Shown here: positions 1-64,000 of the stretch, piece after piece
Layout: every line of letters begins with the position of its first letter
How positions within the stretch are numbered: the stretch's first letter is position 1
IMG/VR virus record: IMGVR_UViG_3300036715_000468
Direction: 5' to 3' (one strand)
DNA length: 64,000 nt
Source: a virus
Notes under the pieces: generated by a model
Seen by the model: the letters and a program-made list of their open reading frames with translations, nothing else
Database searches by the model: none
What the model was told of the DNA's origin: nothing
Translations under genes and position numbers: made by a program

Positions 1-105
1 TGATGCAATTAAGAAATCTATGTGACCCTTAACATCTTTCAATGTTCGGTTAAAATCATACGGAGAGACTGTTGTCTCACGCACTTTTATTTGTTTCTTA
101 GTCAT
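1..105 (-). CDS. partial CDS, N-terminal portion of a gene whose 3' end lies upstream of the window start
   Basis: ATG near 103-105 on the minus strand preceded by a GGAG-like RBS; ORF runs off the window edge. Confidence 0.3.
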   Translation of the reverse strand, partial: MTKKQIKVRETTVSPYDFNRTLKDVKGHIDFLIAS

Positions 106-190
106 TTGTTGCTCCGTAAATTAAAAAACCCATATACAAATTATAGTATATGGGCTTTGTGTATGCAAGCGGTTTAACCGCTTATTATAC

Positions 191-1408
191 TTACTTCTTA
201 GCTCTTACCGTTAAGTCTACACCAAGTTCTTTTGCAGTTTTAGCAGTCATTAAGTCTACTAAAGACGCCGCATTATTGCCGCCATTAGCTTGCCCGTTTC
301 CGCCCATAACTACAGCAGGACTCCATGCACCAGGCGCCGCTTTTTCTATAGCTTGAGCATACATTTGATTGATTTTAATCAATGCATCAATTTTTGGCGT
401 AAGTTGTCCGTCAGCTTCCATAACCAAACGCTTACGAGCAGCTTCACCTTCACCACGCAATGTTTCAGATTTCTTAAACGCTTCAGCTTCTTTCACACTT
501 GCATCAGCAATAACTACTCGAGCCTGTGCAGTTGCAATAGTCTTTGCATTTTCTACTTCCTGTTCCCATTTCGCTTTGGATGCATTAGCTTCGCCTTGAC
601 TAATTGTAGTCAACTTTTCTTGCTCTGCTTTGATAGAATTTGCTTTACTAATCTGAACCGCAGTTGTTGCTTTCTGACGCTCAGTGATTTGCTTTTCTAC
701 GTCATCGCTATACTTGATTTGATTGATAGACACAGCTTGCAATACTAGCCCGTAGTCAGTTAATTGGCTCGAACTTTCACGCTCTGGCTTACCGTGTTCA
801 TCCAATACAATCGCTACCATGTTAACGGTTTTGTCTAAATTAGTGATCGGATCTTTAACAACCGTTGCAACTGTTTTAGTCAAGTATGTTCCATGTGCTA
901 ATTGGTCGTCGATATATTTAGGAATGTCTGGTCGTTTCTCTGCCGAGCTTTCTGTCGATGACATAGTGGGGCCAACATTATAAATAACCTTCTGCACTGC
1001 TGTACGCATTAATTGCTGTTCAATTGCAACAATGCTACCGAAATCTCTATGTAGTCGAATAATTTTATCGCATGTCAGTGGCATGGCCCAATTAATGGTT
1101 CCAGAAATATTAGCATGGCCACCATCATTAAACCGAGTTTGGATAGATTCATCGATCGGTTTACCCTGATCCATAGTTGCACTAAATGAAAATTGATCGC
1201 GGCGCGAGTAAGTAGTTATCTTACCCATACCCTGCCACGACCAACCTGGCTCAGTCAAACATGTCATGTTGCCGCTAATACTTTGGCGAACTACGACTGT
1301 TTTTGCATCCACATTCGTCAGTAATTGTGGTAAGATAATTAGTGCAGCAAATAATACTATCACACCAATTACCATTGTGGCGATTCGCCCAATAGTTAAG
1401 TTCATCAT
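191..1408 (-). CDS. flotillin-like SPFH/band-7 membrane protein (YqiK/FloA-like)
   Basis: N-terminal TM helix, SPFH-like core, long Ala/Glu/Lys-rich coiled coil, Gly/Asn-rich C-terminus; architecture matches bacterial flotillins. Confidence 0.75.
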   Translation of the reverse strand: MMNLTIGRIATMVIGVIVLFAALIILPQLLTNVDAKTVVVRQSISGNMTCLTEPGWSWQGMGKITTYSRRDQFSFSATMDQGKPIDESIQTRFNDGGHANISGTINWAMPLTCDKIIRLHRDFGSIVAIEQQLMRTAVQKVIYNVGPTMSSTESSAEKRPDIPKYIDDQLAHGTYLTKTVATVVKDPITNLDKTVNMVAIVLDEHGKPERESSSQLTDYGLVLQAVSINQIKYSDDVEKQITERQKATTAVQISKANSIKAEQEKLTTISQGEANASKAKWEQEVENAKTIATAQARVVIADASVKEAEAFKKSETLRGEGEAARKRLVMEADGQLTPKIDALIKINQMYAQAIEKAAPGAWSPAVVMGGNGQANGGNNAASLVDLMTAKTAKELGVDLTVRAKK

Positions 1409-1650
1409 TCTTTCTTCTCCGATTCTGCCTTACGGCGGTTAACTTGCGACAATAAATCTTGCAAATGTGTATATTGTGCCAGTTCTTCAAGTTCGTGTTG
1501 CGTTTTCGTAATTTCGTCTTTCACCGCAGATTTACGGAAAAATGGAAATAACGGCTCACCCGTATATAACGGGACAATCAATTCTATTATTACAGCAATC
1601 ATCAATAATAATGCTACCATAACAACCAACATATCGATAAAAATTACCAT
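1405..1650 (-). CDS. small membrane protein translationally coupled to the flotillin gene (possible NfeD-like partner)
   Basis: 81 aa, hydrophobic N-terminus, 4-nt overlap with the downstream flotillin gene; YqiJ-YqiK-like arrangement, but it is much shorter than NfeD. Confidence 0.4.
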   Translation of the reverse strand: MVIFIDMLVVMVALLLMIAVIIELIVPLYTGEPLFPFFRKSAVKDEITKTQHELEELAQYTHLQDLLSQVNRRKAESEKKE

Positions 1651-1712
1651 CTACTTCTCCTTATGTAACAAACATATTATACTCTATAATCGGCTTTAAT
1701 GCAAACGGTTTA

Positions 1713-1910
1713 TTATAGTTTACCACCGGCAGCTTTGTAAGCCCTCATATTCCAACCATAATTACTTAATGTATATGAGGCGATACGATTGCGCCCTTTA
1801 CTACCCATCCAACCAACAGGAATCGACAATAACTCGCGCTGGAGTATTTTCTGCATTTCTGCGATGGGTATTCTTACTAGTGCATCGAAGGTGTCTTGTT
1901 CAGTTTTCAT
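1713..1910 (-). CDS. hypothetical protein
   Basis: 65-aa ORF in the minus-strand gene series. Confidence 0.3.
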   Translation of the reverse strand: MKTEQDTFDALVRIPIAEMQKILQRELLSIPVGWMGSKGRNRIASYTLSNYGWNMRAYKAAGGKL

Positions 1911-2243
1911 TTTACATATCTTTCGGCGATGTTATGGCGTCACAGGCTGATTTAGTTGAAATTGTGCATACCCTTAAACAGGTATTGTGCGTAAAAGGAT
2001 AATATGTATAAAAAATTACCATCCGAAGTAGCACAGATTCAGAGTGATGCGGAAAGTATCATTTTGTGTCTTAACGCGACAATGCGTAATTGATGTAAGC
2101 AAACAAGAAGGAAAGAAATGCGCCGAAGAAATTGCCCATCATTAAGTCGCGTAGGCCGGAAGTAACAAGCCAGCCGATAATAAACCATGTGATGTTCGAT
2201 TGATTTCTGAAATACCACATTCTGAATTTGTTTGTAAAGTTAT

Positions 2244-2426
2244 TCATTTTCTTTCCTTATAAAGTGCTTCGCACTCAGTTTTGTTAAGTTTACCACTATC
2301 CATACAGCCAAGAACAAATGCCTTATGTTCCAATTTTTCTTCTGCACTATGTTTCAGAATTACTATTACTGACACAAATACTGCAAATACTGCAAAATAC
2401 ATCGCTAAAGTTGTAAATTTACTCAT
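2244..2426 (-). CDS. small membrane protein
   Basis: 60 aa, one hydrophobic helix; sits in a chain of overlapping small membrane ORFs. Confidence 0.35.
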   Translation of the reverse strand: MSKFTTLAMYFAVFAVFVSVIVILKHSAEEKLEHKAFVLGCMDSGKLNKTECEALYKERK

Positions 2427-2704
2427 CTTCGACTCCTCCTATATGTTCCACTACCTTTTAATTTTTCCCACATCATGTCTTCTGTTTGTCTAACACGGAG
2501 CCATGTAGCCCACGGAATAATGACTGGAAGACTAATAATCCATATCGGAATAATTATTATCGTTAAAATTACAACAAATATCCATATGCAAATATTCATC
2601 ATCGGTGTATCATTAAGAACTAAGCTTTCCAACGTAATGAGACTCCATAATATTCCGGGTATGTCTTTACATACTAATAAAAATTCTTTAAACAAAGCCT
2701 TCAT
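2423..2704 (-). CDS. membrane protein
   Basis: 93 aa with two strongly hydrophobic segments (IWIFVVILTIIIIPIWIISLPVII); overlaps neighbours by 4 nt. Confidence 0.4.
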   Translation of the reverse strand: MKALFKEFLLVCKDIPGILWSLITLESLVLNDTPMMNICIWIFVVILTIIIIPIWIISLPVIIPWATWLRVRQTEDMMWEKLKGSGTYRRSRR

Positions 2705-2746
2705 AACTACTCCTGTACCTTACTGTATTATATTGTCTACCTGCTG

Positions 2747-2935
2747 TCAACCGGCATATTTTAATTTTAGAAAAAGAATGTCGTCCTCGGGTATATCACA
2801 CATAAATGCAATTTCATCGATTGTGTAATATCCGAGGATAAGTCTCCATGCACCGTTTTCGAACCGTGGATGATATACAGTACCGGTTAAACCCGTATAG
2901 CTATATTCGGTAAGTTCGACGGTGCTATTTTCCAT
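2747..2935 (-). CDS. hypothetical protein
   Basis: 62-aa ORF overlapping the phosphatase gene start. Confidence 0.3.
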   Translation of the reverse strand: MENSTVELTEYSYTGLTGTVYHPRFENGAWRLILGYYTIDEIAFMCDIPEDDILFLKLKYAG

Positions 2936-3845
2936 CGAGATCAGCTTGTGTAATTACTACAGGCTCTACTTCGCGAAATGTTGTTTCAGTTGCTTGATAA
3001 AATTTCCAAGTATCCAATTCAACACATGTCAATGCTGCCCAATCCTTAGGAACAATTTCCGCAGATGAATACGGCACTGCCGGTTGCCAATAAGAATTAT
3101 ACGCACCTGTATCAATATTTGTTTGTCCAACAACTGTGACAGGTTTTTGTAAAATTGTGTGGCCCGAAATGATATGTGATAGATCATCATTGAATATGTT
3201 TATCCTTCGGCTCTTTACATTGGCTATAGTTAATTCTTTATTTTCGAGATTTTTACTATACAAGTTATAGAATATATTCCGTGACCATAAAAATGCATCA
3301 CCATCTCCACGCTGTGTAGTAGCTAATGCTAATAAATCGACAGGGTCAGCTAACCGTGCATCAGTAATAGTGCCTGCGTTGGTCGGAAGTTCGGCATGTA
3401 TTAAGTGAAACTTCTTTCCGGATTTTGTATTTACGGTAATAAGAAACGGTAGTTCCTCGACAAGCGGAATTAATTCATGCAGCTCGACACTTTCTTCGGC
3501 TGGAATGCATCCGTCCATTGTATCGTTATATGCTTCGGCACCCCAGAATCCGCCATTCTGGTACCAATAGTTGCCCATAATTCCGCCTTTAAATTTCTGA
3601 ACCATCATCTGTTCGTGGTTAGCAAGCACGGAAGCAAACCAAGGCTCGCGTATTAGTCCCAAACACTTAAGGCTTTCAGGTCCGCGATCAACTAAGTCGC
3701 CGACAGAGAACATACGGTCAACAGTAAGGTCGAAATTAAGTTCTTTTAATAGATTCAGGAATACACTATACGAGCCGTGTAAATCCCCTATGCAGAAATC
3801 TCTGCCAAGTAAATTTGGTGCAAATGTTCTTATTGGGTTTATCAT
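2925..3845 (-). CDS. PPP-family Ser/Thr protein phosphatase or phosphoesterase (lambda PPase / PrpA / ApaH-like) with an extra C-terminal domain
   Basis: GDLHG, GDLVDRGP and ANHE motifs in the first ~100 aa match metallophosphoesterase motifs I-III; an additional ~150-aa C-terminal region. Confidence 0.75.
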   Translation of the reverse strand: MINPIRTFAPNLLGRDFCIGDLHGSYSVFLNLLKELNFDLTVDRMFSVGDLVDRGPESLKCLGLIREPWFASVLANHEQMMVQKFKGGIMGNYWYQNGGFWGAEAYNDTMDGCIPAEESVELHELIPLVEELPFLITVNTKSGKKFHLIHAELPTNAGTITDARLADPVDLLALATTQRGDGDAFLWSRNIFYNLYSKNLENKELTIANVKSRRINIFNDDLSHIISGHTILQKPVTVVGQTNIDTGAYNSYWQPAVPYSSAEIVPKDWAALTCVELDTWKFYQATETTFREVEPVVITQADLDGK

Positions 3846-4282
3846 GTATTTATTCCGAAGTGTGAGTGAATTTGTTTGGCAAAATGTTTGCTCGGCTTAT
3901 AATTTAGGTTCGGCGGGTCTCGCTGTGCTAAACACACATCAGCGCATTCATCGATAATCAATTTTGCGAATTTCTCTATTTGTCCATCCTGAGCATCGTA
4001 ATATGCTTGTAATCCCGATTGTTCTAAAAGTGCTTTAATTCTGCCATTTATGGGCTTGTATTCGCCACGGGAAGACATTGCTTCTCGGGATTGCAGACGT
4101 ATATTTTCTATTTCTGCCAGTAATTCACGTTCCATGTATGTGCCCCATTCACCCGAAGCCCACTCGACTGAATAACCATACTCGCCGTTGAAATCTGAGT
4201 CTGCCGGTAGAAGAATTTCCGTAATCGTGGCTTCTTCATTATCTGCTATTACTAATTCACCGATATTAAATTTTGGTATCAT
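3842..4282 (-). CDS. hypothetical protein (tandem paralog A)
   Basis: 146 aa; ends ...HFGINT, like the next gene; 4-nt overlap. Confidence 0.45.
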   Translation of the reverse strand: MIPKFNIGELVIADNEEATITEILLPADSDFNGEYGYSVEWASGEWGTYMERELLAEIENIRLQSREAMSSRGEYKPINGRIKALLEQSGLQAYYDAQDGQIEKFAKLIIDECADVCLAQRDPPNLNYKPSKHFAKQIHSHFGINT

Positions 4283-4527
4283 GTATCTATTCCGAAATGT
4301 TTCTTAAATTCTTTTGTAACTTCGATAGTTGCTTCATTCCATGCCCTGCGTTCGTCAGTACCCGGCTCATAAGTGCCACATGTAGCTTTTTCACTAATAG
4401 TCATACACTGTTTAATAATCGCAGTAGCAAAGTCTTCGATGTTTCTGGGACTTATTAAAATACGGCCGTTTATCGTCGAGTCATGTCCTGTTGATCTTAT
4501 AAACAGTTTTCTAATTTCTTCGTTCAT
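4279..4527 (-). CDS. hypothetical protein (tandem paralog B)
   Basis: 82 aa; C-terminal ...KKHFGIDT and an internal IIKQC segment parallel the 3842..4282 product. Confidence 0.45.
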   Translation of the reverse strand: MNEEIRKLFIRSTGHDSTINGRILISPRNIEDFATAIIKQCMTISEKATCGTYEPGTDERRAWNEATIEVTKEFKKHFGIDT

Positions 4528-4563
4528 TTATTAACTCCGAGTCAAGTTTATTCCTGGTACTCA

Positions 4564-4776
4564 TTATTTTCCTAATTTAGATAATACTTCTGCTTTACTT
4601 TGTTGTAGCTGACATAAGAACTGTCTATATACTCCTAATGCAGCTATATCCATTTTATCGGGTGCCTCAATAGATTCCAACTCTGATATCTTTTTTACAA
4701 GTGATGCTGCTGCTTCTCTGTGCCTGAGAATATCTGCCTTTAATCCTTTAGCATCTTTCCAGAAAAACTTTTTCAT
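4564..4776 (-). CDS. hypothetical protein
   Basis: 70-aa ORF, 4-nt overlap with the upstream gene. Confidence 0.35.
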   Translation of the reverse strand: MKKFFWKDAKGLKADILRHREAAASLVKKISELESIEAPDKMDIAALGVYRQFLCQLQQSKAEVLSKLGK

Positions 4777-5216
4777 TTTATCAGGCCTTTACGCTTTCTG
4801 CGTTCGATCTCTTTTTTGTAAATTTTTGGCGACATCCGTTGACCACCTATCCAGTATTCCTTCGGATGCCCTTTCGCATCCACTGCCGGGCCATCTAATC
4901 TATGAAATTTACCGTCGACGAGCCAGAATTTACTACCTTTATGCTGATACGCAGGGCCATCTAATCTATGAAAATTACCGTCTTTATACCATGCTTCAAT
5001 GCCATACTTTGTGCTAACATATGCAGGGCCGTATATTCGATGATATACATTCTCCTTATTTATATAGACTGCATCAAGTGGCCCGGTTGCCCACCCCCAC
5101 CAATCTTCCCATAAACGTCCGTTACTATAATAATGTGGCCGGCATGGTGATCGCCACGATTTGTCAATCATTAGCGTTTCGAATAGTGCATCTTCTGATT
5201 TATTGATATCATCCAT
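4773..5216 (-). CDS. MORN-variant repeat protein (YwqK-like)
   Basis: three tandem repeats of W/F-x-x-D-G-K-F-H-R-L-D-G-P-A (HRIYGPAY, HRLDGPAY, HRLDGPAV). Confidence 0.55.
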   Translation of the reverse strand: MDDINKSEDALFETLMIDKSWRSPCRPHYYSNGRLWEDWWGWATGPLDAVYINKENVYHRIYGPAYVSTKYGIEAWYKDGNFHRLDGPAYQHKGSKFWLVDGKFHRLDGPAVDAKGHPKEYWIGGQRMSPKIYKKEIERRKRKGLIK

Positions 5217-5233
5217 CGCTAATTATAGCTTTT

Positions 5234-5584
5234 TTAGTCAGGTCTGTCAAGTTGACAACAAGTTTCCAAGAAAGGTTCGATACCACCAGCCAGTTTAATA
5301 ACCATGGCATCCATTTCCGAAAATAATATTAATCGCTTTGCAGTGAAAAAATAGGGATACTCCATCTTCGACATTCCGCGCTGGTGTCGAGACATAATCG
5401 TATCGGGTAACTCAAACGAATACGCAGTGAAGATTTTCTTTATCAATCGGAAGCCTGTCAGCGATAACCGTAATCCTTCTATGTGCATGAATAATAATTT
5501 GTTTAATGCTAAGTCATCCGATTGCTGATACTCTGCGAAAGATTTCCTTACTTCTATAAAAATTAGTATTTTAAGTGGATGCAT
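5234..5584 (-). CDS. hypothetical protein
   Basis: 116-aa ORF. Confidence 0.4.
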   Translation of the reverse strand: MHPLKILIFIEVRKSFAEYQQSDDLALNKLLFMHIEGLRLSLTGFRLIKKIFTAYSFELPDTIMSRHQRGMSKMEYPYFFTAKRLILFSEMDAMVIKLAGGIEPFLETCCQLDRPD

Positions 5585-5808
5585 TATACAAGCCAGCGAA
5601 TTATTCCGATAATATTAATAAAAACAAAAAAGTAACTTTGGTGTGTTATTACTTTAGGCGCAGTAGTACCATGTAATAAATATATGGATGCAATATTAGA
5701 CAGTAAGAATAATATGTAAGCCCATCCGGATATCGGTATATGTAATGCTAATAATAATGATGCTGATACAGCACCCCACAGCGAGATTCGTTCTAATAGT
5801 TTTTTCAT
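5584..5808 (-). CDS. small membrane protein
   Basis: 74 aa, two hydrophobic helices; 1-nt overlap. Confidence 0.4.
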   Translation of the reverse strand: MKKLLERISLWGAVSASLLLALHIPISGWAYILFLLSNIASIYLLHGTTAPKVITHQSYFFVFINIIGIIRWLV

Positions 5809-5860
5809 AGATTACAGTATAACACATATACAAAAAATAAACAACTAAATCATATAACGA

Positions 5861-5868
5861 GATAAATA
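5861..5868 (+). promoter_or_regulatory. T4 late-promoter-like GATAAATA element 5 nt upstream of the ATG at 5874
   Basis: gataaata-tagat-ATG; no Shine-Dalgarno; same layout recurs at 36971, 52182, 27677(-) and 36934(-). Confidence 0.4.
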
Positions 5869-5873
5869 TAGAT

Positions 5874-6248
5874 ATGAAAATACGTGAGACAATTTTAGAA
5901 CCAATGATAACTCATTTGCTCAATCTATGCAAACAAGAACTGGGAATATCCGAGTTACCTACCGTTCGAATGATAAGTGATGATCCTGCAATTAAGTCGG
6001 GTGATAAGATGTCATTCGGTCAATTCGATGGCCAAACTATAGAAGTAATAACAACTGGAAGACATCCAGTTGACATATTTAGAACGCTGGCGCATGAACT
6101 GACACACTGGAAACAAAAACTTTCAGGTCAGGAGATGGACGGTGAAGACGGTAGCGATATAGAGAACGAAGCTAATGCGCAAGCTGGTGTAATAATGCGT
6201 AAGTTCGGTGAAAAGTATCCCGAGTGTTTTACTAGTTCGCTGCCCTAA
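5874..6248 (+). CDS. small HExxH zinc-metallopeptidase-like protein
   Basis: AHELTHW motif (HExxH) followed by an EN-E-ANAQ segment; 124 aa; a lone plus-strand gene in a minus-strand region. Confidence 0.45.
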   Translation: MKIRETILEPMITHLLNLCKQELGISELPTVRMISDDPAIKSGDKMSFGQFDGQTIEVITTGRHPVDIFRTLAHELTHWKQKLSGQEMDGEDGSDIENEANAQAGVIMRKFGEKYPECFTSSLP

Positions 6249-6570
6249 CATCAAACACTAATCTAAAAGCAGTCTCGTCTTCCGGTGTTAAAATAAGATT
6301 TAGAACTAAATCAGCCTCAAGAGTTTGCATACTATTTATAACTGTGCCGAACGAACGAACTCCTGTATCAGCTACCCATTTATACACATCTGGCAGATAT
6401 TGTTTGACAAAATGTGTTACAACACGGCTATGATATAATACATCGCTTTCATAGAATTCCCTGGGCAATTCTCTCTTACAACTAGACATCCAACTCCAAT
6501 CTACACGACCGACCTTATATACAGAATATATAATGTCGTTGACATGTTGTTTACCGTAATATTTAATCAT
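6232..6570 (-). CDS. hypothetical protein
   Basis: 112-aa ORF. Confidence 0.4.
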   Translation of the reverse strand: MIKYYGKQHVNDIIYSVYKVGRVDWSWMSSCKRELPREFYESDVLYHSRVVTHFVKQYLPDVYKWVADTGVRSFGTVINSMQTLEADLVLNLILTPEDETAFRLVFDVRAAN

Positions 6571-6596
6571 AACATATTATATACTCTTACATGCTA

Positions 6597-6890
6597 CTAG
6601 TCATCGACTTCGGTGCAAACTTCCCCAACTGTTAATTTAACAACAGTAAAATCTGTAGTCTTAAACATCTTATTTAACCGTTCAGCCAAGTTAAAGGCAT
6701 GCCCCGAATTAGAAAAACTTACTTTCTTATATTTTGGGCCAGGATATGAAATAAGGTGGCTAAGTGTCCGAAGATTAATTGGCTTACCTAGATAGAATAC
6801 TGCATAAATCGCATCGGCATTAAGCACTTGTTCAGCTTTATAACTTTTATTTACATTCTCTAAAAGTATTTGTGGTTTAGGTCGAGCCAT
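6597..6890 (-). CDS. hypothetical protein
   Basis: 97-aa ORF; GATAAATA motif on the minus strand 24 nt upstream (plus coordinates 6914..6921). Confidence 0.4.
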
Positions 6891-6913
6891 TACATTTCTC
6901 CAATAATATATAC

Positions 6914-6965
6914 ATATTTATCTAAATATATACTTTTAATGACTATTAGGAAACGATGATAAATA
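6914..6965. promoter_or_regulatory. divergent pair of GATAAATA late-promoter-like elements (minus 6914..6921, plus 6958..6965)
   Basis: tatttatc on plus equals GATAAATA on minus, upstream of 6890; gataaata on plus upstream of 6984. Confidence 0.35.
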
Positions 6966-6983
6966 GCTTACTATGGGAATATT

Positions 6984-7196
6984 ATGAGATTATTTGAATT
7001 GTTTGAAGGGCGAGTAAAGAATGCTGGCATGGACGGTACGTATCAAGCATCTGTACCTAAGCGAGTTGGAAAATTTTGTATATCAATTAATGGAAAGAAA
7101 TGGGGAAATTTCGACACACATAATGCTGCCATGAAAGTAGCAGAACGTAAGTATGCAGAAAATCCCAAATTACATATATCAGTAGTACCTCGTTAA
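6984..7196 (+). CDS. hypothetical protein
   Basis: 70-aa plus-strand ORF. Confidence 0.35.
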   Translation: MRLFELFEGRVKNAGMDGTYQASVPKRVGKFCISINGKKWGNFDTHNAAMKVAERKYAENPKLHISVVPR

Positions 7197-7390
7197 AAAG
7201 TACCACCATCTATAATACGCACTGTGGGCGGTTCCACAACAATTGGCGCAGATACTACCTTGACGACCGGTATAGCTAAGTTATCAATCTCGCTTAATAA
7301 CTCTTTTGCTTCAGCTACAGTCATTCTATATTCTGTCACATTCCGCTGAACGTTCCTTAACCTTGCACGTAGTTTATTGATTTCGGACAT
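7193..7390 (-). CDS. hypothetical protein
   Basis: 65-aa ORF. Confidence 0.3.
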   Translation of the reverse strand: MSEINKLRARLRNVQRNVTEYRMTVAEAKELLSEIDNLAIPVVKVVSAPIVVEPPTVRIIDGGTF

Positions 7391-7393
7391 TAA

Positions 7394-7885
7394 TTACTTG
7401 TTCTTTTCTTTACGATTCTTTGTCAATGATAGACGCATTTCCATTTCAGTCTTCCACGGCCCTGTATATTCGTATGCTTCCAGTGTCGATAGTTTAGGGC
7501 AATATGCAGGCATCCAATTCTTAGGAAAATTAAGGCAATAGTATCCTGCACTGTAATAAACGTCACTGCTCGCCTTTTTACTGAACAATGGTAATTTATT
7601 ACCCTTCAGAATTACTTCGTTCGGCATATCGAAATCTACAGGATATCCATTTATGAAATAATCTTTTTTAACATCTTCTATTGTTGTAGATTCTATAACA
7701 TTACAGAATACATCTTCATTAAAAAATTTGTTGACTTCTTTACGATTAATGAATTGCTGTTTCTCGCCTTTAACCATTAGCACATATTGACTACGAATTT
7801 CAGTCAACAATCCTATTTTGTTTTCTTCGGCATCACCTATTACTAACCAGCAAGTTTCTGTGATAGGCTTTAATTTTACGGACAT
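7394..7885 (-). CDS. hypothetical protein
   Basis: 163-aa ORF. Confidence 0.45.
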   Translation of the reverse strand: MSVKLKPITETCWLVIGDAEENKIGLLTEIRSQYVLMVKGEKQQFINRKEVNKFFNEDVFCNVIESTTIEDVKKDYFINGYPVDFDMPNEVILKGNKLPLFSKKASSDVYYSAGYYCLNFPKNWMPAYCPKLSTLEAYEYTGPWKTEMEMRLSLTKNRKEKNK

Positions 7886-8181
7886 AGTGTTCCTTTAATA
7901 AATTTTGATAATTTTTCAAATTCAGCATAATGAACAGTTAATAATTCATTACCTTTGTAATCTGTAATCGTTGCGTATTCTTCACTTCGACCCTTATAAT
8001 GCACATACGCCTTAAGAGTTGTATTGTTCTTTTTTAAGTGTATAACCGTTCGACCAACAGAAACATCGACACCTTCTCTGACTAGATCACCCATCAACGA
8101 AATTGCATTAGCAGAGAATAGTGATGAGCTCCATCCATTATTCTTTTCGTATTCTTCTAATGACTTATTCATCCCGGCCAT
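7876..8181 (-). CDS. hypothetical protein
   Basis: 101-aa ORF. Confidence 0.4.
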   Translation of the reverse strand: MAGMNKSLEEYEKNNGWSSSLFSANAISLMGDLVREGVDVSVGRTVIHLKKNNTTLKAYVHYKGRSEEYATITDYKGNELLTVHYAEFEKLSKFIKGTLCP

Positions 8182-8191
8182 ATTACGCTCC

Positions 8192-9244
8192 TTAATATTT
8201 CGATTTTAACATAGGCATAAAATCTGCCAAAGTATTTCCAATTTTTGTTAATTGCCATCTACCACAAAATTTCGAAAAGCCAAACCCAATATCAGCTGCT
8301 GGGACAGACTTGACACCTGTCGTCTCTGCAATAGTTACAAGGCATCCAATTTTTATATCCTCGGGAATCTTATCGAGCCTGATAAGTGACTCATTAAAAT
8401 TAAAATCATCGCGGACTGTGTGTTGTGTACCATCGTGGTGTGTAAATTTACACATCATAAAGTTATTCCAATTATAGCCCTTATTATCCCTGTCGGCGTA
8501 TGCCTCGCGTATTCCTATAGATTTCTTAGTGCCCTTCTCACGGACACCCGGATACGAACTAAAGATATTATCTGTCTTGTCGCCTCGTACACACTTTAGA
8601 AATAGTGCATAATTATACCACTCCGGTTCGCATACAAAATGCGGATCTTTGCCACCAGCTTTAATTTTAGCATCTGACGTAAGAACAAATGATAGGCGAT
8701 TGCCATAGTCGTCATATACACCGTCTTGTTTAATCTGTATGTCTTTGACTGGGTCGTATAGCATTACATTAGGAAATGCTAGAAGTTGGAAAAAATCTGA
8801 ATCTGAGCTAATAAGTATATGGTCATCATCAGGATGTGCTTCGATGAATACTGCTATAAGATCGTCTGCTTCTGCATTTGCATTTTGTAACACAGTAACA
8901 TTCGTCTTCTCAGCTAAGTAATTTACTAGATCATCGAATGCCTCAACCAGGATTCCATGATCTTCTTGTTCTTTAAGAGTTTGTTCTGCAAATTTTAATT
9001 TACGATCACCTTTGTAATCGGGATAGACGCCTTTGCGCCATGACCGGCCTTCCATGTGAAATACAACATGTGTACCATTCCATTTTAGGTACTCTTTCTT
9101 CATGCTCTGCAAAATCATATGTAATGCCATGCCAATTGCTGAGTCGATACCCAATGCAGGATTCACCATCTTGATTTGTCTATAAAACAAATTTGATCCA
9201 TCTGTATGAATGAATGTTCGTCGTTTATTAGGGATAAGTGTCAT
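8192..9244 (-). CDS. rnh: RNase H / flap endonuclease (T4 rnh-like 5'-3' exonuclease)
   Basis: N-terminal HTDGSNLFYR and an acidic cluster LISSDSDFFQL, typical of the FEN / T4 RNase H family. Confidence 0.75.
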   Translation of the reverse strand: MTLIPNKRRTFIHTDGSNLFYRQIKMVNPALGIDSAIGMALHMILQSMKKEYLKWNGTHVVFHMEGRSWRKGVYPDYKGDRKLKFAEQTLKEQEDHGILVEAFDDLVNYLAEKTNVTVLQNANAEADDLIAVFIEAHPDDDHILISSDSDFFQLLAFPNVMLYDPVKDIQIKQDGVYDDYGNRLSFVLTSDAKIKAGGKDPHFVCEPEWYNYALFLKCVRGDKTDNIFSSYPGVREKGTKKSIGIREAYADRDNKGYNWNNFMMCKFTHHDGTQHTVRDDFNFNESLIRLDKIPEDIKIGCLVTIAETTGVKSVPAADIGFGFSKFCGRWQLTKIGNTLADFMPMLKSKY

Positions 9245-9309
9245 ATACTATTATACTATGTCTGAATGGGTTTGTCTATAGGTGCGGTTGTGTAAATTTA
9301 TAATGTCGT

Positions 9310-9567
9310 TTACACTTTGGGCAAGCGGCGTTTAGAGTCGATTAAATTACACATGGCTGTATATTCAGCAGGATGTGATCGCCAATATACGACATAGGAT
9401 TCCAAAGGACGATTATAGAAATGGTTAAAAAGGATTCCTTGCCTGCAAGGTTGAATATCGTGCAAGATGTTGCCCGGACACGGGTAGTAATGGTAGATGA
9501 GCTTTTCACGCGGAGTGAGTTTCATTCCGCCGAGACGTTTTTTCATCGCATAATATGAATCCCGCAT
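9310..9567 (-). CDS. hypothetical protein
   Basis: 85-aa ORF. Confidence 0.35.
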   Translation of the reverse strand: MRDSYYAMKKRLGGMKLTPREKLIYHYYPCPGNILHDIQPCRQGILFNHFYNRPLESYVVYWRSHPAEYTAMCNLIDSKRRLPKV

Positions 9568-10211
9568 TATTTGTAACCTTTTCGACCATTTGCTAAGGGA
9601 GTCGTATCGGCGCTCCAGCGTTTCACTGCATCCAGATTGGCTTCCGAGTCAGCAGTGAAATCCCCTGTGCCGTCGAATTCTTCCATGGCAACGTTTCTGC
9701 AAACTTCCATAAACCAAGTATTCACAATAACATCGGGTGTTACACCTGCGTAACCTTCTGCTCGTAGCTTGTCAACAAATTGTTCATTCCAATCAAGTTC
9801 GAAGCTACCTTCTAATGCACTCTTACCACCAAAGTCCATGCTAATAACAGTAACCCACGGCTCGCCACTCATTGTTGCAGATTGCTTGGCATATTCGATT
9901 TCAGTAAGCTTACCTTCGCGTTGATCTAATTCTAGATTAGCAAGTGCTCGTTGCTTCTCGTCCTTAATCAATGTTGCAAGTATACGCTGATATTGTGCTT
10001 GTGTAACCTTACTATATTTTAAGTCCAATTCTGCATACTTGCGTGTCATTTCATCGGCCGAGAAATCGCCGTTCTTAATTTGCAGTAATTTCTGTTCGAG
10101 CTCGAACCCGGTGAGCTCATATTCTGCTTTTGCTATTTCTTTTGTTTTTCCTGCTAATCCCCAGGAGCCGGGCATTAGTGAGAATGGTAATTTAAACATA
10201 TTCTTTTCCAT
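9567..10211 (-). CDS. hypothetical protein
   Basis: 214-aa ORF with a coiled-coil-like centre. Confidence 0.45.
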   Translation of the reverse strand: MEKNMFKLPFSLMPGSWGLAGKTKEIAKAEYELTGFELEQKLLQIKNGDFSADEMTRKYAELDLKYSKVTQAQYQRILATLIKDEKQRALANLELDQREGKLTEIEYAKQSATMSGEPWVTVISMDFGGKSALEGSFELDWNEQFVDKLRAEGYAGVTPDVIVNTWFMEVCRNVAMEEFDGTGDFTADSEANLDAVKRWSADTTPLANGRKGYK

Positions 10212-10425
10212 TTTTTAATGTAAATGCAAGACAATCTTCTTGCGTCTCAAATACAAGCACAATAACTGATTTGAGATTTTCGTATATAACATCTATTTCA
10301 GTTCCGGGATAATCTTTAGTAATCTCAGATAAAGTTTTAGCATTGTTATTTAGGAAACCTAATCTGGTTCGGTAAATCCTGTGTGTGAATTCTGCAGGAT
10401 ATTTCATCTGATATTTCTGCACCAC
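10192..10425 (-). CDS. small protein, member of the C-terminal F-x-F-E-D...A-x-x-F-K-L-K motif family
   Basis: C-terminus ...VFETQEDCLAFTLKNGKEYV. Confidence 0.4.
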   Translation of the reverse strand: MVQKYQMKYPAEFTHRIYRTRLGFLNNNAKTLSEITKDYPGTEIDVIYENLKSVIVLVFETQEDCLAFTLKNGKEYV

Positions 10426-10625
10426 TTTAATTTTACAACTAACGCATCTTCGGCGTTTTCGAAGTATGCGTTGTTATCCCAGTAGCCGCCGAACGAAAAC
10501 CTGCCGTCCGTACCGTTATTTTGACACCAACGTTTTATTGTGTCACTGTGCCCGGATATAGGAACTGCTGTCCATGCCTTTTGTGCTCGTTTTTTGTTTG
10601 TGCAGTGTTTCATACTTCGACCCAA
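10404..10625 (-). CDS. small protein, member of the same C-terminal motif family
   Basis: C-terminus ...YFENAEDALVVKLKWCRNIR. Confidence 0.45.
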   Translation of the reverse strand: MGRSMKHCTNKKRAQKAWTAVPISGHSDTIKRWCQNNGTDGRFSFGGYWDNNAYFENAEDALVVKLKWCRNIR

Positions 10626-10849
10626 GTTTCTGTCGTAATCGTCCTATTGCTTAACCGTTCGACAGTGACATGTGTATATCGCCATTTCGTTGTCGAGTCG
10701 TTTAATGCTACTTGTTTCTTTTGTGCATATTCGATTGCTTCTACTTCGCTAGTAAATCGCAGCGGATTCTCTTTAGTACCGCCGGATCCAAACCAGCTAG
10801 AACCATTTGACCAACCTGTATTTTCTACGATCCACCACTGTTGTTTCAT
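10610..10849 (-). CDS. hypothetical protein
   Basis: 79-aa ORF. Confidence 0.35.
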   Translation of the reverse strand: MKQQWWIVENTGWSNGSSWFGSGGTKENPLRFTSEVEAIEYAQKKQVALNDSTTKWRYTHVTVERLSNRTITTETWVEV

Positions 10850-10967
10850 TTTGTTATCCTATACCCTATTGTCCATAAATCAATTCTTACGAACCAATTC
10901 CCTTCATTCTTACCAAAACCGAATCGTAACATACGGTTATTTATGTCCAGTTCGATCTTAGTTAATG

Positions 10968-11849
10968 TCACGATAAACCTGCATATAAATGCATTTGTAA
11001 GTTTAATTTGAATCCGTAGTCCATGCAGTAACGAGCAGTAAATTTATGATTCTTTTCATTTGCCGCTAAATTTAACACACCTGGTTCCCAGAAATCAATA
11101 ACTTCATCAACAGTGCTACGTTCTGCCATTGTAATTGTGCCTTTTTCGGCGCGGATTAATTTAATAGTTTGTGGTAAGTCATTATAGATATTCATTGGGC
11201 TACAATAAATATCCTTCCCTGTGCGTTCTTTCCATTCGTGCGCCCATTGTGGCACTTGATTATATGGAGACCCTTCGTCGACGCTCATCACAAATTTAAG
11301 ACAGTCTGCGCGATCTAAAATAGTCTTGCTCGGTGCTAGATACTTAACAGCTACACCGTTTTTCTCTGCACATTTCGGCGAACAAACTAAGGTAACACCT
11401 TCGGGTACTAGTGTATCCGGTGTACCGTTACTTTCGACCTGAACTGCTTTAAATGTTGCTAATTGCTTAGTCATAAATGCACTAATATTATCTTGTAACA
11501 ATGGTTCCCCGCCGGTCATCACTAATACGATATTTGGATATTTAATCGAATTAGATCCGTTAGGTAATGCCCACATTGGAACCGTCTTACCTTTATCATT
11601 CCAATAATCACATATTGTGTGATACATTTTAGATTCGATTTCGTCAAAGGTTAACCAATCACCATCATCAAAGAATGTATCACAGAATGAACAATCTAAG
11701 TTGCACTTAGCTAAACGGATGAACAAAGCCGGCATGCCGGAATAAGGACCTTCGCCCTGGAGTGTAAAGAACATGCTTGTTACAAACAAACTATCTTTAG
11801 GTGCATCCTTAAAAAACTTCTTCCCAACAATTTCATTAGTTCCAAACAT
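10968..11849 (-). CDS. queE: radical-SAM 7-carboxy-7-deazaguanine synthase (QueE-like) with a C-terminal extension
   Basis: FFTLQGEGPYSGMPALFIRLAKCNLDCSFCDT: the QueE-specific TLQGEG box followed by the CxxxCxxC radical-SAM cluster. Confidence 0.8.
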   Translation of the reverse strand: MFGTNEIVGKKFFKDAPKDSLFVTSMFFTLQGEGPYSGMPALFIRLAKCNLDCSFCDTFFDDGDWLTFDEIESKMYHTICDYWNDKGKTVPMWALPNGSNSIKYPNIVLVMTGGEPLLQDNISAFMTKQLATFKAVQVESNGTPDTLVPEGVTLVCSPKCAEKNGVAVKYLAPSKTILDRADCLKFVMSVDEGSPYNQVPQWAHEWKERTGKDIYCSPMNIYNDLPQTIKLIRAEKGTITMAERSTVDEVIDFWEPGVLNLAANEKNHKFTARYCMDYGFKLNLQMHLYAGLS

Positions 11850-11912
11850 GATTTATTTTCCTTAATATACGTAAGTATAGCACATTGCTTATAGTTAAGC
11901 AACTATCTATAA

Positions 11913-12209
11913 TTATTTCTTTAATCGTTGATCCCATGTATGCATATACTTCGACAGACGTGTAAATTTATCTGCTTTAGCAGTTTCTATGCCTTCCCAA
12001 GTTAATCCGAAACCCGAATTTACAACAAGCTCGAGCATTGCTAAGACATCTCCGATTTCGGATTCTAAGTGATGTAAATTAGTCTTACCGTCTACTCTTT
12101 TTCCTATCAATCCGAATCGCTTAATCTTCGATGCATCCTGTATTATTTCTGCACATTCTTCTTGTAAAATATTAAGACATTCTTCCTGGTGTTCATTTAT
12201 GTGTTTCAT
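11913..12209 (-). CDS. mazG: MazG-like nucleoside triphosphate pyrophosphohydrolase
   Basis: EECAEIIQ ... ESEIGDVLAML, the all-alpha NTP pyrophosphatase EExxE/D motifs; 98 aa. Confidence 0.65.
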   Translation of the reverse strand: MKHINEHQEECLNILQEECAEIIQDASKIKRFGLIGKRVDGKTNLHHLESEIGDVLAMLELVVNSGFGLTWEGIETAKADKFTRLSKYMHTWDQRLKK

Positions 12210-12519
12210 CTGGGCCTTTAGTGCTTACAAGTTTTTCTATTATTTTATATGCGTCATATGCTTCTTGCAATGCCGGATATTTTTCCTGCATGGTTTCATT
12301 TGGTTGTAAGATTGCTAACCGTTTCTCTAATGCCTCAACCCTTGCTGTAAGTTTATCATATTCAGCGTTAGTTGGATATGACGTCCATGTTGCACCACTC
12401 GTACTGATGCCTGTTACATATTGTGATGTTGCTGCTGCTGATGGATAAACTGTTGTCATTGTATTAGTCACTGTTGCCATATTAATAGGATGGCCGCCCG
12501 TAGAATTCATATTACTCAT
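12193..12519 (-). CDS. hypothetical protein
   Basis: 108 aa, Thr/Ser-rich N-terminus. Confidence 0.4.
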   Translation of the reverse strand: MSNMNSTGGHPINMATVTNTMTTVYPSAAATSQYVTGISTSGATWTSYPTNAEYDKLTARVEALEKRLAILQPNETMQEKYPALQEAYDAYKIIEKLVSTKGPDETHK

Positions 12520-12808
12520 TTGGAAATTTTATCCTAAAAATTAATGCATCGTCTGGATCTTCGAATCCATAAAATACTGATTTTAAATCGTAACATCCTG
12601 ATTGGAAATCTCCATCGTATTTTATGTCGACCGAACCGTTACTGTGAAAATCTATCCAGTTTACCATCTCTGAATAATTTTCGTTGTACCTGTATTCGAG
12701 AATAGTTTTATATTTACTATCGAATACAGGTTGTTGTATTACTATTTCGGCCACTGGCACTTTTTTAGTGAATAACTGTTGTCGGAGTGTATGTAAGAGT
12801 TGCACCAT
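12512..12808 (-). CDS. small protein, member of the C-terminal motif family
   Basis: C-terminus ...FYGFEDPDDALIFRIKFPNE. Confidence 0.45.
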   Translation of the reverse strand: MVQLLHTLRQQLFTKKVPVAEIVIQQPVFDSKYKTILEYRYNENYSEMVNWIDFHSNGSVDIKYDGDFQSGCYDLKSVFYGFEDPDDALIFRIKFPNE

Positions 12809-13133
12809 TTTCAGAATCCTCGCTCACCTCTACCGATATTGCTCGACCTGCATATTTACTAGAAATATAATTGATCAAGTCTTCTGCAAGCATTTCACAG
12901 CTCATATAATCTATTTCAAGAATTGCTTCTTTATACAGACCCTCAAGTTCGCGCTTGAATAAGATAAACTCGATGTCTCTATCATTATGGAATACTTCGG
13001 TTGTTACACGGAAGTGAAACATATGTCTATGTGGGCTACGTAAGAATTCTACCCCTGTCGGAGCATCGGGATAACAGTGTATACCTTCCTTCATAAATGT
13101 TACAAATATTGTTCGTTTCATATTATTTTCCAT
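12765..13133 (-). CDS. possible 6-carboxytetrahydropterin synthase (QueD / PTPS-like T-fold protein)
   Basis: size of ~120 aa and an H-C...H-R-H-M-F pattern resemble the QueD zinc site; lies two genes from queE; the match is weak. Confidence 0.4.
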   Translation of the reverse strand: MENNMKRTIFVTFMKEGIHCYPDAPTGVEFLRSPHRHMFHFRVTTEVFHNDRDIEFILFKRELEGLYKEAILEIDYMSCEMLAEDLINYISSKYAGRAISVEVSEDSENGATLTYTPTTVIH

Positions 13134-13518
13134 TAATTATGTCTATTGTTTTAATAGAAGCCAGATACGGGTCATCGTATCTAATCTCTGCCTCCGCATA
13201 GACAGGTTTCCATGCTAGTGAATAAAACATGGAATAGTGCCTGTTCTTTCCAATTTTTCTAATTCGGAAAAGTAGTTTGGGACGACACATGCCTTCTCTT
13301 TCTTCGTATGTTACTGCAGAGAGAAATTTGCGCATTCGTGTAAGTGGTAGATTAAAAAGTAAATACCACCCGTCGGATACGTGATCGTGATCTAATGCAG
13401 TGCCGTCGGGTAGTCTTTCTATAATACATGTTGATTTAAAACATTCTCCAAAAACAGTAAGGTACGAGTCTTCAAACGCATCTCCTTGTTGTCTTGGTGT
13501 ATTTTTAAATAATTTCAT
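13123..13518 (-). CDS. hypothetical protein
   Basis: 131-aa ORF. Confidence 0.4.
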   Translation of the reverse strand: MKLFKNTPRQQGDAFEDSYLTVFGECFKSTCIIERLPDGTALDHDHVSDGWYLLFNLPLTRMRKFLSAVTYEEREGMCRPKLLFRIRKIGKNRHYSMFYSLAWKPVYAEAEIRYDDPYLASIKTIDIINGK

Positions 13519-13519
13519 A

Positions 13520-13705
13520 TTACTCCTTATCTACATAGCTGACTAATTTAATACTGGAGTTTGATTCGTCAAAACCTTCCGAACGGATCAATGACGATAC
13601 GTATTCGAGAACTTCATCACACCCAGTTTTACCTTCAGCTGTAGATTCTTCCCAGAATTCATCGCCGCCTTCATGTATAACTACTTCGAATACGTATTTT
13701 TTCAT
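13520..13705 (-). CDS. hypothetical protein
   Basis: 61-aa acidic ORF. Confidence 0.3.
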   Translation of the reverse strand: MKKYVFEVVIHEGGDEFWEESTAEGKTGCDEVLEYVSSLIRSEGFDESNSSIKLVSYVDKE

Positions 13706-14589
13706 TTTTTAGTCCTAGCTTTCTGTATAAGTTCTTTAGTTGACAATGGATCCTTTGTTGTTCCCGCTGTATATGCATCAGCAGTCTTTTCTGGCGATAC
13801 CATTGTTGGAATAATAGATTCTAAAGTTCCTTGTGTATCAGGCTTCAGTGATGTTTTAGTCGTAGTGTCAAGACCTAAGGTTCCGTCATTTAACACTGCA
13901 TCTACATCAAATGTTTTATTACTACCTGGAACAACTGCTGCTTCCACGGCTGCTTTAATTAGCTCGACTGCTTCTTTAGGTGAATTATTACCTAAGTCCA
14001 TATATACAATTTTGCGCTCTGGTTCTACAACCGAAGTACCTTCGATAATCATGTCATCGCCGTATTCTGCCCATCCGGTAAATCGGTTACTATCTGTAAC
14101 TTCTGCATGATTCATACACCATACGCCTGGATTAGTGGCAGCGAAATTGATATCATCAATCTTAATTGTTAAATTAGGACTAGATGTGTTCACATGTGGG
14201 ACCGGTACACTAAGGATAGGTACGAAGTTTCTACACTGCCATATACCCTTGTTAAGTATCTCTAATACCATAACATGTTTGTGTGCTGGATAATCAATCG
14301 ATACCATATAGCTCATATCGAGTAATGCCTGGATTTGTTTTTCCCAGTCGCTTGCTAATGTGTTACCTACCATGTACACACCATTTACTTTATCGACTGA
14401 ATCGAATGAACGATTTGCACTTAAAAAGATATGCTTACAGTTATGTTCTTTTGCATATTTAACTATTGTATCAGTATCTTGTAAGCCGACAACGAATAAT
14501 GTCTTCTTACCGAATGCAGTTGTTTGCTCAATCTCTGGTCCGACGAAAAATGTTGCGCCTTCATGACCTTTTCTTACGAATTGTTCCAT
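13702..14589 (-). CDS. hypothetical protein of the modification island (Rossmann-like N-terminus, Thr/Lys-rich tail)
   Basis: 295 aa; N-terminal GATFFVGPE...KKTLFVVG; 4-nt overlap with the upstream glycosyltransferase gene. Confidence 0.45.
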   Translation of the reverse strand: MEQFVRKGHEGATFFVGPEIEQTTAFGKKTLFVVGLQDTDTIVKYAKEHNCKHIFLSANRSFDSVDKVNGVYMVGNTLASDWEKQIQALLDMSYMVSIDYPAHKHVMVLEILNKGIWQCRNFVPILSVPVPHVNTSSPNLTIKIDDINFAATNPGVWCMNHAEVTDSNRFTGWAEYGDDMIIEGTSVVEPERKIVYMDLGNNSPKEAVELIKAAVEAAVVPGSNKTFDVDAVLNDGTLGLDTTTKTSLKPDTQGTLESIIPTMVSPEKTADAYTAGTTKDPLSTKELIQKARTKK

Positions 14590-14590
14590 T

Positions 14591-15682
14591 TTAATTCCTT
14601 ATTAAATTGTTTATTAAATCTGTTGCTGTAGAATATTTTTTTAGACGAGTCATATGTTCTTCTAATTTTATTCTGTATGTATCATAGTGTGACATTACAT
14701 CTATAATTTTATCGATAATATCTTGTTTATGAATTTTATATAAATCAAATGTTTCAGTCCACTCCGACGGATATAAAAAATCTGTGTTGTCAAACATTTC
14801 CGAATAACTTAGTCTTTCCGGAATAAGTGGGATGGTACCCAAAACAGGTCCTTCGATTCCGGTCGAGATTCCATAAGTCTCTTGTTTACTAGCACTAAAT
14901 ACCATTTTAGATTCGCCTAAAAGTGTATGATATTCGTGCTTACTAAGCTGGTTATCCTGGCACACAACAAACTCGTATTGTGGTAACGATAATGCAAGGT
15001 CTCTGAAGATTTCCACTTGTTTCTCTGGTGCAATTCTATGTGGAAACAATATAAGATCACGCTTTACTAAATTTTTATATGGAGCTAGTGTATCTTCCAT
15101 ATATTCCATTGGCCACCCCGTCCGTATAATTTTGCCATTATCGAGCCAATCTTCGACGCACGATCCGTTCGAATTTAATAAATTCCAACAGAACATATTG
15201 ATGTGAAAATCTGTAGCAAAATAGTTGTGATCTAATGCATGGAATATAGCTTTTTCGGTGTGTTTTACCCAATCTTTATTGCCAATCAACCTACCTAGGA
15301 AATCATGGCTATCCCAACTACCTGCGTGAAATAGTCCATGGAATTTCCAATTAAGGTTTAACAAATCCGACATATATCTAAGCTGTATGATAATAGGATT
15401 CCATGCATCTGTAAATAGAAATTGATCATTAATCGTAGTTTCACCACGATTATAATAATCTAGAAAATTACATAACTGTGAACTTTTCCAATAATTCGTA
15501 TCAGAAAAATTCAGAAACGCGCCAGGGGTCACTATCGTATTTTTCTGTATACCGTCGATCTGTATTACGTTAGTCTGCGTGTCAACCGCAGACCTTAGTA
15601 GTTCGGGTATATGTTCGTGCCATTGAGCAGTATATCTCGTTTCTAGTGGTTCGATAGAAAATACCCATATTGTTTGTTTCAT
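14591..15682 (-). CDS. GT-B fold glycosyltransferase (GT1/GT4-like)
   Basis: C-terminal KQETYGISTGIEGPVLGTIPLIPE fits the E-x7-E donor-binding motif of retaining GT-B enzymes. Confidence 0.5.
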   Translation of the reverse strand: MKQTIWVFSIEPLETRYTAQWHEHIPELLRSAVDTQTNVIQIDGIQKNTIVTPGAFLNFSDTNYWKSSQLCNFLDYYNRGETTINDQFLFTDAWNPIIIQLRYMSDLLNLNWKFHGLFHAGSWDSHDFLGRLIGNKDWVKHTEKAIFHALDHNYFATDFHINMFCWNLLNSNGSCVEDWLDNGKIIRTGWPMEYMEDTLAPYKNLVKRDLILFPHRIAPEKQVEIFRDLALSLPQYEFVVCQDNQLSKHEYHTLLGESKMVFSASKQETYGISTGIEGPVLGTIPLIPERLSYSEMFDNTDFLYPSEWTETFDLYKIHKQDIIDKIIDVMSHYDTYRIKLEEHMTRLKKYSTATDLINNLIRN

Positions 15683-16605
15683 TAAGAATAAGCCTCCGTG
15701 CCATAATTGATATATCCTCTTCCGTAACCCGGTGCTCTGTGCAGCCCTTCTGAAAACGCTAACTCTACTTCTGTTTCCCTATCGTAAGACTTACACCAGA
15801 GTGTGCTAACATCGATTAATCCGTCCTGAATCATCGATACAGCTTCTTCCATATAACTATAGAAATGCTCGTTACGTGGACTAGGAAACTTAATATTAGT
15901 AGCATTCCATAAAAATTGTCCAAATGTAATATTTGCAGCAGGGTGTTTTTCAGCAGCAAGTATAATAGTAGCACGTTCCGCATACAAGTTCAAGTCTAGA
16001 TACTCTGGTTTCTCTGAAATATCTATTACGTATTTGAATTTCTTACCCGCTACTTCCTCTACCGAAACCAATTTAGCATTAGTCTGTTTATTCCAAAATT
16101 CTTTATTAGAATTACCTACAACAGTTACTTGAGCAGGTTGGTGCGTATTCATGTTACTCAAATAAGTATAAACAACTGTGGATAAGAATCCAGAACCCAT
16201 AATTAGTATTTCTTCGCCAGCCCAAAATCTTAGTGAGTTTGCAATATTGATAGCACATGCAACTGGTTCGATAATGTATTTAGGCAATAGTTCGGGAATC
16301 TTTACAAACATGCGGTCCGGACAATTATAGTAATCGGCAAATGCTGGCTCGCCACGTGTGGCAACAAAATCACCCTCCTTAATATTTCTGATACTATTAC
16401 CTACTTTAGTAACTATACCGACACTTTCGTGACCTTGTATAGTTTTAGGCAATAACTGAAATGTTCCACAATACATATCGATATCGGATCGACACATGCC
16501 TGTAAAGACAGACTTTACTTCGATTTCGTTTGATGTAATTTCGGGCTTGTCCCACTCTTCGTGGATTATGTCCTGTTTACCTGTTGTATAAAATAGTCTA
16601 GTCAT
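15682..16605 (-). CDS. zinc-dependent medium-chain dehydrogenase (MDR/ADH superfamily)
   Basis: GMCRSDIDMYCG plus GHESVGIV (structural and catalytic Zn motifs) and GSGFLSTV (Rossmann). Confidence 0.7.
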   Translation of the reverse strand: MTRLFYTTGKQDIIHEEWDKPEITSNEIEVKSVFTGMCRSDIDMYCGTFQLLPKTIQGHESVGIVTKVGNSIRNIKEGDFVATRGEPAFADYYNCPDRMFVKIPELLPKYIIEPVACAINIANSLRFWAGEEILIMGSGFLSTVVYTYLSNMNTHQPAQVTVVGNSNKEFWNKQTNAKLVSVEEVAGKKFKYVIDISEKPEYLDLNLYAERATIILAAEKHPAANITFGQFLWNATNIKFPSPRNEHFYSYMEEAVSMIQDGLIDVSTLWCKSYDRETEVELAFSEGLHRAPGYGRGYINYGTEAYS

Positions 16606-17464
16606 CGAATGCCTCTAAGAATTCATGGATCTGAACATCCATGTCGTATGTATTTGTTGTATCTTGTAACATAACACCGTATGCTGCGGCTGGACATAAT
16701 CCAAAATTCCATTCGTATGTTGTGCCGTCTCTGAAAAATAGTGTAATAGATTGCTTATCGTATCCTTCTTTCCATGATGCAGATAACTTTAATGTTACAT
16801 TTCCAATCGTAGTTGCTGCAATTGCAGTATCGTCTACATTATATGTGCCTGTCGGATATACTGATCCATAATCAGTAGAGGAGATACTACCTAGGTTCCA
16901 GCGTTGATAAGCAGCTTGTTCGAATTTTGCTGACTTAAGAGCTTCGGTGCCAAATAGTTTAAGTGCAAAACAATATAGGTGTGGCATTAAGTCTCTCGAT
17001 ATTCCGCCAAATGCAAATTGTTTATGTGTAAACCAGCTACCTGGATTCGGGATACGGTTACCGTTCAGCCAGTTGATGTCTACACCGATAACTTCTTTCT
17101 CTTGTATTAATCTGAATATGTCACCGTAATTATCACGATACATATTATTCTTAACCATATGGAATTGTGTATCACTATATGTTGTGCATAGATCTTTCCA
17201 ACCGAATGAATCTTCCAGACCCGGCTTCTCTACGAAAATACGCTTTGTGCCCGTAGCTGCTAATCCTTCTGCAATCTTACTATGTGTAAAATTTGGAGTG
17301 CAAATTACAGCTATGTCGAATGGTGTTGTTATTTGAGATACATCCCTGTAATTTGCATTAGGTGTTGCAGCATCTAAAATAGATACTTCATATCCTAACT
17401 TATTTAATTCCGGCCAATACACATTGGCGCCAATTCCGCCGAACCCGGCTAATAATGCTTTCAT
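16598..17464 (-). CDS. Gfo/Idh/MocA-family NAD(P)-dependent oxidoreductase
   Basis: N-terminal GFGGIG Rossmann motif and the family-typical EKP motif (FVEKPGL). Confidence 0.65.
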   Translation of the reverse strand: MKALLAGFGGIGANVYWPELNKLGYEVSILDAATPNANYRDVSQITTPFDIAVICTPNFTHSKIAEGLAATGTKRIFVEKPGLEDSFGWKDLCTTYSDTQFHMVKNNMYRDNYGDIFRLIQEKEVIGVDINWLNGNRIPNPGSWFTHKQFAFGGISRDLMPHLYCFALKLFGTEALKSAKFEQAAYQRWNLGSISSTDYGSVYPTGTYNVDDTAIAATTIGNVTLKLSASWKEGYDKQSITLFFRDGTTYEWNFGLCPAAAYGVMLQDTTNTYDMDVQIHEFLEAFDD

Positions 17465-17473
17465 TGTTTTCCT

Positions 17474-17722
17474 TTAATGTTTTAATACATATGCAAGGGC
17501 ATCTTCGCCCGATAACAATACTGTGTCGTGTGGATACACAAGCCATCCATCGCCACGTTTGTCGTGTATCGATAAGACTCTCATTTGTTTTGGAGTCATC
17601 TTTCGAATAGAACAAACTACCATAGCATTATGCCTTGCAATTGCTACATAGTTACCGAGTGCTAACTCGTGTCCTAATATATCTTTGTGTTCAGGGAGTA
17701 TTTTTGGTTTTTTTGTCGGCAT
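17474..17722 (-). CDS. hypothetical protein
   Basis: 82-aa ORF. Confidence 0.35.
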   Translation of the reverse strand: MPTKKPKILPEHKDILGHELALGNYVAIARHNAMVVCSIRKMTPKQMRVLSIHDKRGDGWLVYPHDTVLLSGEDALAYVLKH

Positions 17723-18041
17723 CTATTCTTAGTTCTCGTATAATCATTGCATCAATTTCAGCAGTAATCTGTGTTGCGAGTTTATCACAAATTTCATCTT
17801 CTAAACTATCATATTTCGATTTGGGTGGCGCTGATAATCTTTTGATGATTTCGTCGGCTTCCTCATCTTTAGTTAATCTAACATTTCTTACATATGGCAT
17901 ATGTATCAGGGCCTCGCCTACTGACCAATTTGCTGATAACTTTCGTGACATGGCCACGACTTCAGTTTTCTCTATCCTGATATTCATCAGCTTTGTTTTT
18001 AACCGACGAATTATTTCATCGCCCTCTTCGTCATGCGTCAT
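17691..18041 (-). CDS. hypothetical protein with an internal duplication
   Basis: two ~50-aa repeats each starting DEEGDEIIRRLKTK / DEEADEIIKRLSAP. Confidence 0.45.
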   Translation of the reverse strand: MTHDEEGDEIIRRLKTKLMNIRIEKTEVVAMSRKLSANWSVGEALIHMPYVRNVRLTKDEEADEIIKRLSAPPKSKYDSLEDEICDKLATQITAEIDAMIIRELRIDADKKTKNTP

Positions 18042-18330
18042 AGTTAATTTGCCGTATCAACTTATCGCCCATCCAATGTGACGACATTTCGCTATCGTCT
18101 GTAGCAAGAACTTTTAACATCTTATCGAATTCTTTCTTAGAGATTTCGCGGCCGTCGATGATAGTTTCACCGAGACATTTTTGTGTAACTGGCTCAAACA
18201 AATCATCCTCGCTACCGGATTCGAGCATCACAACTTCATCATATGCATGTGTCAGTTCATCGGCTTCGACAACATAACGATGTCTGAATGTAACAATTGT
18301 GTCAACTAGGTATAATTTCTTCTTGGTCAT
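18031..18330 (-). CDS. hypothetical protein
   Basis: 99-aa ORF. Confidence 0.4.
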   Translation of the reverse strand: MTKKKLYLVDTIVTFRHRYVVEADELTHAYDEVVMLESGSEDDLFEPVTQKCLGETIIDGREISKKEFDKMLKVLATDDSEMSSHWMGDKLIRQINYDA

Positions 18331-18686
18331 GATTTTAGTGCCTCAAAAATAGCATCCCACCGTTCTGCAGGTGTTTTACGTTCCTCGTCTACAAGTGCTG
18401 CAACAGTTTGTGCTTCACCTTCTGGTAGTTTGAAATAAATATCTGCATAGGTACAATCAAAATCAGAATCCTCATCACTATCATACCACGGATGTTCCAT
18501 AGCCATATCAAATACCTCTTGATAATCTTCACGGTTACCGCCACCGCATCGTGTATGAACAACAATGCACCCATCTTTAAGATAGACGTCACGAAATCGT
18601 CCAAAGTCGCCGGTTGTTAACTGAAGTAAATTCATTAATTGTGCAGTATTTGGATTGACACCGTGTACCATATTATATAAACTCAT
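18327..18686 (-). CDS. hypothetical protein
   Basis: 119-aa ORF. Confidence 0.4.
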   Translation of the reverse strand: MSLYNMVHGVNPNTAQLMNLLQLTTGDFGRFRDVYLKDGCIVVHTRCGGGNREDYQEVFDMAMEHPWYDSDEDSDFDCTYADIYFKLPEGEAQTVAALVDEERKTPAERWDAIFEALKS

Positions 18687-18958
18687 TTTACGTCCTTTAA
18701 AATATCTAATATAGATTCTTCATATTCATAGTCTGTAACAAAAAACATTCTATCCACTAAACTAGGAAATCGTCTGTAAGTTGATTTACGTAAAATAGAC
18801 TCTAACCATATTGTATCACCGTTTGTAAGTTTTACCGGATGCCATGCAAACCATGCATGCCAGTTCGTAGAATCCTTACGTAGTTTATATTTCCATTTCA
18901 TAGTTTCCCTTCGAGTTCGTACACACGAGATTCTAGGCGTGTCAGTGATTTCCGCCAA
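18683..18958 (-). CDS. hypothetical protein
   Basis: 91-aa ORF. Confidence 0.35.
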   Translation of the reverse strand: MAEITDTPRISCVRTRRETMKWKYKLRKDSTNWHAWFAWHPVKLTNGDTIWLESILRKSTYRRFPSLVDRMFFVTDYEYEESILDILKDVK

Positions 18959-19116
18959 GTGTCTTGCAGACTAAAATAATAATCACGTTGCCTTTGATCT
19001 AAACTTTTAACGAATTCTCTATTGCTGTCATTCGTTAAATATAGTTCGTCGACTCGTTCTTGGCTAGATGTGTCACGTTCAAACAAATCTGCAAACAGCC
19101 ATTTTAACATTTTCAT
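18898..19116 (-). CDS. hypothetical protein
   Basis: 72-aa ORF. Confidence 0.3.
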   Translation of the reverse strand: MKMLKWLFADLFERDTSSQERVDELYLTNDSNREFVKSLDQRQRDYYFSLQDTWRKSLTRLESRVYELEGKL

Positions 19117-19943
19117 ATTTCAAATTTCCTCGCTAAGTCATAACTCATTCTAAACCCGGATGCATGTTCGTGCCCGCCGCCATCGAACTGCACAGCAATG
19201 TCACCTACATGCACACCGTTTTCTTCTGATCGTAGACCAAATTCACGACCGTCGGGCTTATCGTAATAGTATACAGCAAATGGTTCGTTCTTTGCAAGAG
19301 CGTGACACATATCGGAACCATACATATATGGAACGTTTGCAGCAGGCACATTATATCCCGCAATATTCATTCTACGAACTACAACACCCATTAGCTCCTT
19401 AATGTTTTTAGCCTGGGCACGTTCAATAGCTGTACCTTGCAGAACCTGTTCATCCAAATTCTGATTAAATAACATATCCCAATTTTCGAATGTATAATCG
19501 TAACTGAATATGTTTGCCTGTATTTCGCGTGTTCCTGGCAATAAGAATTTCCAACGATCCCGATCATCAATGTGTTTAATGAATTGTGGTACTTCGATTG
19601 CAGGATAGAAATATTTCCACGTTAACATTGCGCCGCTCTCAGTATTAGCGGGGCTATAGAATTTTTCAAAATTGGATGGGTTAAAATCTGCCAAATCTCG
19701 AATAGCAGTATCGTGGTGGTCGATGTGAATTACTTTTAATGCTTTACTTGTTAGTTCTTCCATTACAGGAAGTTTATAGCTAAAGTCTACCATGTAGACA
19801 ATCTTGCCCGTAACATCGGGCGGTGTTGTTTGATAAAAACCTGCGTAAAATTCCGCATCCGGGTGTATCTTACTTACGATCCATGCTGCTGTGAATCCGT
19901 CTGCACAGTTTCCATGATACACCACTATTATTTTACTCATCAA
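19113..19943 (-). CDS. DHH-family phosphoesterase (nanoRNase / RecJ-like catalytic core)
   Basis: YHGNCADG (DHH motif I/II) and KVIHIDHHD (DHH motif III). Confidence 0.7.
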   Translation of the reverse strand: MMSKIIVVYHGNCADGFTAAWIVSKIHPDAEFYAGFYQTTPPDVTGKIVYMVDFSYKLPVMEELTSKALKVIHIDHHDTAIRDLADFNPSNFEKFYSPANTESGAMLTWKYFYPAIEVPQFIKHIDDRDRWKFLLPGTREIQANIFSYDYTFENWDMLFNQNLDEQVLQGTAIERAQAKNIKELMGVVVRRMNIAGYNVPAANVPYMYGSDMCHALAKNEPFAVYYYDKPDGREFGLRSEENGVHVGDIAVQFDGGGHEHASGFRMSYDLARKFEI

Positions 19944-20010
19944 ATTTCCTTATCTTATTATACTTTTCATATATTTCTTCTATTTCTAAAGGATTCGTGA
20001 TACATGCATA

Positions 20011-20199
20011 TTATACTATTTTATGTTTATTTAGAAACTCATTTAAACTTGTTTTATTATCTTCTAAGTATAATCTAAGGAGTGTTAGGGAGAGTCGATT
20101 TGTGTCACCTATACTCTCAGTATCCATTAGTGAATCTGCACATCTTAGTGCATCGAATATATCTATGCTTGTAATCGGGTATTCTTGTAAATTTCTCAT
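20011..20199 (-). CDS. hypothetical protein
   Basis: 62-aa ORF. Confidence 0.3.
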   Translation of the reverse strand: MRNLQEYPITSIDIFDALRCADSLMDTESIGDTNRLSLTLLRLYLEDNKTSLNEFLNKHKIV

Positions 20200-20430
20200 T
20201 TATTTTCCTTTAGATTGCATACTTTTATGGCGTATATTGCGTCCATGTATTCTGTGAGGCTTGCTCATATATTTTGGTTCGCAGTCTGCAAATACTGAAT
20301 GGGCACAAATAAGCCCATTCAGCATACCATGCATATATTGTACACTCGGATCGTGTGCATGTATACAATCCGTTTGTATTCCGATAAGTCTCTCTAAAGT
20401 GCTAAGGTCTTTTTGTAACTTCTCATTCAT
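20200..20430 (-). CDS. hypothetical small Cys/His-rich protein; start trimmed to an internal Met so that it overlaps the DpdA gene end by only 8 nt
   Basis: the track ORF 20200..20505 overlaps the DpdA 3' end by 83 nt in another frame; the internal start MNEKLQKD lies just after the DpdA stop. Confidence 0.3.
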   Translation of the reverse strand: MNEKLQKDLSTLERLIGIQTDCIHAHDPSVQYMHGMLNGLICAHSVFADCEPKYMSKPHRIHGRNIRHKSMQSKGK

Positions 20431-21985
20431 CTTCTTCTGCAAGGTGCATGTCATCCATATCAGCCATGTCCTGGACATCAGGTGCTTCCTCGACTGAGAC
20501 ATCATCGATTTTATGCCACATATCCTCTTGTCCCATTGTTGTGACTTGCTTCTTATTACCGAAACTAATACTTTCTAGGAATGCAGTATATTCTTCTAAT
20601 AAAGCACGTGGATTAGGTGTTGCTGGATCGAGTAATTTTTCAACAAAGGAGTTAAAATACAAAATGTTATTAGGAACAAATTCATCTTTATTAACAGGCT
20701 TCTTCTTTCCCTGGCGATACCAAGCACTAGGATCTACTGTACCAAGTTTTGCATATGCAACGTCAGCTAATCGATTGATTTCCTGAACTGCATCGATATG
20801 GTTAAAAACGTTGTGCGCCATTACAAGTGCATAAGAAGTTGTGTCCCAGCTTGTCTTACCTTCCTTACCATGCTTGTTTACGTCACCCGGGCCCATAACA
20901 CAGATGTCACCTACTGTTAATCTGTTGTTAATAGGTCCACCGTATGGCATCGCATTTTTAGATTTAGTAAATCCTTTATTGTCTATACCTTTACCCATAG
21001 AATAAGTAAGTCTATCTGCGCTGAAGTGAGTATAATCATAAGATAATGCATACCCACCGGCTGCTACGAATGGCGAAGCAGCATCAAAACTAATACTTAG
21101 ATTTGGGTTATCATGTTTCTTAAGTTGGCGTTCAATCGATGTTAAATAACATGCCCAGTCAAGCCTACCGATACCAAGGAAGTGAATCCAATCCTTCCCT
21201 GCTAACATATTATCGTCACGTAAGTCAAGAATACGACTTAATGTAGTTTTCATTTGTCGCATATTACAACCAGCAAACGCATATCCCTCTAGTGTGCGAT
21301 CGCGTGTATAACCCATTGCTTCGACTGCGTCCGGCATACTATACGGAATAACTCGTTCATACCAGGTTTTAGAGTTGTCTGCATCACTGCCAGACAACAC
21401 ATTTAAAAACTTAGTTGCGCCTGGTACCCTATTACTCATAAAGTATTGCAAATTATACTCAGTTACATCCAAGCAATCTTCGAAACAAGTTAGTCCAGTC
21501 TTTGCACCGAATGGTGGTGTCCACGCAAACGCTGGAACATCGAGTGTCATCGACCAGTCAGCTGTATGTTCTAAGTATCTAAGAATCTCTTCGCGTAACT
21601 TATCACCAGCCGGAGTCTTTACTGTTGTCCAGTCAAGTTTAATAACACCTGTTGCAATTTGGAATCCGCCACTATCACCGATAAGTATTGTTTTCTCTCT
21701 ATCTCGTCCGTGAATCATCGGCGCCGCACGATCACATTTTGCTAAATTTCTATTAGCGTGACCTGCAGAATATAGTCCATATGGATAATGGTAATACGAA
21801 TCTTCAGGTTTTAAGAAGTCGATTCCCTGTATTCCGTGTTCGAATTTTTCTGGCACTCGCTCTGGCTTAATATAATCTGCGATATTTTTGTCGTATCCTA
21901 GCTGTGTTACATAAAAACCACTGATGGCTGGCAAATATTTTGCCCATTTGCCGTCATCGTGCATCTTCCCTAAATCAATTCCCAT
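20423..21985 (-). CDS. dpdA: TGT-family 7-deazaguanine transglycosylase (DpdA-like DNA-modifying enzyme) with an acidic C-terminal tail
   Basis: ILIGDSGGFQIATG matches the catalytic DSGGFQ box of queuine/archaeosine TGT; sits in a phage with QueE; 520 aa. Confidence 0.7.
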   Translation of the reverse strand: MGIDLGKMHDDGKWAKYLPAISGFYVTQLGYDKNIADYIKPERVPEKFEHGIQGIDFLKPEDSYYHYPYGLYSAGHANRNLAKCDRAAPMIHGRDREKTILIGDSGGFQIATGVIKLDWTTVKTPAGDKLREEILRYLEHTADWSMTLDVPAFAWTPPFGAKTGLTCFEDCLDVTEYNLQYFMSNRVPGATKFLNVLSGSDADNSKTWYERVIPYSMPDAVEAMGYTRDRTLEGYAFAGCNMRQMKTTLSRILDLRDDNMLAGKDWIHFLGIGRLDWACYLTSIERQLKKHDNPNLSISFDAASPFVAAGGYALSYDYTHFSADRLTYSMGKGIDNKGFTKSKNAMPYGGPINNRLTVGDICVMGPGDVNKHGKEGKTSWDTTSYALVMAHNVFNHIDAVQEINRLADVAYAKLGTVDPSAWYRQGKKKPVNKDEFVPNNILYFNSFVEKLLDPATPNPRALLEEYTAFLESISFGNKKQVTTMGQEDMWHKIDDVSVEEAPDVQDMADMDDMHLAEEDE

Positions 21986-22019
21986 TAGTTTCCTCTGTAG
22001 TTGTTAGTGTATTTAGGTT

Positions 22020-22772
22020 TTAAGCCTTGCCTGCAGGTAAAATATAGGAATATTTTCCTAAGCCACTGTCGATCTCAATTTTCATTGCACCGGAGTCTGA
22101 GAAGCTCATTGTCGACGAAGACGACGTCTCTGTCAATTTCAAAATACCTAACACCTGCGATAAAGGCCATGACCACTGATGCTTCATTGTACCTGATACC
22201 TTTTCTGCAAACGGTAATATTGTCCTGTCTGTTGGGCCAATACCAACACTAAAGATTAACGTATCTGTTGCATCAACACTTACTACGAAGCGTTTTTCGA
22301 AGCCACCTAAGGTTCCTAACATGTAAGACAACTCTGTAATCTTTTTCTTTTCCGGAGTAATTGTTACATTCCATGGTGCGCCTTTAAATGCAGGTACTTT
22401 AATCTGTTCATTCACCATTGTCTCGCTCATGAAACGATAGTTAGATAGGTGCCCACCACCACTGGAAAATTTAATTTCTGTTGGCGCATTTGCACCGTTA
22501 CGCATTTCGGATACGATTTCTGTTACAGCCTTTTCGCCTGAATATGGTGGAAAATCAATAAAGCCCTTCAATACTGCAATACGCGATAATCCTACTGTTG
22601 TATCGATGCCTGTGATTGGCTGGTATAAGCTACCGAAAATCACAACTGTCTTATCTGCGTCAATTGCTTCTATTTTTGCATCAGTTGTTGTTCCGATAAT
22701 TTTTACCATATCAATAAAGCCTAACGAATTCGTATGCTTAATGATGTCTTTCAAACTGTCTAATATGTTCAT
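22020..22772 (-). CDS. candidate sliding clamp (gp45-like); start trimmed to MNILDSL
   Basis: ~250 aa, directly downstream of the DNA polymerase; AAGGA RBS before the internal Met; loose N- and C-terminal pattern similarity to T4 gp45. Confidence 0.4.
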   Translation of the reverse strand: MNILDSLKDIIKHTNSLGFIDMVKIIGTTTDAKIEAIDADKTVVIFGSLYQPITGIDTTVGLSRIAVLKGFIDFPPYSGEKAVTEIVSEMRNGANAPTEIKFSSGGGHLSNYRFMSETMVNEQIKVPAFKGAPWNVTITPEKKKITELSYMLGTLGGFEKRFVVSVDATDTLIFSVGIGPTDRTILPFAEKVSGTMKHQWSWPLSQVLGILKLTETSSSSTMSFSDSGAMKIEIDSGLGKYSYILPAGKA

Positions 22773-22999
22773 GTTGTTTCCTTGTTTAATAGTTGTGTTT
22801 TTGGTCGTAATGTAATGCATGTATTTCTTGGATCAGTACAAATATAATAATCTGTCAATAATTCAGTTGGCACTGATCCATAAATCATTTCAGCAATATT
22901 AGGATCCATTCGACCGGGTATAATAGCATAAAATTGATTGTTCATTGTGTGTCCTTTAATGCTGTAGTATATAGAATTTCAGTAAGAAAGTCAAGGATT

Positions 23000-25951
23000 T
23001 CACATGTTACTGAAATCAAATAATGTCTCTAAATGTGCATGTTCTTTATTTGTTCTACTAAGATCCCATTTAAGAACACCTAACAAGTTTTCTACCTTCT
23101 TATCTACGATACCTGCCATCATATCTTCACTATCGAACGGGAGACTCAAGAACCATTCCGGCAAATGTGTTTCATCGACGGGATAAGCAATACTTGATAA
23201 TCTATTTTCACTTGTTTCTTTTAATTTACAAATAATAATCTTTTGTCCATCGATGATACGCATAGCATGTTGATCCATATGAACTTCTTTTAACCTATTC
23301 CATGCAAGGCTGGCCGTTACGTGTCCAGGTACATGTAAATTACCTACATGAATCCCTTTCATCTTTTTGAACCCTGCATCTTCAAGTTTGTCTTTATAAT
23401 GAGTTAACTTATTAACTGAACGAGGTGTACCTTGTTGCCACGGTTTCATATCTTCAAATTTTTCTTTGAACAAACGAACCTTCTCTATCACAGCGTTCTC
23501 GCCCTTGTCTGTAAGAGTATCCATCAGTATGTCTGACAAGAATTTTTGCACGAATTTCGGTGTATCTGCGCGTTTTAAATCAAGACCCATAGCCTTTACT
23601 TTGCCTACTTTGCCAGCAACGTCAAGTCTAATACCATCCTTGTCATACATCAAACAAGCATAACGCTTCTTAACCATCCATATACCTGTCTCAGATACTG
23701 TTTCACGTGAACTAGCAATTACACCGGTCGAACGCTTAACTGGCACATGCAAACTAGATAATAAGAATTCGGGAAATGTTGCTGATACAGCTTTAGCTAA
23801 ATCATTATATAAATCCACAACACTTTCCTTTGTCCACAGGATATCGCCATTCTCGATTTCTTCTTTAAGACTAGGGTATGCCGAAAAATAACACGAGTCA
23901 GTATCGCCATATACTATTGACTTACCGTAATGATCATATTCGCCTGTGATCATTTCATTTGTTTTAGCAGCCATATGTTTAGTAATTGTTCTACCAGTTA
24001 AAGTAGTTGATTGCCCTAAGCGTTGATCGAAGAATCTGCTACCTGCATTCAATAACGCACCATATGCAGAGTTAAGGTTAATTTTCTTAACTAGTTGACG
24101 CTTGTCCCAGAAACTGATAATACGTGCTAAGACTGCTTGATCTCTATAAATTGCTTTACCATCCTTAACTGTTAAATTATGTTGGTTCATATATTGCACG
24201 ACACGCTTCTTATGACCCTCAGTAATAAGTTCTCGTAATTTTTTAGGCTTATATGATTCGGAATCTATATAAGGATTTGCCTTTATATCTGTATCACTAA
24301 TATCTTCTATACTAAACAAGTCGCTAGGTACTTTAACACCTGCCATTTTAGCATTATCCGATATATCCTCGTAATTAGTCATAATACCTTGCAACACTTT
24401 ACGTTCACTGTACCATCGTGTTAATAGACTAGGAATTACACCGTCAGCGTCAGTCTTAAAGATTGTCCCGTTTGCACTAATGCACCAAGGTTGACCTCCC
24501 TCAAAGATTAAGTCATGAAGTTCTTTGCCTGTTACTTCATACTCAGACCCGTCTTCCATATCGAGAATTAATTTGTTACCAATGTCCTCATTATAGAAAT
24601 CGTCCATTTCTAATACATGAAATCTATCATTCCACCACGATGCAAATGTATATCTGGCGCCTTTCGCTTCCCATGCTGCAATTGCTGTATTAGTGCGATC
24701 TAGTCTGATCTGTCCAACGATCATTTCTGGACTCATGTTCAACGTTCTAATAACAGACGGATACAAGGATTTCATATCTGTGCTACCAATCCATCTGTGG
24801 AATCCCTTCCTCGGTGTTGCTACCCATCCACCTGCTGCCCTTACGTCTTTTTCACTGCTAGTATGTTTCTTGTCAGGACAAATCATATTACGATTATGTG
24901 CTTCCATTAACACGTTTTGGTCTGTTACTGCAACCGCACCCATAACCTTAGGAATCAATACACAGCTAGAATGCGCAATCGAATTAGCTAAGTCGATAAA
25001 CTGTAATTTCTTATCAAGTTTATCTAACAAACGTGTATCTTGAAGGTTGTATTCTAAGAATTTCCTAAAATCATCGTTATACAATTCGTCGAGTGTTCCT
25101 TCGTATGCAATTTTTGTTTCGTCAAGTTCAATTTCTGCAATCGCATTTAACGCATAGCTATGTCGTTCTTCATAGTTGTATTGTTTGTAAATCTGCATAT
25201 AATCCATCGAAATTCGACCAATTAAATCATATGTCAACGCTTCGCGACCACCACGTTCATACTTACGTTCTTTCGGCGATTGATCCCATAGACAGAGTCT
25301 ACGAGCTTCGTGTTTACCTAATACTTTCTTTATACGATTTACTACATACGGAATATCATACGCTTCTGAATTCCATCCCGATAATACATCTGCATCAGAT
25401 ATTACATCGATAAACGCATTTAGCATTTCAACTTCGGTCTTAAACAGAACTACATTACCTACTTCATCTGCAATTGCCGATGCTTCTTCCCACGTTAATG
25501 TCTCGGGAGGAAATGCTAGACAGATAATTTCGTCAAGCCATTGTAAATGAACCGATATAGCAGTTATATAATTGTCTGCATCAGCAGCTTCGGACCAACC
25601 TTCTTCTTTATCAAAGCTAGTCTCAATATCGAAAAAGGCTACATTTAGCGCAGGTGCTTCGCCCGAATGATAATTATGTTCTAAGCAACGTCCTATGGGA
25701 TTAACATCGGATTCCCATTTCTTAACATTACCTGACATTGTCTTAACTAATTTTTGTTTTTCAGTAAATGACTGTGGGACAATCTTCTTGAGTGTATTTC
25801 CATAGATTGATTTATGTGATCCACGCGGATCACTAACATAGAAATGATAGTCGGGCGGATATTCTTTATAAACTCTTTTACCGTTTATACGTTCTACTAC
25901 CTTAATTACTTCTTCTTTGCCGTTCCTGTTAAAATAACTGTCGACATACAT
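23000..25951 (-). CDS. family-B DNA polymerase (T4 gp43-like)
   Basis: FDIETS (exo I), DMKSLYPSVI (pol motif A) and IVYGDTDSCYF (motif C, YGDTDS). Confidence 0.95.
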   Translation of the reverse strand: MYVDSYFNRNGKEEVIKVVERINGKRVYKEYPPDYHFYVSDPRGSHKSIYGNTLKKIVPQSFTEKQKLVKTMSGNVKKWESDVNPIGRCLEHNYHSGEAPALNVAFFDIETSFDKEEGWSEAADADNYITAISVHLQWLDEIICLAFPPETLTWEEASAIADEVGNVVLFKTEVEMLNAFIDVISDADVLSGWNSEAYDIPYVVNRIKKVLGKHEARRLCLWDQSPKERKYERGGREALTYDLIGRISMDYMQIYKQYNYEERHSYALNAIAEIELDETKIAYEGTLDELYNDDFRKFLEYNLQDTRLLDKLDKKLQFIDLANSIAHSSCVLIPKVMGAVAVTDQNVLMEAHNRNMICPDKKHTSSEKDVRAAGGWVATPRKGFHRWIGSTDMKSLYPSVIRTLNMSPEMIVGQIRLDRTNTAIAAWEAKGARYTFASWWNDRFHVLEMDDFYNEDIGNKLILDMEDGSEYEVTGKELHDLIFEGGQPWCISANGTIFKTDADGVIPSLLTRWYSERKVLQGIMTNYEDISDNAKMAGVKVPSDLFSIEDISDTDIKANPYIDSESYKPKKLRELITEGHKKRVVQYMNQHNLTVKDGKAIYRDQAVLARIISFWDKRQLVKKINLNSAYGALLNAGSRFFDQRLGQSTTLTGRTITKHMAAKTNEMITGEYDHYGKSIVYGDTDSCYFSAYPSLKEEIENGDILWTKESVVDLYNDLAKAVSATFPEFLLSSLHVPVKRSTGVIASSRETVSETGIWMVKKRYACLMYDKDGIRLDVAGKVGKVKAMGLDLKRADTPKFVQKFLSDILMDTLTDKGENAVIEKVRLFKEKFEDMKPWQQGTPRSVNKLTHYKDKLEDAGFKKMKGIHVGNLHVPGHVTASLAWNRLKEVHMDQHAMRIIDGQKIIICKLKETSENRLSSIAYPVDETHLPEWFLSLPFDSEDMMAGIVDKKVENLLGVLKWDLSRTNKEHAHLETLFDFSNM

Positions 25952-26202
25952 TAACCCAATCCCCCGGATTTATATAATTCTTCCAGTTCTTCCCAGTCTT
26001 CGCGCTGGTCATTCATCTTGCCTTTTTGACAGATCTTGATAAGTTTATTTAACTGTGCAGGTTTTACTTCTAATTCTTCTGCTATTGATTTAACTGTATC
26101 GCTTAGACCTGCCTTTAAGTCTTCCACTTCTTGTAGAACACTCACGCCATCTTTAATTAATTGTTTTAGTCGTGCGATGTTTTCGGGGCTTAATTTCGCC
26201 AT
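25951..26202 (-). CDS. hypothetical protein translationally coupled to the DNA polymerase
   Basis: 83 aa; 1-nt overlap with the polymerase start. Confidence 0.4.
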   Translation of the reverse strand: MAKLSPENIARLKQLIKDGVSVLQEVEDLKAGLSDTVKSIAEELEVKPAQLNKLIKICQKGKMNDQREDWEELEELYKSGGLG

Positions 26203-26287
26203 ATAACTCCTTGTAGTTGCTTTGTGTTTTACTTAGCGTTTAAGTTATTATAACTTCAGCTATTGCGAAAATCAAGAATTTCGGGGA

Positions 26288-27670
26288 TTAGAAACGGCCT
26301 GTAGCATTTCCGGGGGTACCGTTGTTAGTACCTTTGTATTGATGGTCATCGTAACCGTGTATGGGTGATAGCAAACCTTTTCTTTGTGTCTCATCGGCAA
26401 CTGCTTGGCCGAAACGATACATTTGGTCGGGCATTACTCTGTTAAGCCATTCTACTATAAGTGGTCTAATATCACGACCCGGGTCAGTTTCTTCTAACGA
26501 AGTAAATTGATCGTTTAATTCGTCATCATTGATAATTTCCGATATGTAAATAGGTGCTACGATAGCTGGAATCGGTTTTTCCATTAAACGCTTAACCATT
26601 TCGAAATCTTCGGGCGTGAGCGGAAGTTTATGAACTGCTTCGGATAATTTTTCACCGCGCTGCCTGGCTTTAGAAAGTTTACCTACTGCTTGTTTCATTC
26701 CACTCATACGCTTTTTAGCATGGGCACTCGAGCTTTCTTTGTCCACGCCTGCTTTTGCCTTAGCAATATGCCCCTCTGCATCTTTGCCCGATTTACCAAA
26801 ATAACTCTTTAGTGTGTTAACTGATAATTCGTCCAATTCTTCAACCTCGGATAGACGTTTAAGTTCGACTGCATTTATTGTGGAAGGTGTTCTTACCACA
26901 GGTTTATATATAGATGCCCTTGCTATATCACTCCTGTCTATTTCTCTCCGTATTGCTCTTAATGACGATGCTTCTATCTGTCTTATGCGTTCACGATGCA
27001 CTCCAAACACTTTTGCCACTTCTTCGAGTGTCATGCCGTCCATAAATCGCATTTTTATTACATCCTGGTGCCTCGGTAATAATACTTTCATGTATTTCGC
27101 TATTAACTTTTTAGCATCTATACTATCGGTATCAAGGTCGTAGCTATGTAATGGATCACTTGCTATAGATCTTAGTTGTTCTGCGTTGTCTGCAGGATCT
27201 GGGCGCAATGTAGGCATTTTCTCACCATTGTATGTATCGCTGTCCGGATTATATGTCGATGTTTGTCGATTAGGTCGCGCCTCGGTTACAGGAGTAACAG
27301 GGCGTTTTCCGTATCTATATCCGCCATACTTATTATCTAATCTGTCGACTGCTCTAGACGCTCTTGACAAACTAGAGTATGGTTTGCCTACAACTTTACC
27401 AGTCTGACGATCATATACTTCATATTGCTTGTCTTCCGTATTTTCAGCACTCTCAGCTACATTATTTTTCTTAATAATATCCTTAAGTGCGATATAGTCA
27501 GCTTTTAATTTAGACTTTAGGAAATCACGAGCAGTACCTGCAGCCATGCCACAAAGTTTATCAACATACAGATCCATCCGGACTTGTAAAGTGTCGATTT
27601 GCTTCATAGACTTTGTTGATAGACCTTTATCTATCATGGACTTCGGTAGCAGGAGTTCTAGTATTTTCAT
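26288..27670 (-). CDS. protein carrying a sigma-70 region-4 (-35 binding HTH) domain without a recognisable region 2
   Basis: LPRHQDVIKMRFMDGMTLEEVAKVFGVHRERIRQIEASSLRAIRREI is a near-canonical sigma region 4.2; the rest (460 aa) is unrelated and low-complexity. Confidence 0.65.
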   Translation of the reverse strand: MKILELLLPKSMIDKGLSTKSMKQIDTLQVRMDLYVDKLCGMAAGTARDFLKSKLKADYIALKDIIKKNNVAESAENTEDKQYEVYDRQTGKVVGKPYSSLSRASRAVDRLDNKYGGYRYGKRPVTPVTEARPNRQTSTYNPDSDTYNGEKMPTLRPDPADNAEQLRSIASDPLHSYDLDTDSIDAKKLIAKYMKVLLPRHQDVIKMRFMDGMTLEEVAKVFGVHRERIRQIEASSLRAIRREIDRSDIARASIYKPVVRTPSTINAVELKRLSEVEELDELSVNTLKSYFGKSGKDAEGHIAKAKAGVDKESSSAHAKKRMSGMKQAVGKLSKARQRGEKLSEAVHKLPLTPEDFEMVKRLMEKPIPAIVAPIYISEIINDDELNDQFTSLEETDPGRDIRPLIVEWLNRVMPDQMYRFGQAVADETQRKGLLSPIHGYDDHQYKGTNNGTPGNATGRF

Positions 27671-27676
27671 ATTATG

Positions 27677-27684
27677 TATTTATC
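27677..27684 (-). promoter_or_regulatory. GATAAATA element 6 nt upstream of the start of 26288..27670
   Basis: minus strand reads GATAAATA-cataat-ATG; no Shine-Dalgarno. Confidence 0.4.
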
Positions 27685-27707
27685 TAGATACGAAAATAAA
27701 CTCAAAA

Positions 27708-27732
27708 TAAAAGGGACCGAAGTCCCTTTTAA
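27708..27732 (-). terminator. rho-independent terminator hairpin
   Basis: gggaccgaagtccc stem flanked by A and T runs. Confidence 0.6.
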
Positions 27733-27743
27733 GTATATCTAAA

Positions 27744-28109
27744 TTAGATATCAAACTGTGCTGCCACAGAACGTGGAACCAAACTAATGTTTAGTTCTTG
27801 TGCTTTGCTAACAATAGCAGGCAATACAAACAATGCGCCAGGGATGGCAACGATGCCGGCGAATGTAGTTGCTTTAGCTAATTCTACAGCCTTTTTATTT
27901 GCACTAGTAATTTCGTTAATTGTTGCAGTACCAGTTGCAGCTTTCTGGTAAACCTTCATTACTTCTTGGCTATTTGCGTATTCTGTTTCGAATACTTTTT
28001 GGACTTTCTCCATTACTACTTTTACATCTTCTGGCGTCTTAGGGACGTTCGAATAGAATGCTGTAACTGAGTTTAAAAAGTCTTGTGGTGTTTTCATTGT
28101 GCTAAACAT
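27744..28109 (-). CDS. hypothetical C-terminally membrane-anchored protein
   Basis: 121 aa, hydrophobic segment near the C-terminus; an exact TATAAATA lies 67 nt upstream. Confidence 0.45.
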   Translation of the reverse strand: MFSTMKTPQDFLNSVTAFYSNVPKTPEDVKVVMEKVQKVFETEYANSQEVMKVYQKAATGTATINEITSANKKAVELAKATTFAGIVAIPGALFVLPAIVSKAQELNISLVPRSVAAQFDI

Positions 28110-28175
28110 AATATATTTCCTTGTGAGTGTGATTTGTTGTCTCCCAGTGAGTGCAACAAATTATTATTATACACT

Positions 28176-28183
28176 ATTTATAT
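28176..28183 (-). promoter_or_regulatory. T4-type late promoter (exact TATAAATA)
   Basis: tatttata on the plus strand equals TATAAATA on the minus strand, upstream of 27744..28109. Confidence 0.45.
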
Positions 28184-28218
28184 AAAAAATGCTGCAACCG
28201 CACATTTATTGGTAAATA

Positions 28219-28461
28219 TTACTCTTTTGCTTTAGGTTCAGTTGTTTCTTTAAGTTTAACACCAGCGCCACCAGCAACAAGTAAGCTACCGTATGCAATA
28301 CCAAAATTTACCATGTCAAATTTGCCGTTTTTATACAAATCGTGCCCTGTAAATGCTAAGAACGTAAGTATACCCGCAAACCATAAAGCTCTGGCTGGGT
28401 CATACGTTTTTCCGTCGGGACCAGTAAACCAATCATTAATTACTTTTTTAATTAAAATCAT
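28219..28461 (-). CDS. small two-TM membrane protein, possible holin
   Basis: 80 aa, two hydrophobic helices, charged C-terminus; adjacent to tail-fibre genes. Confidence 0.35.
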   Translation of the reverse strand: MILIKKVINDWFTGPDGKTYDPARALWFAGILTFLAFTGHDLYKNGKFDMVNFGIAYGSLLVAGGAGVKLKETTEPKAKE

Positions 28462-28521
28462 TATAATACCTCCTAATTATATTATACTATATTTATCAAA
28501 ATATTACGAAAATGGATCCAA

Positions 28522-28550
28522 TAAAAAGCCCCACTAAAGGGGCTTTTAAT
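28522..28550 (-). terminator. rho-independent terminator after the tail-fibre gene
   Basis: aagcccc-acta-aaggggctt hairpin followed by a T-run on the minus strand. Confidence 0.6.
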
Positions 28551-28567
28551 TTAATTAACTATGTTAA

Positions 28568-31468
28568 TTATTGAGCTACTTGGTAAGTGAAGATCACTTT
28601 TGCTGTCGCGCCTGCGCTATTTCCAGATGCTGCAACTGTTGCAATAACCTGAGCTGAGCCAGCTTCTGTAACGAAACATTCTGACATATACATACCAGCA
28701 ACTTGTGCATCATTTTCGCCTGATGACATGTAAGCCGATGTGCTACCGGATTTACCGATAGACAATAAAGCTGCAGAATCAGCAATACTAACAATAACCT
28801 TAACAGAAAGAACTGTTGAACCTGCTGGCATTGCTGTGCCGATGTTTACTGTACCATTTGCATCAAGTGGAACTGTAACTTGGTAAGCCTTAATTGCACC
28901 AGCAGAAGCACCGGAAGCAATAGCATCATCAACATACTGTTTGTTAGTTAATGCTGCAGGAACTGCTGCAATAGCTGCTGCATATTGAGCCGCTGTTGGA
29001 CCTGTTACAGTAACATAGTTAGATGTACCAGACAAATCAACGATAACATTTCCAGTAACTGCCTTCAATGTTAATGTTGTGTTACCCTGAACAAGCAATG
29101 CAGTACCAGCGTCTGATTGAATTTTACCAGAACCTGCAGGACCAACAATAACCGAACCAGTGCCAGTAGGCATAAGAACTACGTTACCATTAGTAGAAGT
29201 AGCAGTAACCTTCAAGTCAACACCGTCTGCAACAATTGTACCGCCGTTGCCGCCACCAACTGTCAATGTATCAGCTGCACCGGAAACAAATGTTAATCCA
29301 GCACTTGTTATAACAGGGCTTGTACCGTTACCGATCATTACCTGGTTAGCACCTAATGTAACTACACCAGTACCACCGTGTGCTACGTCAACTGTATTAA
29401 GAGAAACTGCACCGGACGATGTGCTAAATGATGCAGAGTTAAAACTAGCAACACCTTTTGCAAGTGTTGTTGCATCAGCTGCTGTAACAGTATATGTACT
29501 ACCTGTTACTGAAGTTGAAATACCTTGTAATGCTGTACCTTGGATAAGTTGTGTTCCACCTAATGAAACAGAACCTGAACCACTATCTGCATTTAATGTG
29601 ATTGATGAGTTTGCAAGCATAGCATTTGTAACGCCAGCTGCAGAAATCTTCAAACCAGTACCAGACTGTTGTAATCCACCAGCGCCTTCCAACACCAATG
29701 TCAACTGACCGCCTGTTAACAATGTTGTCAACTGAATAGCTTCAGCAGCAACGATGTCAAGACCAATTTCGCCTGATGGTAAGTTAGTAACACCAGCACC
29801 AAGAATAGCACTGATAACATTACCTGTAACATCAATACCAATGCCGCCTGTGTAAGCACCAGCACCAGAGAATTGAGTCCATACTTCAGGAGTTGACAAC
29901 GACGTCAATACTGCTGTTTGTACCCAACCTGTGTTAGCATATGTACCCTGTTCAACAAATACCGATGCACCATTCAATTCGTCAAACGTATTTGCGTCTG
30001 AAGAACGAACTAACGGAGTCGATGTTGTATCGAAAATATAGATACCATTATCTTGACCTGCTGTTTGACCAGTTAACAATAAGCGTTGACCGATTGTAAT
30101 TGTGTGTCCACCGAATGTTGCTGTACCTGGATTAGAGATAGTAACATTTGTTGAAGACATTGTGTGAACTGCTTGTTTCCACGAAAGACCTGTAACTGCA
30201 TTGTCAACATAGTTCTTAGTTGCTGCATCAGTTGCATTAGTTGGATCTGGAAGACCTGTAACTGTTGCACCGCCAGTGAATGACAAACTACCTGACATTG
30301 AGTCACCAGTAATATTTACATATGTACCGTCAACCAATGTTGTGATATCACCTGTAACTACTGCTGTTGTACCTGATACACGACCGAAACCGTCACGTGT
30401 AATTTTTAAGAATGTACCTGTTCCAGCATTAGTGACTGTTGCTAAACCGATATCTGTGTTAGAAGAAACACCGTCACCGTTTGTAACAACGATTTCACCA
30501 GCTGCACCAGAGAATGTACGTGATGTTGAAGTACCGTCTGCTGTAATTACATAGTAACCGGGTGTTGTATTAGCTTCTAAAGCTGACAAGTTATTAGCAA
30601 GAACAAATGTTGGGGAACCAGCGACACCAGATGCGTTAGTGATTGTAAAACCACGTATAGGAGCAGTTAATGATGTTGATGAATATGTATCAGCACCAGT
30701 CTGAACCATAAGTCCTGTCGAAGTTTTTGCTGCTAAAGCTGCAAGACCTGCGTCATATGCTTGTACACCTGAAGTTGCGCCTGGCAAACCTTGTGACCAA
30801 TCAGTTCCACCTGGGTTACCGTAGATTACGTTACCTGGTGCGCCTACTGGAAAAATTTCTTCCAATGTATTTTTGCCTTCGACACCAGCTGCTAAGTTAT
30901 TAAGGGCTGTTGTCAAATCAGTAGCACCGCCAAACAATATATCAGTAAGTGCTCCTGCAACATTAGATGTACCATTGGAGTTAACCATTGTACCAAGTGT
31001 TGCTTCGATATTGTCGACTTCTATCTGTAATGTAGCTACACTACCTGTCGACCCAAGTGTTGTCCATGTTGTACCGTTGAAGAATTCAACTGTAGATGCT
31101 GTTGGTACGTCGTTATTAACGCGAACCATACCAGTTGCACCAGTTGGACGACCTGCTGTATTACCGATAGGGGCAACAAATGCTTTAGAACCGTCGAATT
31201 GGAATACGCCTGCGCCTTGACGGCTAAGTGTTGTATCGCCACCGACACTTATTGTACCTGAGGTAGCAGTTAATACTAAATTACCTGTTGTTGCAGTTAC
31301 GTTACCTGCCGATGTTGTTACGCTTGAAGCTGTAACTGCTGCATCAGTCGAACCGTCTGCTGCCTTGAAATTGAACGTGCCTGCATTGTTGATAAGACGC
31401 GTACCGGCCTTACCGAATTGTAGGTCAGTACCTACACCAATCAGCCCGAAGTTTTTTACATTTGCCAT
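28568..31468 (-). CDS. large tail fibre protein (Thr/Gly/Ser/Ala-rich)
   Basis: 966 aa, low-complexity beta-rich composition typical of long tail fibres; late-promoter motif and GGAG RBS upstream. Confidence 0.7.
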   Translation of the reverse strand: MANVKNFGLIGVGTDLQFGKAGTRLINNAGTFNFKAADGSTDAAVTASSVTTSAGNVTATTGNLVLTATSGTISVGGDTTLSRQGAGVFQFDGSKAFVAPIGNTAGRPTGATGMVRVNNDVPTASTVEFFNGTTWTTLGSTGSVATLQIEVDNIEATLGTMVNSNGTSNVAGALTDILFGGATDLTTALNNLAAGVEGKNTLEEIFPVGAPGNVIYGNPGGTDWSQGLPGATSGVQAYDAGLAALAAKTSTGLMVQTGADTYSSTSLTAPIRGFTITNASGVAGSPTFVLANNLSALEANTTPGYYVITADGTSTSRTFSGAAGEIVVTNGDGVSSNTDIGLATVTNAGTGTFLKITRDGFGRVSGTTAVVTGDITTLVDGTYVNITGDSMSGSLSFTGGATVTGLPDPTNATDAATKNYVDNAVTGLSWKQAVHTMSSTNVTISNPGTATFGGHTITIGQRLLLTGQTAGQDNGIYIFDTTSTPLVRSSDANTFDELNGASVFVEQGTYANTGWVQTAVLTSLSTPEVWTQFSGAGAYTGGIGIDVTGNVISAILGAGVTNLPSGEIGLDIVAAEAIQLTTLLTGGQLTLVLEGAGGLQQSGTGLKISAAGVTNAMLANSSITLNADSGSGSVSLGGTQLIQGTALQGISTSVTGSTYTVTAADATTLAKGVASFNSASFSTSSGAVSLNTVDVAHGGTGVVTLGANQVMIGNGTSPVITSAGLTFVSGAADTLTVGGGNGGTIVADGVDLKVTATSTNGNVVLMPTGTGSVIVGPAGSGKIQSDAGTALLVQGNTTLTLKAVTGNVIVDLSGTSNYVTVTGPTAAQYAAAIAAVPAALTNKQYVDDAIASGASAGAIKAYQVTVPLDANGTVNIGTAMPAGSTVLSVKVIVSIADSAALLSIGKSGSTSAYMSSGENDAQVAGMYMSECFVTEAGSAQVIATVAASGNSAGATAKVIFTYQVAQ

Positions 31469-31507
31469 TTAAATCTCCTATTATAGGCCTTAACGGCCCT
31501 CTTTGTT

Positions 31508-31515
31508 ATTTATCC
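31508..31515 (-). promoter_or_regulatory. GATAAATA late-promoter-like element about 40 nt upstream of tail fibre gene 28568..31468
   Basis: tatttatc on the plus strand; followed by a GGAG RBS before the ATG. Confidence 0.4.
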
Positions 31516-31529
31516 AAAAAAATCATTTA

Positions 31530-32636
31530 TTATACATATGAGACTATAATTTGCGCTGATCCAACTACCGTTCCACCGTTCACATATGTTGCTGTTATTT
31601 CGACATCTCCTGCAGGAGTGTCTGTTCCAAATAATATATCTGACATTGTCGAATACACACCGATACTTGTTAAATCTATCTCTGTAATTGTCATTAGTGC
31701 TGATGGCATTACTACGGATGCTGCTGGAATATTATATCCTATTTCTAATGTTGTACCTGGAATAATAAACGATACAGGCACTTCAACAGTAATAAGTGTA
31801 ATTCTACCACCTGTCGGTAAAGTACCGATAATAGTAGTTCCTGGAGAAAACGGAGTTAATGTAAATTCGATTGTCGATGAATCTGATATCGAAGTTTCTT
31901 GTCTAGATATTAGTGTCCATCCATTTGATGGTCCCGAAATTGTATAAATCCAATAACTCCACTGGTTTACATAATTTCCTGCACCGTCATCAGAATTGAT
32001 GACATATGATTGGGTTCCTAACATCGTAGGCAATGCATTTCTTGTTGTTAAGTCTGCTACAACATTAACACCTGTTCCCAACGACGGTGTCCACACTGTA
32101 CCATTCCAAACAAGAATTTTACCGACATCAGTAGTATTATTAAGTGTATCACTTAACGGTGATATATTATATAATGAACCGGCTGTTCCTAAAGATGCGA
32201 CCGGCGCAAGTCCTGTAATGCTTGTAACTGGTATAGTGGTAGAATAGACCAACTGTGTTCCAGTTGCATTCCATAATACATAACCGTTTGAAAGCGGGGG
32301 TTTTGTCGTGTCACTTAATCCGGCGAAACTAAAACTGCTACTTGTCGGCTTGTTTAGCAGAGTATTATAATCTGTGAATGAATTTTCCCACAGACTAGTA
32401 AATGCGTTATATGTTAATGATTGACCCGAAAGAAGGGAAAGTGACGGACTATCTACTGTGGGCGATACATTAAGTAATTCACCTAATTTGGATGCGCCAC
32501 CGCTACCGCCCGTTGGGGTAGCATTAACAAATGCTTTTCTTGTCGAGTCATATCTTAATGTCTGACCATCGATAATATTCTTAATATAGAACGTTGGTAC
32601 ATATTGATTTAAGAGGGTATTTTGACCTATTATCAT
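31530..32636 (-). CDS. tail fibre or receptor-binding protein
   Basis: 368 aa, Thr/Ser/Gly-rich, same composition as the neighbouring large fibre. Confidence 0.6.
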   Translation of the reverse strand: MIIGQNTLLNQYVPTFYIKNIIDGQTLRYDSTRKAFVNATPTGGSGGASKLGELLNVSPTVDSPSLSLLSGQSLTYNAFTSLWENSFTDYNTLLNKPTSSSFSFAGLSDTTKPPLSNGYVLWNATGTQLVYSTTIPVTSITGLAPVASLGTAGSLYNISPLSDTLNNTTDVGKILVWNGTVWTPSLGTGVNVVADLTTRNALPTMLGTQSYVINSDDGAGNYVNQWSYWIYTISGPSNGWTLISRQETSISDSSTIEFTLTPFSPGTTIIGTLPTGGRITLITVEVPVSFIIPGTTLEIGYNIPAASVVMPSALMTITEIDLTSIGVYSTMSDILFGTDTPAGDVEITATYVNGGTVVGSAQIIVSYV

Positions 32637-32646
32637 TTTCTGTTCC

Positions 32647-33084
32647 TTATAGACTTAATAAGACTTTATCAATCTGTCCGTACTGCCAAGTGTTCCATTG
32701 CACATTCACTGGTGACGGTTGAAGATAATCTCGAGTTAATACTGCTCTTAGGAAAACAAAATTTCCTATAAATGTCGTTGCCATTGACCCTGTGTCGCCA
32801 CCGTTATTTCCTGTTGGTGCATACGGGTCAATCGGAAATGGTATGAATGGAGTATTTATATCGCCGTTTGGATTTAATTTAATCCAGAACCAATCTTCGG
32901 GTTTTGGATCTAGCGCAAGTGTGCCTTGTAAGCCAAAACCGCCTACTAGATTTTGATATATTACTTGCACAGTATGTATGCCGTCTGTATAGCCGTAATA
33001 AGCATCAGCCCTTATTGGCTCTCCGATAACATTCCAGTGTGTACCGGTATTTGTCATCATCAGAACTGATTTTCTAATTGCCAT
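32647..33084 (-). CDS. hypothetical tail-fibre-associated protein
   Basis: 145 aa, upstream of the fibre genes; GATAAATA 33 nt upstream. Confidence 0.45.
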   Translation of the reverse strand: MAIRKSVLMMTNTGTHWNVIGEPIRADAYYGYTDGIHTVQVIYQNLVGGFGLQGTLALDPKPEDWFWIKLNPNGDINTPFIPFPIDPYAPTGNNGGDTGSMATTFIGNFVFLRAVLTRDYLQPSPVNVQWNTWQYGQIDKVLLSL

Positions 33085-33116
33085 TACTTTATCTCCAAAG
33101 TCGAATATTTATTATA

Positions 33117-33137
33117 TATTTATCTGTTCGATAAATA
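33117..33137. promoter_or_regulatory. divergent pair of GATAAATA elements (minus 33117..33124, plus 33130..33137)
   Basis: AT-rich 76-bp intergenic region between divergent genes 33084 and 33161. Confidence 0.35.
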
Positions 33138-33160
33138 TATAAACTTGATGGATAATAGAA

Positions 33161-33868
33161 ATGAAATTATACGAAATTATTAATACAGAATATAAGACAA
33201 AAGATATAGATGGCGAATTTGATTTAGATCAAATGTCTATTAATAAAAAAGCTGCTATGAAAACAGTTCCACCTTACGGGGAAAGAGGTGGTAACGGATA
33301 TTATGCAACTGTCGATGTTGATGCAAATACGCCTATGGATGCTAAAAAGACGTATCACGAACCAACAGCAAGGGTCGAGGGCGATGCTTATTATATGTAT
33401 ATTAAGACAGTTACAAATAGTGGGTTAGCACAATCGAATCCATACTTCCCAAGAGTGTATAAAGTAGAAGTCGAGCGTGATAGTGCAGGACGAAAGAAGC
33501 CTAGTTTCGAGATGGAGACACTTATGACTGCTACAGAGTTTGACAGTGAAGCACTATATAATATGGGTAAAAAAATGTTTAATAAGTTTGATGATATGTT
33601 GCCGTATGGCAGAGACAGTAATTCATCTCAACTTAACCATGCGATTGTGAATGCTATGAAATACGTGATAATGAATGATTCATATGCCGACGTTAAGGAC
33701 AAGAAATTAATACAGGCACTAAGAGTAATTACTGATATTATAGATGAAAGTATTGACAGTTTTCATCTAGATTTACATGCAGGTAATATTATGTTACGTG
33801 GTACAAAAAATGGTCCACAGGTAGTATTAACTGACCCCGTAGCTGATACACAACAGAAAGCAACATAG
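33161..33868 (+). CDS. protein-kinase-like fold protein (APH / Kdo-kinase / eukaryotic-like kinase catalytic loop)
   Basis: HLDLHAGNIMLR (Brenner-type H-x-D-x-x-x-x-N catalytic loop) followed by VVLTDPVAD (DFG-like metal-binding Asp). Confidence 0.45.
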   Translation: MKLYEIINTEYKTKDIDGEFDLDQMSINKKAAMKTVPPYGERGGNGYYATVDVDANTPMDAKKTYHEPTARVEGDAYYMYIKTVTNSGLAQSNPYFPRVYKVEVERDSAGRKKPSFEMETLMTATEFDSEALYNMGKKMFNKFDDMLPYGRDSNSSQLNHAIVNAMKYVIMNDSYADVKDKKLIQALRVITDIIDESIDSFHLDLHAGNIMLRGTKNGPQVVLTDPVADTQQKAT

Positions 33869-33888
33869 GCCCCGAAGGGCCTATGTTG
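33861..33888. terminator. bidirectional terminator hairpin between convergent genes
   Basis: aacataggccc-cgaa-gggcctatgtt, an 11-bp perfect stem. Confidence 0.55.
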
Positions 33889-33899
33889 TAGTATAGTAT

Positions 33900-36116
33900 T
33901 TAAACTACAATTAATGCTTCTGTTACGGGTGGATGCGGATCAATAACAAGTTCGCCGTCGACACAATCAACATTAACACGGCCGCCATCTTTTAACTTAC
34001 CGAATAAGATTTCTTTAGATAATACCTTTTTAATCTTCTCTTCGAATAAGCGTTCAAACGGTCTTGCACCCATTAATGGGTCATAACCATTTGTAGCAAG
34101 CCAGTCACGTGCCTGCTGAGTTACATTAAGTGTAATGTTCTTTGGAGCAAGCATTACATCTGTTTTCTCAACTTCGGCATTAACAATCAAATTCATTTCA
34201 TTCATTGTTAGTTTGTTAAATTTAACAATACCATCTAAACGATTTCTAAATTCTGGGCTAAAGAATTTTTTGATTTCAGCTTCAACAACTGCGCCGTTAT
34301 CTTGGCTACCAAAACCAATCTTTAATTTCTCAGCATCTGCTGCACCTAAGTTAGCAGACATAATAATGATTACGTTTGAGAAATCTACTGTCTTACCTTT
34401 AGACGATGTTAAGCGACCGTCATCCATTACTTGCAATAATACAGTTAATACGTCAGGATGGGCCTTTTCAACTTCATCGAGCAATAATACACAGTTCGGA
34501 TTAGTATCCACTACCTGAATCAATTGTCCTTCACCCATTTTACCTTCGCCGTGTCCTACAAAACCTGGAGGGGCACCAATAAATTTAGATACTGTATGCT
34601 TTTCCATGTATTCAGACATATCAAAACGTGCAAAGTGAACGCCGAGTGATTCAGCAAGTTTCTTAGCAGTATAAGTCTTACCAGTACCGGTTGGGCCAGT
34701 AAATAAGAAGCTACCGATAGGCTTAGTTGGATTACGCAATCCAGCCTTAGACATAAAGATTGCTTCAACAAGTTTGTCAATAGCAACATCTTGTCCATAC
34801 ACTTTGTTCTTTATACGTGGTGCAAGATTTTCCAACGCACTGTTTTCCTTCATGTCGATCATCTCAACAGGAATATGTGCAATTTTTGCAGCCTGGCGAA
34901 CAACGGAATCTATCGTCACTATTTTTTCTTCACGTAACTTAGCGATGGCACCGGCCGAATCCATAACGTCGATTGCTTTGTCCGGGAAGAACTTAGACTT
35001 CATATAACGTCCCGACAAATCTACGCACATATCTGTCGCGCCTTCTTCGAATGTTACACCGTGGAACTTCTCGTATTGATATGCAATACCGCGAAGAATA
35101 AGTTTTGTTTCTTCTGCAGACGGTTGATTAATATCGTACTTCTGGAAACGACGCAACAGTGCTTTATCTTTTTCGAAGTGTTCGTGGAACTCATCGTATG
35201 TTGTAGCGCCGACACACATTAATTGGCCCTTAGCAAGCATAGGCTTTAACATGTTACCTGCATCCATCTGGCTACCAGTCGTAGAACCTGCGCCTAAAAT
35301 CATGTGTATTTCATCAATAAACATAATGCAGTTACCGAGTTTTTTAACTTGGTCTAACACACCTTTCAAACGTTCTTCGAAGTCACCGCGGAATTTCGTA
35401 CCAGCTAACAAAGCACTGATATCTAAACTGTATACAACCTTATCTTGCAATGCTTTTGGAACTTCTTTATTTATAATCTTCAGTGCCAAGCCTTCTGCTA
35501 ATGCAGTTTTACCCACACCAGGCTCGCCGACATACACAACATTGTTCTTTTTACGACGAGCTAAGATTTCGATAGTATCGACAACTTCGCGTTCACGTCC
35601 GATCACCGGATCAATTGCACCATCTGTTGCTTCTTTATTTAAGTTACGTGCATACAAGTCTAAGAAAGTGTCTTCTTGTGTTGCTTGTTTCTCGTCTGCC
35701 TTACGCAAATGTTCGATAATTTTTTCTCTAGACACGCCGTATTTGCCTAAGAAATAATGTGAGTGGCTTGTTTCTTCGCTTAATATACTTAACAAAATAG
35801 CTTCGTTGCTAAGTTCGGCGCGGCCGCTAAATACTGCTTGTGTCAGCGCTCGCTGGAATGTGCGTTGTAATACAGCCGTGCGTTTTGCGGGTATGTCTTT
35901 TAGTGCGTCCGGCTTTTTAAGTGCAGGATCACCCAAAAATTGTATAGTCTCCGTCTTAATTTTAGCTGGTTGCCCGCCAATAGCAAGGATAAGTTCATTA
36001 ACTTCTTTCTCATGTAACAGAGATAATAATACATGCTCTAATGTTACATATTCGTGATTGTTGTCATTTGCGATTGCAACTGCGCGTTCAATCATTTTCT
36101 CTACCTTCTTAGTCAT
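33900..36116 (-). CDS. clpA: ClpA-type AAA+ unfoldase (ATP-dependent Clp protease ATP-binding subunit)
   Basis: ClpA-like N-domain (EYVTLEHVLLSLL), two AAA modules with Walker A GEPGVGKTA and GPTGTGKT, no ClpB middle domain, a KIGFG ClpP-docking loop; 738 aa. Confidence 0.9.
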   Translation of the reverse strand: MTKKVEKMIERAVAIANDNNHEYVTLEHVLLSLLHEKEVNELILAIGGQPAKIKTETIQFLGDPALKKPDALKDIPAKRTAVLQRTFQRALTQAVFSGRAELSNEAILLSILSEETSHSHYFLGKYGVSREKIIEHLRKADEKQATQEDTFLDLYARNLNKEATDGAIDPVIGREREVVDTIEILARRKKNNVVYVGEPGVGKTALAEGLALKIINKEVPKALQDKVVYSLDISALLAGTKFRGDFEERLKGVLDQVKKLGNCIMFIDEIHMILGAGSTTGSQMDAGNMLKPMLAKGQLMCVGATTYDEFHEHFEKDKALLRRFQKYDINQPSAEETKLILRGIAYQYEKFHGVTFEEGATDMCVDLSGRYMKSKFFPDKAIDVMDSAGAIAKLREEKIVTIDSVVRQAAKIAHIPVEMIDMKENSALENLAPRIKNKVYGQDVAIDKLVEAIFMSKAGLRNPTKPIGSFLFTGPTGTGKTYTAKKLAESLGVHFARFDMSEYMEKHTVSKFIGAPPGFVGHGEGKMGEGQLIQVVDTNPNCVLLLDEVEKAHPDVLTVLLQVMDDGRLTSSKGKTVDFSNVIIIMSANLGAADAEKLKIGFGSQDNGAVVEAEIKKFFSPEFRNRLDGIVKFNKLTMNEMNLIVNAEVEKTDVMLAPKNITLNVTQQARDWLATNGYDPLMGARPFERLFEEKIKKVLSKEILFGKLKDGGRVNVDCVDGELVIDPHPPVTEALIVV

Positions 36117-36126
36117 TTTATTTTCC

Positions 36127-36927
36127 TTAAATATTAATTGAATCTCTGTGTGTCAATGTTTTTAAAACTTCCGCTTGTGCAACAGTCAGTGCCTTCGGAA
36201 TAGTAATAGTGATGCGAACTAATATATCACCATGTTTATCAAGTTCGGGGTTTCTCATTCCTTTGCCTGATAATTTAACTATTTGCCCGGGCTGTATGCC
36301 TGCTGGTATTACAAACTGTAGTTTAACACCATCTAAGTGGTCTAGTATAGCATCCATGCCAACCATGGCCTCGATAGCATCAATTGTTACGTCAACTAGT
36401 AAATCGTCATTAGATCGTTTAAATTTAAAATGCTGTTGTATATCAACACGATACATTTTGTTATCAACAAAAAATTTAGTTCCAGATCTTGCTCCTCGTG
36501 GAACATTAATCACTGCTGACGAACTAACTCTTATCGACTTACCTATATATGCATCTGCAAGAGATATCGTTAATATATGTGTTGTTGTTTGTTGTTGCTG
36601 CGGTTGCTGTGGTCGTTGATTGAAGAATGCCTTAAACATCTCATCGAACTGTGCTGTATCAGTGCTCTGATGTGTCCAACTAGACCTGTTATTTGAAAAT
36701 CCTGGTCCGGCATGGCCATAGGTATCATATTCTTTGCGTTTTTCGAGATCACTCAATACTTCATATGCGTCTTTTGCTTCTTTAAACTTTTCCTCGGCTG
36801 CTGCGGAGCCTTCCCCGGGATTTCGATCAGGATGAAACTTCATCGCTAGGCGTTTATATCTGCCTTTAATTTCTTCAGCGGTAGCAGTTCGTTCTAACCC
36901 TAATATTTCATAATAATCTTTTTTCAT
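36127..36927 (-). CDS. DnaJ-like J-domain co-chaperone (CbpA/DnaJ type, no zinc finger)
   Basis: N-terminal J domain DYYEILGL...[12 protein letters not shown] with HPD; a Q-rich linker ([10 protein letters not shown]) instead of a G/F region; C-terminal substrate-binding-like domain. Confidence 0.85.
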
Positions 36928-36933
36928 ATACTA

Positions 36934-36978
36934 TATTTATCGTAAGTAGTCATCTCTACACATTATAAAAGATAAATA
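36934..36978. promoter_or_regulatory. divergent pair of GATAAATA elements, each 5-6 nt from its ATG (minus 36934..36941 for dnaJ-like; plus 36971..36978 for the endonuclease)
   Basis: minus: GATAAATA-tagtat-ATG; plus: gataaata-agtat-ATG; neither has a Shine-Dalgarno. Confidence 0.4.
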
Positions 36979-36983
36979 AGTAT

Positions 36984-37748
36984 ATGTCAAAATATAAGCC
37001 TCGTGGAACAGCAATATCTTTAGCAAAACGGATGCCATTATCCGAATTTATAGATAAAGCTAAAATAATACATAATAATAAATATGACTACAGTTATGTA
37101 GATTATATTAACGCACATACGCATATAAAAATTATATGCCCCGAACACGGCGAGTGGATGCAAACCCCGATGAGTCATACTACGCGAAAATGTGGATGTC
37201 CTACCTGTGGGAATATCAAAAAAGGTATTTCCAAAAAAATATCATCATATAATAAATTTATTCTATTTGCAAAAAACTTCCATAATAACAAATATACATA
37301 TCTGGACGAAACATTCACTGGGATAACATCTATAATGAAAATTATCTGTCCAGTTCATGGAGAATTCTCCCAATCACCCGATGTCCATAAACGTGCCGGG
37401 TGTCAACGATGCGGATCAGGACCAGTTTCCGAAGCATCACAAGTATGGCTAGATTCTTTACATATATGTAAAGAATATCGAGAAATTTGGATTAAACTCG
37501 GATCTAAACGAATTAAGGTAGACGCATATGATCCGAATACAAACACTATATATGAATACTGGGGCGATTATTGGCACGGTAATCCCGATACATATGATCA
37601 TAAAAAGGTAAATTCGAATAATAAGAAAACATTCGGCGAATTATATTCTTTAACTATGGAAAGAATATCTCTTATAGAATCTGCAGGATATGCCCTTGTT
37701 CAAGTGTGGGAGAAAGACTGGTTAAAATCTATAAGTAATACGCCCTAA
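36984..37748 (+). CDS. freestanding homing-endonuclease-like protein (duplicated zinc-ribbon module plus a C-terminal Vsr / PD-(D/E)xK-like domain)
   Basis: two repeats of [10 protein letters not shown]...[14 protein letters not shown]...GC; C-terminus [22 protein letters not shown] resembles the Vsr/DUF559 core; a plus-strand insertion between dnaJ-like and infA. Confidence 0.5.
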
Positions 37749-37943
37749 TGTAAGATCATAACATGAAAGTTCCACTTCCACCAAATCATTTAATAAAATT
37801 TGAATATTATTCTTTCTAATTTTACCACTAATAACGGCATTAAGGGTGTGTCCGTTTTCTAATTTAACTTTAAATTTTGCTCCTGGTGCTGCATCAGTAA
37901 CACGCCCTTTTGTGACAATCATGCCATCTTTATCTTTAGCCAA
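37722..37943 (-). mobile_element. see CDS call below (placeholder removed)
   Basis: ignore; duplicate of the infA CDS entry that follows. Confidence 0.
37722..37943 (-). CDS. infA: translation initiation factor IF-1 homolog
   Basis: [73 protein letters not shown] aligns along its whole length with bacterial IF-1 (S1-like OB fold). Confidence 0.85.
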
Positions 37944-37947
37944 CTTA

Positions 37948-38700
37948 TTAGTTCCTATATGTTATTTGTGTATCTTTTAGCAACATTATCTTATTGTCAT
38001 AATTAACGGAAAGATATTTTCCTATTGGTAAAACTTGGCAATTTCCTAAAATGCTTAATAATATCTTAGCTTCATAAGGATCTCGACCTACCATAAAAGC
38101 AGACTCACTTAGGAAATTTCTACCAATAATAGTATCATAATCTCCTACATCAATAACTTCTGCAATCACTTTCTTACCGTTCCCTGCTAGTGTAACAAAG
38201 TTACCGTCAATAGTCAAGTCTGCGACTAAGGAAGCACTAAAAAATTTCTCAATAGATTCTTTCATTTCTTTCATTTTAAACTCATCCTTTGGTACATAGT
38301 CTGCGGGGTCGATAATAACATAATTGTATAATTCTGGGTCATTGTATGCAAATGATTGTCCGTTGGAAAAATATGTAGTTACAGTCCAGTCCATCGATCC
38401 ACTTAAATTACCTATATCTGTTAAGAGTGCTTGGAATTTATTCGGAAAAGTATCGTCACGATTCATTTCGACAAATACAAGATATCGACCTTCCTCATCG
38501 GTGTTAGGGCTTACTTCGACATCTAATGTATCGATAAATCCACGTTGAATAAATGTATTAAGATCTGCCGCTGGCTCTTCATCTGTAAGATAAAATGCAA
38601 CAACAATAACATCTACATCGTCGCCAGCTTTTGGCTCAAATTCGTCGATAGAGACGTCGGGCAATATAGTTCCCGCCAAGTCGCCATTCTTTAAGCTCAT
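37948..38700 (-). CDS. hypothetical protein
   Basis: 250-aa acidic ORF. Confidence 0.5.
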
Positions 38701-39299
38701 ACTTCTTCCTCCGGTGGCATCATATCACTAGTATCATCCATACCCATGCCCTGATCTTCTTCTGGCGCCATTTCCTCTTGCGGAGCTTCATCAAATGCAT
38801 CTGCTAGTTCTGCATTAGTATCATCGATGTCGCGCTGAATAATATCATCTGTTTGTTCTAATCCACGGCTGATATATTTCATCGGTAGTTCTATAGTTAC
38901 TAACCAAATTTCATGCTCAGCCATTTTAGCTCGTTTAGTTTGTGGGTCTACCCAGTCCTGCGGGCCTTCCACTTTTACAGGCTTTTTAAAAACACCTTTC
39001 CTAAAATTTACTTTTGCGCCTAACTTTGTTAACCGTAGTCCAGCATTTGGGTCGGGCATCATAGCGTAAGGATACATGAATACAACTTTGTACCAATAAC
39101 GACTAATAGTCGGGCCTTCGACCAGTTCGCCCAATATCCAATTCTTATATGCAAATATCTCTGCATTATCTAGTGTGCGCTCAAATTCGATCAGAGTGCT
39201 TAATATATCATTGCCCTTAGAGATATTTACAAGGGTTGTTTTTATCGTATCAAGATCCGTCATGTATTCCTTTTTGTCTATCCATATGCTATTTATCAA
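38697..39299 (-). CDS. hypothetical protein with an acidic C-terminal tail; probable true start at Met13 (about 39263)
   Basis: the TTG start called by the track lies inside a GATAAATA element; an in-frame ATG 36 nt downstream has an AAGGA RBS; the C-terminus is DE-rich ([26 protein letters not shown]). Confidence 0.5.
   Translation of the reverse strand: MINSIWIDKKEYMTDLDTIKTTLVNISKGNDILSTLIEFERTLDNAEIFAYKNWILGELVEGPTISRYWYKVVFMYPYAMMPDPNAGLRLTKLGAKVNFRKGVFKKPVKVEGPQDWVDPQTKRAKMAEHEIWLVTIELPMKYISRGLEQTDDIIQRDIDDTNAELADAFDEAPQEEMAPEEDQGMGMDDTSDMMPPEEEV
39290..39297 (-). promoter_or_regulatory. GATAAATA late-promoter-like element
   Basis: tatttatc on the plus strand, 28 nt upstream of the likely ATG of the acidic-tail gene. 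Confidence 0.4.
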
Positions 39300-39471
39300 T
39301 AATATGTAAGGTTCGTAAAATGTTGAATATAGTATATATTTACGTATGTTATGGTAAATACTTGTGTATGCAAATTACACTCGATACATTAATCGAAGTT
39401 CCCCGGGGTAGACAATTCCTGTCTAACAGCCCCATCGTCCCACAAAAACTAACTCAGCCAGGAGCATCATC

Positions 39472-40233
39472 TTGAGAAAAACTAGAAAAGAAGACACAAA
39501 ATCTGCAACAAAATCTTCACAAAACTCACGCACATCTTACCAACGGACCGATCCATCAGTAGTCAATGTAGTTAAACTCGCAAATAGAAATTATAAACGA
39601 GTAGAGATACTTCCACGCAATACTGCCCAAGAAGTTTATGTAGATGCACTATTGGAAAAACGTATAGTATTTGCAGTTGGGCCGGCGGGAACGGGTAAAA
39701 CATTACTAGGCGTACTGAGAGCTATCAAGGCTTTACGTGAAGGTGAAATTACAAAAATTATATTGACACGCCCTGCCGTCAGTGTAGACGAGAAGCACGG
39801 ATTTTTACCGGGTGACTTAAATGCTAAGATGGAACCTTGGACTAAACCTATTTTCGACGTATTCGAAGAACACTACGGGTTGTTGGAAACTAAAAAAATG
39901 TTGGAAGACGGGATCATTGAAATTGCACCATTGGGTTTCATGCGCGGTCGCACATTTAAGAATGCGTATGTCATTGCAGACGAAATGCAAAATTCAACTC
40001 CTGACCAGATGAAGATGTTGTTAACAAGGATAGGCGAAGGATGTTCTATGATCATTACAGGAGATATGAAACAACATGATCGTGGATTTGATAAGAATGG
40101 TTTAAAAGATTTTCTAGAACGTTTTAAAACAGCACCTAAGAAGTCAATGGCAATTTGTTTGTTCGAACGACAGCATGTCGAACGTGACGAGCTAGTCGGT
40201 GAGATACTTGATGTTTATGGAGACGACGAATAA
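39472..40233 (+). CDS. phoH: PhoH-like ATPase
   Basis: Walker A GPAGTGKT and the conserved PhoH core; an AGGAG RBS; the start codon appears to be TTG. Confidence 0.85.
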   Translation: MRKTRKEDTKSATKSSQNSRTSYQRTDPSVVNVVKLANRNYKRVEILPRNTAQEVYVDALLEKRIVFAVGPAGTGKTLLGVLRAIKALREGEITKIILTRPAVSVDEKHGFLPGDLNAKMEPWTKPIFDVFEEHYGLLETKKMLEDGIIEIAPLGFMRGRTFKNAYVIADEMQNSTPDQMKMLLTRIGEGCSMIITGDMKQHDRGFDKNGLKDFLERFKTAPKKSMAICLFERQHVERDELVGEILDVYGDDE

Positions 40234-40236
40234 AAC

Positions 40237-40259
40237 AAAAGCCCCGAAAGGGGCTTTTT
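40237..40259. terminator. bidirectional rho-independent terminator
   Basis: aaaagccccgaaaggggctttt between convergent genes. Confidence 0.65.
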
Positions 40260-40264
40260 AGTGA

Positions 40265-40624
40265 CTAATCTCTAGGTAGTAGACTATTTGCACTTCTATT
40301 TCTATTTTGACTTCTGCTTATCTCAGACAACTGGCGTTCATATCGTTCCTTTAATGCAGATTCGACTGGTGGCAATTTTTGTTCTTTAGATTGGGCTTTC
40401 TTAACATCCAATTCGAATAATTTATCTTCTAACATCTGTCTGCGTAGAGTTTGCGAAGTATCTTGGATAAGATCTTGTGTCTGAAGTTTTTCCTTAATTA
40501 CATCTACTGCATGTGCATATCGACTGTCGATAGTAAATAGTGCAGTAACTAATGTGATGACAGTTCCGATTGAGCCAAACGCCACTTTACCGATGTTATC
40601 TTTAATAAGTGCTTTAATTTCCAT
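40265..40624 (-). CDS. hypothetical membrane-anchored protein
   Basis: 119 aa, one TM near the N-terminus, charged C-terminus. Confidence 0.4.
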   Translation of the reverse strand: MEIKALIKDNIGKVAFGSIGTVITLVTALFTIDSRYAHAVDVIKEKLQTQDLIQDTSQTLRRQMLEDKLFELDVKKAQSKEQKLPPVESALKERYERQLSEISRSQNRNRSANSLLPRD

Positions 40625-40654
40625 AGTATATCCTTAACGATATACTATTTATAA

Positions 40655-40849
40655 TTATTCGGGGATTTTATTCCAGATACGTTCGTGTAGGAAATATAAG
40701 ATTGTATTAGCAATAAATTGATTAATAGCTATAGATCCGGCTACAGTGATACTACCTGTTAATAAAAATGCTATTAGTAGTGTAGTCGAACTTCCAATTA
40801 TACGCCAAGATATACTTTTTAAAAGACTTCGTTTAAAACTGTCTTGCAT
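40655..40849 (-). CDS. small membrane protein
   Basis: 64 aa, two hydrophobic helices. Confidence 0.35.
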   Translation of the reverse strand: MQDSFKRSLLKSISWRIIGSSTTLLIAFLLTGSITVAGSIAINQFIANTILYFLHERIWNKIPE

Positions 40850-41282
40850 AATTACTCTTTATATGATTGCCAATAGTATGTGCATAGGCATCGGCATCCT
40901 GTTCAGTAACGTGGAAATCATATAATACAGGGCGTTCAAATATACTGTTAGTATCCTCGAAACGACCCGCTGCTAAGGTATCGACCCATATGGTCCAGTC
41001 CGCAGCAAAAATCTCTCTCATCTCGGTAAGTGGTGCAACAAAATCTGCCATAACATAATCGGTAGTCGACACCGAAGCAAGTTCATACATTCGATATGCT
41101 TGACGAAGCCGGCCCTCTATTGTAAAATCCCAATCATTATATTTCTTACGAATATCGTCAGCATTTATCCAATCTACGGAATTATTATCCGATAGCTCTC
41201 TTAATAATGCAAGAGCTAAGGTTGTCTTCCCACTGCCAGGAAGACCCATTATTAATATTTTAAGTGACATATCCGTTAACAA
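40833..41282 (-). CDS. P-loop kinase (possible polynucleotide or nucleotide kinase)
   Basis: Walker A LIMGLPGSGKTTLA; 149 aa; translationally coupled to the HAD phosphatase gene. Confidence 0.55.
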   Translation of the reverse strand: MLTDMSLKILIMGLPGSGKTTLALALLRELSDNNSVDWINADDIRKKYNDWDFTIEGRLRQAYRMYELASVSTTDYVMADFVAPLTEMREIFAADWTIWVDTLAAGRFEDTNSIFERPVLYDFHVTEQDADAYAHTIGNHIKSNYARQF

Positions 41283-41878
41283 TTATATTCATTACAAACC
41301 GTACTATAAATTTCTTCCCACGGAGTTGTGTGACTAACTGTAGGAAATAAATCAGTCTTATAATGGGAGTTATACGGATGGTCAATCAATACTGTTTTTA
41401 GCCCTGCTTCGTGCCCTGCTTCGGCTTGACGCATGTGATCTTCAATCCAGAAATAACCCGATGCTTCCCAGTTCATTAAAATATTTGCTTTACTTGCACC
41501 CATCTCGATACAATTAATTTCATCAAATACATCGCCGAATAACTTTAGTAGATTTTGCGTCCTATAGTGTTTTGCTATAGGTGCATCACTTATACTAGTA
41601 ACAGCTATGAATCTGAATCCTTTTTCCACAAGTTTATTAACATACTTAACCGAATCTGCAAATGCTGATAACTCAGCTATACGTGAACTCTCGTTAAATT
41701 CCATAATATACTTATGGGATTCTGATGAGGAAATATTATGACGTAACATAAGACTATACTCGGAGTCGGTACCAGGAATTTGTGGGTGACCTTTTTCGGC
41801 CATAAATTCATTAAAACTGGATGCCCAGTCCAAGAGTACGCCGTCACAATCGGTTAATATAATTTTATTCTTAGTCAT
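41276..41878 (-). CDS. HAD-superfamily phosphatase (possible polynucleotide 3'-phosphatase or 5'-nucleotidase)
   Basis: N-terminal ILTDCDGVLLDW (DxDG[TV] HAD motif I); 200 aa. Confidence 0.6.
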   Translation of the reverse strand: MTKNKIILTDCDGVLLDWASSFNEFMAEKGHPQIPGTDSEYSLMLRHNISSSESHKYIMEFNESSRIAELSAFADSVKYVNKLVEKGFRFIAVTSISDAPIAKHYRTQNLLKLFGDVFDEINCIEMGASKANILMNWEASGYFWIEDHMRQAEAGHEAGLKTVLIDHPYNSHYKTDLFPTVSHTTPWEEIYSTVCNEYNC

Positions 41879-42143
41879 GTGTTATCCTTAAATATCTATT
41901 AATCCAGTCACATTGGACACCAAGATTCTGAATTTCGGCCGGTGCATTGTAATGACATCTCATTGTAGGTTCTGCTAATAGCGAATCTGTGTGTAAATCA
42001 ATCCGTATATCGTCTATTTCTTTACATAATTTATAAAGCCGTGCATCCAGAGCAGTCATATTTTTATTACCATATGGCCACTCTTTTTCGCTCGTGTTAT
42101 GCATGATCAAAGATTGTACGGGCGCGAACGTTACCAAATTCAT
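41871..42143 (-). CDS. hypothetical protein
   Basis: 90-aa ORF. Confidence 0.35.
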   Translation of the reverse strand: MNLVTFAPVQSLIMHNTSEKEWPYGNKNMTALDARLYKLCKEIDDIRIDLHTDSLLAEPTMRCHYNAPAEIQNLGVQCDWINRYLRITHD

Positions 42144-42522
42144 CAGTAAACAGTGGCACGGACGGTTCTACTTCTGCTTCTACTTTTGCTATAGGAGACT
42201 TCTCTGCGATAGGTGGCTTAACTTGCTGTTCTTTATAAGATACATCTAATTCAGCTAACTGCTTAGGATATTTTGTTTCGATATAATTTTCAAAATGATC
42301 GTAACTTTCCATGCCGAGGTGTTGGCCTGACAATAACCTCCTGTTAAGGTAATCGGCTGTAGAACTAGACATAGTAATATGTTGTTTCTTAAGATGGTTT
42401 ACAAATTCAATTGTTTCAACCATTTCCCAATCAGATTCGATTGGTTTACGTGATCCGACCCTGTTATTCTTTTTAAGAACTCGTTTGTGTGATATAACAA
42501 TAAAAACTTTCTCTTTACTCAT
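42097..42522 (-). CDS. possible clamp-loader small subunit (gp62-like), by position only
   Basis: 4-nt overlap with the upstream gp44-like gene, as for T4 genes 44/62; no convincing sequence match. Confidence 0.3.
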   Translation of the reverse strand: MSKEKVFIVISHKRVLKKNNRVGSRKPIESDWEMVETIEFVNHLKKQHITMSSSTADYLNRRLLSGQHLGMESYDHFENYIETKYPKQLAELDVSYKEQQVKPPIAEKSPIAKVEAEVEPSVPLFTDEFGNVRARTIFDHA

Positions 42523-43457
42523 GATATGCCCTTTGCAATTAATTCGAGTTCTACTAGTGTCGCTGAAAGGCAGATTTCCACATCAGCGCACATCGTATGT
42601 TTTACTAGTCCATCTCTGATAGCCAAAATAGCTCTATTCTGTTTATCGTCCTCTTGTCCCCATACTGCTAAATTCTGATACATAAATGTATAGATATCTT
42701 CATATTCGTCTCGTCCTGCTTTCTGACAAATAAGTGTTCTTGCTTCCTTATACTTTCCGGCCCTAAATAGACTAATCATATCAATTTTATAATCTGATAC
42801 TACTTCTGAATCTGCGTCCGGTGATGTTAATTTACCACCAAACGAATTAGCCTGAATCATACTGATTCCCCTGCGCAAGTCGGGATATGTCTTCTGAACA
42901 ATCTCTTCTAATGCATCGGGATCGATAACGACACCCTCAAGATCCAACACGTTAACTAGACGCATGAAGAATTCACTTGTGTCTAATTTTTCGATATGCA
43001 TACGGCCTGTCTCACATCTAGATTTAATAGCATCAATAATCTTATGAGGATGATTGCATGTTAATAAAAATCTGACAGAGCTTGCATACTTCTCTAAAGT
43101 GCCACGTAAGACGCCTTGCGCTGCGGGTGATAATCCATCTGCCTCATCTAAGAAAATATATTTTATATCTCCAGCGCCCATTGTTTCGGAAAATCGTGTT
43201 ATTGTATCTCTGATAAAATCGACACCGTTATCTTTAGATGCATTAACCTCTAATACATCAAATGGATCAACGCCGAGTTCATTTAATAATACTTTAATGA
43301 GAGTGGATTTACCTGTACCCGGTGAGCCCGATAGTAACATATGCGGAAGTGCTCCGCCAGATATCCATTTATTAATTTGTTTCTTTTGTTTCTCGTCTTT
43401 GAATACATAGTCGGCGACTGTTTTTGGCCGGTACGATTCTGTCCATAGTTTCTTCAT
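42519..43457 (-). CDS. clamp-loader ATPase (T4 gp44 / RFC small-subunit-like AAA+)
   Basis: ESYRPKTV...LLSGSPGTGKST (RFC box II/III), DEAD-like FLDEADGL, SRC box IKSRC. Confidence 0.85.
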   Translation of the reverse strand: MKKLWTESYRPKTVADYVFKDEKQKKQINKWISGGALPHMLLSGSPGTGKSTLIKVLLNELGVDPFDVLEVNASKDNGVDFIRDTITRFSETMGAGDIKYIFLDEADGLSPAAQGVLRGTLEKYASSVRFLLTCNHPHKIIDAIKSRCETGRMHIEKLDTSEFFMRLVNVLDLEGVVIDPDALEEIVQKTYPDLRRGISMIQANSFGGKLTSPDADSEVVSDYKIDMISLFRAGKYKEARTLICQKAGRDEYEDIYTFMYQNLAVWGQEDDKQNRAILAIRDGLVKHTMCADVEICLSATLVELELIAKGIS

Positions 43458-43468
43458 CTAGTTCTTTC

Positions 43469-43822
43469 TTAAAACGGTCGTGTTGTTACAAATTCTGAAA
43501 ATATATCTGTCTCTTGCACTGTATCCGAAACTAACAGAACCGACTTAGGATATTCTACTGCCCACAACGGTAATTCTTGATTAGCTTCGTCTTTAATTTT
43601 GATCATCCTTGTCCAACGACCATTTTCTATCAGAATCCACTGACCTACGCGGATTGCACCAAGTGCTTCTATGTCTTCGCCAACAGCATATACTTTTGCC
43701 CAACGTGGACGAATACCCTCGCTCTTGCCGTCATCAGCAGGAATAATAATTCCATTCACGGTCCTAGTGCCTCGTTCGAGTTCAGTTACGAGAACCTTAC
43801 CCTTCATTGCTTTAATTTCCAT
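43469..43822 (-). CDS. GroES-like co-chaperonin (Cpn10 / T4 gp31-like)
   Basis: MKGKVLVTELERGTRTVNGIIIPAD...AKVYAVGED...IRVGQWILI parallels GroES IRPLHDRVIVKR...GGIVLP...GEVLAVGNG...VKVGDIVIF. Confidence 0.55.
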   Translation of the reverse strand: MEIKAMKGKVLVTELERGTRTVNGIIIPADDGKSEGIRPRWAKVYAVGEDIEALGAIRVGQWILIENGRWTRMIKIKDEANQELPLWAVEYPKSVLLVSDTVQETDIFSEFVTTRPF

Positions 43823-44162
43823 CAGTGTCGCCTTCTACGATAATGTCACCCGACGGCAATTCTGTTTCTTTCTTTACCGTGGCTGGTGCAGCTGGCTTAG
43901 TTACCTTAACTGCTTTAGTTTGTTCAATTGTAGCATCAGGTGCAATAGGTTGTCTACCTTTCAAACCTGTATTAACAACAACTGACTGAACACGATGATT
44001 TTCTCGCGCAATTTGATCTGCTGTTTTTGTTACTTTGCCACCCTTAATTTGGTCGCCTTTGGCGTTAACTGGCATGTTTCCAATTGCTGCCGTTTTTTCA
44101 TTTTCACGAGCCAATGACTCCATGTCAATTGTTGCTCCGCGATACGATGTATGTTTACTCAT
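43812..44162 (-). CDS. hypothetical protein
   Basis: 116 aa, basic, Lys/Thr/Ala-rich. Confidence 0.4.
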   Translation of the reverse strand: MSKHTSYRGATIDMESLARENEKTAAIGNMPVNAKGDQIKGGKVTKTADQIARENHRVQSVVVNTGLKGRQPIAPDATIEQTKAVKVTKPAAPATVKKETELPSGDIIVEGDTDGN

Positions 44163-44328
44163 TTTATTTCTCCAGTGAAATATTTATACCATTATCTTGA
44201 CCAATTTTAATAAAATCGTCAAAAAATTCTTTACTCATTCTAGTAATTATGTATCCGTCGACTTCCGTATACGGTATCGAAATTGACCGTTGTGATAATC
44301 TATCATATTTTATTTTAATGTAATTCAT

Positions 44329-44856
44329 CTATTTTAAGAAATCCTTAATATCAAGCCCATATTTTAAGCTGTCTACGAAGTGTGTACCTATGAGGAAAAG
44401 ACAAAAACTACTGACACTCGATCCTCTTCCAACACCCCACACCTGTCCGTTCTTTCTCATATGGTCGATCAAGTATATGAATAGGCGTAACAGCATGATT
44501 AAGTCACGCTCTTTATATAATTTATATTCTTCGTCAACCCGGTCCTTCTCTTGTTGCGTACCACATTTATTAATAAGCCACGAATAAACATCTAGTTGCT
44601 GATATATCACTGGAAAAATCCACTCATTAGAACATTGTTCATGAAAGTCATCGAATGACAGCTCTTCGGGTGCTTCATTTAAAAATGTAACTGTTTCTTG
44701 TAATAGTGCAGCTTGGTATTGTTGAAATAATGTAATCTCCTCATCGAGGATTACATTAAGGTGACTTATATTCTTACCCTGCAATAAAAGTTCTCTAAGT
44801 TTATCACTAGTTAATGCAACTTGTCCATACTTATTCGCTTTTACAATGTCAGTCAT
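44329..44856 (-). CDS. hypothetical protein
   Basis: 175-aa ORF. Confidence 0.45.
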   Translation of the reverse strand: MTDIVKANKYGQVALTSDKLRELLLQGKNISHLNVILDEEITLFQQYQAALLQETVTFLNEAPEELSFDDFHEQCSNEWIFPVIYQQLDVYSWLINKCGTQQEKDRVDEEYKLYKERDLIMLLRLFIYLIDHMRKNGQVWGVGRGSSVSSFCLFLIGTHFVDSLKYGLDIKDFLK

Positions 44857-44857
44857 A

Positions 44858-45574
44858 TTATTCTATCTTTTTCGGTATCCATTTATCGACCTGCACAATT
44901 TTTGCAGGTTCTCTTACTAGACCGATATGTGTCTCGTTTACTTCTGCCATTATATTGTTAAATTCGACCAGAGGGTCAATTATATTACCAAACAATTCTT
45001 CGTCAGGCAGAACATTACCCTCTGGACGAATAAACTCGAAACAGAATCCATCGCTTCTTAGCCACCACGGCTGTGCATCTTTAGCAACACCTTCTGTATA
45101 ATATTCTTTTGTATTAATCGGTAATGCATAGTCACCATTAGTGCAATCGAATGTATAATGTAAAGTCGAGTCACTTCCTTTAAGATGTATCTCACCGACT
45201 AATAGATCCGGGCTTGCTAATGCCGAAATTTTCGAATGTAGTAACTGTATCAATAGTTCGTCACCCGTATTTCCCGGACAAAACATCATAATATTGGAAG
45301 TAAGATTAGCTATGTATAGATCGTCTGGATTAGTAACATCCACAGTAATAATATTTGGTAAATTTGTATCTAACCAAAAATATACTTTCTGATAAGTTAT
45401 GCCAGCTTCGTATTCAGTTTCTTCCTTAGCTTTACCCTTCTTCCCTGTTGCAACAAGATCTACCCTTAATTGCCAATCCACTGGTGTCAGTGAACCATCT
45501 TGTAATCGTATACCCGAAAAATCATATTCGAGTGTCATATGGCTCTTGATAAGATGCCTACCCCTTTTTATCAT
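44858..45574 (-). CDS. hypothetical protein
   Basis: 238-aa ORF. Confidence 0.45.
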   Translation of the reverse strand: MIKRGRHLIKSHMTLEYDFSGIRLQDGSLTPVDWQLRVDLVATGKKGKAKEETEYEAGITYQKVYFWLDTNLPNIITVDVTNPDDLYIANLTSNIMMFCPGNTGDELLIQLLHSKISALASPDLLVGEIHLKGSDSTLHYTFDCTNGDYALPINTKEYYTEGVAKDAQPWWLRSDGFCFEFIRPEGNVLPDEELFGNIIDPLVEFNNIMAEVNETHIGLVREPAKIVQVDKWIPKKIE

Positions 45575-45585
45575 AACAAATGCCC

Positions 45586-45834
45586 TTAATCATCTAATTT
45601 ACCTAATTCTATCGGGTTGTTTGAATCAGGAAATTTCTTCTTGAATTCCTCATCCGATATGTTCTGTTGCCTTTCCCGACGCTCATCTTCGAGTGCTTGT
45701 ATAACCTCTAATATACTACGAACAGTTGGATTATGTCCTAGGCCAACTTGTGCATTCATATACGAATAAGCCCTTCCTAACCTTTCGAGAATTCCCTCAT
45801 CCGACAAACTTTTTACATCTAAAAATGGGTGCAT
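45586..45834 (-). CDS. hypothetical protein
   Basis: 82-aa ORF. Confidence 0.35.
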   Translation of the reverse strand: MHPFLDVKSLSDEGILERLGRAYSYMNAQVGLGHNPTVRSILEVIQALEDERRERQQNISDEEFKKKFPDSNNPIELGKLDD

Positions 45835-45877
45835 AGATACTCCTGTGGTGCTATATATTTATAATAACACAAAAATA

Positions 45878-46276
45878 TTATGTTTTTTGCTGGGCCGATA
45901 CATCTTCGTATATATTTTCATGTATAGTGAATAACATACTCGACGGCCACATAACCACGTGAGTAACTTTTTTATCAAGTCCTAAACGAAACTGTAATGC
46001 ATCTAATTCGGATTCGAAACAGATGTATGCATGTTTGACGCTTTCCTTCTGGCTCCCGGCCAAGACTTGTAATACTACCTGTAACTGAGAAACATCCTGT
46101 CGACGTTCTAGTAATTCAGTATAACCCCACGAGCCTTGCATTTTTCTGTATGTGCTACGAGTAAGTTTACTATATTCGGTGTCAGAGTCGGGGTTAGGGT
46201 AGCCCGGATATTCTATCTGTAAAACATACGGATCAGGAAAAGGTATCTTACTGCGCGTGTGTATTAATCTTATCAT
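45878..46276 (-). CDS. protein with an internal copy of the F-x-F-E-x-x-x-D-A-L-x-F-[KR]-L motif
   Basis: ...HAYICFESELDALQFRLGLDKK... Confidence 0.4.
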   Translation of the reverse strand: MIRLIHTRSKIPFPDPYVLQIEYPGYPNPDSDTEYSKLTRSTYRKMQGSWGYTELLERRQDVSQLQVVLQVLAGSQKESVKHAYICFESELDALQFRLGLDKKVTHVVMWPSSMLFTIHENIYEDVSAQQKT

Positions 46277-46515
46277 ACATACTCGTGATGTCTTTTGTGG
46301 AAAGCCGTCATGTCAGATTTCTCTGAAAACCTAATTACAACGAATTGGCCCATATCAATTTCTGCATATAATCCTCGCACAGTTTCTAATCCCGTATAGA
46401 ACTCTTCGCTGCGGCGATAGAATGTTGCCGGATTTAATCGTACAGACATCCAGTCTGCTGTATAATTATCGAGACGTACGGGATCACCTGTAATACATTT
46501 TCCGATCTGTTTCAT
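46273..46515 (-). CDS. small protein, probable member of the C-terminal motif family
   Basis: C-terminus ...FVVIRFSEKSDMTAFHKRHHEYV. Confidence 0.35.
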   Translation of the reverse strand: MKQIGKCITGDPVRLDNYTADWMSVRLNPATFYRRSEEFYTGLETVRGLYAEIDMGQFVVIRFSEKSDMTAFHKRHHEYV

Positions 46516-46518
46516 TTA

Positions 46519-46806
46519 TTAGTCCAGTCTCTTGTAGTGTAACTTCAGCCATTTATTGTATATAGCGGTTGCTAGTTCGTCTTGTGTGATTGTCTCATCA
46601 GCTGTTAAGGTTCTTGCCCTTTCAATCGAAACCGAATATTCGGCGCCGGATACTGTCCTGATCAATATAAAGGTATCGCCTTTTAGTCTGTCTATCACTA
46701 AATCTTCGTCTCCAGCTTTATCAGTCTTTAGTGCAATAGATTCGATAAACTTGAGATGCACAATATCATTTGTTTCAGTATAAACTACGTCAAGTCGATA
46801 TACCAT
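46519..46806 (-). CDS. hypothetical protein
   Basis: 95-aa ORF. Confidence 0.35.
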   Translation of the reverse strand: MVYRLDVVYTETNDIVHLKFIESIALKTDKAGDEDLVIDRLKGDTFILIRTVSGAEYSVSIERARTLTADETITQDELATAIYNKWLKLHYKRLD

Positions 46807-47075
46807 TATAGCAGACTTAGATATAAAGCAGTAGATGAATCGAAATCTTCTCTAAAGATATAAATTTTCGGACTGACCGGTTTACCTGTCTTAAGTGTCT
46901 TTAATACACGGCCCTCCATAGTCCAGTTTTCCTCGCCCTTGCCGACATTTGTATTAAGCCAGTTGACGAGCTTATAGAAATGATCACGATCTCTGATCGT
47001 AACACGGAAGGTATGAATTGCGTTTTGTTCCTTCAGGTTAACCGGAGTTTCCTGTGGAGTAGTTTGCTTAGTCAT
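46806..47075 (-). CDS. hypothetical protein
   Basis: 89-aa ORF. Confidence 0.35.
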   Translation of the reverse strand: MTKQTTPQETPVNLKEQNAIHTFRVTIRDRDHFYKLVNWLNTNVGKGEENWTMEGRVLKTLKTGKPVSPKIYIFREDFDSSTALYLSLL

Positions 47076-47137
47076 ATTACACTTTCTAAAGTTATTTGTT
47101 AAGTATTAATTATACACTTATATAATCGTAGTGTCAA

Positions 47138-47452
47138 TTATCTAGTAAGACTTTCCCTAGTTATAATTTGTGCAAGTTCCTCTGCTAGATTCTCACCATT
47201 AACGATAATATATAATTCGTTTCTAGTTCGATCCGTTTTATTATCGTAGGATCTGGTCTGAATTATCTTTCCACCGTTAGCATTATATACTGATATATTT
47301 AATCCTTCGGCATTAGTATCAAAATTAGAACTAGATTTACTTATTGACCCGATCCGATTAGCGTGGCCACGATTCACAAGCGATGGACCGTCCATATCTA
47401 GTTTATCAGCAAAGTCACGTAATTTACGTATTATTGAATGTCTAATTCCCAT
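47138..47452 (-). CDS. hypothetical protein
   Basis: 104-aa ORF. Confidence 0.35.
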   Translation of the reverse strand: MGIRHSIIRKLRDFADKLDMDGPSLVNRGHANRIGSISKSSSNFDTNAEGLNISVYNANGGKIIQTRSYDNKTDRTRNELYIIVNGENLAEELAQIITRESLTR

Positions 47453-47648
47453 ATTTACCCCAAGTTAATTTAAATACAAGTAAGGATGGTTCGTCCTTAA
47501 ATGCGTATGTTAATGTTTCGTTGTTATAGTACCAGTCAACACATTCTTTACCGATACATTCGTTACACCATTTTTGCATAACTCCACCTGTATGAATAAT
47601 CTTCAATGCAATTTGATATGGCCACACTGTTTTATTTAAGTGTCTCAT
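47442..47648 (-). CDS. small protein, member of the C-terminal motif family
   Basis: C-terminus ...YAFKDEPSLLVFKLTWGKYGN. Confidence 0.4.
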   Translation of the reverse strand: MRHLNKTVWPYQIALKIIHTGGVMQKWCNECIGKECVDWYYNNETLTYAFKDEPSLLVFKLTWGKYGN

Positions 47649-47845
47649 ATAAATTTCAATTTAAAAATCAATGCATCAGCTTCTTCAATAAAACAAAATG
47701 TTGCTATCATATCGTACTTACCAGAGAAATCACTAACATCTATATTGTCGAATGTGCTTAATGATAACTTATTACTATGACAATAATCTAACATATCATT
47801 TACTTTTTCACCCGACGGGTCATTTATGCTGATGCTATATGTCAT
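47645..47845 (-). CDS. small protein, member of the C-terminal motif family
   Basis: C-terminus ...FCFIEEADALIFKLKFI. Confidence 0.45.
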   Translation of the reverse strand: MTYSISINDPSGEKVNDMLDYCHSNKLSLSTFDNIDVSDFSGKYDMIATFCFIEEADALIFKLKFI

Positions 47846-48060
47846 AACCCTAATAATTTCCTAATTACTAAATATTCTTCCCAAGCCGCTCGTAGTGCAG
47901 GATACATTATTAATTGCTTAGGCGTTGGGCACTTACTCTTTTCGTATTCCGACGATATCAGTATTTGTTCCCAACTTGTGCCCGTCCCTTGATTTTGAGT
48001 ATCATAATACATATCACCTATAAGCGGGTGTAAGGGTTTATAATATGTTACATTGGCCAT
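47842..48060 (-). CDS. hypothetical protein
   Basis: 72-aa ORF. Confidence 0.35.
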   Translation of the reverse strand: MANVTYYKPLHPLIGDMYYDTQNQGTGTSWEQILISSEYEKSKCPTPKQLIMYPALRAAWEEYLVIRKLLGL

Positions 48061-48470
48061 GTTAACTCAAATAATGTAGCGTGTGTTGTATTAGCAAAAT
48101 AAATTTCTAATGTACCGGTCGTAATATTTCCTATACCCCAGTCCCAATCCGTGCCCTGAATGCCAATATGTTCTTCCAGCCACGGACGGTAATGCTGATT
48201 TGGTTCAGAATCAAGCCCACGCATAAATGGACGAGTTGCAGTATGTAATGTTATCATATCAGATATTATCTGCGGATACTTTCTAAATAATATATATTCA
48301 TAATTTGCTGACATATTAAATATTAAGCCGGCTGGTGCAGCCATCGGCTGCACAGCAAGTATATCATTGGCCAGAATTGTCGGCATACATTGTCTGATCA
48401 ATGGCATCATTGCCTTTCTAAATGTCTCCATCTTCCCTGTTATCGGAATTGTATGCATCAAATTTCCCAC
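48048..48470 (-). CDS. protein with the family motif at its C-terminus
   Basis: C-terminus ...IYFANTTHATLFELTWPM. Confidence 0.4.
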   Translation of the reverse strand: MGNLMHTIPITGKMETFRKAMMPLIRQCMPTILANDILAVQPMAAPAGLIFNMSANYEYILFRKYPQIISDMITLHTATRPFMRGLDSEPNQHYRPWLEEHIGIQGTDWDWGIGNITTGTLEIYFANTTHATLFELTWPM

Positions 48471-48840
48471 CCGGGTAACGAGCTTCTAGTTTTGCTACAT
48501 TATCTGCAATAACTCGATTAGGATCTAATCCCAGTGAACGACATGCATTAGTCCAGTACCAGATTACATCACCCAATTCTTTGGATGCATGAGCTTTGGT
48601 TTCTTCAGTGAATGCCTTACTATGAAAGACTGCCTTTTTAACAATCTCGGAAAACTCACCCGCTTCGCCCGACATACCCATTGCTGATGTAATTAACAAT
48701 GGGACATTAACATCTGGCCCTCCATCGTTACCGTCTAACCGATCACAACTATTCATGAATGAAGTTAAGTCATTACTTTCTTTGCTTGTAATGGCTGTAA
48801 CAAAATCTGTGTATTTTTTTAAGTCGATATTTTTTGTCAT
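48418..48840 (-). CDS. mazG: MazG-like nucleoside triphosphate pyrophosphohydrolase (second copy)
   Basis: GEAGEFSEIVKK and ELGDVIWY motifs. Confidence 0.65.
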   Translation of the reverse strand: MTKNIDLKKYTDFVTAITSKESNDLTSFMNSCDRLDGNDGGPDVNVPLLITSAMGMSGEAGEFSEIVKKAVFHSKAFTEETKAHASKELGDVIWYWTNACRSLGLDPNRVIADNVAKLEARYPGGKFDAYNSDNREDGDI

Positions 48841-48852
48841 ATTTTTCCTATG

Positions 48853-49995
48853 TTAAATATATGTATTTTTTCTTACGTGTTTCACTATTTTATAGAATTT
48901 AGTAAAATTGTCAAGTGAATGAAGACCTGGATGATTATTCGTCGACCATATTGTTCTACGGCGATCAGTTAATATAAGTTTTTCACACGGTTCTAAATTC
49001 GGTAAATTCACTACTGCTAATCTATCGAAACTATCTATCGAAATAGTCGATAAACTATGTGCCGAATATGGAAAGTCTACTAAGAATCTGTTACACGATG
49101 CATCCTCTAATAATAATACACCTATATCCGTTTCTATTCTTGCTGCCCTAAAAATAATTTTTGCTTCGTCTTTCGTTATTTCTTCGAAAGTGAGAGAAAC
49201 TTTTGGATCTGAATGTGCTGATACATGTTTAATATCGTTGTTAGCCCCGGAATACGTAGATACAGCGAATGTTCCGACGCCGTCATTTATATCTACGTTC
49301 ATACTCTCTATTGCCTGTTCCCGCGTCATTGGGTTAGGTGTCTTGTTAATTACTTTTAATATTTTTAAATCGCTACCGAAGTGATATCTACCTGGCGATA
49401 ATTCTATAATTTGTCGCCTCGGATATGTGTCTACTTTATACCCTATACCTGTAGATAGTGTTAGCTGACCGTATAACGATGCTACGCCCATATATATGCC
49501 TGTTAGCTTACTTTGCAGTAATACTGTATCGCCTATTTGCACATCTGTTATTTCTACTTTATTTTCCATTAACTCCGTATTTCCCACTGCCTCGTTAAAC
49601 TTAGCCGATGTTACCGGAATTAATGTTAATCTTGTTTCAGAATTTTGTCTTGCCCATATACATTTTTCCTGAATTAATCCTTCTGTAATTCCTGTAACAT
49701 GTAAAATATTTTCTAAGTTTTGAGCTGATATCCTAACAAGGAATCCGCGTGGATCAATTACTAACCATGTCTGATCAATTGAACCCCAGCTCTTTCTATC
49801 AGATTTATATAGTGTGAATCCTGGAAGTGGTATATTATCATGTTCGTTAATAACGGAATATTTTTGAGTTATTGTAGCAAGTTTTTTCTTTTCTGTTGTT
49901 GTTGTACCTAACGGGATCAATTCTGCTTCAGGTAGTTCATATCGATGTCCCGTTGCATTCATAGCAGCGTATATAGTTTTTGCAATATTAAGCAT
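48853..49995 (-). CDS. hypothetical protein
   Basis: 380-aa ORF with no recognisable motif. Confidence 0.5.
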   Translation of the reverse strand: MLNIAKTIYAAMNATGHRYELPEAELIPLGTTTTEKKKLATITQKYSVINEHDNIPLPGFTLYKSDRKSWGSIDQTWLVIDPRGFLVRISAQNLENILHVTGITEGLIQEKCIWARQNSETRLTLIPVTSAKFNEAVGNTELMENKVEITDVQIGDTVLLQSKLTGIYMGVASLYGQLTLSTGIGYKVDTYPRRQIIELSPGRYHFGSDLKILKVINKTPNPMTREQAIESMNVDINDGVGTFAVSTYSGANNDIKHVSAHSDPKVSLTFEEITKDEAKIIFRAARIETDIGVLLLEDASCNRFLVDFPYSAHSLSTISIDSFDRLAVVNLPNLEPCEKLILTDRRRTIWSTNNHPGLHSLDNFTKFYKIVKHVRKNTYI

Positions 49996-49996
49996 A

Positions 49997-50359
49997 TTAT
50001 TGTGATAGTTTTAAAAGTAATTGATAGTCTTCATACGCCCGTTGTAGTACCGGATTATTGCTACGGATAAATTCTTCTTTTCTAGATTCGTTAGCACGAT
50101 TTATATCTTCGCTTAATTCATAAAATCCGTCGAGACGCAAATTTGCAGTGAATATTATTGAACACTTCCCTGCTATGTTATATGTTTGTCCATGTAACGA
50201 ATACACATTTGAGTCGTTACCTTCTGCACGAATCGTTGTAATTACACCGTATCTATCAAACTGACTCGAGAATCTGGCATAGTTCGCATCATCCATTCGA
50301 CACTCCAAATCCAAATTGCATCTTAAACATTGTTGCATCAACACCGTCTTCGAATCCAA
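49997..50359 (-). CDS. hypothetical protein
   Basis: 120-aa ORF. Confidence 0.4.
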   Translation of the reverse strand: MDSKTVLMQQCLRCNLDLECRMDDANYARFSSQFDRYGVITTIRAEGNDSNVYSLHGQTYNIAGKCSIIFTANLRLDGFYELSEDINRANESRKEEFIRSNNPVLQRAYEDYQLLLKLSQ

Positions 50360-50531
50360 ACTTGTTGCCGCCCAACATTGTCCAACGACCTTCTAAATTA
50401 TTAATACACCACATGACAATTCCTTGCTGCGCAATTTCATGATAAGGTATATTTAAGTTTGTAAATGTCCATGTCGACGAATCTGTATTCCTAACCAGTT
50501 CATTCATGGGTATGTATGTGTTTTTGTCCAT
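50289..50531 (-). CDS. small protein, member of the C-terminal motif family
   Basis: C-terminus ...FGFEDGVDATMFKMQFGFGVSNG. Confidence 0.4.
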   Translation of the reverse strand: MDKNTYIPMNELVRNTDSSTWTFTNLNIPYHEIAQQGIVMWCINNLEGRWTMLGGNKFGFEDGVDATMFKMQFGFGVSNG

Positions 50532-50596
50532 GTATTACCCTATATTGTTTTACAAGTGTAACATTTTTTAACTACTTTGTCAATTTTGGCAAAAAT

Positions 50597-50623
50597 AAAG
50601 CCGACCCAAAGAGTCGGCTTTAT
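50597..50623 (-). terminator. rho-independent terminator
   Basis: aaagccgac-ccaaagag-tcggcttt followed by TTTATTTTT on the minus strand. Confidence 0.6.
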
Positions 50624-50641
50624 GATTGGCTGCATATATTG

Positions 50642-51361
50642 TTACATATACGGTTTCCATGTATCGCGGGTATGTGCTAACCTGTTAGCAATTACATACA
50701 AGGAGATTGGATTGTGTCCTAACCCTAAGTGACATGCTCCCGGAATTTCTATATTTTCTCGTTGGAATCCATCATCCTCGATAGATGCTGCCCAGTCAAC
50801 TACGCCATCACTTTTACTATAGATAGAAGTGAATGGCACTGGCGGAGGTTCTGCAATACGCTTTAAGACATTCGGATCCTTGTGACTAAGATCCTTACTA
50901 AGTAACTCATATAAGAAATCTGCATTAGTCCCTGCAATATCTTTAAATGGTGTTCCTAATGTGATAACTTGACGCACAATATCTGGTGCAACTTTTGCCA
51001 TTTCCCTAGCATAGATTCCGCCTAGGCTCCAACCTATTATACTTACTTGTTGACCACCTGCTGATTCCGATACTGTCTGAACTAAATTTGTTAGTTCAAC
51101 TAACATGGTTTCCATACCTTTTTGTGGTCCCATATTTCTACCTAGTCCCCAGGGACGAGCATCATACCCTAATCCGTTAAGGAAGGTACGGGCAAAATGT
51201 GTTGAACCATCTGCCGTACCTAACCCGGGTAAAACTATTACAGGATGTCCATCTCCCTTCGGAGAAATATAATTTAACGGTGTGCTTAACAGCCAACCTA
51301 ATCCATATTCATATGCTGCCCGCACAACTTCGACACTTAACAACAGTTTAGATGGAGTCAT
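50642..51361 (-). CDS. alpha/beta-hydrolase fold esterase/lipase-like protein
   Basis: GWSLGG nucleophile elbow (GxSxG) and a PGLGTADG oxyanion-region-like segment. Confidence 0.6.
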   Translation of the reverse strand: MTPSKLLLSVEVVRAAYEYGLGWLLSTPLNYISPKGDGHPVIVLPGLGTADGSTHFARTFLNGLGYDARPWGLGRNMGPQKGMETMLVELTNLVQTVSESAGGQQVSIIGWSLGGIYAREMAKVAPDIVRQVITLGTPFKDIAGTNADFLYELLSKDLSHKDPNVLKRIAEPPPVPFTSIYSKSDGVVDWAASIEDDGFQRENIEIPGACHLGLGHNPISLYVIANRLAHTRDTWKPYM

Positions 51362-51495
51362 ATATCATCCCTTATAATACGTATATTTATATGAACTTAT
51401 AGAGATTATCTATCCTATCGAACATTATAATATTTTTCTTTATCGTTTAGTAATAATTATCTACGATATCACGGAGATAATTGTAAACACAAAAT

Positions 51496-52092
51496 TTAAA
51501 TCCTGCGTGTAATAATTTGATCTGCCAAGCCCATTTCCAGTGCTTGTGGCGCTGTCAACCATTTATCACGGTCCAAGTATTGTTTGAATTGATCAAACGT
51601 TACGCCTTTGGAATTGTGCTTAACATACAGTTCTGTCATCTCAGCTTTGATACGAAGACCTTCGATCAAGTCAATTTCCATATCAGACACCTTACCGCGT
51701 GTTCCCGATGATGGTTGATGGATCATTGTAATTGCATGTGGTAACAAATAGCGATGACCTGGCTCGCCTGCCTGAGCAATGAATGAACCCATGCTTGCAG
51801 CCATACCTGTTACATATGTGTGTACCGGACATTTTATATATTGCATAAGATCATAGACGCCCATGCCGTCGTAAACAGATCCACCCGGTGAATTAACATA
51901 AAGATTGATTGGCTGTTCTGGATTTTCTGCTTCGAGAAATAACATCTGTGCAATTAAGATATTGCACATATTAGTTTCTACTTCACCTGTCATAAAAATA
52001 ACACGTTCTTTCATCAGGCGGGAATATAAATCGTATGAACGTTCACCGCGAGATGTATTTTCTACTACCATAGGTACTAATACGTTTTTCAT
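51496..52092 (-). CDS. clpP: ClpP proteolytic subunit of ATP-dependent Clp protease
   Basis: near-collinear with bacterial ClpP ([11 protein letters not shown]...[12 protein letters not shown]...YVNSPGG...GMAASMGS...MIHQP), including the catalytic Ser and His motifs; 198 aa. Confidence 0.95.
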
Positions 52093-52181
52093 TTGTGTGT
52101 CCTTTTTAAATGTTGTTGGGGTAATTCACATATACATTATATACGACTGTAATAATAATGTCTACCGATACCAAAAACTTT

Positions 52182-52189
52182 GATAAATA
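52182..52189 (+). promoter_or_regulatory. GATAAATA element 5 nt upstream of the ATG at 52195
   Basis: gataaata-gtatt-ATG; the TTG start called by the track overlaps the motif. Confidence 0.4.
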
Positions 52190-52194
52190 GTATT

Positions 52195-52479
52195 ATGTCA
52201 ATACTTAAAAAAGATCAAACAAATATATGTCCCGTATGCAATAGTCATAAAATTTTCACAGTTAAATATTGCTCTAAAGAATGCAAATCTACAGGCGTAG
52301 CTAAATCATGTAAAGATACTTTTATAAAGAACTTCGGTGTTAGTAATCCATCTAAAGAAGTAAAATCAGCCTATACACATGCCGCTGATTTAGAGAAAAA
52401 TCTATTAAAACAACAAGCATGTATCAATGATGGATTTAATTTCGAATTCATGATCTTTGTTAAAGGTATGTTACAATGA
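52195..52479 (+). CDS. zinc-ribbon protein, possible homing-endonuclease remnant (start moved to the ATG)
   Basis: CPVCNS...KYCSKEC; plus-strand island with the same GATAAATA-N5-ATG layout as the endonuclease gene at 36984. Confidence 0.35.
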   Translation: MSILKKDQTNICPVCNSHKIFTVKYCSKECKSTGVAKSCKDTFIKNFGVSNPSKEVKSAYTHAADLEKNLLKQQACINDGFNFEFMIFVKGMLQ

Positions 52480-52865
52480 AAATCAGGGATATTCTTAACG
52501 AGGATGCTACATGCTCCGTTGCCCGCTTTTACAAAGAGGCAGGAAAAGACTACGAGAAATTTTATAATCCTGAGGTAGTTAAATACCAGGAAGAAAATTC
52601 TAAGTATTATGATGAATACTTCAAAAAATGGTTTAATGAAGATATAGTGCCCGTTTTCTTAAAGCCTGTAACTAAGCCTCAAGAACCATATACTAATGCA
52701 CCTAAAGGAAGTAAATTGCAATCCCCGGGTTATAGAGGATTACAATATGCACTTGCATCGGCCGGGCTACCATATAATCACGAAGTCCAACGTTACGAAA
52801 ACAATCCATCTAGAATGCTTACATCACAAACGATGGATGCGACCCGCAACAACAACGGAAACTAA
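52476..52865 (+). CDS. hypothetical protein
   Basis: 129 aa, overlaps the previous plus-strand gene by 4 nt. Confidence 0.4.
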   Translation: MKIRDILNEDATCSVARFYKEAGKDYEKFYNPEVVKYQEENSKYYDEYFKKWFNEDIVPVFLKPVTKPQEPYTNAPKGSKLQSPGYRGLQYALASAGLPYNHEVQRYENNPSRMLTSQTMDATRNNNGN

Positions 52866-52867
52866 GA

Positions 52868-53053
52868 TTACTTCGCTTCTTTGCGAGCGTTCTTTGTTTC
52901 TGTAATTTCGTTACGACGAACCTTAACTAACTTAGCTAAGTCCTGCAATGCAGCTCGTGCGCGTGTTCCAGCAGAAGCATTACCTGCTTCAAATTTTGCA
53001 TCTTCTTTCTCAAATGCATCTACTGCATCTTTAATTGCTTGTTGTGTTGACAT
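52868..53053 (-). CDS. small Lys/Ala-rich histone H1/Hc1-like DNA-binding protein
   Basis: 61 aa; SAGTRARAALQDLAKLVKVRRNE resembles the Hc1/H1-like AAQRVRxxSxKLxKxxKxxR pattern. Confidence 0.35.
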   Translation of the reverse strand: MSTQQAIKDAVDAFEKEDAKFEAGNASAGTRARAALQDLAKLVKVRRNEITETKNARKEAK

Positions 53054-53531
53054 AATGTCTCCGTTAAATTATTATAATTTTTAGTGCGGAATGCACTGAC
53101 CAAATTGTAGGTCTTTATACTAATTGATTTTTAATATCAACTAATTTTTTATAATATTCGTTAGCAGATACTATATCCCGATCAGTTTCATAACCAGGGC
53201 CTATTTCATTAATAAAAATAGTTATTCTGTTTAACGCAATATCTATATCAGCATCTAGCATAGTCCTTCTTTGGATACTCTTGCCGATGATAGAATATAA
53301 AGATAATATTAAGTTATATCGATCATTAAAATCATATTCTATATTTTTAATTTTAAAAAGATTTATCTTCGTCAGTTATTTCTGTTAGCTTCATCTTCTT
53401 TTTTCCATTCCTCAATTCTTTTTCTTAATTCTTCATTACCTTTTATTAAATCATTATGTAATTTATGCAGGAATTCCTGAGATTCTGGAGAATTTAGATA
53501 TTTCTTTTTGTGGATTAATTCATCTAGTTTT

Positions 53532-53714
53532 TCATCCATGCTCCCCCGAATTATCGACTTCTGTGTCGACTACATCTTCTTCCTTAGTTTCTTTTTTGCC
53601 AAAAGTCCTTTCCCATCCATCACGGAAATTTTCTGTTGACGATTTAGTGATAATAGCATCACCTGTTATATCATTCTTTGCTGTCATATTATTCCTTATA
53701 TATCGATAGTTCAT
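53532..53714 (-). CDS. hypothetical protein
   Basis: 60-aa ORF. Confidence 0.25.
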   Translation of the reverse strand: MNYRYIRNNMTAKNDITGDAIITKSSTENFRDGWERTFGKKETKEEDVVDTEVDNSGEHG

Positions 53715-54234
53715 TGTTGTTACATGAATAGGAATATATTATAGACTCTTTTATGTTTACATCGACATTAAAATTCTTTGGCACCGAGCCACCTGGATCA
53801 TTTTTGGCTCTAGCGCCCGTATACCTGGTACTGGATTTGAGTTTCTTTATATCATACCCTGAAGAGATGGCAAATTTTTTTATTTCGTTGAATACCCATT
53901 TCATTGCTACATGTCCCATATCTACACCAGTATTTTGATCTCCAATCGAAGTATGTACTATTTTACTTGGATCGACCTTTGATTGATTTGGTATAATATT
54001 ATCGACTATAATTGCATTAGGATTATCGTTATATATAGAGAAATCAATATGAATCACCATATCGGATGTATTCCTTTCCCGAACCTCAGCACCGTAGTAA
54101 TGATTTCCTAACTCCGTATGAATTTGATTAAATGATATATTTAACTCATTTACTGGGTCGCTGTATGATTCGAGTAAATCGACTACGCCCTCAGTAAAAT
54201 AAAAGTATTTTGTATCTATTTCGATTAATTTCAT
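53689..54234 (-). CDS. hypothetical protein
   Basis: 181-aa ORF. Confidence 0.45.
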   Translation of the reverse strand: MKLIEIDTKYFYFTEGVVDLLESYSDPVNELNISFNQIHTELGNHYYGAEVRERNTSDMVIHIDFSIYNDNPNAIIVDNIIPNQSKVDPSKIVHTSIGDQNTGVDMGHVAMKWVFNEIKKFAISSGYDIKKLKSSTRYTGARAKNDPGGSVPKNFNVDVNIKESIIYSYSCNNNELSIYKE

Positions 54235-55007
54235 TATTCAATGCCTAAAGCTTTATGAACACTTGCTGCAAAATCTGGGTCAAAATTATCTGCACTCTCG
54301 TTTAATGAATCCATATTCTTTGTTGCCCATAGCCAATATGATTTAGGAATATCTACCATCAATTCCCCTTTATGCTTTCCAAATTGCATTTTATCGTAAA
54401 TAATCGGTGCTGATGACCATTCTTCGATCTGCGGGCCATAAGGTTGATTTGGATCAAGTAAATCCATAGATTCCATTAAGTCAATCAATACTTCGAGTAG
54501 TTTCCCTGTCATAAAACAATCGTTTGCTGCTCTGTGCGAATACATATCTTCGGGAACGTCTAGGTCAAGTGCAAATCGTAAATATGGCAGACTTGTGCTT
54601 TCGATTTCTTCCATACCTTTAAAAAGCTTTTTACACATACGCCACGTGCAGATCGATTTTGTCGGCATAGTGATTCCGTGATTTTGTCCAACCTTCATAT
54701 CATAGAAATAGTTATGGCCAATTGCATATCCCGTTGAGTAACTGTCGACAACTGATTGGAATACTTCTCTCGAGTCGATAAATGTAGGTTTGTCTTCTAC
54801 CATCTTATCTGTTATGTATGTTATGGATTTAACCATAGCAGGAATACCGCCGGCAACTGGCTTATGTAACTCCTGGAACATTGCCCATGTATCGTTTTCC
54901 CTGATACAAAATCCTGATTCGATTACCTCAGCTGTCTGATAATTGACACCTGTTGTTTCAAAATCTATAATCATGCATTGTTTAAAAAAATCTTCTTTGT
55001 GTGACAT
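54234..55007 (-). CDS. DnaQ-like DEDDh 3'-5' exonuclease with a C-terminal extension
   Basis: Exo I MIIDFETTG, Exo II GHNYFYDMK, Exo III YSHRAANDC; C-terminal FGKHKG...PKSYWLW box. Confidence 0.8.
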   Translation of the reverse strand: MSHKEDFFKQCMIIDFETTGVNYQTAEVIESGFCIRENDTWAMFQELHKPVAGGIPAMVKSITYITDKMVEDKPTFIDSREVFQSVVDSYSTGYAIGHNYFYDMKVGQNHGITMPTKSICTWRMCKKLFKGMEEIESTSLPYLRFALDLDVPEDMYSHRAANDCFMTGKLLEVLIDLMESMDLLDPNQPYGPQIEEWSSAPIIYDKMQFGKHKGELMVDIPKSYWLWATKNMDSLNESADNFDPDFAASVHKALGIE

Positions 55008-55073
55008 ATGTTCTCCGATAGTGCTTATTATAGCGAATACTTATTAGAAAGTCAAAGTTTCAGTCGTGAAAAG

Positions 55074-55091
55074 TGGTGCCGTAGCACCACT
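55074..55091 (-). terminator. hairpin terminator
   Basis: gtggtgc-cgta-gcaccac followed by a TTTTCAC run on the minus strand. Confidence 0.4.
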
Positions 55092-55118
55092 AAGGGATAC
55101 AGGTAAACTTCTACCTAT

Positions 55119-55295
55119 TCTTTATTCAGATTCTTATTCCTTTGAAGTTTTCCGCCAGCCTTGGCCGACTTGTCCCACTTCTTAGAATACTCTGCGTGTG
55201 CAGCATCTGTTTCTTTTTGTGCAGCATCAGCATTAGCTTGTCGTTTATCACTAACCGATTTGCGTAATGCTGCTGAAATTTCATCTAAACGCATG
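55119..55295 (-). CDS. unlisted small Lys-rich ORF (about 58 aa), translationally coupled downstream of the 606-aa gene
   Basis: my own hand translation on the minus strand (MRLDEISAALRKSVSDKRQANADAAQKETDAAHAEYSKKWDKSAKAGGKLQRNKNLNKE); TAATCATG stop/start overlap. Confidence 0.3.
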
Positions 55296-55296
55296 A

Positions 55297-57117
55297 TTAT
55301 CTGCCGTAGCCTTTCATGTTACCTAGTTTAGCAAAACGCTGCATCCATTCTAATACTTCTGGATCTACGCCTTCTTTGATATCTTCTATATCGTCTTCTT
55401 TATCAGCTTTAGAATCATAATCTCTCTCATGCTTCAAACCTGTAGCAGTCTTAGTAGTTTTACCGTCTTCTTTCTTATCTTTCTTAGCAAGGTCTCTCCA
55501 AGGATTTTTATCATCAGATTCTTCCTTTACATTTTTACGGCCCCGTGCTTGTGCCCATTCCTCGTCTCCTTTAGTACCACGTGGACCACTTGTCGATGGT
55601 TGACTTTCTTTAATCTTTCCGCCAAGTGTTTTCATGCCCAATACTGGCGCAACTGATTCGACAAGCTTGTCATATTTTTTAAGTGTTGCTATCATTGCTG
55701 CTACGTCTTTGTCTACATTATTTTCCATAATTTCATTTCCTATAAATTTAATTGATTCTGGCATTGTCGGCGCTGTACCCGGTGGATATTGGCCACCGCC
55801 TGTTGGGCCAGCGCCGCCGCCCATTGAACCTATTTCGCCGCCTGTAGCAGCACCCATATCTTCGTCGTCTTCTTCTAGCTCTTTGTCTTCTTCTAGCTCT
55901 TTGTCTTCGCCCAGGTCTTCGTCTAGGTCTCTATCTTCTAACATAAATTTAACTAATTGTTTTATACTTTCCATTTGTGGTTCCTGGGCCGGTGCATGTA
56001 ATTGCGGTGTTTCTGCTGGTGCCTGTAATGATTGCTCTATGTCGTCTTTCTCAGGCTTTGCCTTTTTACGAACTTCATCTGTAAAATATCCCCTATCTAC
56101 AAATTTATGTAATTTTTCTATTTCCTGATCTATCTCATATGTCTTAATCTTAAAATCGTTCCCTTGCAAGGTCGGGTCGACTGAAAGATCTGCAAATGCT
56201 TTTTCCATCTGCGGTTTTTTTTCTTTTAATGCCGATGATAGATCTGTGAATAAATACGGAAATTTCTGACTTACCGTAGCTGCATTGGCTGGACGATCAG
56301 TTATATCCATAAAATTAGGCCCACCTGCATCAAATTGATATTTTTCAGTTTGACTTAGTTCCTTCTTACCGTCATCGTCGGTAACATTAACTGTCTCGTC
56401 TTCTGCATTTTTCGTCTTTGCATAAGGAAATAATTGAAATAGCATTGCTGCATCACTGTATCTATGGTAGTGTGTATCACTATTTGAATTTGCTGTACAC
56501 CATTGTGTACCTAATCCTAATGCACATCCAGCGGCACGATTTAATGTAGTATAAATTCTATAATCATCATTATCGACAAGTTTAATGCTCTTAGCCATTT
56601 TGTTTCTGGCAGCATTTTTAGATGCATCGCGCAAAGCTCCTAATTTATCTTTATAGTGTGTTGTCATATAATACCCGACATCACGAACGCTGTTAAATTT
56701 AGGCAAATCTTTATGGTTTGGATCTAACATATTACGATTCTTTAATAAGTACCAATCGCACAGGTTCATATTCATAACACCTGTTAAATCTTCCCAATTA
56801 TGACTACCTGCTATATATCGTCTTACAATCCAGTCACTATTTACTCCATCACGAGAATAAACAATACCTTCATATCCCTCGCGCTCAATGTTATCGATAT
56901 TTTCTAAGAACCATTGTGCTAATTGTTCATCTGGCGCCTTTTGGTATGACCTACTTGCACCCGGCGGAAATGCACCCGGGTGTGAACGTGCATCGTCCCG
57001 AATCGCATCAGCGAGATTGACTACTAAATTCTTATCATTCATTACCCGCTGACTGCCTTTTGTTAAGGCAGCAGCTTCAATAAGAAAAGCTTCGATGAGT
57101 GACTTTAATAAACTCAT
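55297..57117 (-). CDS. large acidic protein of unknown function (late gene; possible virion or ejected protein)
   Basis: 606 aa; DKELEEDKELEEDDED repeat; Gly-rich segment; coupled to the 1124-aa gene. Confidence 0.6.
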   Translation of the reverse strand: MSLLKSLIEAFLIEAAALTKGSQRVMNDKNLVVNLADAIRDDARSHPGAFPPGASRSYQKAPDEQLAQWFLENIDNIEREGYEGIVYSRDGVNSDWIVRRYIAGSHNWEDLTGVMNMNLCDWYLLKNRNMLDPNHKDLPKFNSVRDVGYYMTTHYKDKLGALRDASKNAARNKMAKSIKLVDNDDYRIYTTLNRAAGCALGLGTQWCTANSNSDTHYHRYSDAAMLFQLFPYAKTKNAEDETVNVTDDDGKKELSQTEKYQFDAGGPNFMDITDRPANAATVSQKFPYLFTDLSSALKEKKPQMEKAFADLSVDPTLQGNDFKIKTYEIDQEIEKLHKFVDRGYFTDEVRKKAKPEKDDIEQSLQAPAETPQLHAPAQEPQMESIKQLVKFMLEDRDLDEDLGEDKELEEDKELEEDDEDMGAATGGEIGSMGGGAGPTGGGQYPPGTAPTMPESIKFIGNEIMENNVDKDVAAMIATLKKYDKLVESVAPVLGMKTLGGKIKESQPSTSGPRGTKGDEEWAQARGRKNVKEESDDKNPWRDLAKKDKKEDGKTTKTATGLKHERDYDSKADKEDDIEDIKEGVDPEVLEWMQRFAKLGNMKGYGR

Positions 57118-60100
57118 TATGTCAATGCTACCAAACTATCTCTTAATGCATCTAACACAGGCTTCAATGCTGCTGAATTACCTTCTGCAGCAGATCTCAG
57201 GAACTCTTCAAATTCAGGTGTATATGACTGTGAACCCGATGCCTGAATAAGTGCATTTCTTAACTGTTGTTTTAATGCATACGCACCTTCACCCGCTAAA
57301 GGACCCGATGTATCAATTGTAGCAAGCAACTGCTTTAGTTTACCGCCACTCTGTGCAATTTTTGTTGCTGCTTCAAAATTGCCGCCATCGATATAACGCT
57401 TTGCTCTATTGTTAATCTGACCTAATGCTTGGTTCGCCAATGTTTTTAAAACTGGACGAACTCTAGTAAGAATCTTTGAAACTGCGTCAGCTTGATTAAA
57501 TGCAGGAACTTTCTTCATATCTGCACGTTTAGCCATTTTATCTCTTTCAACAGATCCGGTCGATGCTTCAATATCCTGCGGTTCGCCTTTATCGCCCCTG
57601 ATTCCCCAAAAGCCCGATACCCAGACATATTTAAGTGTACCAATTTCTTCTGCTAATAGATTAAAGACGTTGTAAGGAACCTGTGTATCTTTACCATGTG
57701 CCATACCCATACGTGTTCTAATTACTGTAGGATCTTGTGTCGTAAATTGATCATCTGGATTCTTCGGAGTCTTAACTTCTTTTTCAGGAGCCTGGAACAA
57801 TGATGAATCAAGTTTAGCTCCATCGTTCTTAAAAGCAACTACTTGATATTTAAGATTTGAATCTCCTGAAGGATTATATGTTTTACGTTTTTCCGCATAA
57901 CGTGTTGTCATATGGTCGATATAAGCTTGCGAAGGCTTAATACCTGCGACGCCGTCTGTTCCTTGAACAATAACAAAGTTATCTGGATTACTCTTAAATT
58001 CTGTCCACAATACGTTCTTATTAAACGGTAACTGGCGTAATTCGGATTCATTACCTAGCTTGTGTTTACCGTGTAGGAATTTTACTAAATTCTGGCCACC
58101 CTCGTTTCTTTTTCCATTTGGTAGTTTACCGACCTTCTGACTAAGTGTGCTTTCTTCAATTTCTTCTTCGTCTAATGCTGTTTCTCTTAAGATTGCATTG
58201 ATTTCTTCATCCCACTTAATCTGTTCGAATAAGGTAGGTTTAAGCACTGATAGTATGCTAGATTCGCGTAATCTCGGCATATTTCCGGGGCCAGGACGAC
58301 CTAACTGCGCATTACCACTACCAAAAGATTTTGCATCTTTATCTGGGTAAGCATAGATATATTGACCTGCTTGATCTCTGACAACATGGAATCTGATACC
58401 ATTCGCCTTAAATTCTTTTACATCTGGTTTGTAGCCCGGGATAGCCATTCCGTGACTTACATCCACCGATCCCATATCTTCAGCATTGTCGCGTAACCAT
58501 CCTGCTACAGCTCGCATCTCTGCTTCTGTATTCGGGCCTTGCCCATCAACATTAGCCATTGTCTGAATTTGTTCTACAGGTGTATTAGTAAACATACCAA
58601 ATACTTGACGACCCATTCCGCGGATATTTCTGTCTCCGAATCCTGGCAAATTATTTACGTTATGCCAATCCGGTGTTTGCATTCCAGATGCTTGCATTGC
58701 CTGACTAATAACAGATGGAACATCTCTTGCTGTTCTTATCATTAATTCATTCTGCGGAGTATCAGGTGTTGTATTTGCAAGTTCGCCTTCGCCTGCACCG
58801 GCGTATGGACTAATGCGATTCATTAAGTCACGCATTGTCTGTGATGGATTCATTCCACGAAGCTGATTTTGTGTATCTGCTCTTGATGCTGATGGTAAAT
58901 GCATCGGCGAATCTCCAGCGGCAATATTGCCGTCAGTATCAACGTCTGCAGGCAGATATGTCGGACGCGGGTTTAATACATCGTCTAAATCATCCAATGG
59001 ATCATACATTTTAGTCTTTGTTGGTTTTGGAGCAGGCTCAAAAGCTTCGGATATATCGCCAGTTACCTGTGAATGTATTTGTTGTAGCTGCTCCGGGGAC
59101 ATACTTCTTAATTCATCTTCGTTATAAAGTTTATTCGAATTACTAATCCCCATCTCTTGCATATATGCAATAGTCGAAATCATGTAAGTTAATTCGTCAT
59201 CTTCATCGCCTTCGAATTCCGAATCATCGTCGTCGCCCATATCCATACCGCCATTACGCTGCGTATCGTTGGCATACATTCCGTCGTCTTCTGGTCGATC
59301 ACCGTCTTCGTAATCGCCGAAGCCGTCGTATTCATCTTCGTCGAGATTATCTTCGCCATATGTCATGGGAGAATTTTCACCGCCGGATTTTCTAAATTCC
59401 GTCTTAGTTACGATATCGCCTAACTTGACGCCTTTGCCAGACCGACCTTTCTCTGGCTGTTCGAATTCCATTTCTTCTTCTTCGACAGGCATGTTACCAC
59501 CTTTAAGTGGCATTACTTTGTTTGGAACTGCTGCGAATGGAATTTCAAATCCGTCTTCGTCATCTTCTTCCATACCCACTTCTTCTAATCCACTATATTC
59601 GTCTGCGCCGATATCTTGCATGCCAGAATCCAAGTCACACTGCATTGCATCGTGCTCATGATCTTCGTGACCACATGTAGGACATGCACTATGCATACCT
59701 GGCTCAGCCATATCCACGCCACCGATAACAATAGCTGCTTCTGGACCATCTGTATCATTATTCTGTGCAGGGAAGCATGTAGCACAATCCCAGCTACCAC
59801 AACCACATTCCGGTGCAGCTGGCATACTTGCACCAATATCGCCGCCTTCGTTTGACAGTGCTTCTTCTACTGTTGAAATCCATTTTGAAAATTCGTCTCT
59901 GTGGTCCATCTCTGGCTCCTTTTCTATTTTTACGTTTTGGGAACCAAGCGACATTGGAGATAGGTTACCGTCATTGTCTGTTTGGCTAAATCTTTCTTTT
60001 GCTGCTTGTTCTTGAATTGAACTTACGTTCGCTGTAGGTACGACAATTTCTCTATTGTCAAAGCTAATAATGCAATCTAATCCGCTTGTGCTATATGCAA

Positions 60101-60491
60101 TGAAAATACCGAAGCCTGGACCAATAACTGAACCGAATACATCTTCGATCTTTACCATATCGCCTGCGCGGAGTTCCGGAGCATTATTCATTGTGCCGAT
60201 TGTGTCAGGTACTACGCTTTTATGTGTCCAGCTGTTACTGTTTGTATATGGGTCTTCGTAATCACGATTTGGTAGGGAGAAATCGCCAAATTTTAATTCA
60301 CGTATAACACCCTTAATTTCGATCATTGCGCCCTGTGCTGTATCACGAATAAAACGGCCTGTGCCGCCACCGTAAGTAGGGTCAATCATCACTGTAGCAT
60401 TTTTCTCAACATTTACATTCTTTGCTGGTTGGTCGGCGATGGTAGGAGGAACTGTCTCCATAATCTTCAACCATTTTCTAAATTCTGACAT
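57117..60491 (-). CDS. very large protein of unknown function with Cys/His clusters and long acidic stretches (late gene)
   Basis: 1124 aa; CGCGSWDCATCF and CPTCGHEDHEHD clusters; poly-acidic DE-rich regions; GATAAATA late motif and a GAGGGA RBS upstream. Confidence 0.6.
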   Translation of the reverse strand: MSEFRKWLKIMETVPPTIADQPAKNVNVEKNATVMIDPTYGGGTGRFIRDTAQGAMIEIKGVIRELKFGDFSLPNRDYEDPYTNSNSWTHKSVVPDTIGTMNNAPELRAGDMVKIEDVFGSVIGPGFGIFIAYSTSGLDCIISFDNREIVVPTANVSSIQEQAAKERFSQTDNDGNLSPMSLGSQNVKIEKEPEMDHRDEFSKWISTVEEALSNEGGDIGASMPAAPECGCGSWDCATCFPAQNNDTDGPEAAIVIGGVDMAEPGMHSACPTCGHEDHEHDAMQCDLDSGMQDIGADEYSGLEEVGMEEDDEDGFEIPFAAVPNKVMPLKGGNMPVEEEEMEFEQPEKGRSGKGVKLGDIVTKTEFRKSGGENSPMTYGEDNLDEDEYDGFGDYEDGDRPEDDGMYANDTQRNGGMDMGDDDDSEFEGDEDDELTYMISTIAYMQEMGISNSNKLYNEDELRSMSPEQLQQIHSQVTGDISEAFEPAPKPTKTKMYDPLDDLDDVLNPRPTYLPADVDTDGNIAAGDSPMHLPSASRADTQNQLRGMNPSQTMRDLMNRISPYAGAGEGELANTTPDTPQNELMIRTARDVPSVISQAMQASGMQTPDWHNVNNLPGFGDRNIRGMGRQVFGMFTNTPVEQIQTMANVDGQGPNTEAEMRAVAGWLRDNAEDMGSVDVSHGMAIPGYKPDVKEFKANGIRFHVVRDQAGQYIYAYPDKDAKSFGSGNAQLGRPGPGNMPRLRESSILSVLKPTLFEQIKWDEEINAILRETALDEEEIEESTLSQKVGKLPNGKRNEGGQNLVKFLHGKHKLGNESELRQLPFNKNVLWTEFKSNPDNFVIVQGTDGVAGIKPSQAYIDHMTTRYAEKRKTYNPSGDSNLKYQVVAFKNDGAKLDSSLFQAPEKEVKTPKNPDDQFTTQDPTVIRTRMGMAHGKDTQVPYNVFNLLAEEIGTLKYVWVSGFWGIRGDKGEPQDIEASTGSVERDKMAKRADMKKVPAFNQADAVSKILTRVRPVLKTLANQALGQINNRAKRYIDGGNFEAATKIAQSGGKLKQLLATIDTSGPLAGEGAYALKQQLRNALIQASGSQSYTPEFEEFLRSAAEGNSAALKPVLDALRDSLVALT

Positions 60492-60518
60492 CGTATCCCT
60501 CGTTTATTTCAATATACT

Positions 60519-60526
60519 TATTTATC
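60519..60526 (-). promoter_or_regulatory. GATAAATA late-promoter-like element 28 nt upstream of the 1124-aa gene
   Basis: tatttatc on the plus strand. Confidence 0.4.
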
Positions 60527-60546
60527 ACAGAAGGTAGAGTTCGAAG

Positions 60547-60570
60547 TCAAAAAAAAGACTACCGAAGTAG
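60547..60570 (-). terminator. rho-independent terminator
   Basis: agactac-cgaa-gtagtct with an A8 run before and a T-run on the minus strand. Confidence 0.6.
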
Positions 60571-60735
60571 TCTTATGCATTGTTAGTGGAATTAAGTTCC
60601 TGTTCTATTATATAATCTGCCATTTCTGGTAGAAGTATTAAAAACATTCTATCATAGTGTGTTGCACAATATGATTTATAAGGAATAGCAGGATGTAAAC
60701 ATTTTTCATTATCACATCCTATCCATGTGCAAATT

Positions 60736-61065
60736 TTAGTCATCTAGCTCTTCTAAATGTTCCATGATAATAATATCATATTCGTATTTGACAGCATACT
60801 CAATTATTTCCGACAATTCGATTTCAGTTTCTGAAGTTGCCCACCATAATACGCGAGTCGGATCAATATCTTCGAATCCTGTTAATACTGCTATAGATTG
60901 CTCTAGATATGATGTGTAACTACCAAATATATCTGTATACGGGCCTAACGTAGCACTCAATATTTCTGTATACGGTATTACTTGAATTGTGCTAATGACC
61001 TCGCCGGAAAGCTCAGCTACTGAATAAGCTGTTCCTAGTGATGCAATATCTGTAATTTTATACAT
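60736..61065 (-). CDS. hypothetical protein
   Basis: 109-aa acidic ORF. Confidence 0.4.
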   Translation of the reverse strand: MYKITDIASLGTAYSVAELSGEVISTIQVIPYTEILSATLGPYTDIFGSYTSYLEQSIAVLTGFEDIDPTRVLWWATSETEIELSEIIEYAVKYEYDIIIMEHLEELDD

Positions 61066-61106
61066 GTTATTCTCCAGTTGATTTATGTTTGTATTCTTAC
61101 TATTAT

Positions 61107-62144
61107 TTATAATAGATGAATAAACCTATGTTTATTATCGTAAAATCTTGTTGAGCCAACCATTCTATCTAGTGTTGCTCTACCAATTATATCGGCAGTG
61201 AATCCCTCAATCTCATCTTCAACTTCGTCGACAGGTATATCTTCGACAGTAATATTTGATACATTAATTGTTGCCGATCCATCGTCTGGTACGTTGCCCA
61301 ATAATACAGGGAAGAAAGTAACTTTTGCATTACCCTCCAGTATCTCTTTATAATTCACAGATACATAGTATTCTAGTGTGTCGGGTTCTATATAAAGTAT
61401 CGAATGGAAATCTCTGCTATCAGAGCTTACTAAGCCGAATAACTCACACTTAGATCCGCCTAATGTATATATTTTATTTTCATCGATTACATTCGACGAA
61501 CCTTTGCCAAATAATATATGATTGAAATAGGCATTTTCTCTTGCAATAATATTTCTAAAATAGAATGATAACCCCGATATATTATTTTGATAAAATGTTG
61601 ATAAATTAAGTCTTGCCCTGGGATTAATTATGTAATTTGTTACTGCATTTAATGCACTAAAGCTTTCTATCTCTTCAATGATTTCGGCTTCTAACCCGTC
61701 GGCTATGTTAAACACGATAACTGAATTATAGAATGTTTCATAATCAGCAGTGTATTTTACATAAATTGGCTCGTCGATCTCTCCGACAATTTGAAATGTC
61801 GTGTGATTCTGACACACTAAGTATGCTAGTGTCGAAAATACTTCCGGATTATATAGATTTTTCGGATTCGTAGCCATGTTATGTTCTAGCGAATTTTTTA
61901 TAATAATACCTGGGTGATCAAATATAGCTTGGCTTACACGAATTTCATTACCCGATACTAATACTATTAATCCTGTAATAGCTGGATCAACAATCATCTG
62001 AACTTTATTGTTCTGTATTAAAAACCGTTGTTCGAAAAATGTATCTAACTTTGTGTTTTTATATTTGTCCTGTGTAGACGAAGATAATAACTCTTGATAG
62101 TATTTTCCTAAAAAGGCTTTTATTTGTATTAAATTTTCTGACAT
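61107..62144 (-). CDS. hypothetical protein
   Basis: 345-aa ORF. Confidence 0.5.
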   Translation of the reverse strand: MSENLIQIKAFLGKYYQELLSSSTQDKYKNTKLDTFFEQRFLIQNNKVQMIVDPAITGLIVLVSGNEIRVSQAIFDHPGIIIKNSLEHNMATNPKNLYNPEVFSTLAYLVCQNHTTFQIVGEIDEPIYVKYTADYETFYNSVIVFNIADGLEAEIIEEIESFSALNAVTNYIINPRARLNLSTFYQNNISGLSFYFRNIIARENAYFNHILFGKGSSNVIDENKIYTLGGSKCELFGLVSSDSRDFHSILYIEPDTLEYYVSVNYKEILEGNAKVTFFPVLLGNVPDDGSATINVSNITVEDIPVDEVEDEIEGFTADIIGRATLDRMVGSTRFYDNKHRFIHLL

Positions 62145-62169
62145 TTATTTCTCGTTAAGACGGACTATA

Positions 62170-62478
62170 TTATAGTTCTTCGAATGTTGGTGTCAATGGG
62201 AAGTTATTTGCTCTAGCAAAACTAATAGTTTCTAAAGTTTTTTCTTCAGCTACTTCACGTGTATATGGCGATCCTGCAATACCCTGTCCAGTAACATGTA
62301 TTGCGTGAGTTATATCTACGGCATCATCGACGGTACGATGGAAAATGTCTGTAAGAACTTTAATTACAAAGTCGAATGTAGACTTATCATCATTATGCAA
62401 TAAGACCTTATACATTTTTGGAATCTGGACTTTTATGGTCTCAGTTGTTTTTTCAATAATTTCTATTTCAGTTGCCAT
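62170..62478 (-). CDS. clpS: ClpS N-degron adaptor of ClpAP
   Basis: PKMYKVLLHNDDKSTFDFVIKVL...AIHVTGQGIAGSPYTREVAEEK...ARANNFPL is collinear with E. coli ClpS, including the NDD and His N-degron-binding residues. Confidence 0.9.
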   Translation of the reverse strand: MATEIEIIEKTTETIKVQIPKMYKVLLHNDDKSTFDFVIKVLTDIFHRTVDDAVDITHAIHVTGQGIAGSPYTREVAEEKTLETISFARANNFPLTPTFEEL

Positions 62479-62561
62479 GATTTGCGTCCTTTAGTGTGTA
62501 GCATACATTATTACACACCCGGGGTCTCTAAGTCAATTGGGTTTACTCGATAATATCTATG

Positions 62562-63509
62562 CTAATGGTGCGAAAATAACGATTTAAAAAAGTTTATTAT
62601 AGCCTCAAATATACCAGTACTCTGTGTTGGTTCTACTGACACAATAGGTGATGTACTTTCAATAGGAGCACTTGTGATAACGATATTGAACGGTTCGACA
62701 AATTGTTGATCATATAATGTAGGTGAACCGTCTAGTTCAGGGACTTGTTCGAGTCCATTTGTTTTCATAAAACTATCCATAGATAATATAAGATTTCTAT
62801 AAGTAATAGACGTATTAGATGCAGCAGCTAATAATGCAGCAGTTGCAGCACCCTGAGGGACACCGTTAATGACGGCATCTGCAGATGTCTGGTCGGCATG
62901 ACATCCAGCAATTAATAATGCACTTGCATTAATATCTTTAGATGCTGTCCAGTCAACTAGTGTTCTAGTTTTTAACTGATTAACAATCTTTGTAGGCGGC
63001 TTTAAGTAGCGAGCACCTTTTGTCTTTTTTGAAGATGCAGGTTTTACTAATTCTTTTGTACCATTAAGGCTTTCCGTTTGATTTAACATTGTCCCAGAAT
63101 GACAGCTATCTAAAATTACAGTAGTATTAACACCGTTAGGAACTTTATTGAAAATCTTACGTAAATCATTATCGGAGATAACTTTGTTCAGCCAATCTAA
63201 GTCAATCGGGCAAATTATTTCTTCAAACCCGTCTGGCTCGACTGAACTAGGAATTTGTGAGCCGTGTCCACTATAATGAAACACAATTACATCGCCAGAT
63301 TGCGTATCCGCTGTCAACCAAGCGAGACCTGCCTTAATTCCGGACGTCGTTGCTTCTTTTTCGAGGATCTGTTTAATATCTGTAAAACCTCGGGCTGTTA
63401 AAAAATCCTTCATATGTGTCGAATCATTTATACAACCATGTAATTCATTGCTAGTACCGACATAATTAATGGCTACTAATAGGGCGCGTTTTTTCATGTG
63501 AACCTCCAA
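62562..63509 (-). CDS. metacaspase/orthocaspase-like C14 cysteine protease
   Basis: catalytic His in VFHYSGHGS and Cys in ILDSCHSGT (the D-[AS]-C-H-S-G metacaspase signature); N-terminal ALLVAINY strand. Confidence 0.75.
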   Translation of the reverse strand: MEVHMKKRALLVAINYVGTSNELHGCINDSTHMKDFLTARGFTDIKQILEKEATTSGIKAGLAWLTADTQSGDVIVFHYSGHGSQIPSSVEPDGFEEIICPIDLDWLNKVISDNDLRKIFNKVPNGVNTTVILDSCHSGTMLNQTESLNGTKELVKPASSKKTKGARYLKPPTKIVNQLKTRTLVDWTASKDINASALLIAGCHADQTSADAVINGVPQGAATAALLAAASNTSITYRNLILSMDSFMKTNGLEQVPELDGSPTLYDQQFVEPFNIVITSAPIESTSPIVSVEPTQSTGIFEAIINFFKSLFSHH

Positions 63510-63521
63510 CTGTTCACATAT

Positions 63522-63914
63522 TTATCTTTCGATGATTAGTCTCTCTGTGCTACAACAATCTATTAATGTTTTATATACTTCCTGCTCTACATTTATACAG
63601 CCCGATGTAACAAATCTGTCTTTTACAGTTGGACTATGTAATCTTTCTAATCGGCGTTGATCGGGGAGAAGTAACCAAACCCTATGTATTGCATAGATCA
63701 TACGTGTATCCTCCGAAAATTGCAAGATATCGCCGCCGTAACCCGGGGAAGTAGTGCTCAGGTGCTTAAGAGTAAACTCACCTACAGGTGTTCGATTATC
63801 CTTACCTAATAGTACCGGGTGACATTCTTTTATATTATTATTTGTAAAACAAATTGTAGCAAGTGCTAGACTGACAATTATAGACATATTTTTATCCATT
63901 AAAAAAGGCTGCAA
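63522..63914 (-). CDS. secreted or membrane-anchored L,D-transpeptidase-like (YkuD-fold) protein
   Basis: hydrophobic N-terminal signal/TM segment; IHRVW...VTSGCINV matches the H...S/T-x-G-C-[IV] catalytic motif. Confidence 0.55.
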   Translation of the reverse strand: MQPFLMDKNMSIIVSLALATICFTNNNIKECHPVLLGKDNRTPVGEFTLKHLSTTSPGYGGDILQFSEDTRMIYAIHRVWLLLPDQRRLERLHSPTVKDRFVTSGCINVEQEVYKTLIDCCSTERLIIER

Positions 63915-63930
63915 TGCAGCCTTTTTGTGT
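63905..63930 (-). terminator. rho-independent terminator
   Basis: aggctgc-aat-gcagcct flanked by A6 and T5 runs. Confidence 0.65.
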
Positions 63931-63940
63931 TAGTAGTATT

Positions 63941-64000
63941 ACTGTGCAATTTTCTTTTTAGCTACTTCCAAAATAACTGGGAGTTCTCTAATAAGTGTAA
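63941..64000 (-). CDS. partial CDS (C-terminal end of a gene starting beyond the window end)
   Basis: minus-strand frame ending ...VAKKKIAQ-stop just upstream of the terminator. Confidence 0.3.

Follow-up and report, generated by a model that had tools for sequence, protein, structure and literature searches.

A ClpS, ClpA and ClpP set and an optional metacaspase-like protease in an uncultured T4-like jumbo phage

The locus and its phage

The stretch of DNA analysed here, the window, comprises 64,000 nucleotides of IMG/VR virus record IMGVR_UViG_3300036715_000468. It derives from an uncultured T4-like jumbo phage whose relatives include Agrobacterium phage Atu_ph07, Sinorhizobium phage Phosso and the RaK2-like phages. 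Phage origin is evident from a T4-type DNA polymerase (phrog_262, 5e-190), a clamp loader and synteny with dozens of IMG/VR viral contigs. The closest DNA polymerase relatives are those of Atu_ph07 and Phosso, at 41–43% identity. ClpP (56%), ClpA (42–44%) and ClpS (38–41%) are likewise distant from their counterparts in these two phages, and this low identity places the window phage in a different, uncultured clade. Within the clade the order C14/ClpS ... ClpP ... DnaJ–ClpA is kept on single contigs of 134–184 kb, and contigs extend to 369–388 kb. The window phage itself is present in three other samples (99.99–100% nucleotide identity). These copies carry genes for ClpX and bS21 just past the window end, clpX at a distance of approximately 2.4 kb.

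The six open reading frames to which the initial annotation had assigned ClpA, ClpP, ClpS, C14, J-protein and GroES-like functions all exist, all lie on the minus strand and all match the named families in Pfam (table 1). The GroES-like gene adjoins a clamp-loader gene (42519–43457) and its product matches phrog_931, 'head morphogenesis' (6.8e-14).

Table 1. Features of the window discussed in the text.
Feature	Position	Strand	Evidence
clpA, double-ring AAA+ unfoldase, 738 aa	33900..36116	(-)	Pfam, NCBIfam, E. coli ClpA alignment, phrog_4871
J-protein, J domain and DnaJ C-terminal domain	36127..36927	(-)	Pfam DnaJ 4.1e-25, DnaJ_C 1.8e-20
GroES/T4 gp31-like co-chaperonin	43469..43822	(-)	Pfam Cpn10 1.2e-6 (weak, above cut-off)
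clpP, canonical ClpP peptidase, 198 aa	51496..52092	(-)	Pfam CLP_protease 2.7e-67
SufB/SufD-fold protein, 345 aa	61107..62144	(-)	weak SUFBD_core/SufD matches; AF2 and Foldseek
clpS, ClpS adaptor, 102 aa	62170..62478	(-)	Pfam ClpS 2.6e-22
Putative promoter-like site, TTGACT-18-AATAAT with TG	62507..62536	(-)	consensus scan only
C14 metacaspase-like cysteine protease, 311 aa from ATG	62562..63509	(-)	Pfam Peptidase_C14 1.2e-29
YkuD (L,D-transpeptidase-like) protein	63522..63914	(-)	Pfam YkuD 3.7e-6; phrog_38499 1.6e-37

The Clp proteins

ClpA has the Pfam domains Clp_N, AAA, AAA_lid_9, AAA_2 (1.3e-56) and ClpB_D2-small, corresponding to an N-domain and D1 and D2 rings; a middle domain is absent. 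It aligns with E. coli ClpA over the full length (655 bits), matches phrog_4871 (5.6e-247) and scores 866 bits with the NCBIfam ClpA model TIGR02639 (equivalog cut-off 993) versus 694 for ClpB. Walker A and B motifs are present in both rings, the pore loops read KFRG and GFVG, and the ClpP-docking loop carries IGF in place of IGL. These motifs are kept across 62 unique viral ClpA sequences. The J-protein gene, which encodes no zinc-finger domain, lies directly upstream of clpA. Of 80 viral contigs with ClpA, 77 have the dnaJ–clpA pair, which persists down to a ClpA identity of 45%; Atu_ph07 has the same pair as gp293/gp292 (PMC6102473).

The Ser-His-Asp triad of ClpP is complete and does not vary across 18 unique relatives, and the N-terminal axial loop is kept as well. 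The alignment to E. coli ClpP runs from one end of the protein to the other (223 bits; AASMG, MIHQP and DRD matched). The docking pocket differs from that of E. coli by Y60N, F82Y, I90Y, M92T and F112Y. The score with TIGR00493 is 229 bits (equivalog cut-off 308.6); since both ClpA and ClpP fall below their NCBIfam equivalog cut-offs, both are divergent family members. The initial annotation had allowed that such a protein might act only in head maturation. The best PHROG match is indeed phrog_94, 'head maturation protease' (1.7e-51), and RefSeq records apply that label to the homologs in Atu_ph07 and PA5oct. A role confined to prohead processing is nevertheless extremely improbable. The canonical model NF001368 is passed at 256 bits (cut-off 249), whereas the ClpP-related head-maturation model is failed at 104 bits (cut-off 120); the alignment to E. 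coli ClpP reveals no scaffold or capsid fusion; and clpP is flanked by an alpha/beta hydrolase gene and small ORFs rather than by head genes. Atu_ph07, moreover, encodes gp128 as a further, distinct 'prophage Clp protease-like' protein (PMC6102473). Judged by its sequence, the phage protein belongs with canonical ClpP and not with the prohead proteases.

ClpS aligns with the E. coli protein in the PDB (3.4e-13) and carries an N-terminal extension of approximately 20 residues. Residues N34, D35, D36, H66, E79 and K84 (E. coli numbering) are retained, including those for binding of the alpha-amino group and of ClpA. In E. coli, E79 and K84 are ClpA-binding residues. This conservation holds in 16 unique clade sequences. 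The N-degron pocket had been described as intact, which is true of N34/D35/D36/H66. The hydrophobic pocket (residue list from PMC12493166) is remodelled relative to E. coli by V33H, M62T and replacement of the gatekeeper Met40 by Phe (M40F). As three pocket residues differ, gatekeeper included, the set of N-terminal residues that ClpS accepts may depart from the canonical Leu/Phe/Trp/Tyr. Given the pocket substitutions in both ClpS and ClpP, binding specificity and cross-docking with host partners are uncertain.

Inactive variants had been considered as well; the ClpP triad and ClpA Walker motifs are intact. The phage thus carries ClpS, ClpA and ClpP together in a sequence-intact form that could make up a self-sufficient ClpAPS machine, as first proposed. 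The implied novelty of the trio does not hold. All three proteins are already annotated in the Atu_ph07 and Phosso records, and the Atu_ph07 paper lists ClpX, ClpA with DnaJ, ClpB, ClpP and ClpS (Attai et al. 2018, PMC6102473). The phage ClpA, ClpP and ClpS set was therefore known before this work.

The metacaspase-like protease and its relation to clpS

The gene downstream of clpS encodes a SufB/SufD-fold protein (AF2 pLDDT 80; best Foldseek match E. coli SufBCD) and is an invariant neighbour, adjoining clpS in 28 of 28 clade loci. Directly upstream of clpS, most IMG/VR clade relatives carry an IbpA-like small heat-shock protein (sHSP) gene, and the order in Atu_ph07 and Phosso is sHSP–(thymidine kinase)–clpS. 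The window phage has no sHSP gene at this site. C14 abuts clpS there, on the same strand with a gap of 83 nt, because the separating heat-shock gene is missing. This proximity was correctly reported in the initial annotation; the start at TTG 63509 was not, as gene callers begin the gene at ATG 63497, the likely true start.

C14 consists of p20, linker and p10 regions followed by a C-terminal amphipathic helix. The best PDB matches are AtMC4, AtMC9, Yca1 and TbMCA2, and the AF2 model has a pLDDT of 82. The His/Cys dyad and acidic S1 residues are intact; 44 homologs show no variation at H78, C132, C22, D25 or D130. Of 115 homologs, 111 carry a C-terminal TM anchor. As there is no signal peptide, the protease domain should be cytoplasmic, like ClpAPS. 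C14 is a genuine protease, probably active and specific for Arg/Lys, and is held at the membrane on its cytoplasmic side. No real PHROG family represents it. Among 50,697 deposited phage records a single one has a homolog; this record is not among the 20 with a ClpS match, and no Clp homolog was found within ±20 kb of the gene.

The initial annotation coupled the two neighbours: the metacaspase would cleave proteins of the host after Arg/Lys, each freshly exposed N-terminus would be an N-degron, and ClpS would pass the fragments to phage ClpAP. If true, the phage would possess a cleave-then-degrade system dedicated to taking over the host or countering its defences. Endoproteolysis gives rise to natural E. 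coli ClpS substrates and to eukaryotic caspase and calpain fragments. The 83-nt spacing on one strand, the catalytic dyad with the S1 residues expected for Arg/Lys specificity and the shared cytoplasmic location are all consistent with this scheme. In relatives that have it, C14 is always within 1–2.5 kb upstream of clpS in unchanged orientation. The comparative evidence points the other way. Counting solely the loci found by a ClpS query, 19 contigs are informative: 12 have C14 and 7 (L012, L014, L021, L022, L023, L027 and L028) do not. All seven retain clpS, and the slot carries a deacetylase-like and GH16-like pair or is empty. In 12 of 12 C14-positive relatives the sHSP gene lies between C14 and clpS, joined in L013 by a homing-endonuclease-like ORF. 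Atu_ph07 and Phosso lack C14 yet have the whole Clp trio, and the sole deposited-phage homolog has no Clp neighbour. The slot is variable and otherwise occupied by exported envelope proteins; in the window phage, three signal-peptide proteins and the YkuD protein, which has a hydrophobic N-terminus, precede C14. The putative promoter-like site lies within the C14–clpS spacer, the protease is membrane-tethered, and with a remodelled ClpS pocket, recognition of the canonical degrons is not a given. Coupled cleavage and degradation is accordingly a doubtful proposition, with perhaps a slim chance of being right. C14 looks like optional content of a variable cargo slot oriented towards the envelope, not a fixed ClpS partner; a loose functional link with clpS may exist.

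A probable protein quality-control toolkit

The best explanation, which we consider probable, is that a phage of the Atu_ph07/Phosso/RaK2-like lineage carries a vertically inherited toolkit for protein quality control and degradation, with the metacaspase as an optional passenger. The gene neighbourhoods suggest the proteostasis role: the conserved pairs dnaJ–clpA and sHSP–clpS point to protein quality control. The toolkit would comprise ClpP, ClpA paired with the J-protein, ClpS, ClpX and the co-chaperonin, and in most relatives also the IbpA-like protein encoded upstream of clpS. Phage ClpA hexamers would dock onto phage ClpP via their IGF loops. ClpS would bind the ClpA N-domain and deliver proteins whose N-terminal residue fits its pocket. 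The data show directly to which families the proteins belong, that their motifs are intact, the synteny and which relatives have or lack each gene; from sequence we infer that the complexes form and that N-degrons are delivered, and likewise the substrates and the biological role. The broader takeover of host proteostasis initially suggested is plausible, but the GroES-like ORF fits best with the ordinary T4 gp31-type co-chaperonins that serve capsid folding.

A host-directed alternative is that ClpS acts mainly on the host machine, either steering host ClpAP towards new substrates or preventing the degradation of phage or ssrA-tagged proteins by host ClpA; phage ClpA would then serve chiefly as an unfoldase or remodeller alongside the J-protein. 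Several jumbo phages of Erwinia, Serratia, Xanthomonas and Salicola have ClpS only, and their ClpS has been proposed to feed host ClpAP (Iyer et al., PMC7824862). In the window phage clpS is 26 kb from clpA, which is tightly linked to dnaJ instead. Against this, the window phage and its whole clade keep canonical ClpP and a ClpA with conserved N-domain (HEYVTLEH) and IGF loop, and ClpS retains E79 and K84; nothing separates host from phage ClpA as the partner. Taken as a whole, the host-directed alternative is unlikely, though less so than the metacaspase coupling, and the toolkit is preferred.

Comparison with known systems

Atu_ph07 and Phosso (PV764938) are the closest parallels. Both are jumbo T4-like phages with dispersed ClpA, ClpP and ClpS genes, clpA adjoining dnaJ, a small heat-shock gene near clpS, and ClpX. 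They differ from the window phage in having no metacaspase and no SufD-like gene beside clpS, and in the thymidine kinase gene between the sHSP gene, itself missing from the window phage site, and clpS.

The bacterial ClpAPS N-degron pathway of E. coli and Caulobacter shares the domain architecture of all three proteins, the Walker motifs, pore loops and ClpP-docking tripeptide of ClpA, the triad and axial loops of ClpP, and the N34/D35/D36/H66 and E79/K84 residues and N-terminal extension of ClpS. The phage differs in that clpS and clpA do not form an operon, the tripeptide is IGF not IGL, and pocket residues are partly replaced in ClpP and, at positions 33, 40 and 62, in ClpS. No Aat/Bpt transferase was found among the window ORFs scanned.

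C14 resembles both type II metacaspases such as MC4 and MC9 of Arabidopsis (Foldseek E = 3.5e-20 to AtMC9) and the metacaspase-like C14 proteins of bacteria in its p20 motifs HYSGHG, DSCHSG and GCxND (S1), its disordered Lys/Arg-rich linker and a p10 with a DQTSAD motif. Unlike these, it is phage-encoded and short (311 aa), has a spacer rich in Pro and Thr, and bears a membrane anchor or amphipathic helix at its C-terminus.

Clp components are patchily distributed in jumbo phages, some of which have ClpS only or ClpP only, and have been read as a means of acting against proteins of the host (Iyer, Anantharaman, Krishnan, Burroughs & Aravind 2021, PMC7824862). In contrast to such phages, the window phage encodes the adaptor, two unfoldases and the peptidase together.

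The Clp protease set

Judged from its sequence, a complete and intact ClpS-ClpA-ClpP set, together with ClpX, is present in this phage and conserved in its clade. The six open reading frames (ORFs) named in the initial annotation lie on the minus strand of the window, at the positions tabulated below. Pfam searches confirm ClpA, ClpP, ClpS, the J-protein and the metacaspase-like C14 protease, and the GroES-like match is weak. Catalytic and docking motifs are conserved among 62 unique ClpA, 18 ClpP and 16 ClpS sequences.

Features of the window and of related loci (L-numbers)
Feature	Location	Strand	Assignment or remark
SPFH/Band 7 protein	191-1408	-	
Sugar-related block	14591-17464	-	Glycosyltransferase-like, ADH_N and GFO/IDH/MocA oxidoreductase genes
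Gp23-matching ORF	17691-18041	-	116 aa
Phosphoesterase-like ORF	19113-19943	-	Weak DHH/DHHA1 match
ClpA	33900-36116	-	Pfam Clp_N, AAA, AAA_lid_9, AAA_2, ClpB_D2-small
J-protein	36127-36927	-	Pfam DnaJ + DnaJ_C
GroES-like	43469-43822	-	Pfam Cpn10, weak, 1.2e-6
Gp23-matching ORF	48048-48470	-	140 aa
ClpP	51496-52092	-	Pfam CLP_protease 2.7e-67
Large ORF	55297-57117	-	606 aa
Large ORF	57117-60491	-	1124 aa
SufB/SufD-fold protein	61107-62144	-	345 aa
Sigma-70 consensus	62169-62196	-	TTGACA-16-TATAAT, perfect
ClpS	62170-62478	-	Pfam PF02617 2.6e-22, 78.8 bits vs cut-off 23
C14 protease	62562-63509	-	Pfam Peptidase_C14 1.2e-29
ClpX, then bS21 homolog	L137:5907-7366		412 aa (zf-C4_ClpX + AAA_2) and 72 aa
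Three low-complexity proteins	L137:7539-9559		252, 253 and 134 aa
sHSP gene (example)	L002:11045-11494		Equivalents in L001-L027
Homing-endonuclease-like ORF	L001:11484-12122		
Homing-endonuclease-like ORF	L011:505-1143		
Homing-endonuclease-like ORF	L012:4112-4756		
Duplicated clpA 3' end	L046, L047: about 9171-9293		Residues 685-725, 73% identity

The sequence places the phage ClpA as a divergent member of the ClpA family. It matches E. coli ClpA in a single full-length alignment (residues 3-717 against 4-734), whereas alignments to ClpB and ClpC are split pieces only and the ClpB/ClpC middle domain is lacking. Among NCBIfam models, TIGR02639 (ClpA) ranks first with 866.5 bits, 170 above ClpB (694), a score that lies below the equivalog cut-off of 993. 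Walker A and B motifs occur in both rings (GEPGVGKT/FIDEIH and GPTGTGKT/LLDEVEKA), the pore-1 loops read KFRG and GFVG, and the N-domain segment HEYVTLEH is present. In the D2 ring, the ClpP-docking loop KIGFG aligns with E. coli SIGLI, and is thus of the IGF rather than the IGL type; an IGF- or GFG-type loop is found in 58 of the 62 unique viral homologs.

ClpP aligns with its E. coli counterpart over 193 residues. Its triad (AASMG, MIHQP and DRD, aligned to E. coli S97, H122 and D171) is invariant across 18 unique relatives. The N-terminal axial loop is present, and a stretch of 17 residues aligns with the E. coli N-terminus. With the ClpP Ser/His/Asp residues and both ClpA Walker sets intact, neither protein has the marks of an inactive variant. 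The initial annotation also considered that ClpP might act only as a prohead (head-maturation) protease. This reading is unlikely, as the protein clears the cut-off of the canonical subfamily NF001368 (256.3 bits against 249) and falls under that of the head-maturation model NF045542 (103.7 against 120). It is likewise under the TIGR00493 equivalog cut-off (229 against 308.6). Five residues that we take to line the docking pocket are replaced in the alignment to E. coli ClpP (Y60N, F82Y, I90Y, M92T and F112Y). In the automated, PHROG-style annotation of RefSeq records NC_042013 and NC_071039, canonical ClpP homologs are labelled 'head maturation protease' and the ClpA of phage PA5oct 'porphyrin biosynthesis'. 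These labels look like annotation errors spread from PHROG category names.

ClpS aligns with the E. coli protein in the PDB (3.4e-13) and falls short of the NCBIfam equivalog cut-offs (73 against 149). About 20 residues precede PKMYKV and the folded core. E75 and K80, invariant in the clade, align with E. coli E79 and K84, presumably the residues that contact the ClpA N-domain. The initial annotation described an intact NDD/His pocket for N-degrons. The residues that bind the alpha-amino group, N34, D35, D36 and H66 (E. coli numbering), are indeed kept in the window ClpS, and each recurs in 15 or all 16 of the unique sequences from the clade. The hydrophobic specificity pocket is altered. L32, V43, V65 (as Ile) and L99 are kept, but V33 is replaced by His, T38 by Ser, the gatekeeper M40 by Phe and M62 by Thr. 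The changes at V33, M40 (14 of 16 sequences) and M62 differ from both E. coli and Caulobacter, and are fixed or nearly so in the clade. The pocket residues and the role of the gatekeeper follow PMC12493166; in Arabidopsis ClpS1 a non-Met gatekeeper alters selectivity (PMC7966870). Given this remodelling, Leu, Phe, Trp and Tyr cannot be assumed as the accepted N-terminal residues. The changes in the ClpA loop, the ClpP pocket and ClpS could point to a phage-private pairing. A Pfam scan of about 80 window ORFs found no Aat (Leu/Phe-transferase) or Bpt transferase, the enzymes by which secondary degrons are made.

Phage lineage and gene neighbourhoods

The window has a G+C content of about 38% and nearly every gene lies on the same strand. 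Its genes include those for a DNA polymerase of T4-type family B (phrog_262, 5e-190), a clamp loader, a sigma-like factor, exonucleases, PhoH and MazG, alongside many orphan ORFs. Judged by DNA polymerase and Clp proteins, its closest relatives among deposited genomes are those of Sinorhizobium phage Phosso (469 kb), Agrobacterium phage Atu_ph07 (490 kb), Vibrio phage 2.275.O and RaK2-like phages; PA5oct is related through ClpA and ClpP matches only. A clpA query of the phage collection returned no near-identical DNA, and relatives were found at the protein level only. Dozens of syntenic contigs from the same uncultured clade occur in IMG/VR (the largest 369-385 kb), and a metagenome contig bearing homologs reaches 388 kb. 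The same phage was recovered from three other samples at 99.99-100% nucleotide identity. A tRNA scan of the window found none, and tRNAs thus give no clue to the host.

Several further ORFs of the window were noted. The order of the two large ORFs is kept across the clade, and neither has a match in Pfam, PHROG or PADLOC. Two small ORFs match short pieces of the profile of Gp23, the T4 major capsid protein (its first 45 residues and residues 170-202). They may encode peptides that are propeptide-like or target the capsid, or may be mere gene fragments. The block of glycosyltransferase-like and oxidoreductase genes might serve sugar modification. An SPFH/Band 7 protein and a phosphoesterase-like ORF were also found.

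Gene order in the clade is ClpX - bS21 - variable slot - sHSP - clpS - SufD-like - ... - clpP - ... - dnaJ-clpA, where bS21 is a ribosomal protein homolog and sHSP an IbpA/IbpB-like small heat-shock gene. C14/ClpS, ClpP and DnaJ-ClpA follow this order on single contigs of 134-184 kb, and the ClpX-bS21 position was read from 10-kb flanks upstream of the slot. The sHSP, ClpX and bS21 genes were sought inside the window and are absent from it. In a contig of the same phage from another sample (L137), ClpX and bS21 lie about 2.1-3.6 kb past window position 64000, a distance also put at about 2.4-3.8 kb, and the pair is kept across the clade.

Of 80 viral contigs that bear ClpA, 77 have dnaJ as the immediate upstream neighbour of clpA, and this holds for ClpA identities as low as 45%. 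Among L029-L108, only L105 and L108 have clpS and clpA in an operon of bacterial style, with an IGL loop in ClpA; these two may be bacterial or prophage DNA. In L046 and L047 the 3' end of clpA is duplicated, which suggests a mobile-element insertion beside the gene. An intein was rejected there: the duplicated C-terminal fragment lies about 1 kb downstream of an intact gene that has no in-frame insertion.

In nearly all members of the clade, the immediate upstream neighbour of clpS is the sHSP gene (NCBIfam IbpA, 1.7e-21). The window phage lacks it here, either through loss or because the site never had one. In some relatives, the sHSP gene and clpS are parted by ORFs of 212-214 aa, homing-endonuclease-like in looks; the only gene between them in Atu_ph07 and Phosso is a thymidine kinase. 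The invariant neighbour of clpS is not C14 but a clade-specific SufB/SufD-fold protein, encoded about 25-35 nt after clpS in 28 of 28 related loci. This family (274 database matches) is confined to the clade; neither Atu_ph07 nor Phosso has homologs of the SufD-like gene or orf109 as clpS flanks. A perfect sigma-70 consensus lies inside the clpS 3' end, just upstream of the SufD-like gene.

The dnaJ-clpA and sHSP-clpS partnerships point to protein quality control. On their strength, the set is read as a toolkit for proteostasis and degradation that the phage inherited, with virion production, host shut-off or anti-defence as candidate uses. Most of the homologs retrieved are metagenomic proteins of the clade itself. 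Among named homologs, the closest come from other phages and share 38-56% identity (ClpS 38-41%, ClpA 49%, ClpP 56%), which argues against recent capture. The GroES-like ORF, offered earlier as a sign of host takeover, does belong to a co-chaperonin family; it is a T4 gp31-type protein (phrog_931) beside the clamp loader, which is ordinary for T4-like phages.

A membrane-tethered metacaspase family

The C14 protein is very likely an active protease, to judge from its conserved motifs. According to gene callers, translation begins with the ATG at 63497, for a protein of 311 aa. Among solved structures it is closest to type II metacaspases of plants, Yca1 of yeast and MCA2 of T. brucei, and it carries the motifs HYSGHG, DSCHSG, GCIND and DQTSAD. 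It has the caspase-hemoglobinase fold of the C14B metacaspases. Across 44 homologs that share 50-66% identity, neither the dyad H78/C132 nor residues C22, D25 (the Asp of GCxND) and D130 (two residues before the catalytic Cys) vary. The latter three align with motifs of AtMC4, AtMC9 and TbMCA2; from the TbMCA2 structure, we take them to form an acidic S1 pocket for Arg or Lys. Foldseek matches to the AlphaFold model (pLDDT 82) are headed exclusively by metacaspases (E = 1e-20), and the modelled p20-p10 linker is disordered and Lys/Arg-rich.

Members of the family lack a signal peptide at the N-terminus. At the other end, 111 of 115 full-length homologs carry a transmembrane helix preceded by a Pro/Thr-rich spacer; the remaining four, among them the window copy, have an amphipathic helix there. 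The missing signal peptide and the C-terminal anchor mark this as a cytoplasm-facing, membrane-tethered protease. A PADLOC scan of C14, ClpS and their neighbours returned a generic caspase model only (C14, 2.8e-15), with no defence-system context. These tail-anchored phage metacaspases are plentiful in metagenomic data but all but missing from phages in culture, and form an unexplored family of viral proteases in its own right.

Linkage of the metacaspase to clpS

The initial annotation suggested that C14 and ClpS form a cleave-then-degrade module, in which the metacaspase cuts host proteins and phage ClpS hands the fragments to phage ClpAP. The two genes are indeed adjacent in the window phage, and their junction recurs in each of the three other samples, so it is no assembly artefact. 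Direct adjacency is peculiar to this phage: all C14-positive relatives have an sHSP gene between C14 and clpS (in L013 together with a homing-endonuclease-like ORF), and C14 abuts clpS here because that gene is absent. The 83-nt spacer between them holds a promoter-like consensus match, TTGACT-18-AATAAT. Of the loci found with ClpS as query, 12 have C14, 7 lack it and 3 allow no decision. A search of 50,697 deposited phage records gave a single one with a C14 homolog, LR745208.1. It falls outside the 20 ClpS-positive records, and no Clp, sHSP or DnaJ gene lies within 20 kb on either side of its C14. Comparative genomics thus leaves the coupling unsupported; the C14-clpS linkage appears weak, and a dedicated module is improbable.

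From its contents, the site upstream of the sHSP-clpS pair is a hypervariable slot for envelope-directed cargo. In the window phage, YkuD and three signal-peptide proteins lie upstream of C14. In C14-negative loci the slot is occupied by YkuD alone or by a deacetylase-like and GH16-like pair, or is empty. The three proteins are of low complexity, have Gram-negative-type signal peptides and are encoded between bS21 and YkuD; in L014 and L021 the same slot encodes polysaccharide-deacetylase-like and GH16/ConA-like proteins.

There is a slim chance that a membrane-tethered metacaspase clips membrane-proximal proteins of host or phage and that, in carriers, a host-insulated phage ClpS-ClpA-ClpP clears the fragments, with the Phe-gatekeeper pocket and the IGF/ClpP docking surfaces co-adapted. 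If true, the two would make up an N-degron system of viral origin that first cleaves and then degrades.

Comparison with described phage Clp systems

A whole jumbo-phage lineage keeps a ClpAP(S)/ClpXP set whose motifs are intact and which is linked to a J-protein and an sHSP. This conservation suggests that such large phages run proteostasis or selective degradation themselves. As a candidate orthogonal protease whose N-recognin pocket is altered, the set could help in understanding host takeover, and is a possible degradation tool for synthetic biology. Our literature searches found no experiments with phage ClpA, ClpS or canonical ClpP, and annotation-level mentions only of phage ClpS function and phage metacaspases.

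The claim of a first complete phage N-degron machine, coupled to a degron-generating protease, does not hold up as worded. Atu_ph07 and Phosso were already annotated with ClpA, ClpP and ClpS. The Atu_ph07 paper lists ClpX, ClpA (gp292) beside DnaJ (gp293), ClpB, ClpP and ClpS, the last of which it treats as the adaptor of ClpAP (PMC6102473). A comparative survey of jumbo phages notes ClpP, ClpS and ClpA/ClpX (PMC7824862), and PHROGs families cover phage ClpA (phrog_4871) and ClpS (phrog_27368). The Clp set of the window phage is an uncultured member of this described jumbo-phage gene set.

Follow-up and report, generated by a model that had tools for sequence, protein, structure and literature searches.

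Why should a phage genome carry, side by side, a ClpS adaptor, a metacaspase and a YkuD-like L,D-transpeptidase? The three genes lie near one end of the 64,000-nucleotide stretch of viral DNA analysed here (the window), as three consecutive minus-strand open reading frames (ORFs) listed at 62170-62478, 62562-63509 and 63522-63914. A sequence-only reading had named all three families and proposed that the genes form a functional unit acquired from the host. The family assignments held up, each protein scoring above its Pfam threshold (Table 1), and we conclude that the metacaspase, ClpS and the small YkuD-like protein (mini-YkuD) add new members to known families, in a phage setting that is unusual. 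They are genuine genes and probably encode active enzymes, whose functions we infer. The proposal of a unit was not supported: the three genes appear to adjoin by descent within one phage clade and not as a dedicated host-derived cassette.

The sequence places the window in an uncultured jumbo myovirus that is distant kin of the Atu_ph07/Phosso/Rak2 group. Its DNA polymerase B is 38-43% identical to the counterparts in Phosso, Atu_ph07 and Rak2-like jumbo phages, and the region had zero nucleotide matches when compared by megablast with 50,697 phage records. The protein encoded after ClpS resembles SufB/D weakly, with PF01458 at 25.0 bits against a cut-off of 27 and TIGR01981 at 1.3e-6. Both matches fall below threshold, and the SufD identity is therefore tentative. 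No PDB relative was found for this protein with a single sequence or with a 10-sequence profile, and tblastn against the phage records gave zero matches.

Table 1. Positions of the features discussed in the text, in window coordinates
Feature	Position	Strand	Evidence
ClpA-type AAA+ unfoldase, likely ClpS partner	33900..36116	-	TIGR02639 866 bits, full length
DnaJ co-chaperone	36127..36927	-	PF00226 4.1e-25, PF01556 1.8e-20
ClpP peptidase	51496..52092	-	PF00574 2.7e-67
Weakly SufB/D-like protein, downstream of ClpS	61107..62144	-	PF01458, TIGR01981 weak matches
Promoter of SufB/D-like gene	62196-62169	-	TTGACA-16-TATAAT, 12/12 consensus matches (pattern scan)
ClpS, N-degron adaptor, 102 aa	62170..62478	-	PF02617 2.6e-22
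Sigma-70-like promoter candidate upstream of ClpS	62507..62536	-	TTGACT-18-TG-AATAAT
Metacaspase, 311 aa, C-terminal amphipathic helix	62562..63497	-	PF00656 1.2e-29
RNA hairpin over metacaspase ribosome-binding site and start codon	63495..63520	-	-9.7 kcal/mol, z -3.6
Mini-YkuD-fold protein, 121 aa, no signal peptide	63522..63887	-	PF03734 3.7e-6
Intrinsic terminator between secreted-protein gene and mini-YkuD gene	63902..63926	-	hairpin + U-tract, -14.7 kcal/mol, z -4.4
3' end of gene for secreted 134-aa protein (remainder beyond window)	63939..64000	-	

The metacaspase and its start codon

Gene calls place the metacaspase start at ATG 63497 and not at the listed TTG 63509. Searched against the PDB, the family profile returned AtMC4 (2.6e-50) and Yca1 (1.8e-49). 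The AlphaFold2 model (pLDDT 79.6, pTM 0.78) adopts a caspase-hemoglobinase fold, whose top Foldseek matches in the PDB are AtMC9 and AtMC4 (3e-20), followed by GSU0716, TbMCA2 and Yca1. The sequence-only reading had recognised a HYSGHG/DSCHSG dyad in this protein and SGCINV in its YkuD-like neighbour, and had suggested comparing structure predictions with the caspase and YkuD folds. Both motifs are present with their catalytic residues intact, and the models match the respective folds.

The histidine of FHYSGHG is His78 (codon 63266-63264) and the cysteine of DSCHSG is Cys132 (codon 63104-63102). Both are invariant across 30 metacaspase sequences, and the His and Cys motifs are present in 120/120 homologs. 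The active site was mapped by alignment to catalytic-mutant structures, which puts Cys132 on the mutated catalytic cysteine of AtMC4-C139A and AtMC9-C147A/G. The aligned S1-pocket and p10 residues C22, N24, D25, D130, S205, A206 and D207 are invariant, as are the GCxND and QTSADA p10 motifs among the homologs; the S1-pocket residues we take to match those of TbMCA2, by correspondence of motifs rather than of coordinates. We read the protein as a type-I-like cysteine protease, presumably Arg/Lys-specific, that has no prodomain. The calcium-site motif DGFEEIICPID is kept; at the fourth ligand position most homologs have Asp, where the window copy has Asn139. The disordered linker contains a conserved arginine, Arg163, at which autoprocessing might take place.

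A hydrophobic membrane-anchor helix was found at the C-terminus of 113/120 homologs, and the lysine and arginine residues around the C-terminal helix number 220 before it against 17 after it. The window copy carries an amphipathic helix in place of the transmembrane anchor. A metacaspase predicted to be membrane-tethered is conserved across a large clade of uncultured phages, and its flexible Pro/Thr-rich tether and C-terminal anchor would hold it against the inner membrane on the cytoplasmic side. Metacaspases had been called rare in phages, and for catalogued phages this is borne out by tblastn, which found a match in only 1 of the 50,697 phage records. Among 25 significant matches to viral structures in BFVD, the 24 of the caspase family all come from giant eukaryotic viruses or an ascovirus, and phages account for 0. 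A defence-system library returned a partial 'caspase' match for the metacaspase (2.7e-15), which is silent on function, and nothing for the other proteins.

The ribosome-binding site and start codon of the metacaspase are contained in a predicted RNA hairpin, whose loop contains GGAG and whose stem takes in the first two letters, A and U, of the AUG. RNAalifold on 10 distinct relatives predicted 11 pairs, 5 of them with compensatory changes. The mini-YkuD stop codon (63524-63522) lies 1 nt 5' of the stem. Because this covarying hairpin holds the ribosome-binding site and start directly after the stop, translational coupling between mini-YkuD and the metacaspase is suggested. A ribosome terminating on mini-YkuD would open the hairpin and free the metacaspase ribosome-binding site and start, and the hairpin may in this way limit the output of a potentially toxic protease and make it depend on mini-YkuD expression. 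The hairpin is also kept in relative loci L001 and L020, where the mini-YkuD gene is absent, and coupling is therefore not obligatory.

The mini-YkuD domain and its secreted neighbours

Mini-YkuD scores 28.0 bits against PF03734 (cut-off 23.4) and 1.6e-37 against phrog_38499. The gene starts at ATG 63899, giving 125 aa, or at ATG 63887, which is likelier because homologs open with MS[IV][IV]V; the listed TTG 63914 is too far upstream and falls within the intrinsic terminator hairpin. The AlphaFold2 model has a pLDDT of 92.7, and Foldseek aligned it over its whole length (126-160 columns) with B. subtilis YkuD (1Y7M; 1.9e-7, TM 0.69) and with LdtMt1/3 (TM 0.70). Residues H72, G100, C101 and N103 (125-aa numbering) are invariant in 30 sequences with 44-71% identity to the window protein. 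The cysteine of SGCINV is encoded by codon 63599-63597, and 'TKGCINV' was aligned with 'SKGCIRM' of B. subtilis YkuD. We would describe the protein as a bare 120-residue L,D-transpeptidase catalytic domain with a His-Cys-Asn triad and no export signal.

The lack of an export signal overturns the earlier claim of a signal peptide. The hydrophobic N-terminus is modelled as β-strands (residues 6-10 and 15-20, pLDDT ~96) and aligns to the first core strands of B. subtilis YkuD. In 25/30 family members at most 3 residues precede the hydrophobic β-strand, no lysine or arginine lies upstream of it in 27 of the 29 whose strand could be placed, and charged residues fall within the hydrophobic segment in 12/30. 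Exported relatives carry a separate Sec or lipoprotein signal and then the complete domain. A lipoprotein reading of 'LATIC' was also rejected, since these residues make no lipobox and belong to a core β-strand. The hydrophobic strands that open a YkuD domain are an annotation pitfall, being easily mistaken for a signal peptide.

Genes for secreted proteins lie upstream of mini-YkuD in DLP5, XacN1, PhiXhv-12, L178, L179, L180 and this clade, so that the mini-YkuD gene consistently follows secreted-protein genes, unrelated phages included. The 134-aa protein encoded at the window edge has a Sec-type N-terminus; its full gene was read in relative L015 (9155-9559), and its homologs lie upstream of mini-YkuD in L002 and L179. 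Pfam matched no family among the upstream secreted proteins. Homology between the 134/149-aa proteins of this clade and the upstream proteins of Xanthomonadaceae phages was not significant, the sole resemblance being a short C-terminal 'IEVPAK(K/R)' (E ~0.2), and the link among upstream proteins runs only through 253-aa-type proteins via L180. A module of secreted protein and mini-YkuD, common to unrelated phages, is better supported than the trio, although in the window the two are parted by a strong terminator. The relative loci were obtained through metacaspase scans, and a single-sequence mini-YkuD scan of viral contigs gave 0 confirmed loci.

Mini-YkuD most likely acts on the envelope, given its exported relatives and the constant company of secreted-protein genes. 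Its targets would most likely be the stem peptides of peptidoglycan or the links between envelope proteins and peptidoglycan. It would reach them only after a breach of the membrane, as a canonical endolysin does, or may act on lipid-linked precursors at the inner leaflet.

ClpS, inheritance of the locus and possible functions

Several NCBIfam models of ClpS recognise the phage protein at ~1e-20, and its alignment to structures of E. coli ClpS scores 3.5e-13. In E. coli ClpS, residues N34, D35, D36 and H66 bind the substrate α-amino group; N29, D30, D31 and H61 of the phage protein align with them. Its residues for contact with ClpA (E75, E78 and K80) are conserved too. The ClpA encoded in the window has Clp_N, AAA_2 and ClpB_D2-small domains and the ClpP-docking IGF loop ('KIGFGSQ'). 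A ClpX gene lies just past the window end, as read in relative L015. The presence of ClpA, ClpP, ClpS, ClpX and DnaJ in one phage suggests a self-contained protein-degradation pathway, and ClpS seems to fit the phage-encoded ClpA/ClpP better than an envelope module. With its conserved residues it would bind N-terminal Leu, Phe, Tyr or Trp and pass substrates to the phage ClpAP. ClpS together with ClpP had already been noted in jumbo phages (Iyer et al. 2021; PMC7824862).

Adjacency of the trio was observed only within one collinear phage clade, in which the metacaspases share at least about 53% identity. It is broken in L018/L019 (56% identity) and at every locus below 50%. At ~60 viral loci with metacaspases below 50% identity, tblastn found no ClpS or YkuD within 7 kb, a search whose short queries might overlook highly diverged ClpS or YkuD genes near distant metacaspases. 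L018 lacks both genes as well. Clustering of 634 flanking ORFs from 64 metacaspase loci (<52% identity) gave recurrent families only from giant-virus MAG synteny. In no Xanthomonadaceae phage, nor in L179, is mini-YkuD accompanied by a metacaspase; conversely, L001, L018 and all distant loci have a metacaspase but no mini-YkuD. Even within the clade, a small heat-shock protein (sHSP) gene lies between metacaspase and ClpS in 25/27 ClpS-carrying relative loci, duplicate fetches counted. An sHSP is also found near ClpS in Atu_ph07 and Phosso, where no metacaspase is nearby. ClpS has its own promoter candidate, with 10/12 consensus matches and an extended -10 TG in a scan, as a pattern match only. 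The clade-limited adjacency, the intervening sHSP and this promoter-like site argue against a functional unit. Acquisition from the host fares no better, as the best cellular metacaspase homologs are only 41-44% identical and scattered over many phyla; the phage metacaspase family itself spans 50-73% identity.

We think it somewhat probable that these are clade-inherited genes belonging to two neighbourhoods, a ClpS set and a pair formed by mini-YkuD and the metacaspase. ClpS would be the adaptor in the phage's own set of ClpA, ClpP, DnaJ, ClpX and, in nearly all relatives, an IbpA-type sHSP, and mini-YkuD and the metacaspase would be a translationally coupled gene pair.

It is unlikely that metacaspase and ClpS instead form a true functional pair, a relay in which cleavage after Arg/Lys by the metacaspase breaks up host or misfolded proteins, the sHSP of the relatives holds the fragments or aggregates, and ClpS recognises the new destabilising N-termini and feeds them to ClpAP, supplying amino acids or removing host factors. 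Such a relay could draw on the metacaspase-(sHSP)-ClpS adjacency kept in the clade, on the complete phage ClpA/ClpP/ClpS set and on the weakly SufD-like gene that follows ClpS. Bacterial N-degrons arise mostly from endoproteolytic cleavage by unidentified peptidases, E. coli SufD being such a ClpS ligand (bioRxiv 10.1101/2021.07.26.453911), and the yeast metacaspase Mca1/Yca1 acts in aggregate clearance (PMC5053244, PMC6341073), both of which would suit it. However, the adjacency is lost in L018/L019 and at all ~60 more distant viral loci, ClpS stands without a nearby metacaspase in Atu_ph07 and Phosso and has its own promoter-like site in the window, a membrane tether is not expected for bulk proteolysis, and the SufD-like call is sub-threshold and without PDB support.

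We hold as similarly improbable a reading in which this widespread jumbo-phage clade would take over the host or steer cell fate with a tethered, translationally gated metacaspase, alongside a signal-less mini-YkuD working with secreted proteins. The metacaspase would then make N-degrons for ClpS-ClpAP or cleave specific membrane or defence proteins, and mini-YkuD would attach the secreted proteins to peptidoglycan or release them. Were this true, it would be the first caspase-family protease shown acting from the phage side of the conflict, and a candidate for the missing endopeptidase step in a bacterial-type N-degron pathway. Bacterial defence against phages makes prominent use of caspase-family proteases, in gasdermin activation and in CHAT/Craspase systems. 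A conserved, apparently active phage metacaspase, of a kind that cultured phage genomes and the viral structure library lack, would show phages using the same protease class, and would be a tractable enzyme.

Could mini-YkuD and the tethered metacaspase cooperate late in infection, in lysis or in an attack on the envelope? The metacaspase would process, for example, a holin, antiholin, spanin-like factor or host envelope protein, and, once the membrane is permeabilised, mini-YkuD would cleave L,D-bonds or the tethers between outer membrane and peptidoglycan. We consider this quite unlikely. The placing of hairpin and stop codon suits translational coupling, the metacaspase has its membrane anchor, and mini-YkuD keeps company with secreted proteins; in L179 its start lies within the overlap with a 65-aa holin-like ORF that has two TM segments. 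The YkuD domain is also a known but rare catalytic domain of phage lytic proteins (PMC8310338) and occurs in LPD38 polyvalent proteins. Yet each of the two genes occurs without the other in various loci, and no holin or lysis gene adjoining mini-YkuD was found within the window.

Very unlikely, on this evidence, is the model of the sequence-only reading, a host-derived trio whose exported L,D-transpeptidase remodels peptidoglycan or lipoprotein attachment, with ClpS and the metacaspase serving the same process and superinfection exclusion, lysis timing or envelope stress as its possible roles. The YkuD fold and catalytic triad are intact and mini-YkuD does have exported relatives. LD-crosslinks inhibit phage lytic transglycosylases (PMC11390936), and an L,D-transpeptidase could therefore in principle exclude other phages. 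Nevertheless, the model is already largely refuted by the missing signal peptide on the phage protein, and it is further weakened by a metacaspase that has no close cellular homolog, a co-localisation confined to one collinear clade, and ClpS partners that are encoded elsewhere in the genome. That one or more of the three proteins is a non-catalytic pseudo-enzyme or decoy, a prospect raised at the same time, we regard as extremely improbable: the window metacaspase has lost its transmembrane anchor and carries Asn139 at the calcium site, and the YkuD Pfam score is barely over threshold, but the His and Cys motifs are kept by all 120 metacaspase homologs, His72, Cys101 and Asn103 are invariant in the 30 mini-YkuD sequences, and the ClpS pocket residues are conserved.

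Comparison with known systems

The phage metacaspase resembles the type I metacaspases (MEROPS C14B: Yca1/Mca1, T. brucei MCA2) in its caspase-hemoglobinase fold and its HYSGHG + D(S/C)CHSG dyad. It shares with them the acidic S1 pocket, to which the Asp of GCxND and a second Asp, two residues ahead of the Cys, contribute. The calcium-site motif DGxEEIxCPxD, the QTSADA p10 motif and a K/R-rich disordered p20-p10 linker are also common to both. Cyanobacterial metacaspases have a C-terminal TM helix and an intracellular domain (PMC3501461), and the phage protein shares this 'metacaspase + C-terminal TM helix' architecture of bacterial and cyanobacterial types. It differs from known metacaspases in being encoded by a tailed phage, in having no N-terminal prodomain, in its mere 41-44% identity to the best cellular homologs and in a translation that appears to be hairpin-gated; the window copy further differs in the Asn that replaces the fourth calcium-ligand Asp. 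The viral metacaspases known so far belong to giant eukaryotic viruses, whereas this one belongs to a tailed phage.

The hairpin itself is like the coupling hairpins of RNA phage MS2 and many bacterial operons, in which the start codon is sequestered right after the upstream stop and, as here, the stem is kept by compensatory substitutions. Unlike those, the predicted structure exposes the Shine-Dalgarno sequence in the loop and is kept in a relative that lacks the upstream gene.

Phage ClpS is like E. coli ClpS in its fold, N-degron pocket, ClpA N-domain contacts and flexible ~20-residue N-terminal extension, and jumbo-phage ClpS has already been described as a ClpAP adaptor (Iyer et al. 2021; PMC7824862). 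The E. coli gatekeeper Met40 is Phe35 in the phage protein, and specificity may shift. Since this phage brings its own ClpA, ClpP and ClpX, it need not rely on host ClpAP.

Mini-YkuD shares the β-sandwich and the His...(S/T)xGC(I/V)N motif of YkuD L,D-transpeptidases and L,D-peptidases (B. subtilis YkuD, LdtMt2, Pgp2/Csd6, DpaA, Tlde1), and it lacks a signal peptide, as do the T6SS effector Tlde1 and canonical endolysins. In contrast to other YkuD enzymes it consists of the catalytic domain alone (~120 residues), with no LysM or peptidoglycan-binding domain. A 13-residue helical insertion separates its His and Cys, with a spacing of 29 compared with 16 in YkuD, and further cysteines are conserved at C17, at C26 and in a CC pair. 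The family centres on phages, and its genes are consistently found after those for secreted low-complexity proteins.

Gene content and phage affiliation

Three consecutive minus-strand genes lie near the end of the window, encoding ClpS, a metacaspase and a small YkuD-like protein that we refer to as mini-YkuD. This observation, made in a sequence-only reading, is largely correct: the ORFs are present, each scores above its Pfam gathering threshold, and the HYSGHG, DSCHSG and SGCINV motifs were all found. All three proteins add new members to known families. Public gene calls put the metacaspase start at ATG 63497, which we adopt. For mini-YkuD the first-listed start, TTG 63914, was rejected because it falls in an intrinsic terminator hairpin, leaving ATG 63899 or ATG 63887; the latter agrees with most homologs, which begin MS[IV][IV]V.

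A nucleotide search of the window (38% G+C) against 50,697 phage records gave no match. The family-B DNA polymerase shares 38-43% identity with its counterparts in Sinorhizobium phage Phosso, Agrobacterium phage Atu_ph07 and Rak2-like jumbo phages, and further genes encode a clamp-loader subunit, a sigma-70 region-4 protein, PhoH, a 5'-3' exonuclease and an SPFH protein. Identical copies of the metacaspase are present on JGI and Logan metagenome contigs as long as 70 kb, and homologs on contigs reaching 388 kb. The window belongs to an uncultured jumbo myovirus. It also carries a very acidic, Asp/Glu-rich and partly low-complexity 1124-residue ORF, kept across the clade at 43-59% identity, for which no family was found in Pfam, PHROGs or NCBIfam.

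Coordinates of the features discussed (window positions unless a fetched locus, L, is named)
Feature	Position	Strand	Remarks
ClpS	62170-62478	minus	PF02617, 2.6e-22
Metacaspase, as first listed	62562-63509	minus	Peptidase_C14 PF00656, 1.2e-29
His78 codon (FHYSGHG)	63266-63264
Cys132 codon (DSCHSG)	63104-63102
YkuD-like ORF, as first listed	63522-63914	minus	YkuD PF03734, 3.7e-6; 28.0 bits, cut-off 23.4
Mini-YkuD from ATG 63887	63522-63887
Cys codon (SGCINV)	63599-63597
Mini-YkuD stop codon	63524-63522
Intrinsic terminator hairpin	63926-63902	minus	-14.7 kcal/mol, z -4.4; contains TTG 63914
Hairpin over metacaspase ribosome-binding site and start	63520-63495	minus	-9.7 kcal/mol, z -3.6
ClpA-type unfoldase	33900-36116		TIGR02639, 866 bits, full length; Clp_N domain; KIGFGSQ (ClpP-docking IGF loop)
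DnaJ	36127-36927
ClpP	51496-52092		PF00574, 2.7e-67
ClpX-like ATPase	L015 5907-7145		same phage, just past window end
1124-residue acidic ORF	57117-60491
SufBD-like gene after ClpS	61107-62144	minus	weak SufB/D similarity, below threshold
Sigma-70 consensus TTGACA-16-TATAAT	62169-62196		perfect; within ClpS 3' end, ahead of SufBD-like gene
Upstream secreted-protein genes	63939-64000; L015 7539-9559; L176 3820-4992; L014 2334-3923; L177 2597-3970; L178 3444-4946; L179 2771-4805; L180 638-1978
sHSP gene between metacaspase and ClpS	L002 9045-9494		equivalents in L001, L003, L007-L010, L025-L029
sHSP gene beside ClpS in Atu_ph07 and Phosso	L012 3815-4276; L013 2706-3107
Metacaspase of the 287-kb contig	L018 4350-5144
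Giant-virus MAG metacaspase loci	L058, L059, L062, L063, L066, L067, L074, L078, L080, L083, L084, L086, L088-L090, L093, L095

Mini-YkuD and its secreted neighbours

Mini-YkuD had been taken for an exported L,D-transpeptidase (LDT) bearing a signal peptide. The YkuD fold stood: Foldseek aligned all 125 residues of the longer form, whose numbering we use, with B. subtilis YkuD (1.9e-7, TM 0.69) and mycobacterial LDTs (TM 0.70). The signal peptide did not. In the AlphaFold model (pLDDT 92.7) the supposed signal (residues 6-10 and 15-20) forms β-strands with pLDDT of about 96, and in profile alignments 'VVVSLALATICF..ECHPVLVGKD..TPVGEY' falls on YkuD residues 61-109 and TKGCINV on SKGCIRM of the B. 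subtilis protein. The hydrophobic strand starts no more than three residues after Met in 25 of 30 family members, upstream Lys or Arg is absent in 27 of the 29 with a locatable strand, and charged residues lie within it in 12 of 30 (for example MIEVLLAKALICF). Decisive were the extended members among 590 relatives that a profile search recovered from 1.84 billion representatives; in these a true Sec or lipoprotein signal precedes the complete domain (for example ...LCAQAFGA ahead of DPRKRKAVVDTKKAELCLEERCYPVLVGKDTP). The phage protein has no signal peptide of its own.

Since H72, G100, C101 and N103 are invariant across the 30 sequences, mini-YkuD is probably an active enzyme. Other conserved cysteines, C17, C26 and a C-terminal CC pair, might be joined in disulfides or bind a metal. 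Among phage lytic proteins YkuD is known, though rare, as a catalytic domain (PMC8310338). Homologs in cultured phages (41-51% identity) were confined to phages of Xanthomonas and Stenotrophomonas, which belong to unrelated types, and one record listed as an Erwinia phage. The same type of domain also forms part of giant polyvalent proteins (1,200-3,700 residues; P0322, P0329, P0337 and P0362) that carry an LPD38 domain, a context suggesting that mobile elements use it as they enter cells.

Directly upstream of mini-YkuD, Stenotrophomonas phage DLP5, Xanthomonas phages XacN1 and PhiXhv-12 and contig L178 encode homologous low-complexity proteins with a Sec signal (390-529 residues, mutual similarity E 1e-28 to 1e-83); this CDS, as annotated in DLP5, ends on the very base where that of mini-YkuD begins. 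Sec-signal proteins are likewise encoded upstream in the window clade and on contigs L179 and L180. Similarity runs from the 253-aa-type protein to that of L180 (8.5e-12) and on to XacN1 ORF391 (6e-6), while the 134/149-aa types showed no significant similarity to the Xanthomonadaceae-phage proteins, and a Pfam search found no family for any. These upstream proteins are rich in Ser, Thr, Gly and Asn with Lys/Arg-rich C-terminal tails, and always precede mini-YkuD, unrelated Xanthomonadaceae phages included. The window has a strong terminator between the two genes. On L179 a 65-residue ORF with two hydrophobic segments overlaps the mini-YkuD start and appears holin-like on inspection of its sequence. 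It is possible that the secreted proteins are real partners of mini-YkuD.

The metacaspase and possible control of its translation

In an alignment of 30 sequences, 50-68% identical to the 311-residue window protein, H78, C132, C22/N24/D25 (GCxND), D130, the E93..P97.D99 motif and S205/A206/D207 (QTSADA) are invariant. The family profile matches AtMC4 (2.6e-50), Yca1 (1.8e-49, full length) and TbMCA2, and Cys132 aligns with the mutated catalytic Cys of AtMC4-C139A and AtMC9-C147A/G. The AlphaFold model (pLDDT 79.6, pTM 0.78), in which a K/R-rich linker at 134-163 is disordered, resembles plant, fungal, trypanosome and Geobacter metacaspase structures.

A feature missed in the sequence-only reading is the hydrophobic C-terminal helix that closes 113 of 120 homologs (median one residue beyond it), preceded by a variable Pro/Thr/Ser-rich linker, with 220 Lys/Arg before the helix versus 17 after. 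This pattern predicts a tail anchor, with the catalytic domain cytoplasmic. In the window protein, as in a small number of others, an amphipathic helix takes its place (GIFEAIINFFKSLFSHH; modelled helix 295-308).

Phage metacaspases had been called rare, and catalogued phage records yielded a single homolog, in the 485-kb uncultured phage LR745208.1 (31.5% identity). All 24 caspase-family proteins among 25 significant matches in the BFVD viral structure library come from giant eukaryotic viruses or an ascovirus, and full-text literature searches found no paper using 'phage metacaspase' or a close variant. The metagenomic family is large (at least 120 clusters above 50% identity), and IMG/VR holds more phage and giant-virus relatives at identities down to 27%. 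Giant-virus MAG (GVMAG) contigs there encode metacaspases 27-32% identical to the phage protein, with conserved synteny of their own. The closest cellular homologs in 185,579 species-representative genomes reach only 41-44% identity and come from scattered lineages, among them Acidobacteriota, Syntrophobacteraceae, Thiobacillus, Gallionellaceae, Nitrosospira, Spirochaetota and Dehalococcoidia; this gives no support to a recent acquisition from a host.

An RNA hairpin spans the ribosome-binding site and start codon of the metacaspase gene: its loop contains GGAG, the first two bases of the AUG (A and U) pair at the foot of the stem, and the mini-YkuD stop codon lies 1 nt 5' of that stem. A stop codon directly before a stem holding the next start codon is typical of translational coupling. 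RNAalifold on 10 distinct relatives (L002/L024, L003, L007, L020, L026-L030) predicted 11 pairs, five with compensatory changes on both sides; the stem sequence varies and pairing is preserved. This arrangement would restrain independent translation of the metacaspase, whose synthesis would be proportional to that of mini-YkuD. The hairpin is retained in L001, a locus without mini-YkuD, and coupling is therefore not the whole story.

ClpS, gene order and a possible mode of action

Aligned with E. coli ClpS structures (3.5e-13), window ClpS retains N29, D30, D31 and H61 (E. coli N34, D35, D36 and H66) and the ClpA-contact residues E75, E78 and K80. The Clp set of this phage is complete, with ClpA, ClpP, ClpS and ClpX plus DnaJ spread over more than 30 kb; a ribosomal protein S21 gene adjoins ClpX just outside the window. 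ClpS belongs with this phage-encoded system. Jumbo-phage ClpS and ClpP are already on record (PMC7824862). In Atu_ph07 and Phosso ClpS lies next to genes for a small heat-shock protein (sHSP) and thymidine kinase, and neither a caspase nor a YkuD gene is close by.

Searching 95 fetched loci with the window proteins (tblastn) gave a shared order of mini-YkuD, metacaspase, sHSP, ClpS, SufBD-like, orf109, orf56 and orf1124. It is confined to loci with metacaspases at least about 53% identical, and the trio is thus a piece of a long collinear block. An IbpA-type sHSP gene separates metacaspase and ClpS in 25 of 27 ClpS-carrying relative loci (duplicate fetches counted), being absent there in the window and L030; because an sHSP gene adjoins ClpS in Atu_ph07 and Phosso too, the sHSP-ClpS link looks older than that between metacaspase and ClpS. 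Mini-YkuD is missing from L001/L020. On a 287-kb contig (L018/L019) the metacaspase is 56% identical and its neighbours are wholly different; a Peptidase_S11 D-Ala-D-Ala carboxypeptidase, another cell-wall enzyme in the group, lies 3 kb upstream. Neither ClpS nor YkuD occurs within 7 kb of the metacaspase in any of about 60 loci below 50% identity, LR745208.1 included, and clustering 634 flanking ORFs gave no recurrent partner, giant-virus synteny aside. By pattern match, a promoter-like site (TTGACT-18-TG-AATAAT) lies upstream of ClpS. The three genes are therefore adjacent by descent, not demonstrably by function, and the proposal that an exported LDT forms part of a functional unit derived from the host finds little support. 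The linkages of mini-YkuD to the metacaspase and to the secreted proteins are better supported.

A functional link between metacaspase and ClpS is attractive but unproven. Bacterial N-degrons arise mostly by endoproteolytic cleavage by unknown peptidases, E. coli SufD being one ClpS ligand made this way (bioRxiv 10.1101/2021.07.26.453911), and aggregate clearance is a role of yeast metacaspase (PMC5053244, PMC6341073). Against an argument from SufD, the gene that follows ClpS scores below threshold as SufD-like, and PDB profile searches lend this call no support; the resemblance to a ClpS ligand may be coincidence.

Mini-YkuD would target peptidoglycan stem peptides or envelope tethers once the membrane is permeabilised, or alternatively lipid-linked precursors. 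The metacaspase would cut Arg/Lys sites at the cytoplasmic membrane face, and ClpS would hand N-degron substrates to phage ClpAP. The part worth pursuing is that an intact metacaspase, with a predicted membrane tether and predicted gating of its translation, occurs in a phage. The mode of action proposed for mini-YkuD is analogous to that of signal-less endolysins and the T6SS effector Tlde1, and a metacaspase with a C-terminal TM helix, as in most homologs, is an architecture known from cyanobacteria (PMC3501461).
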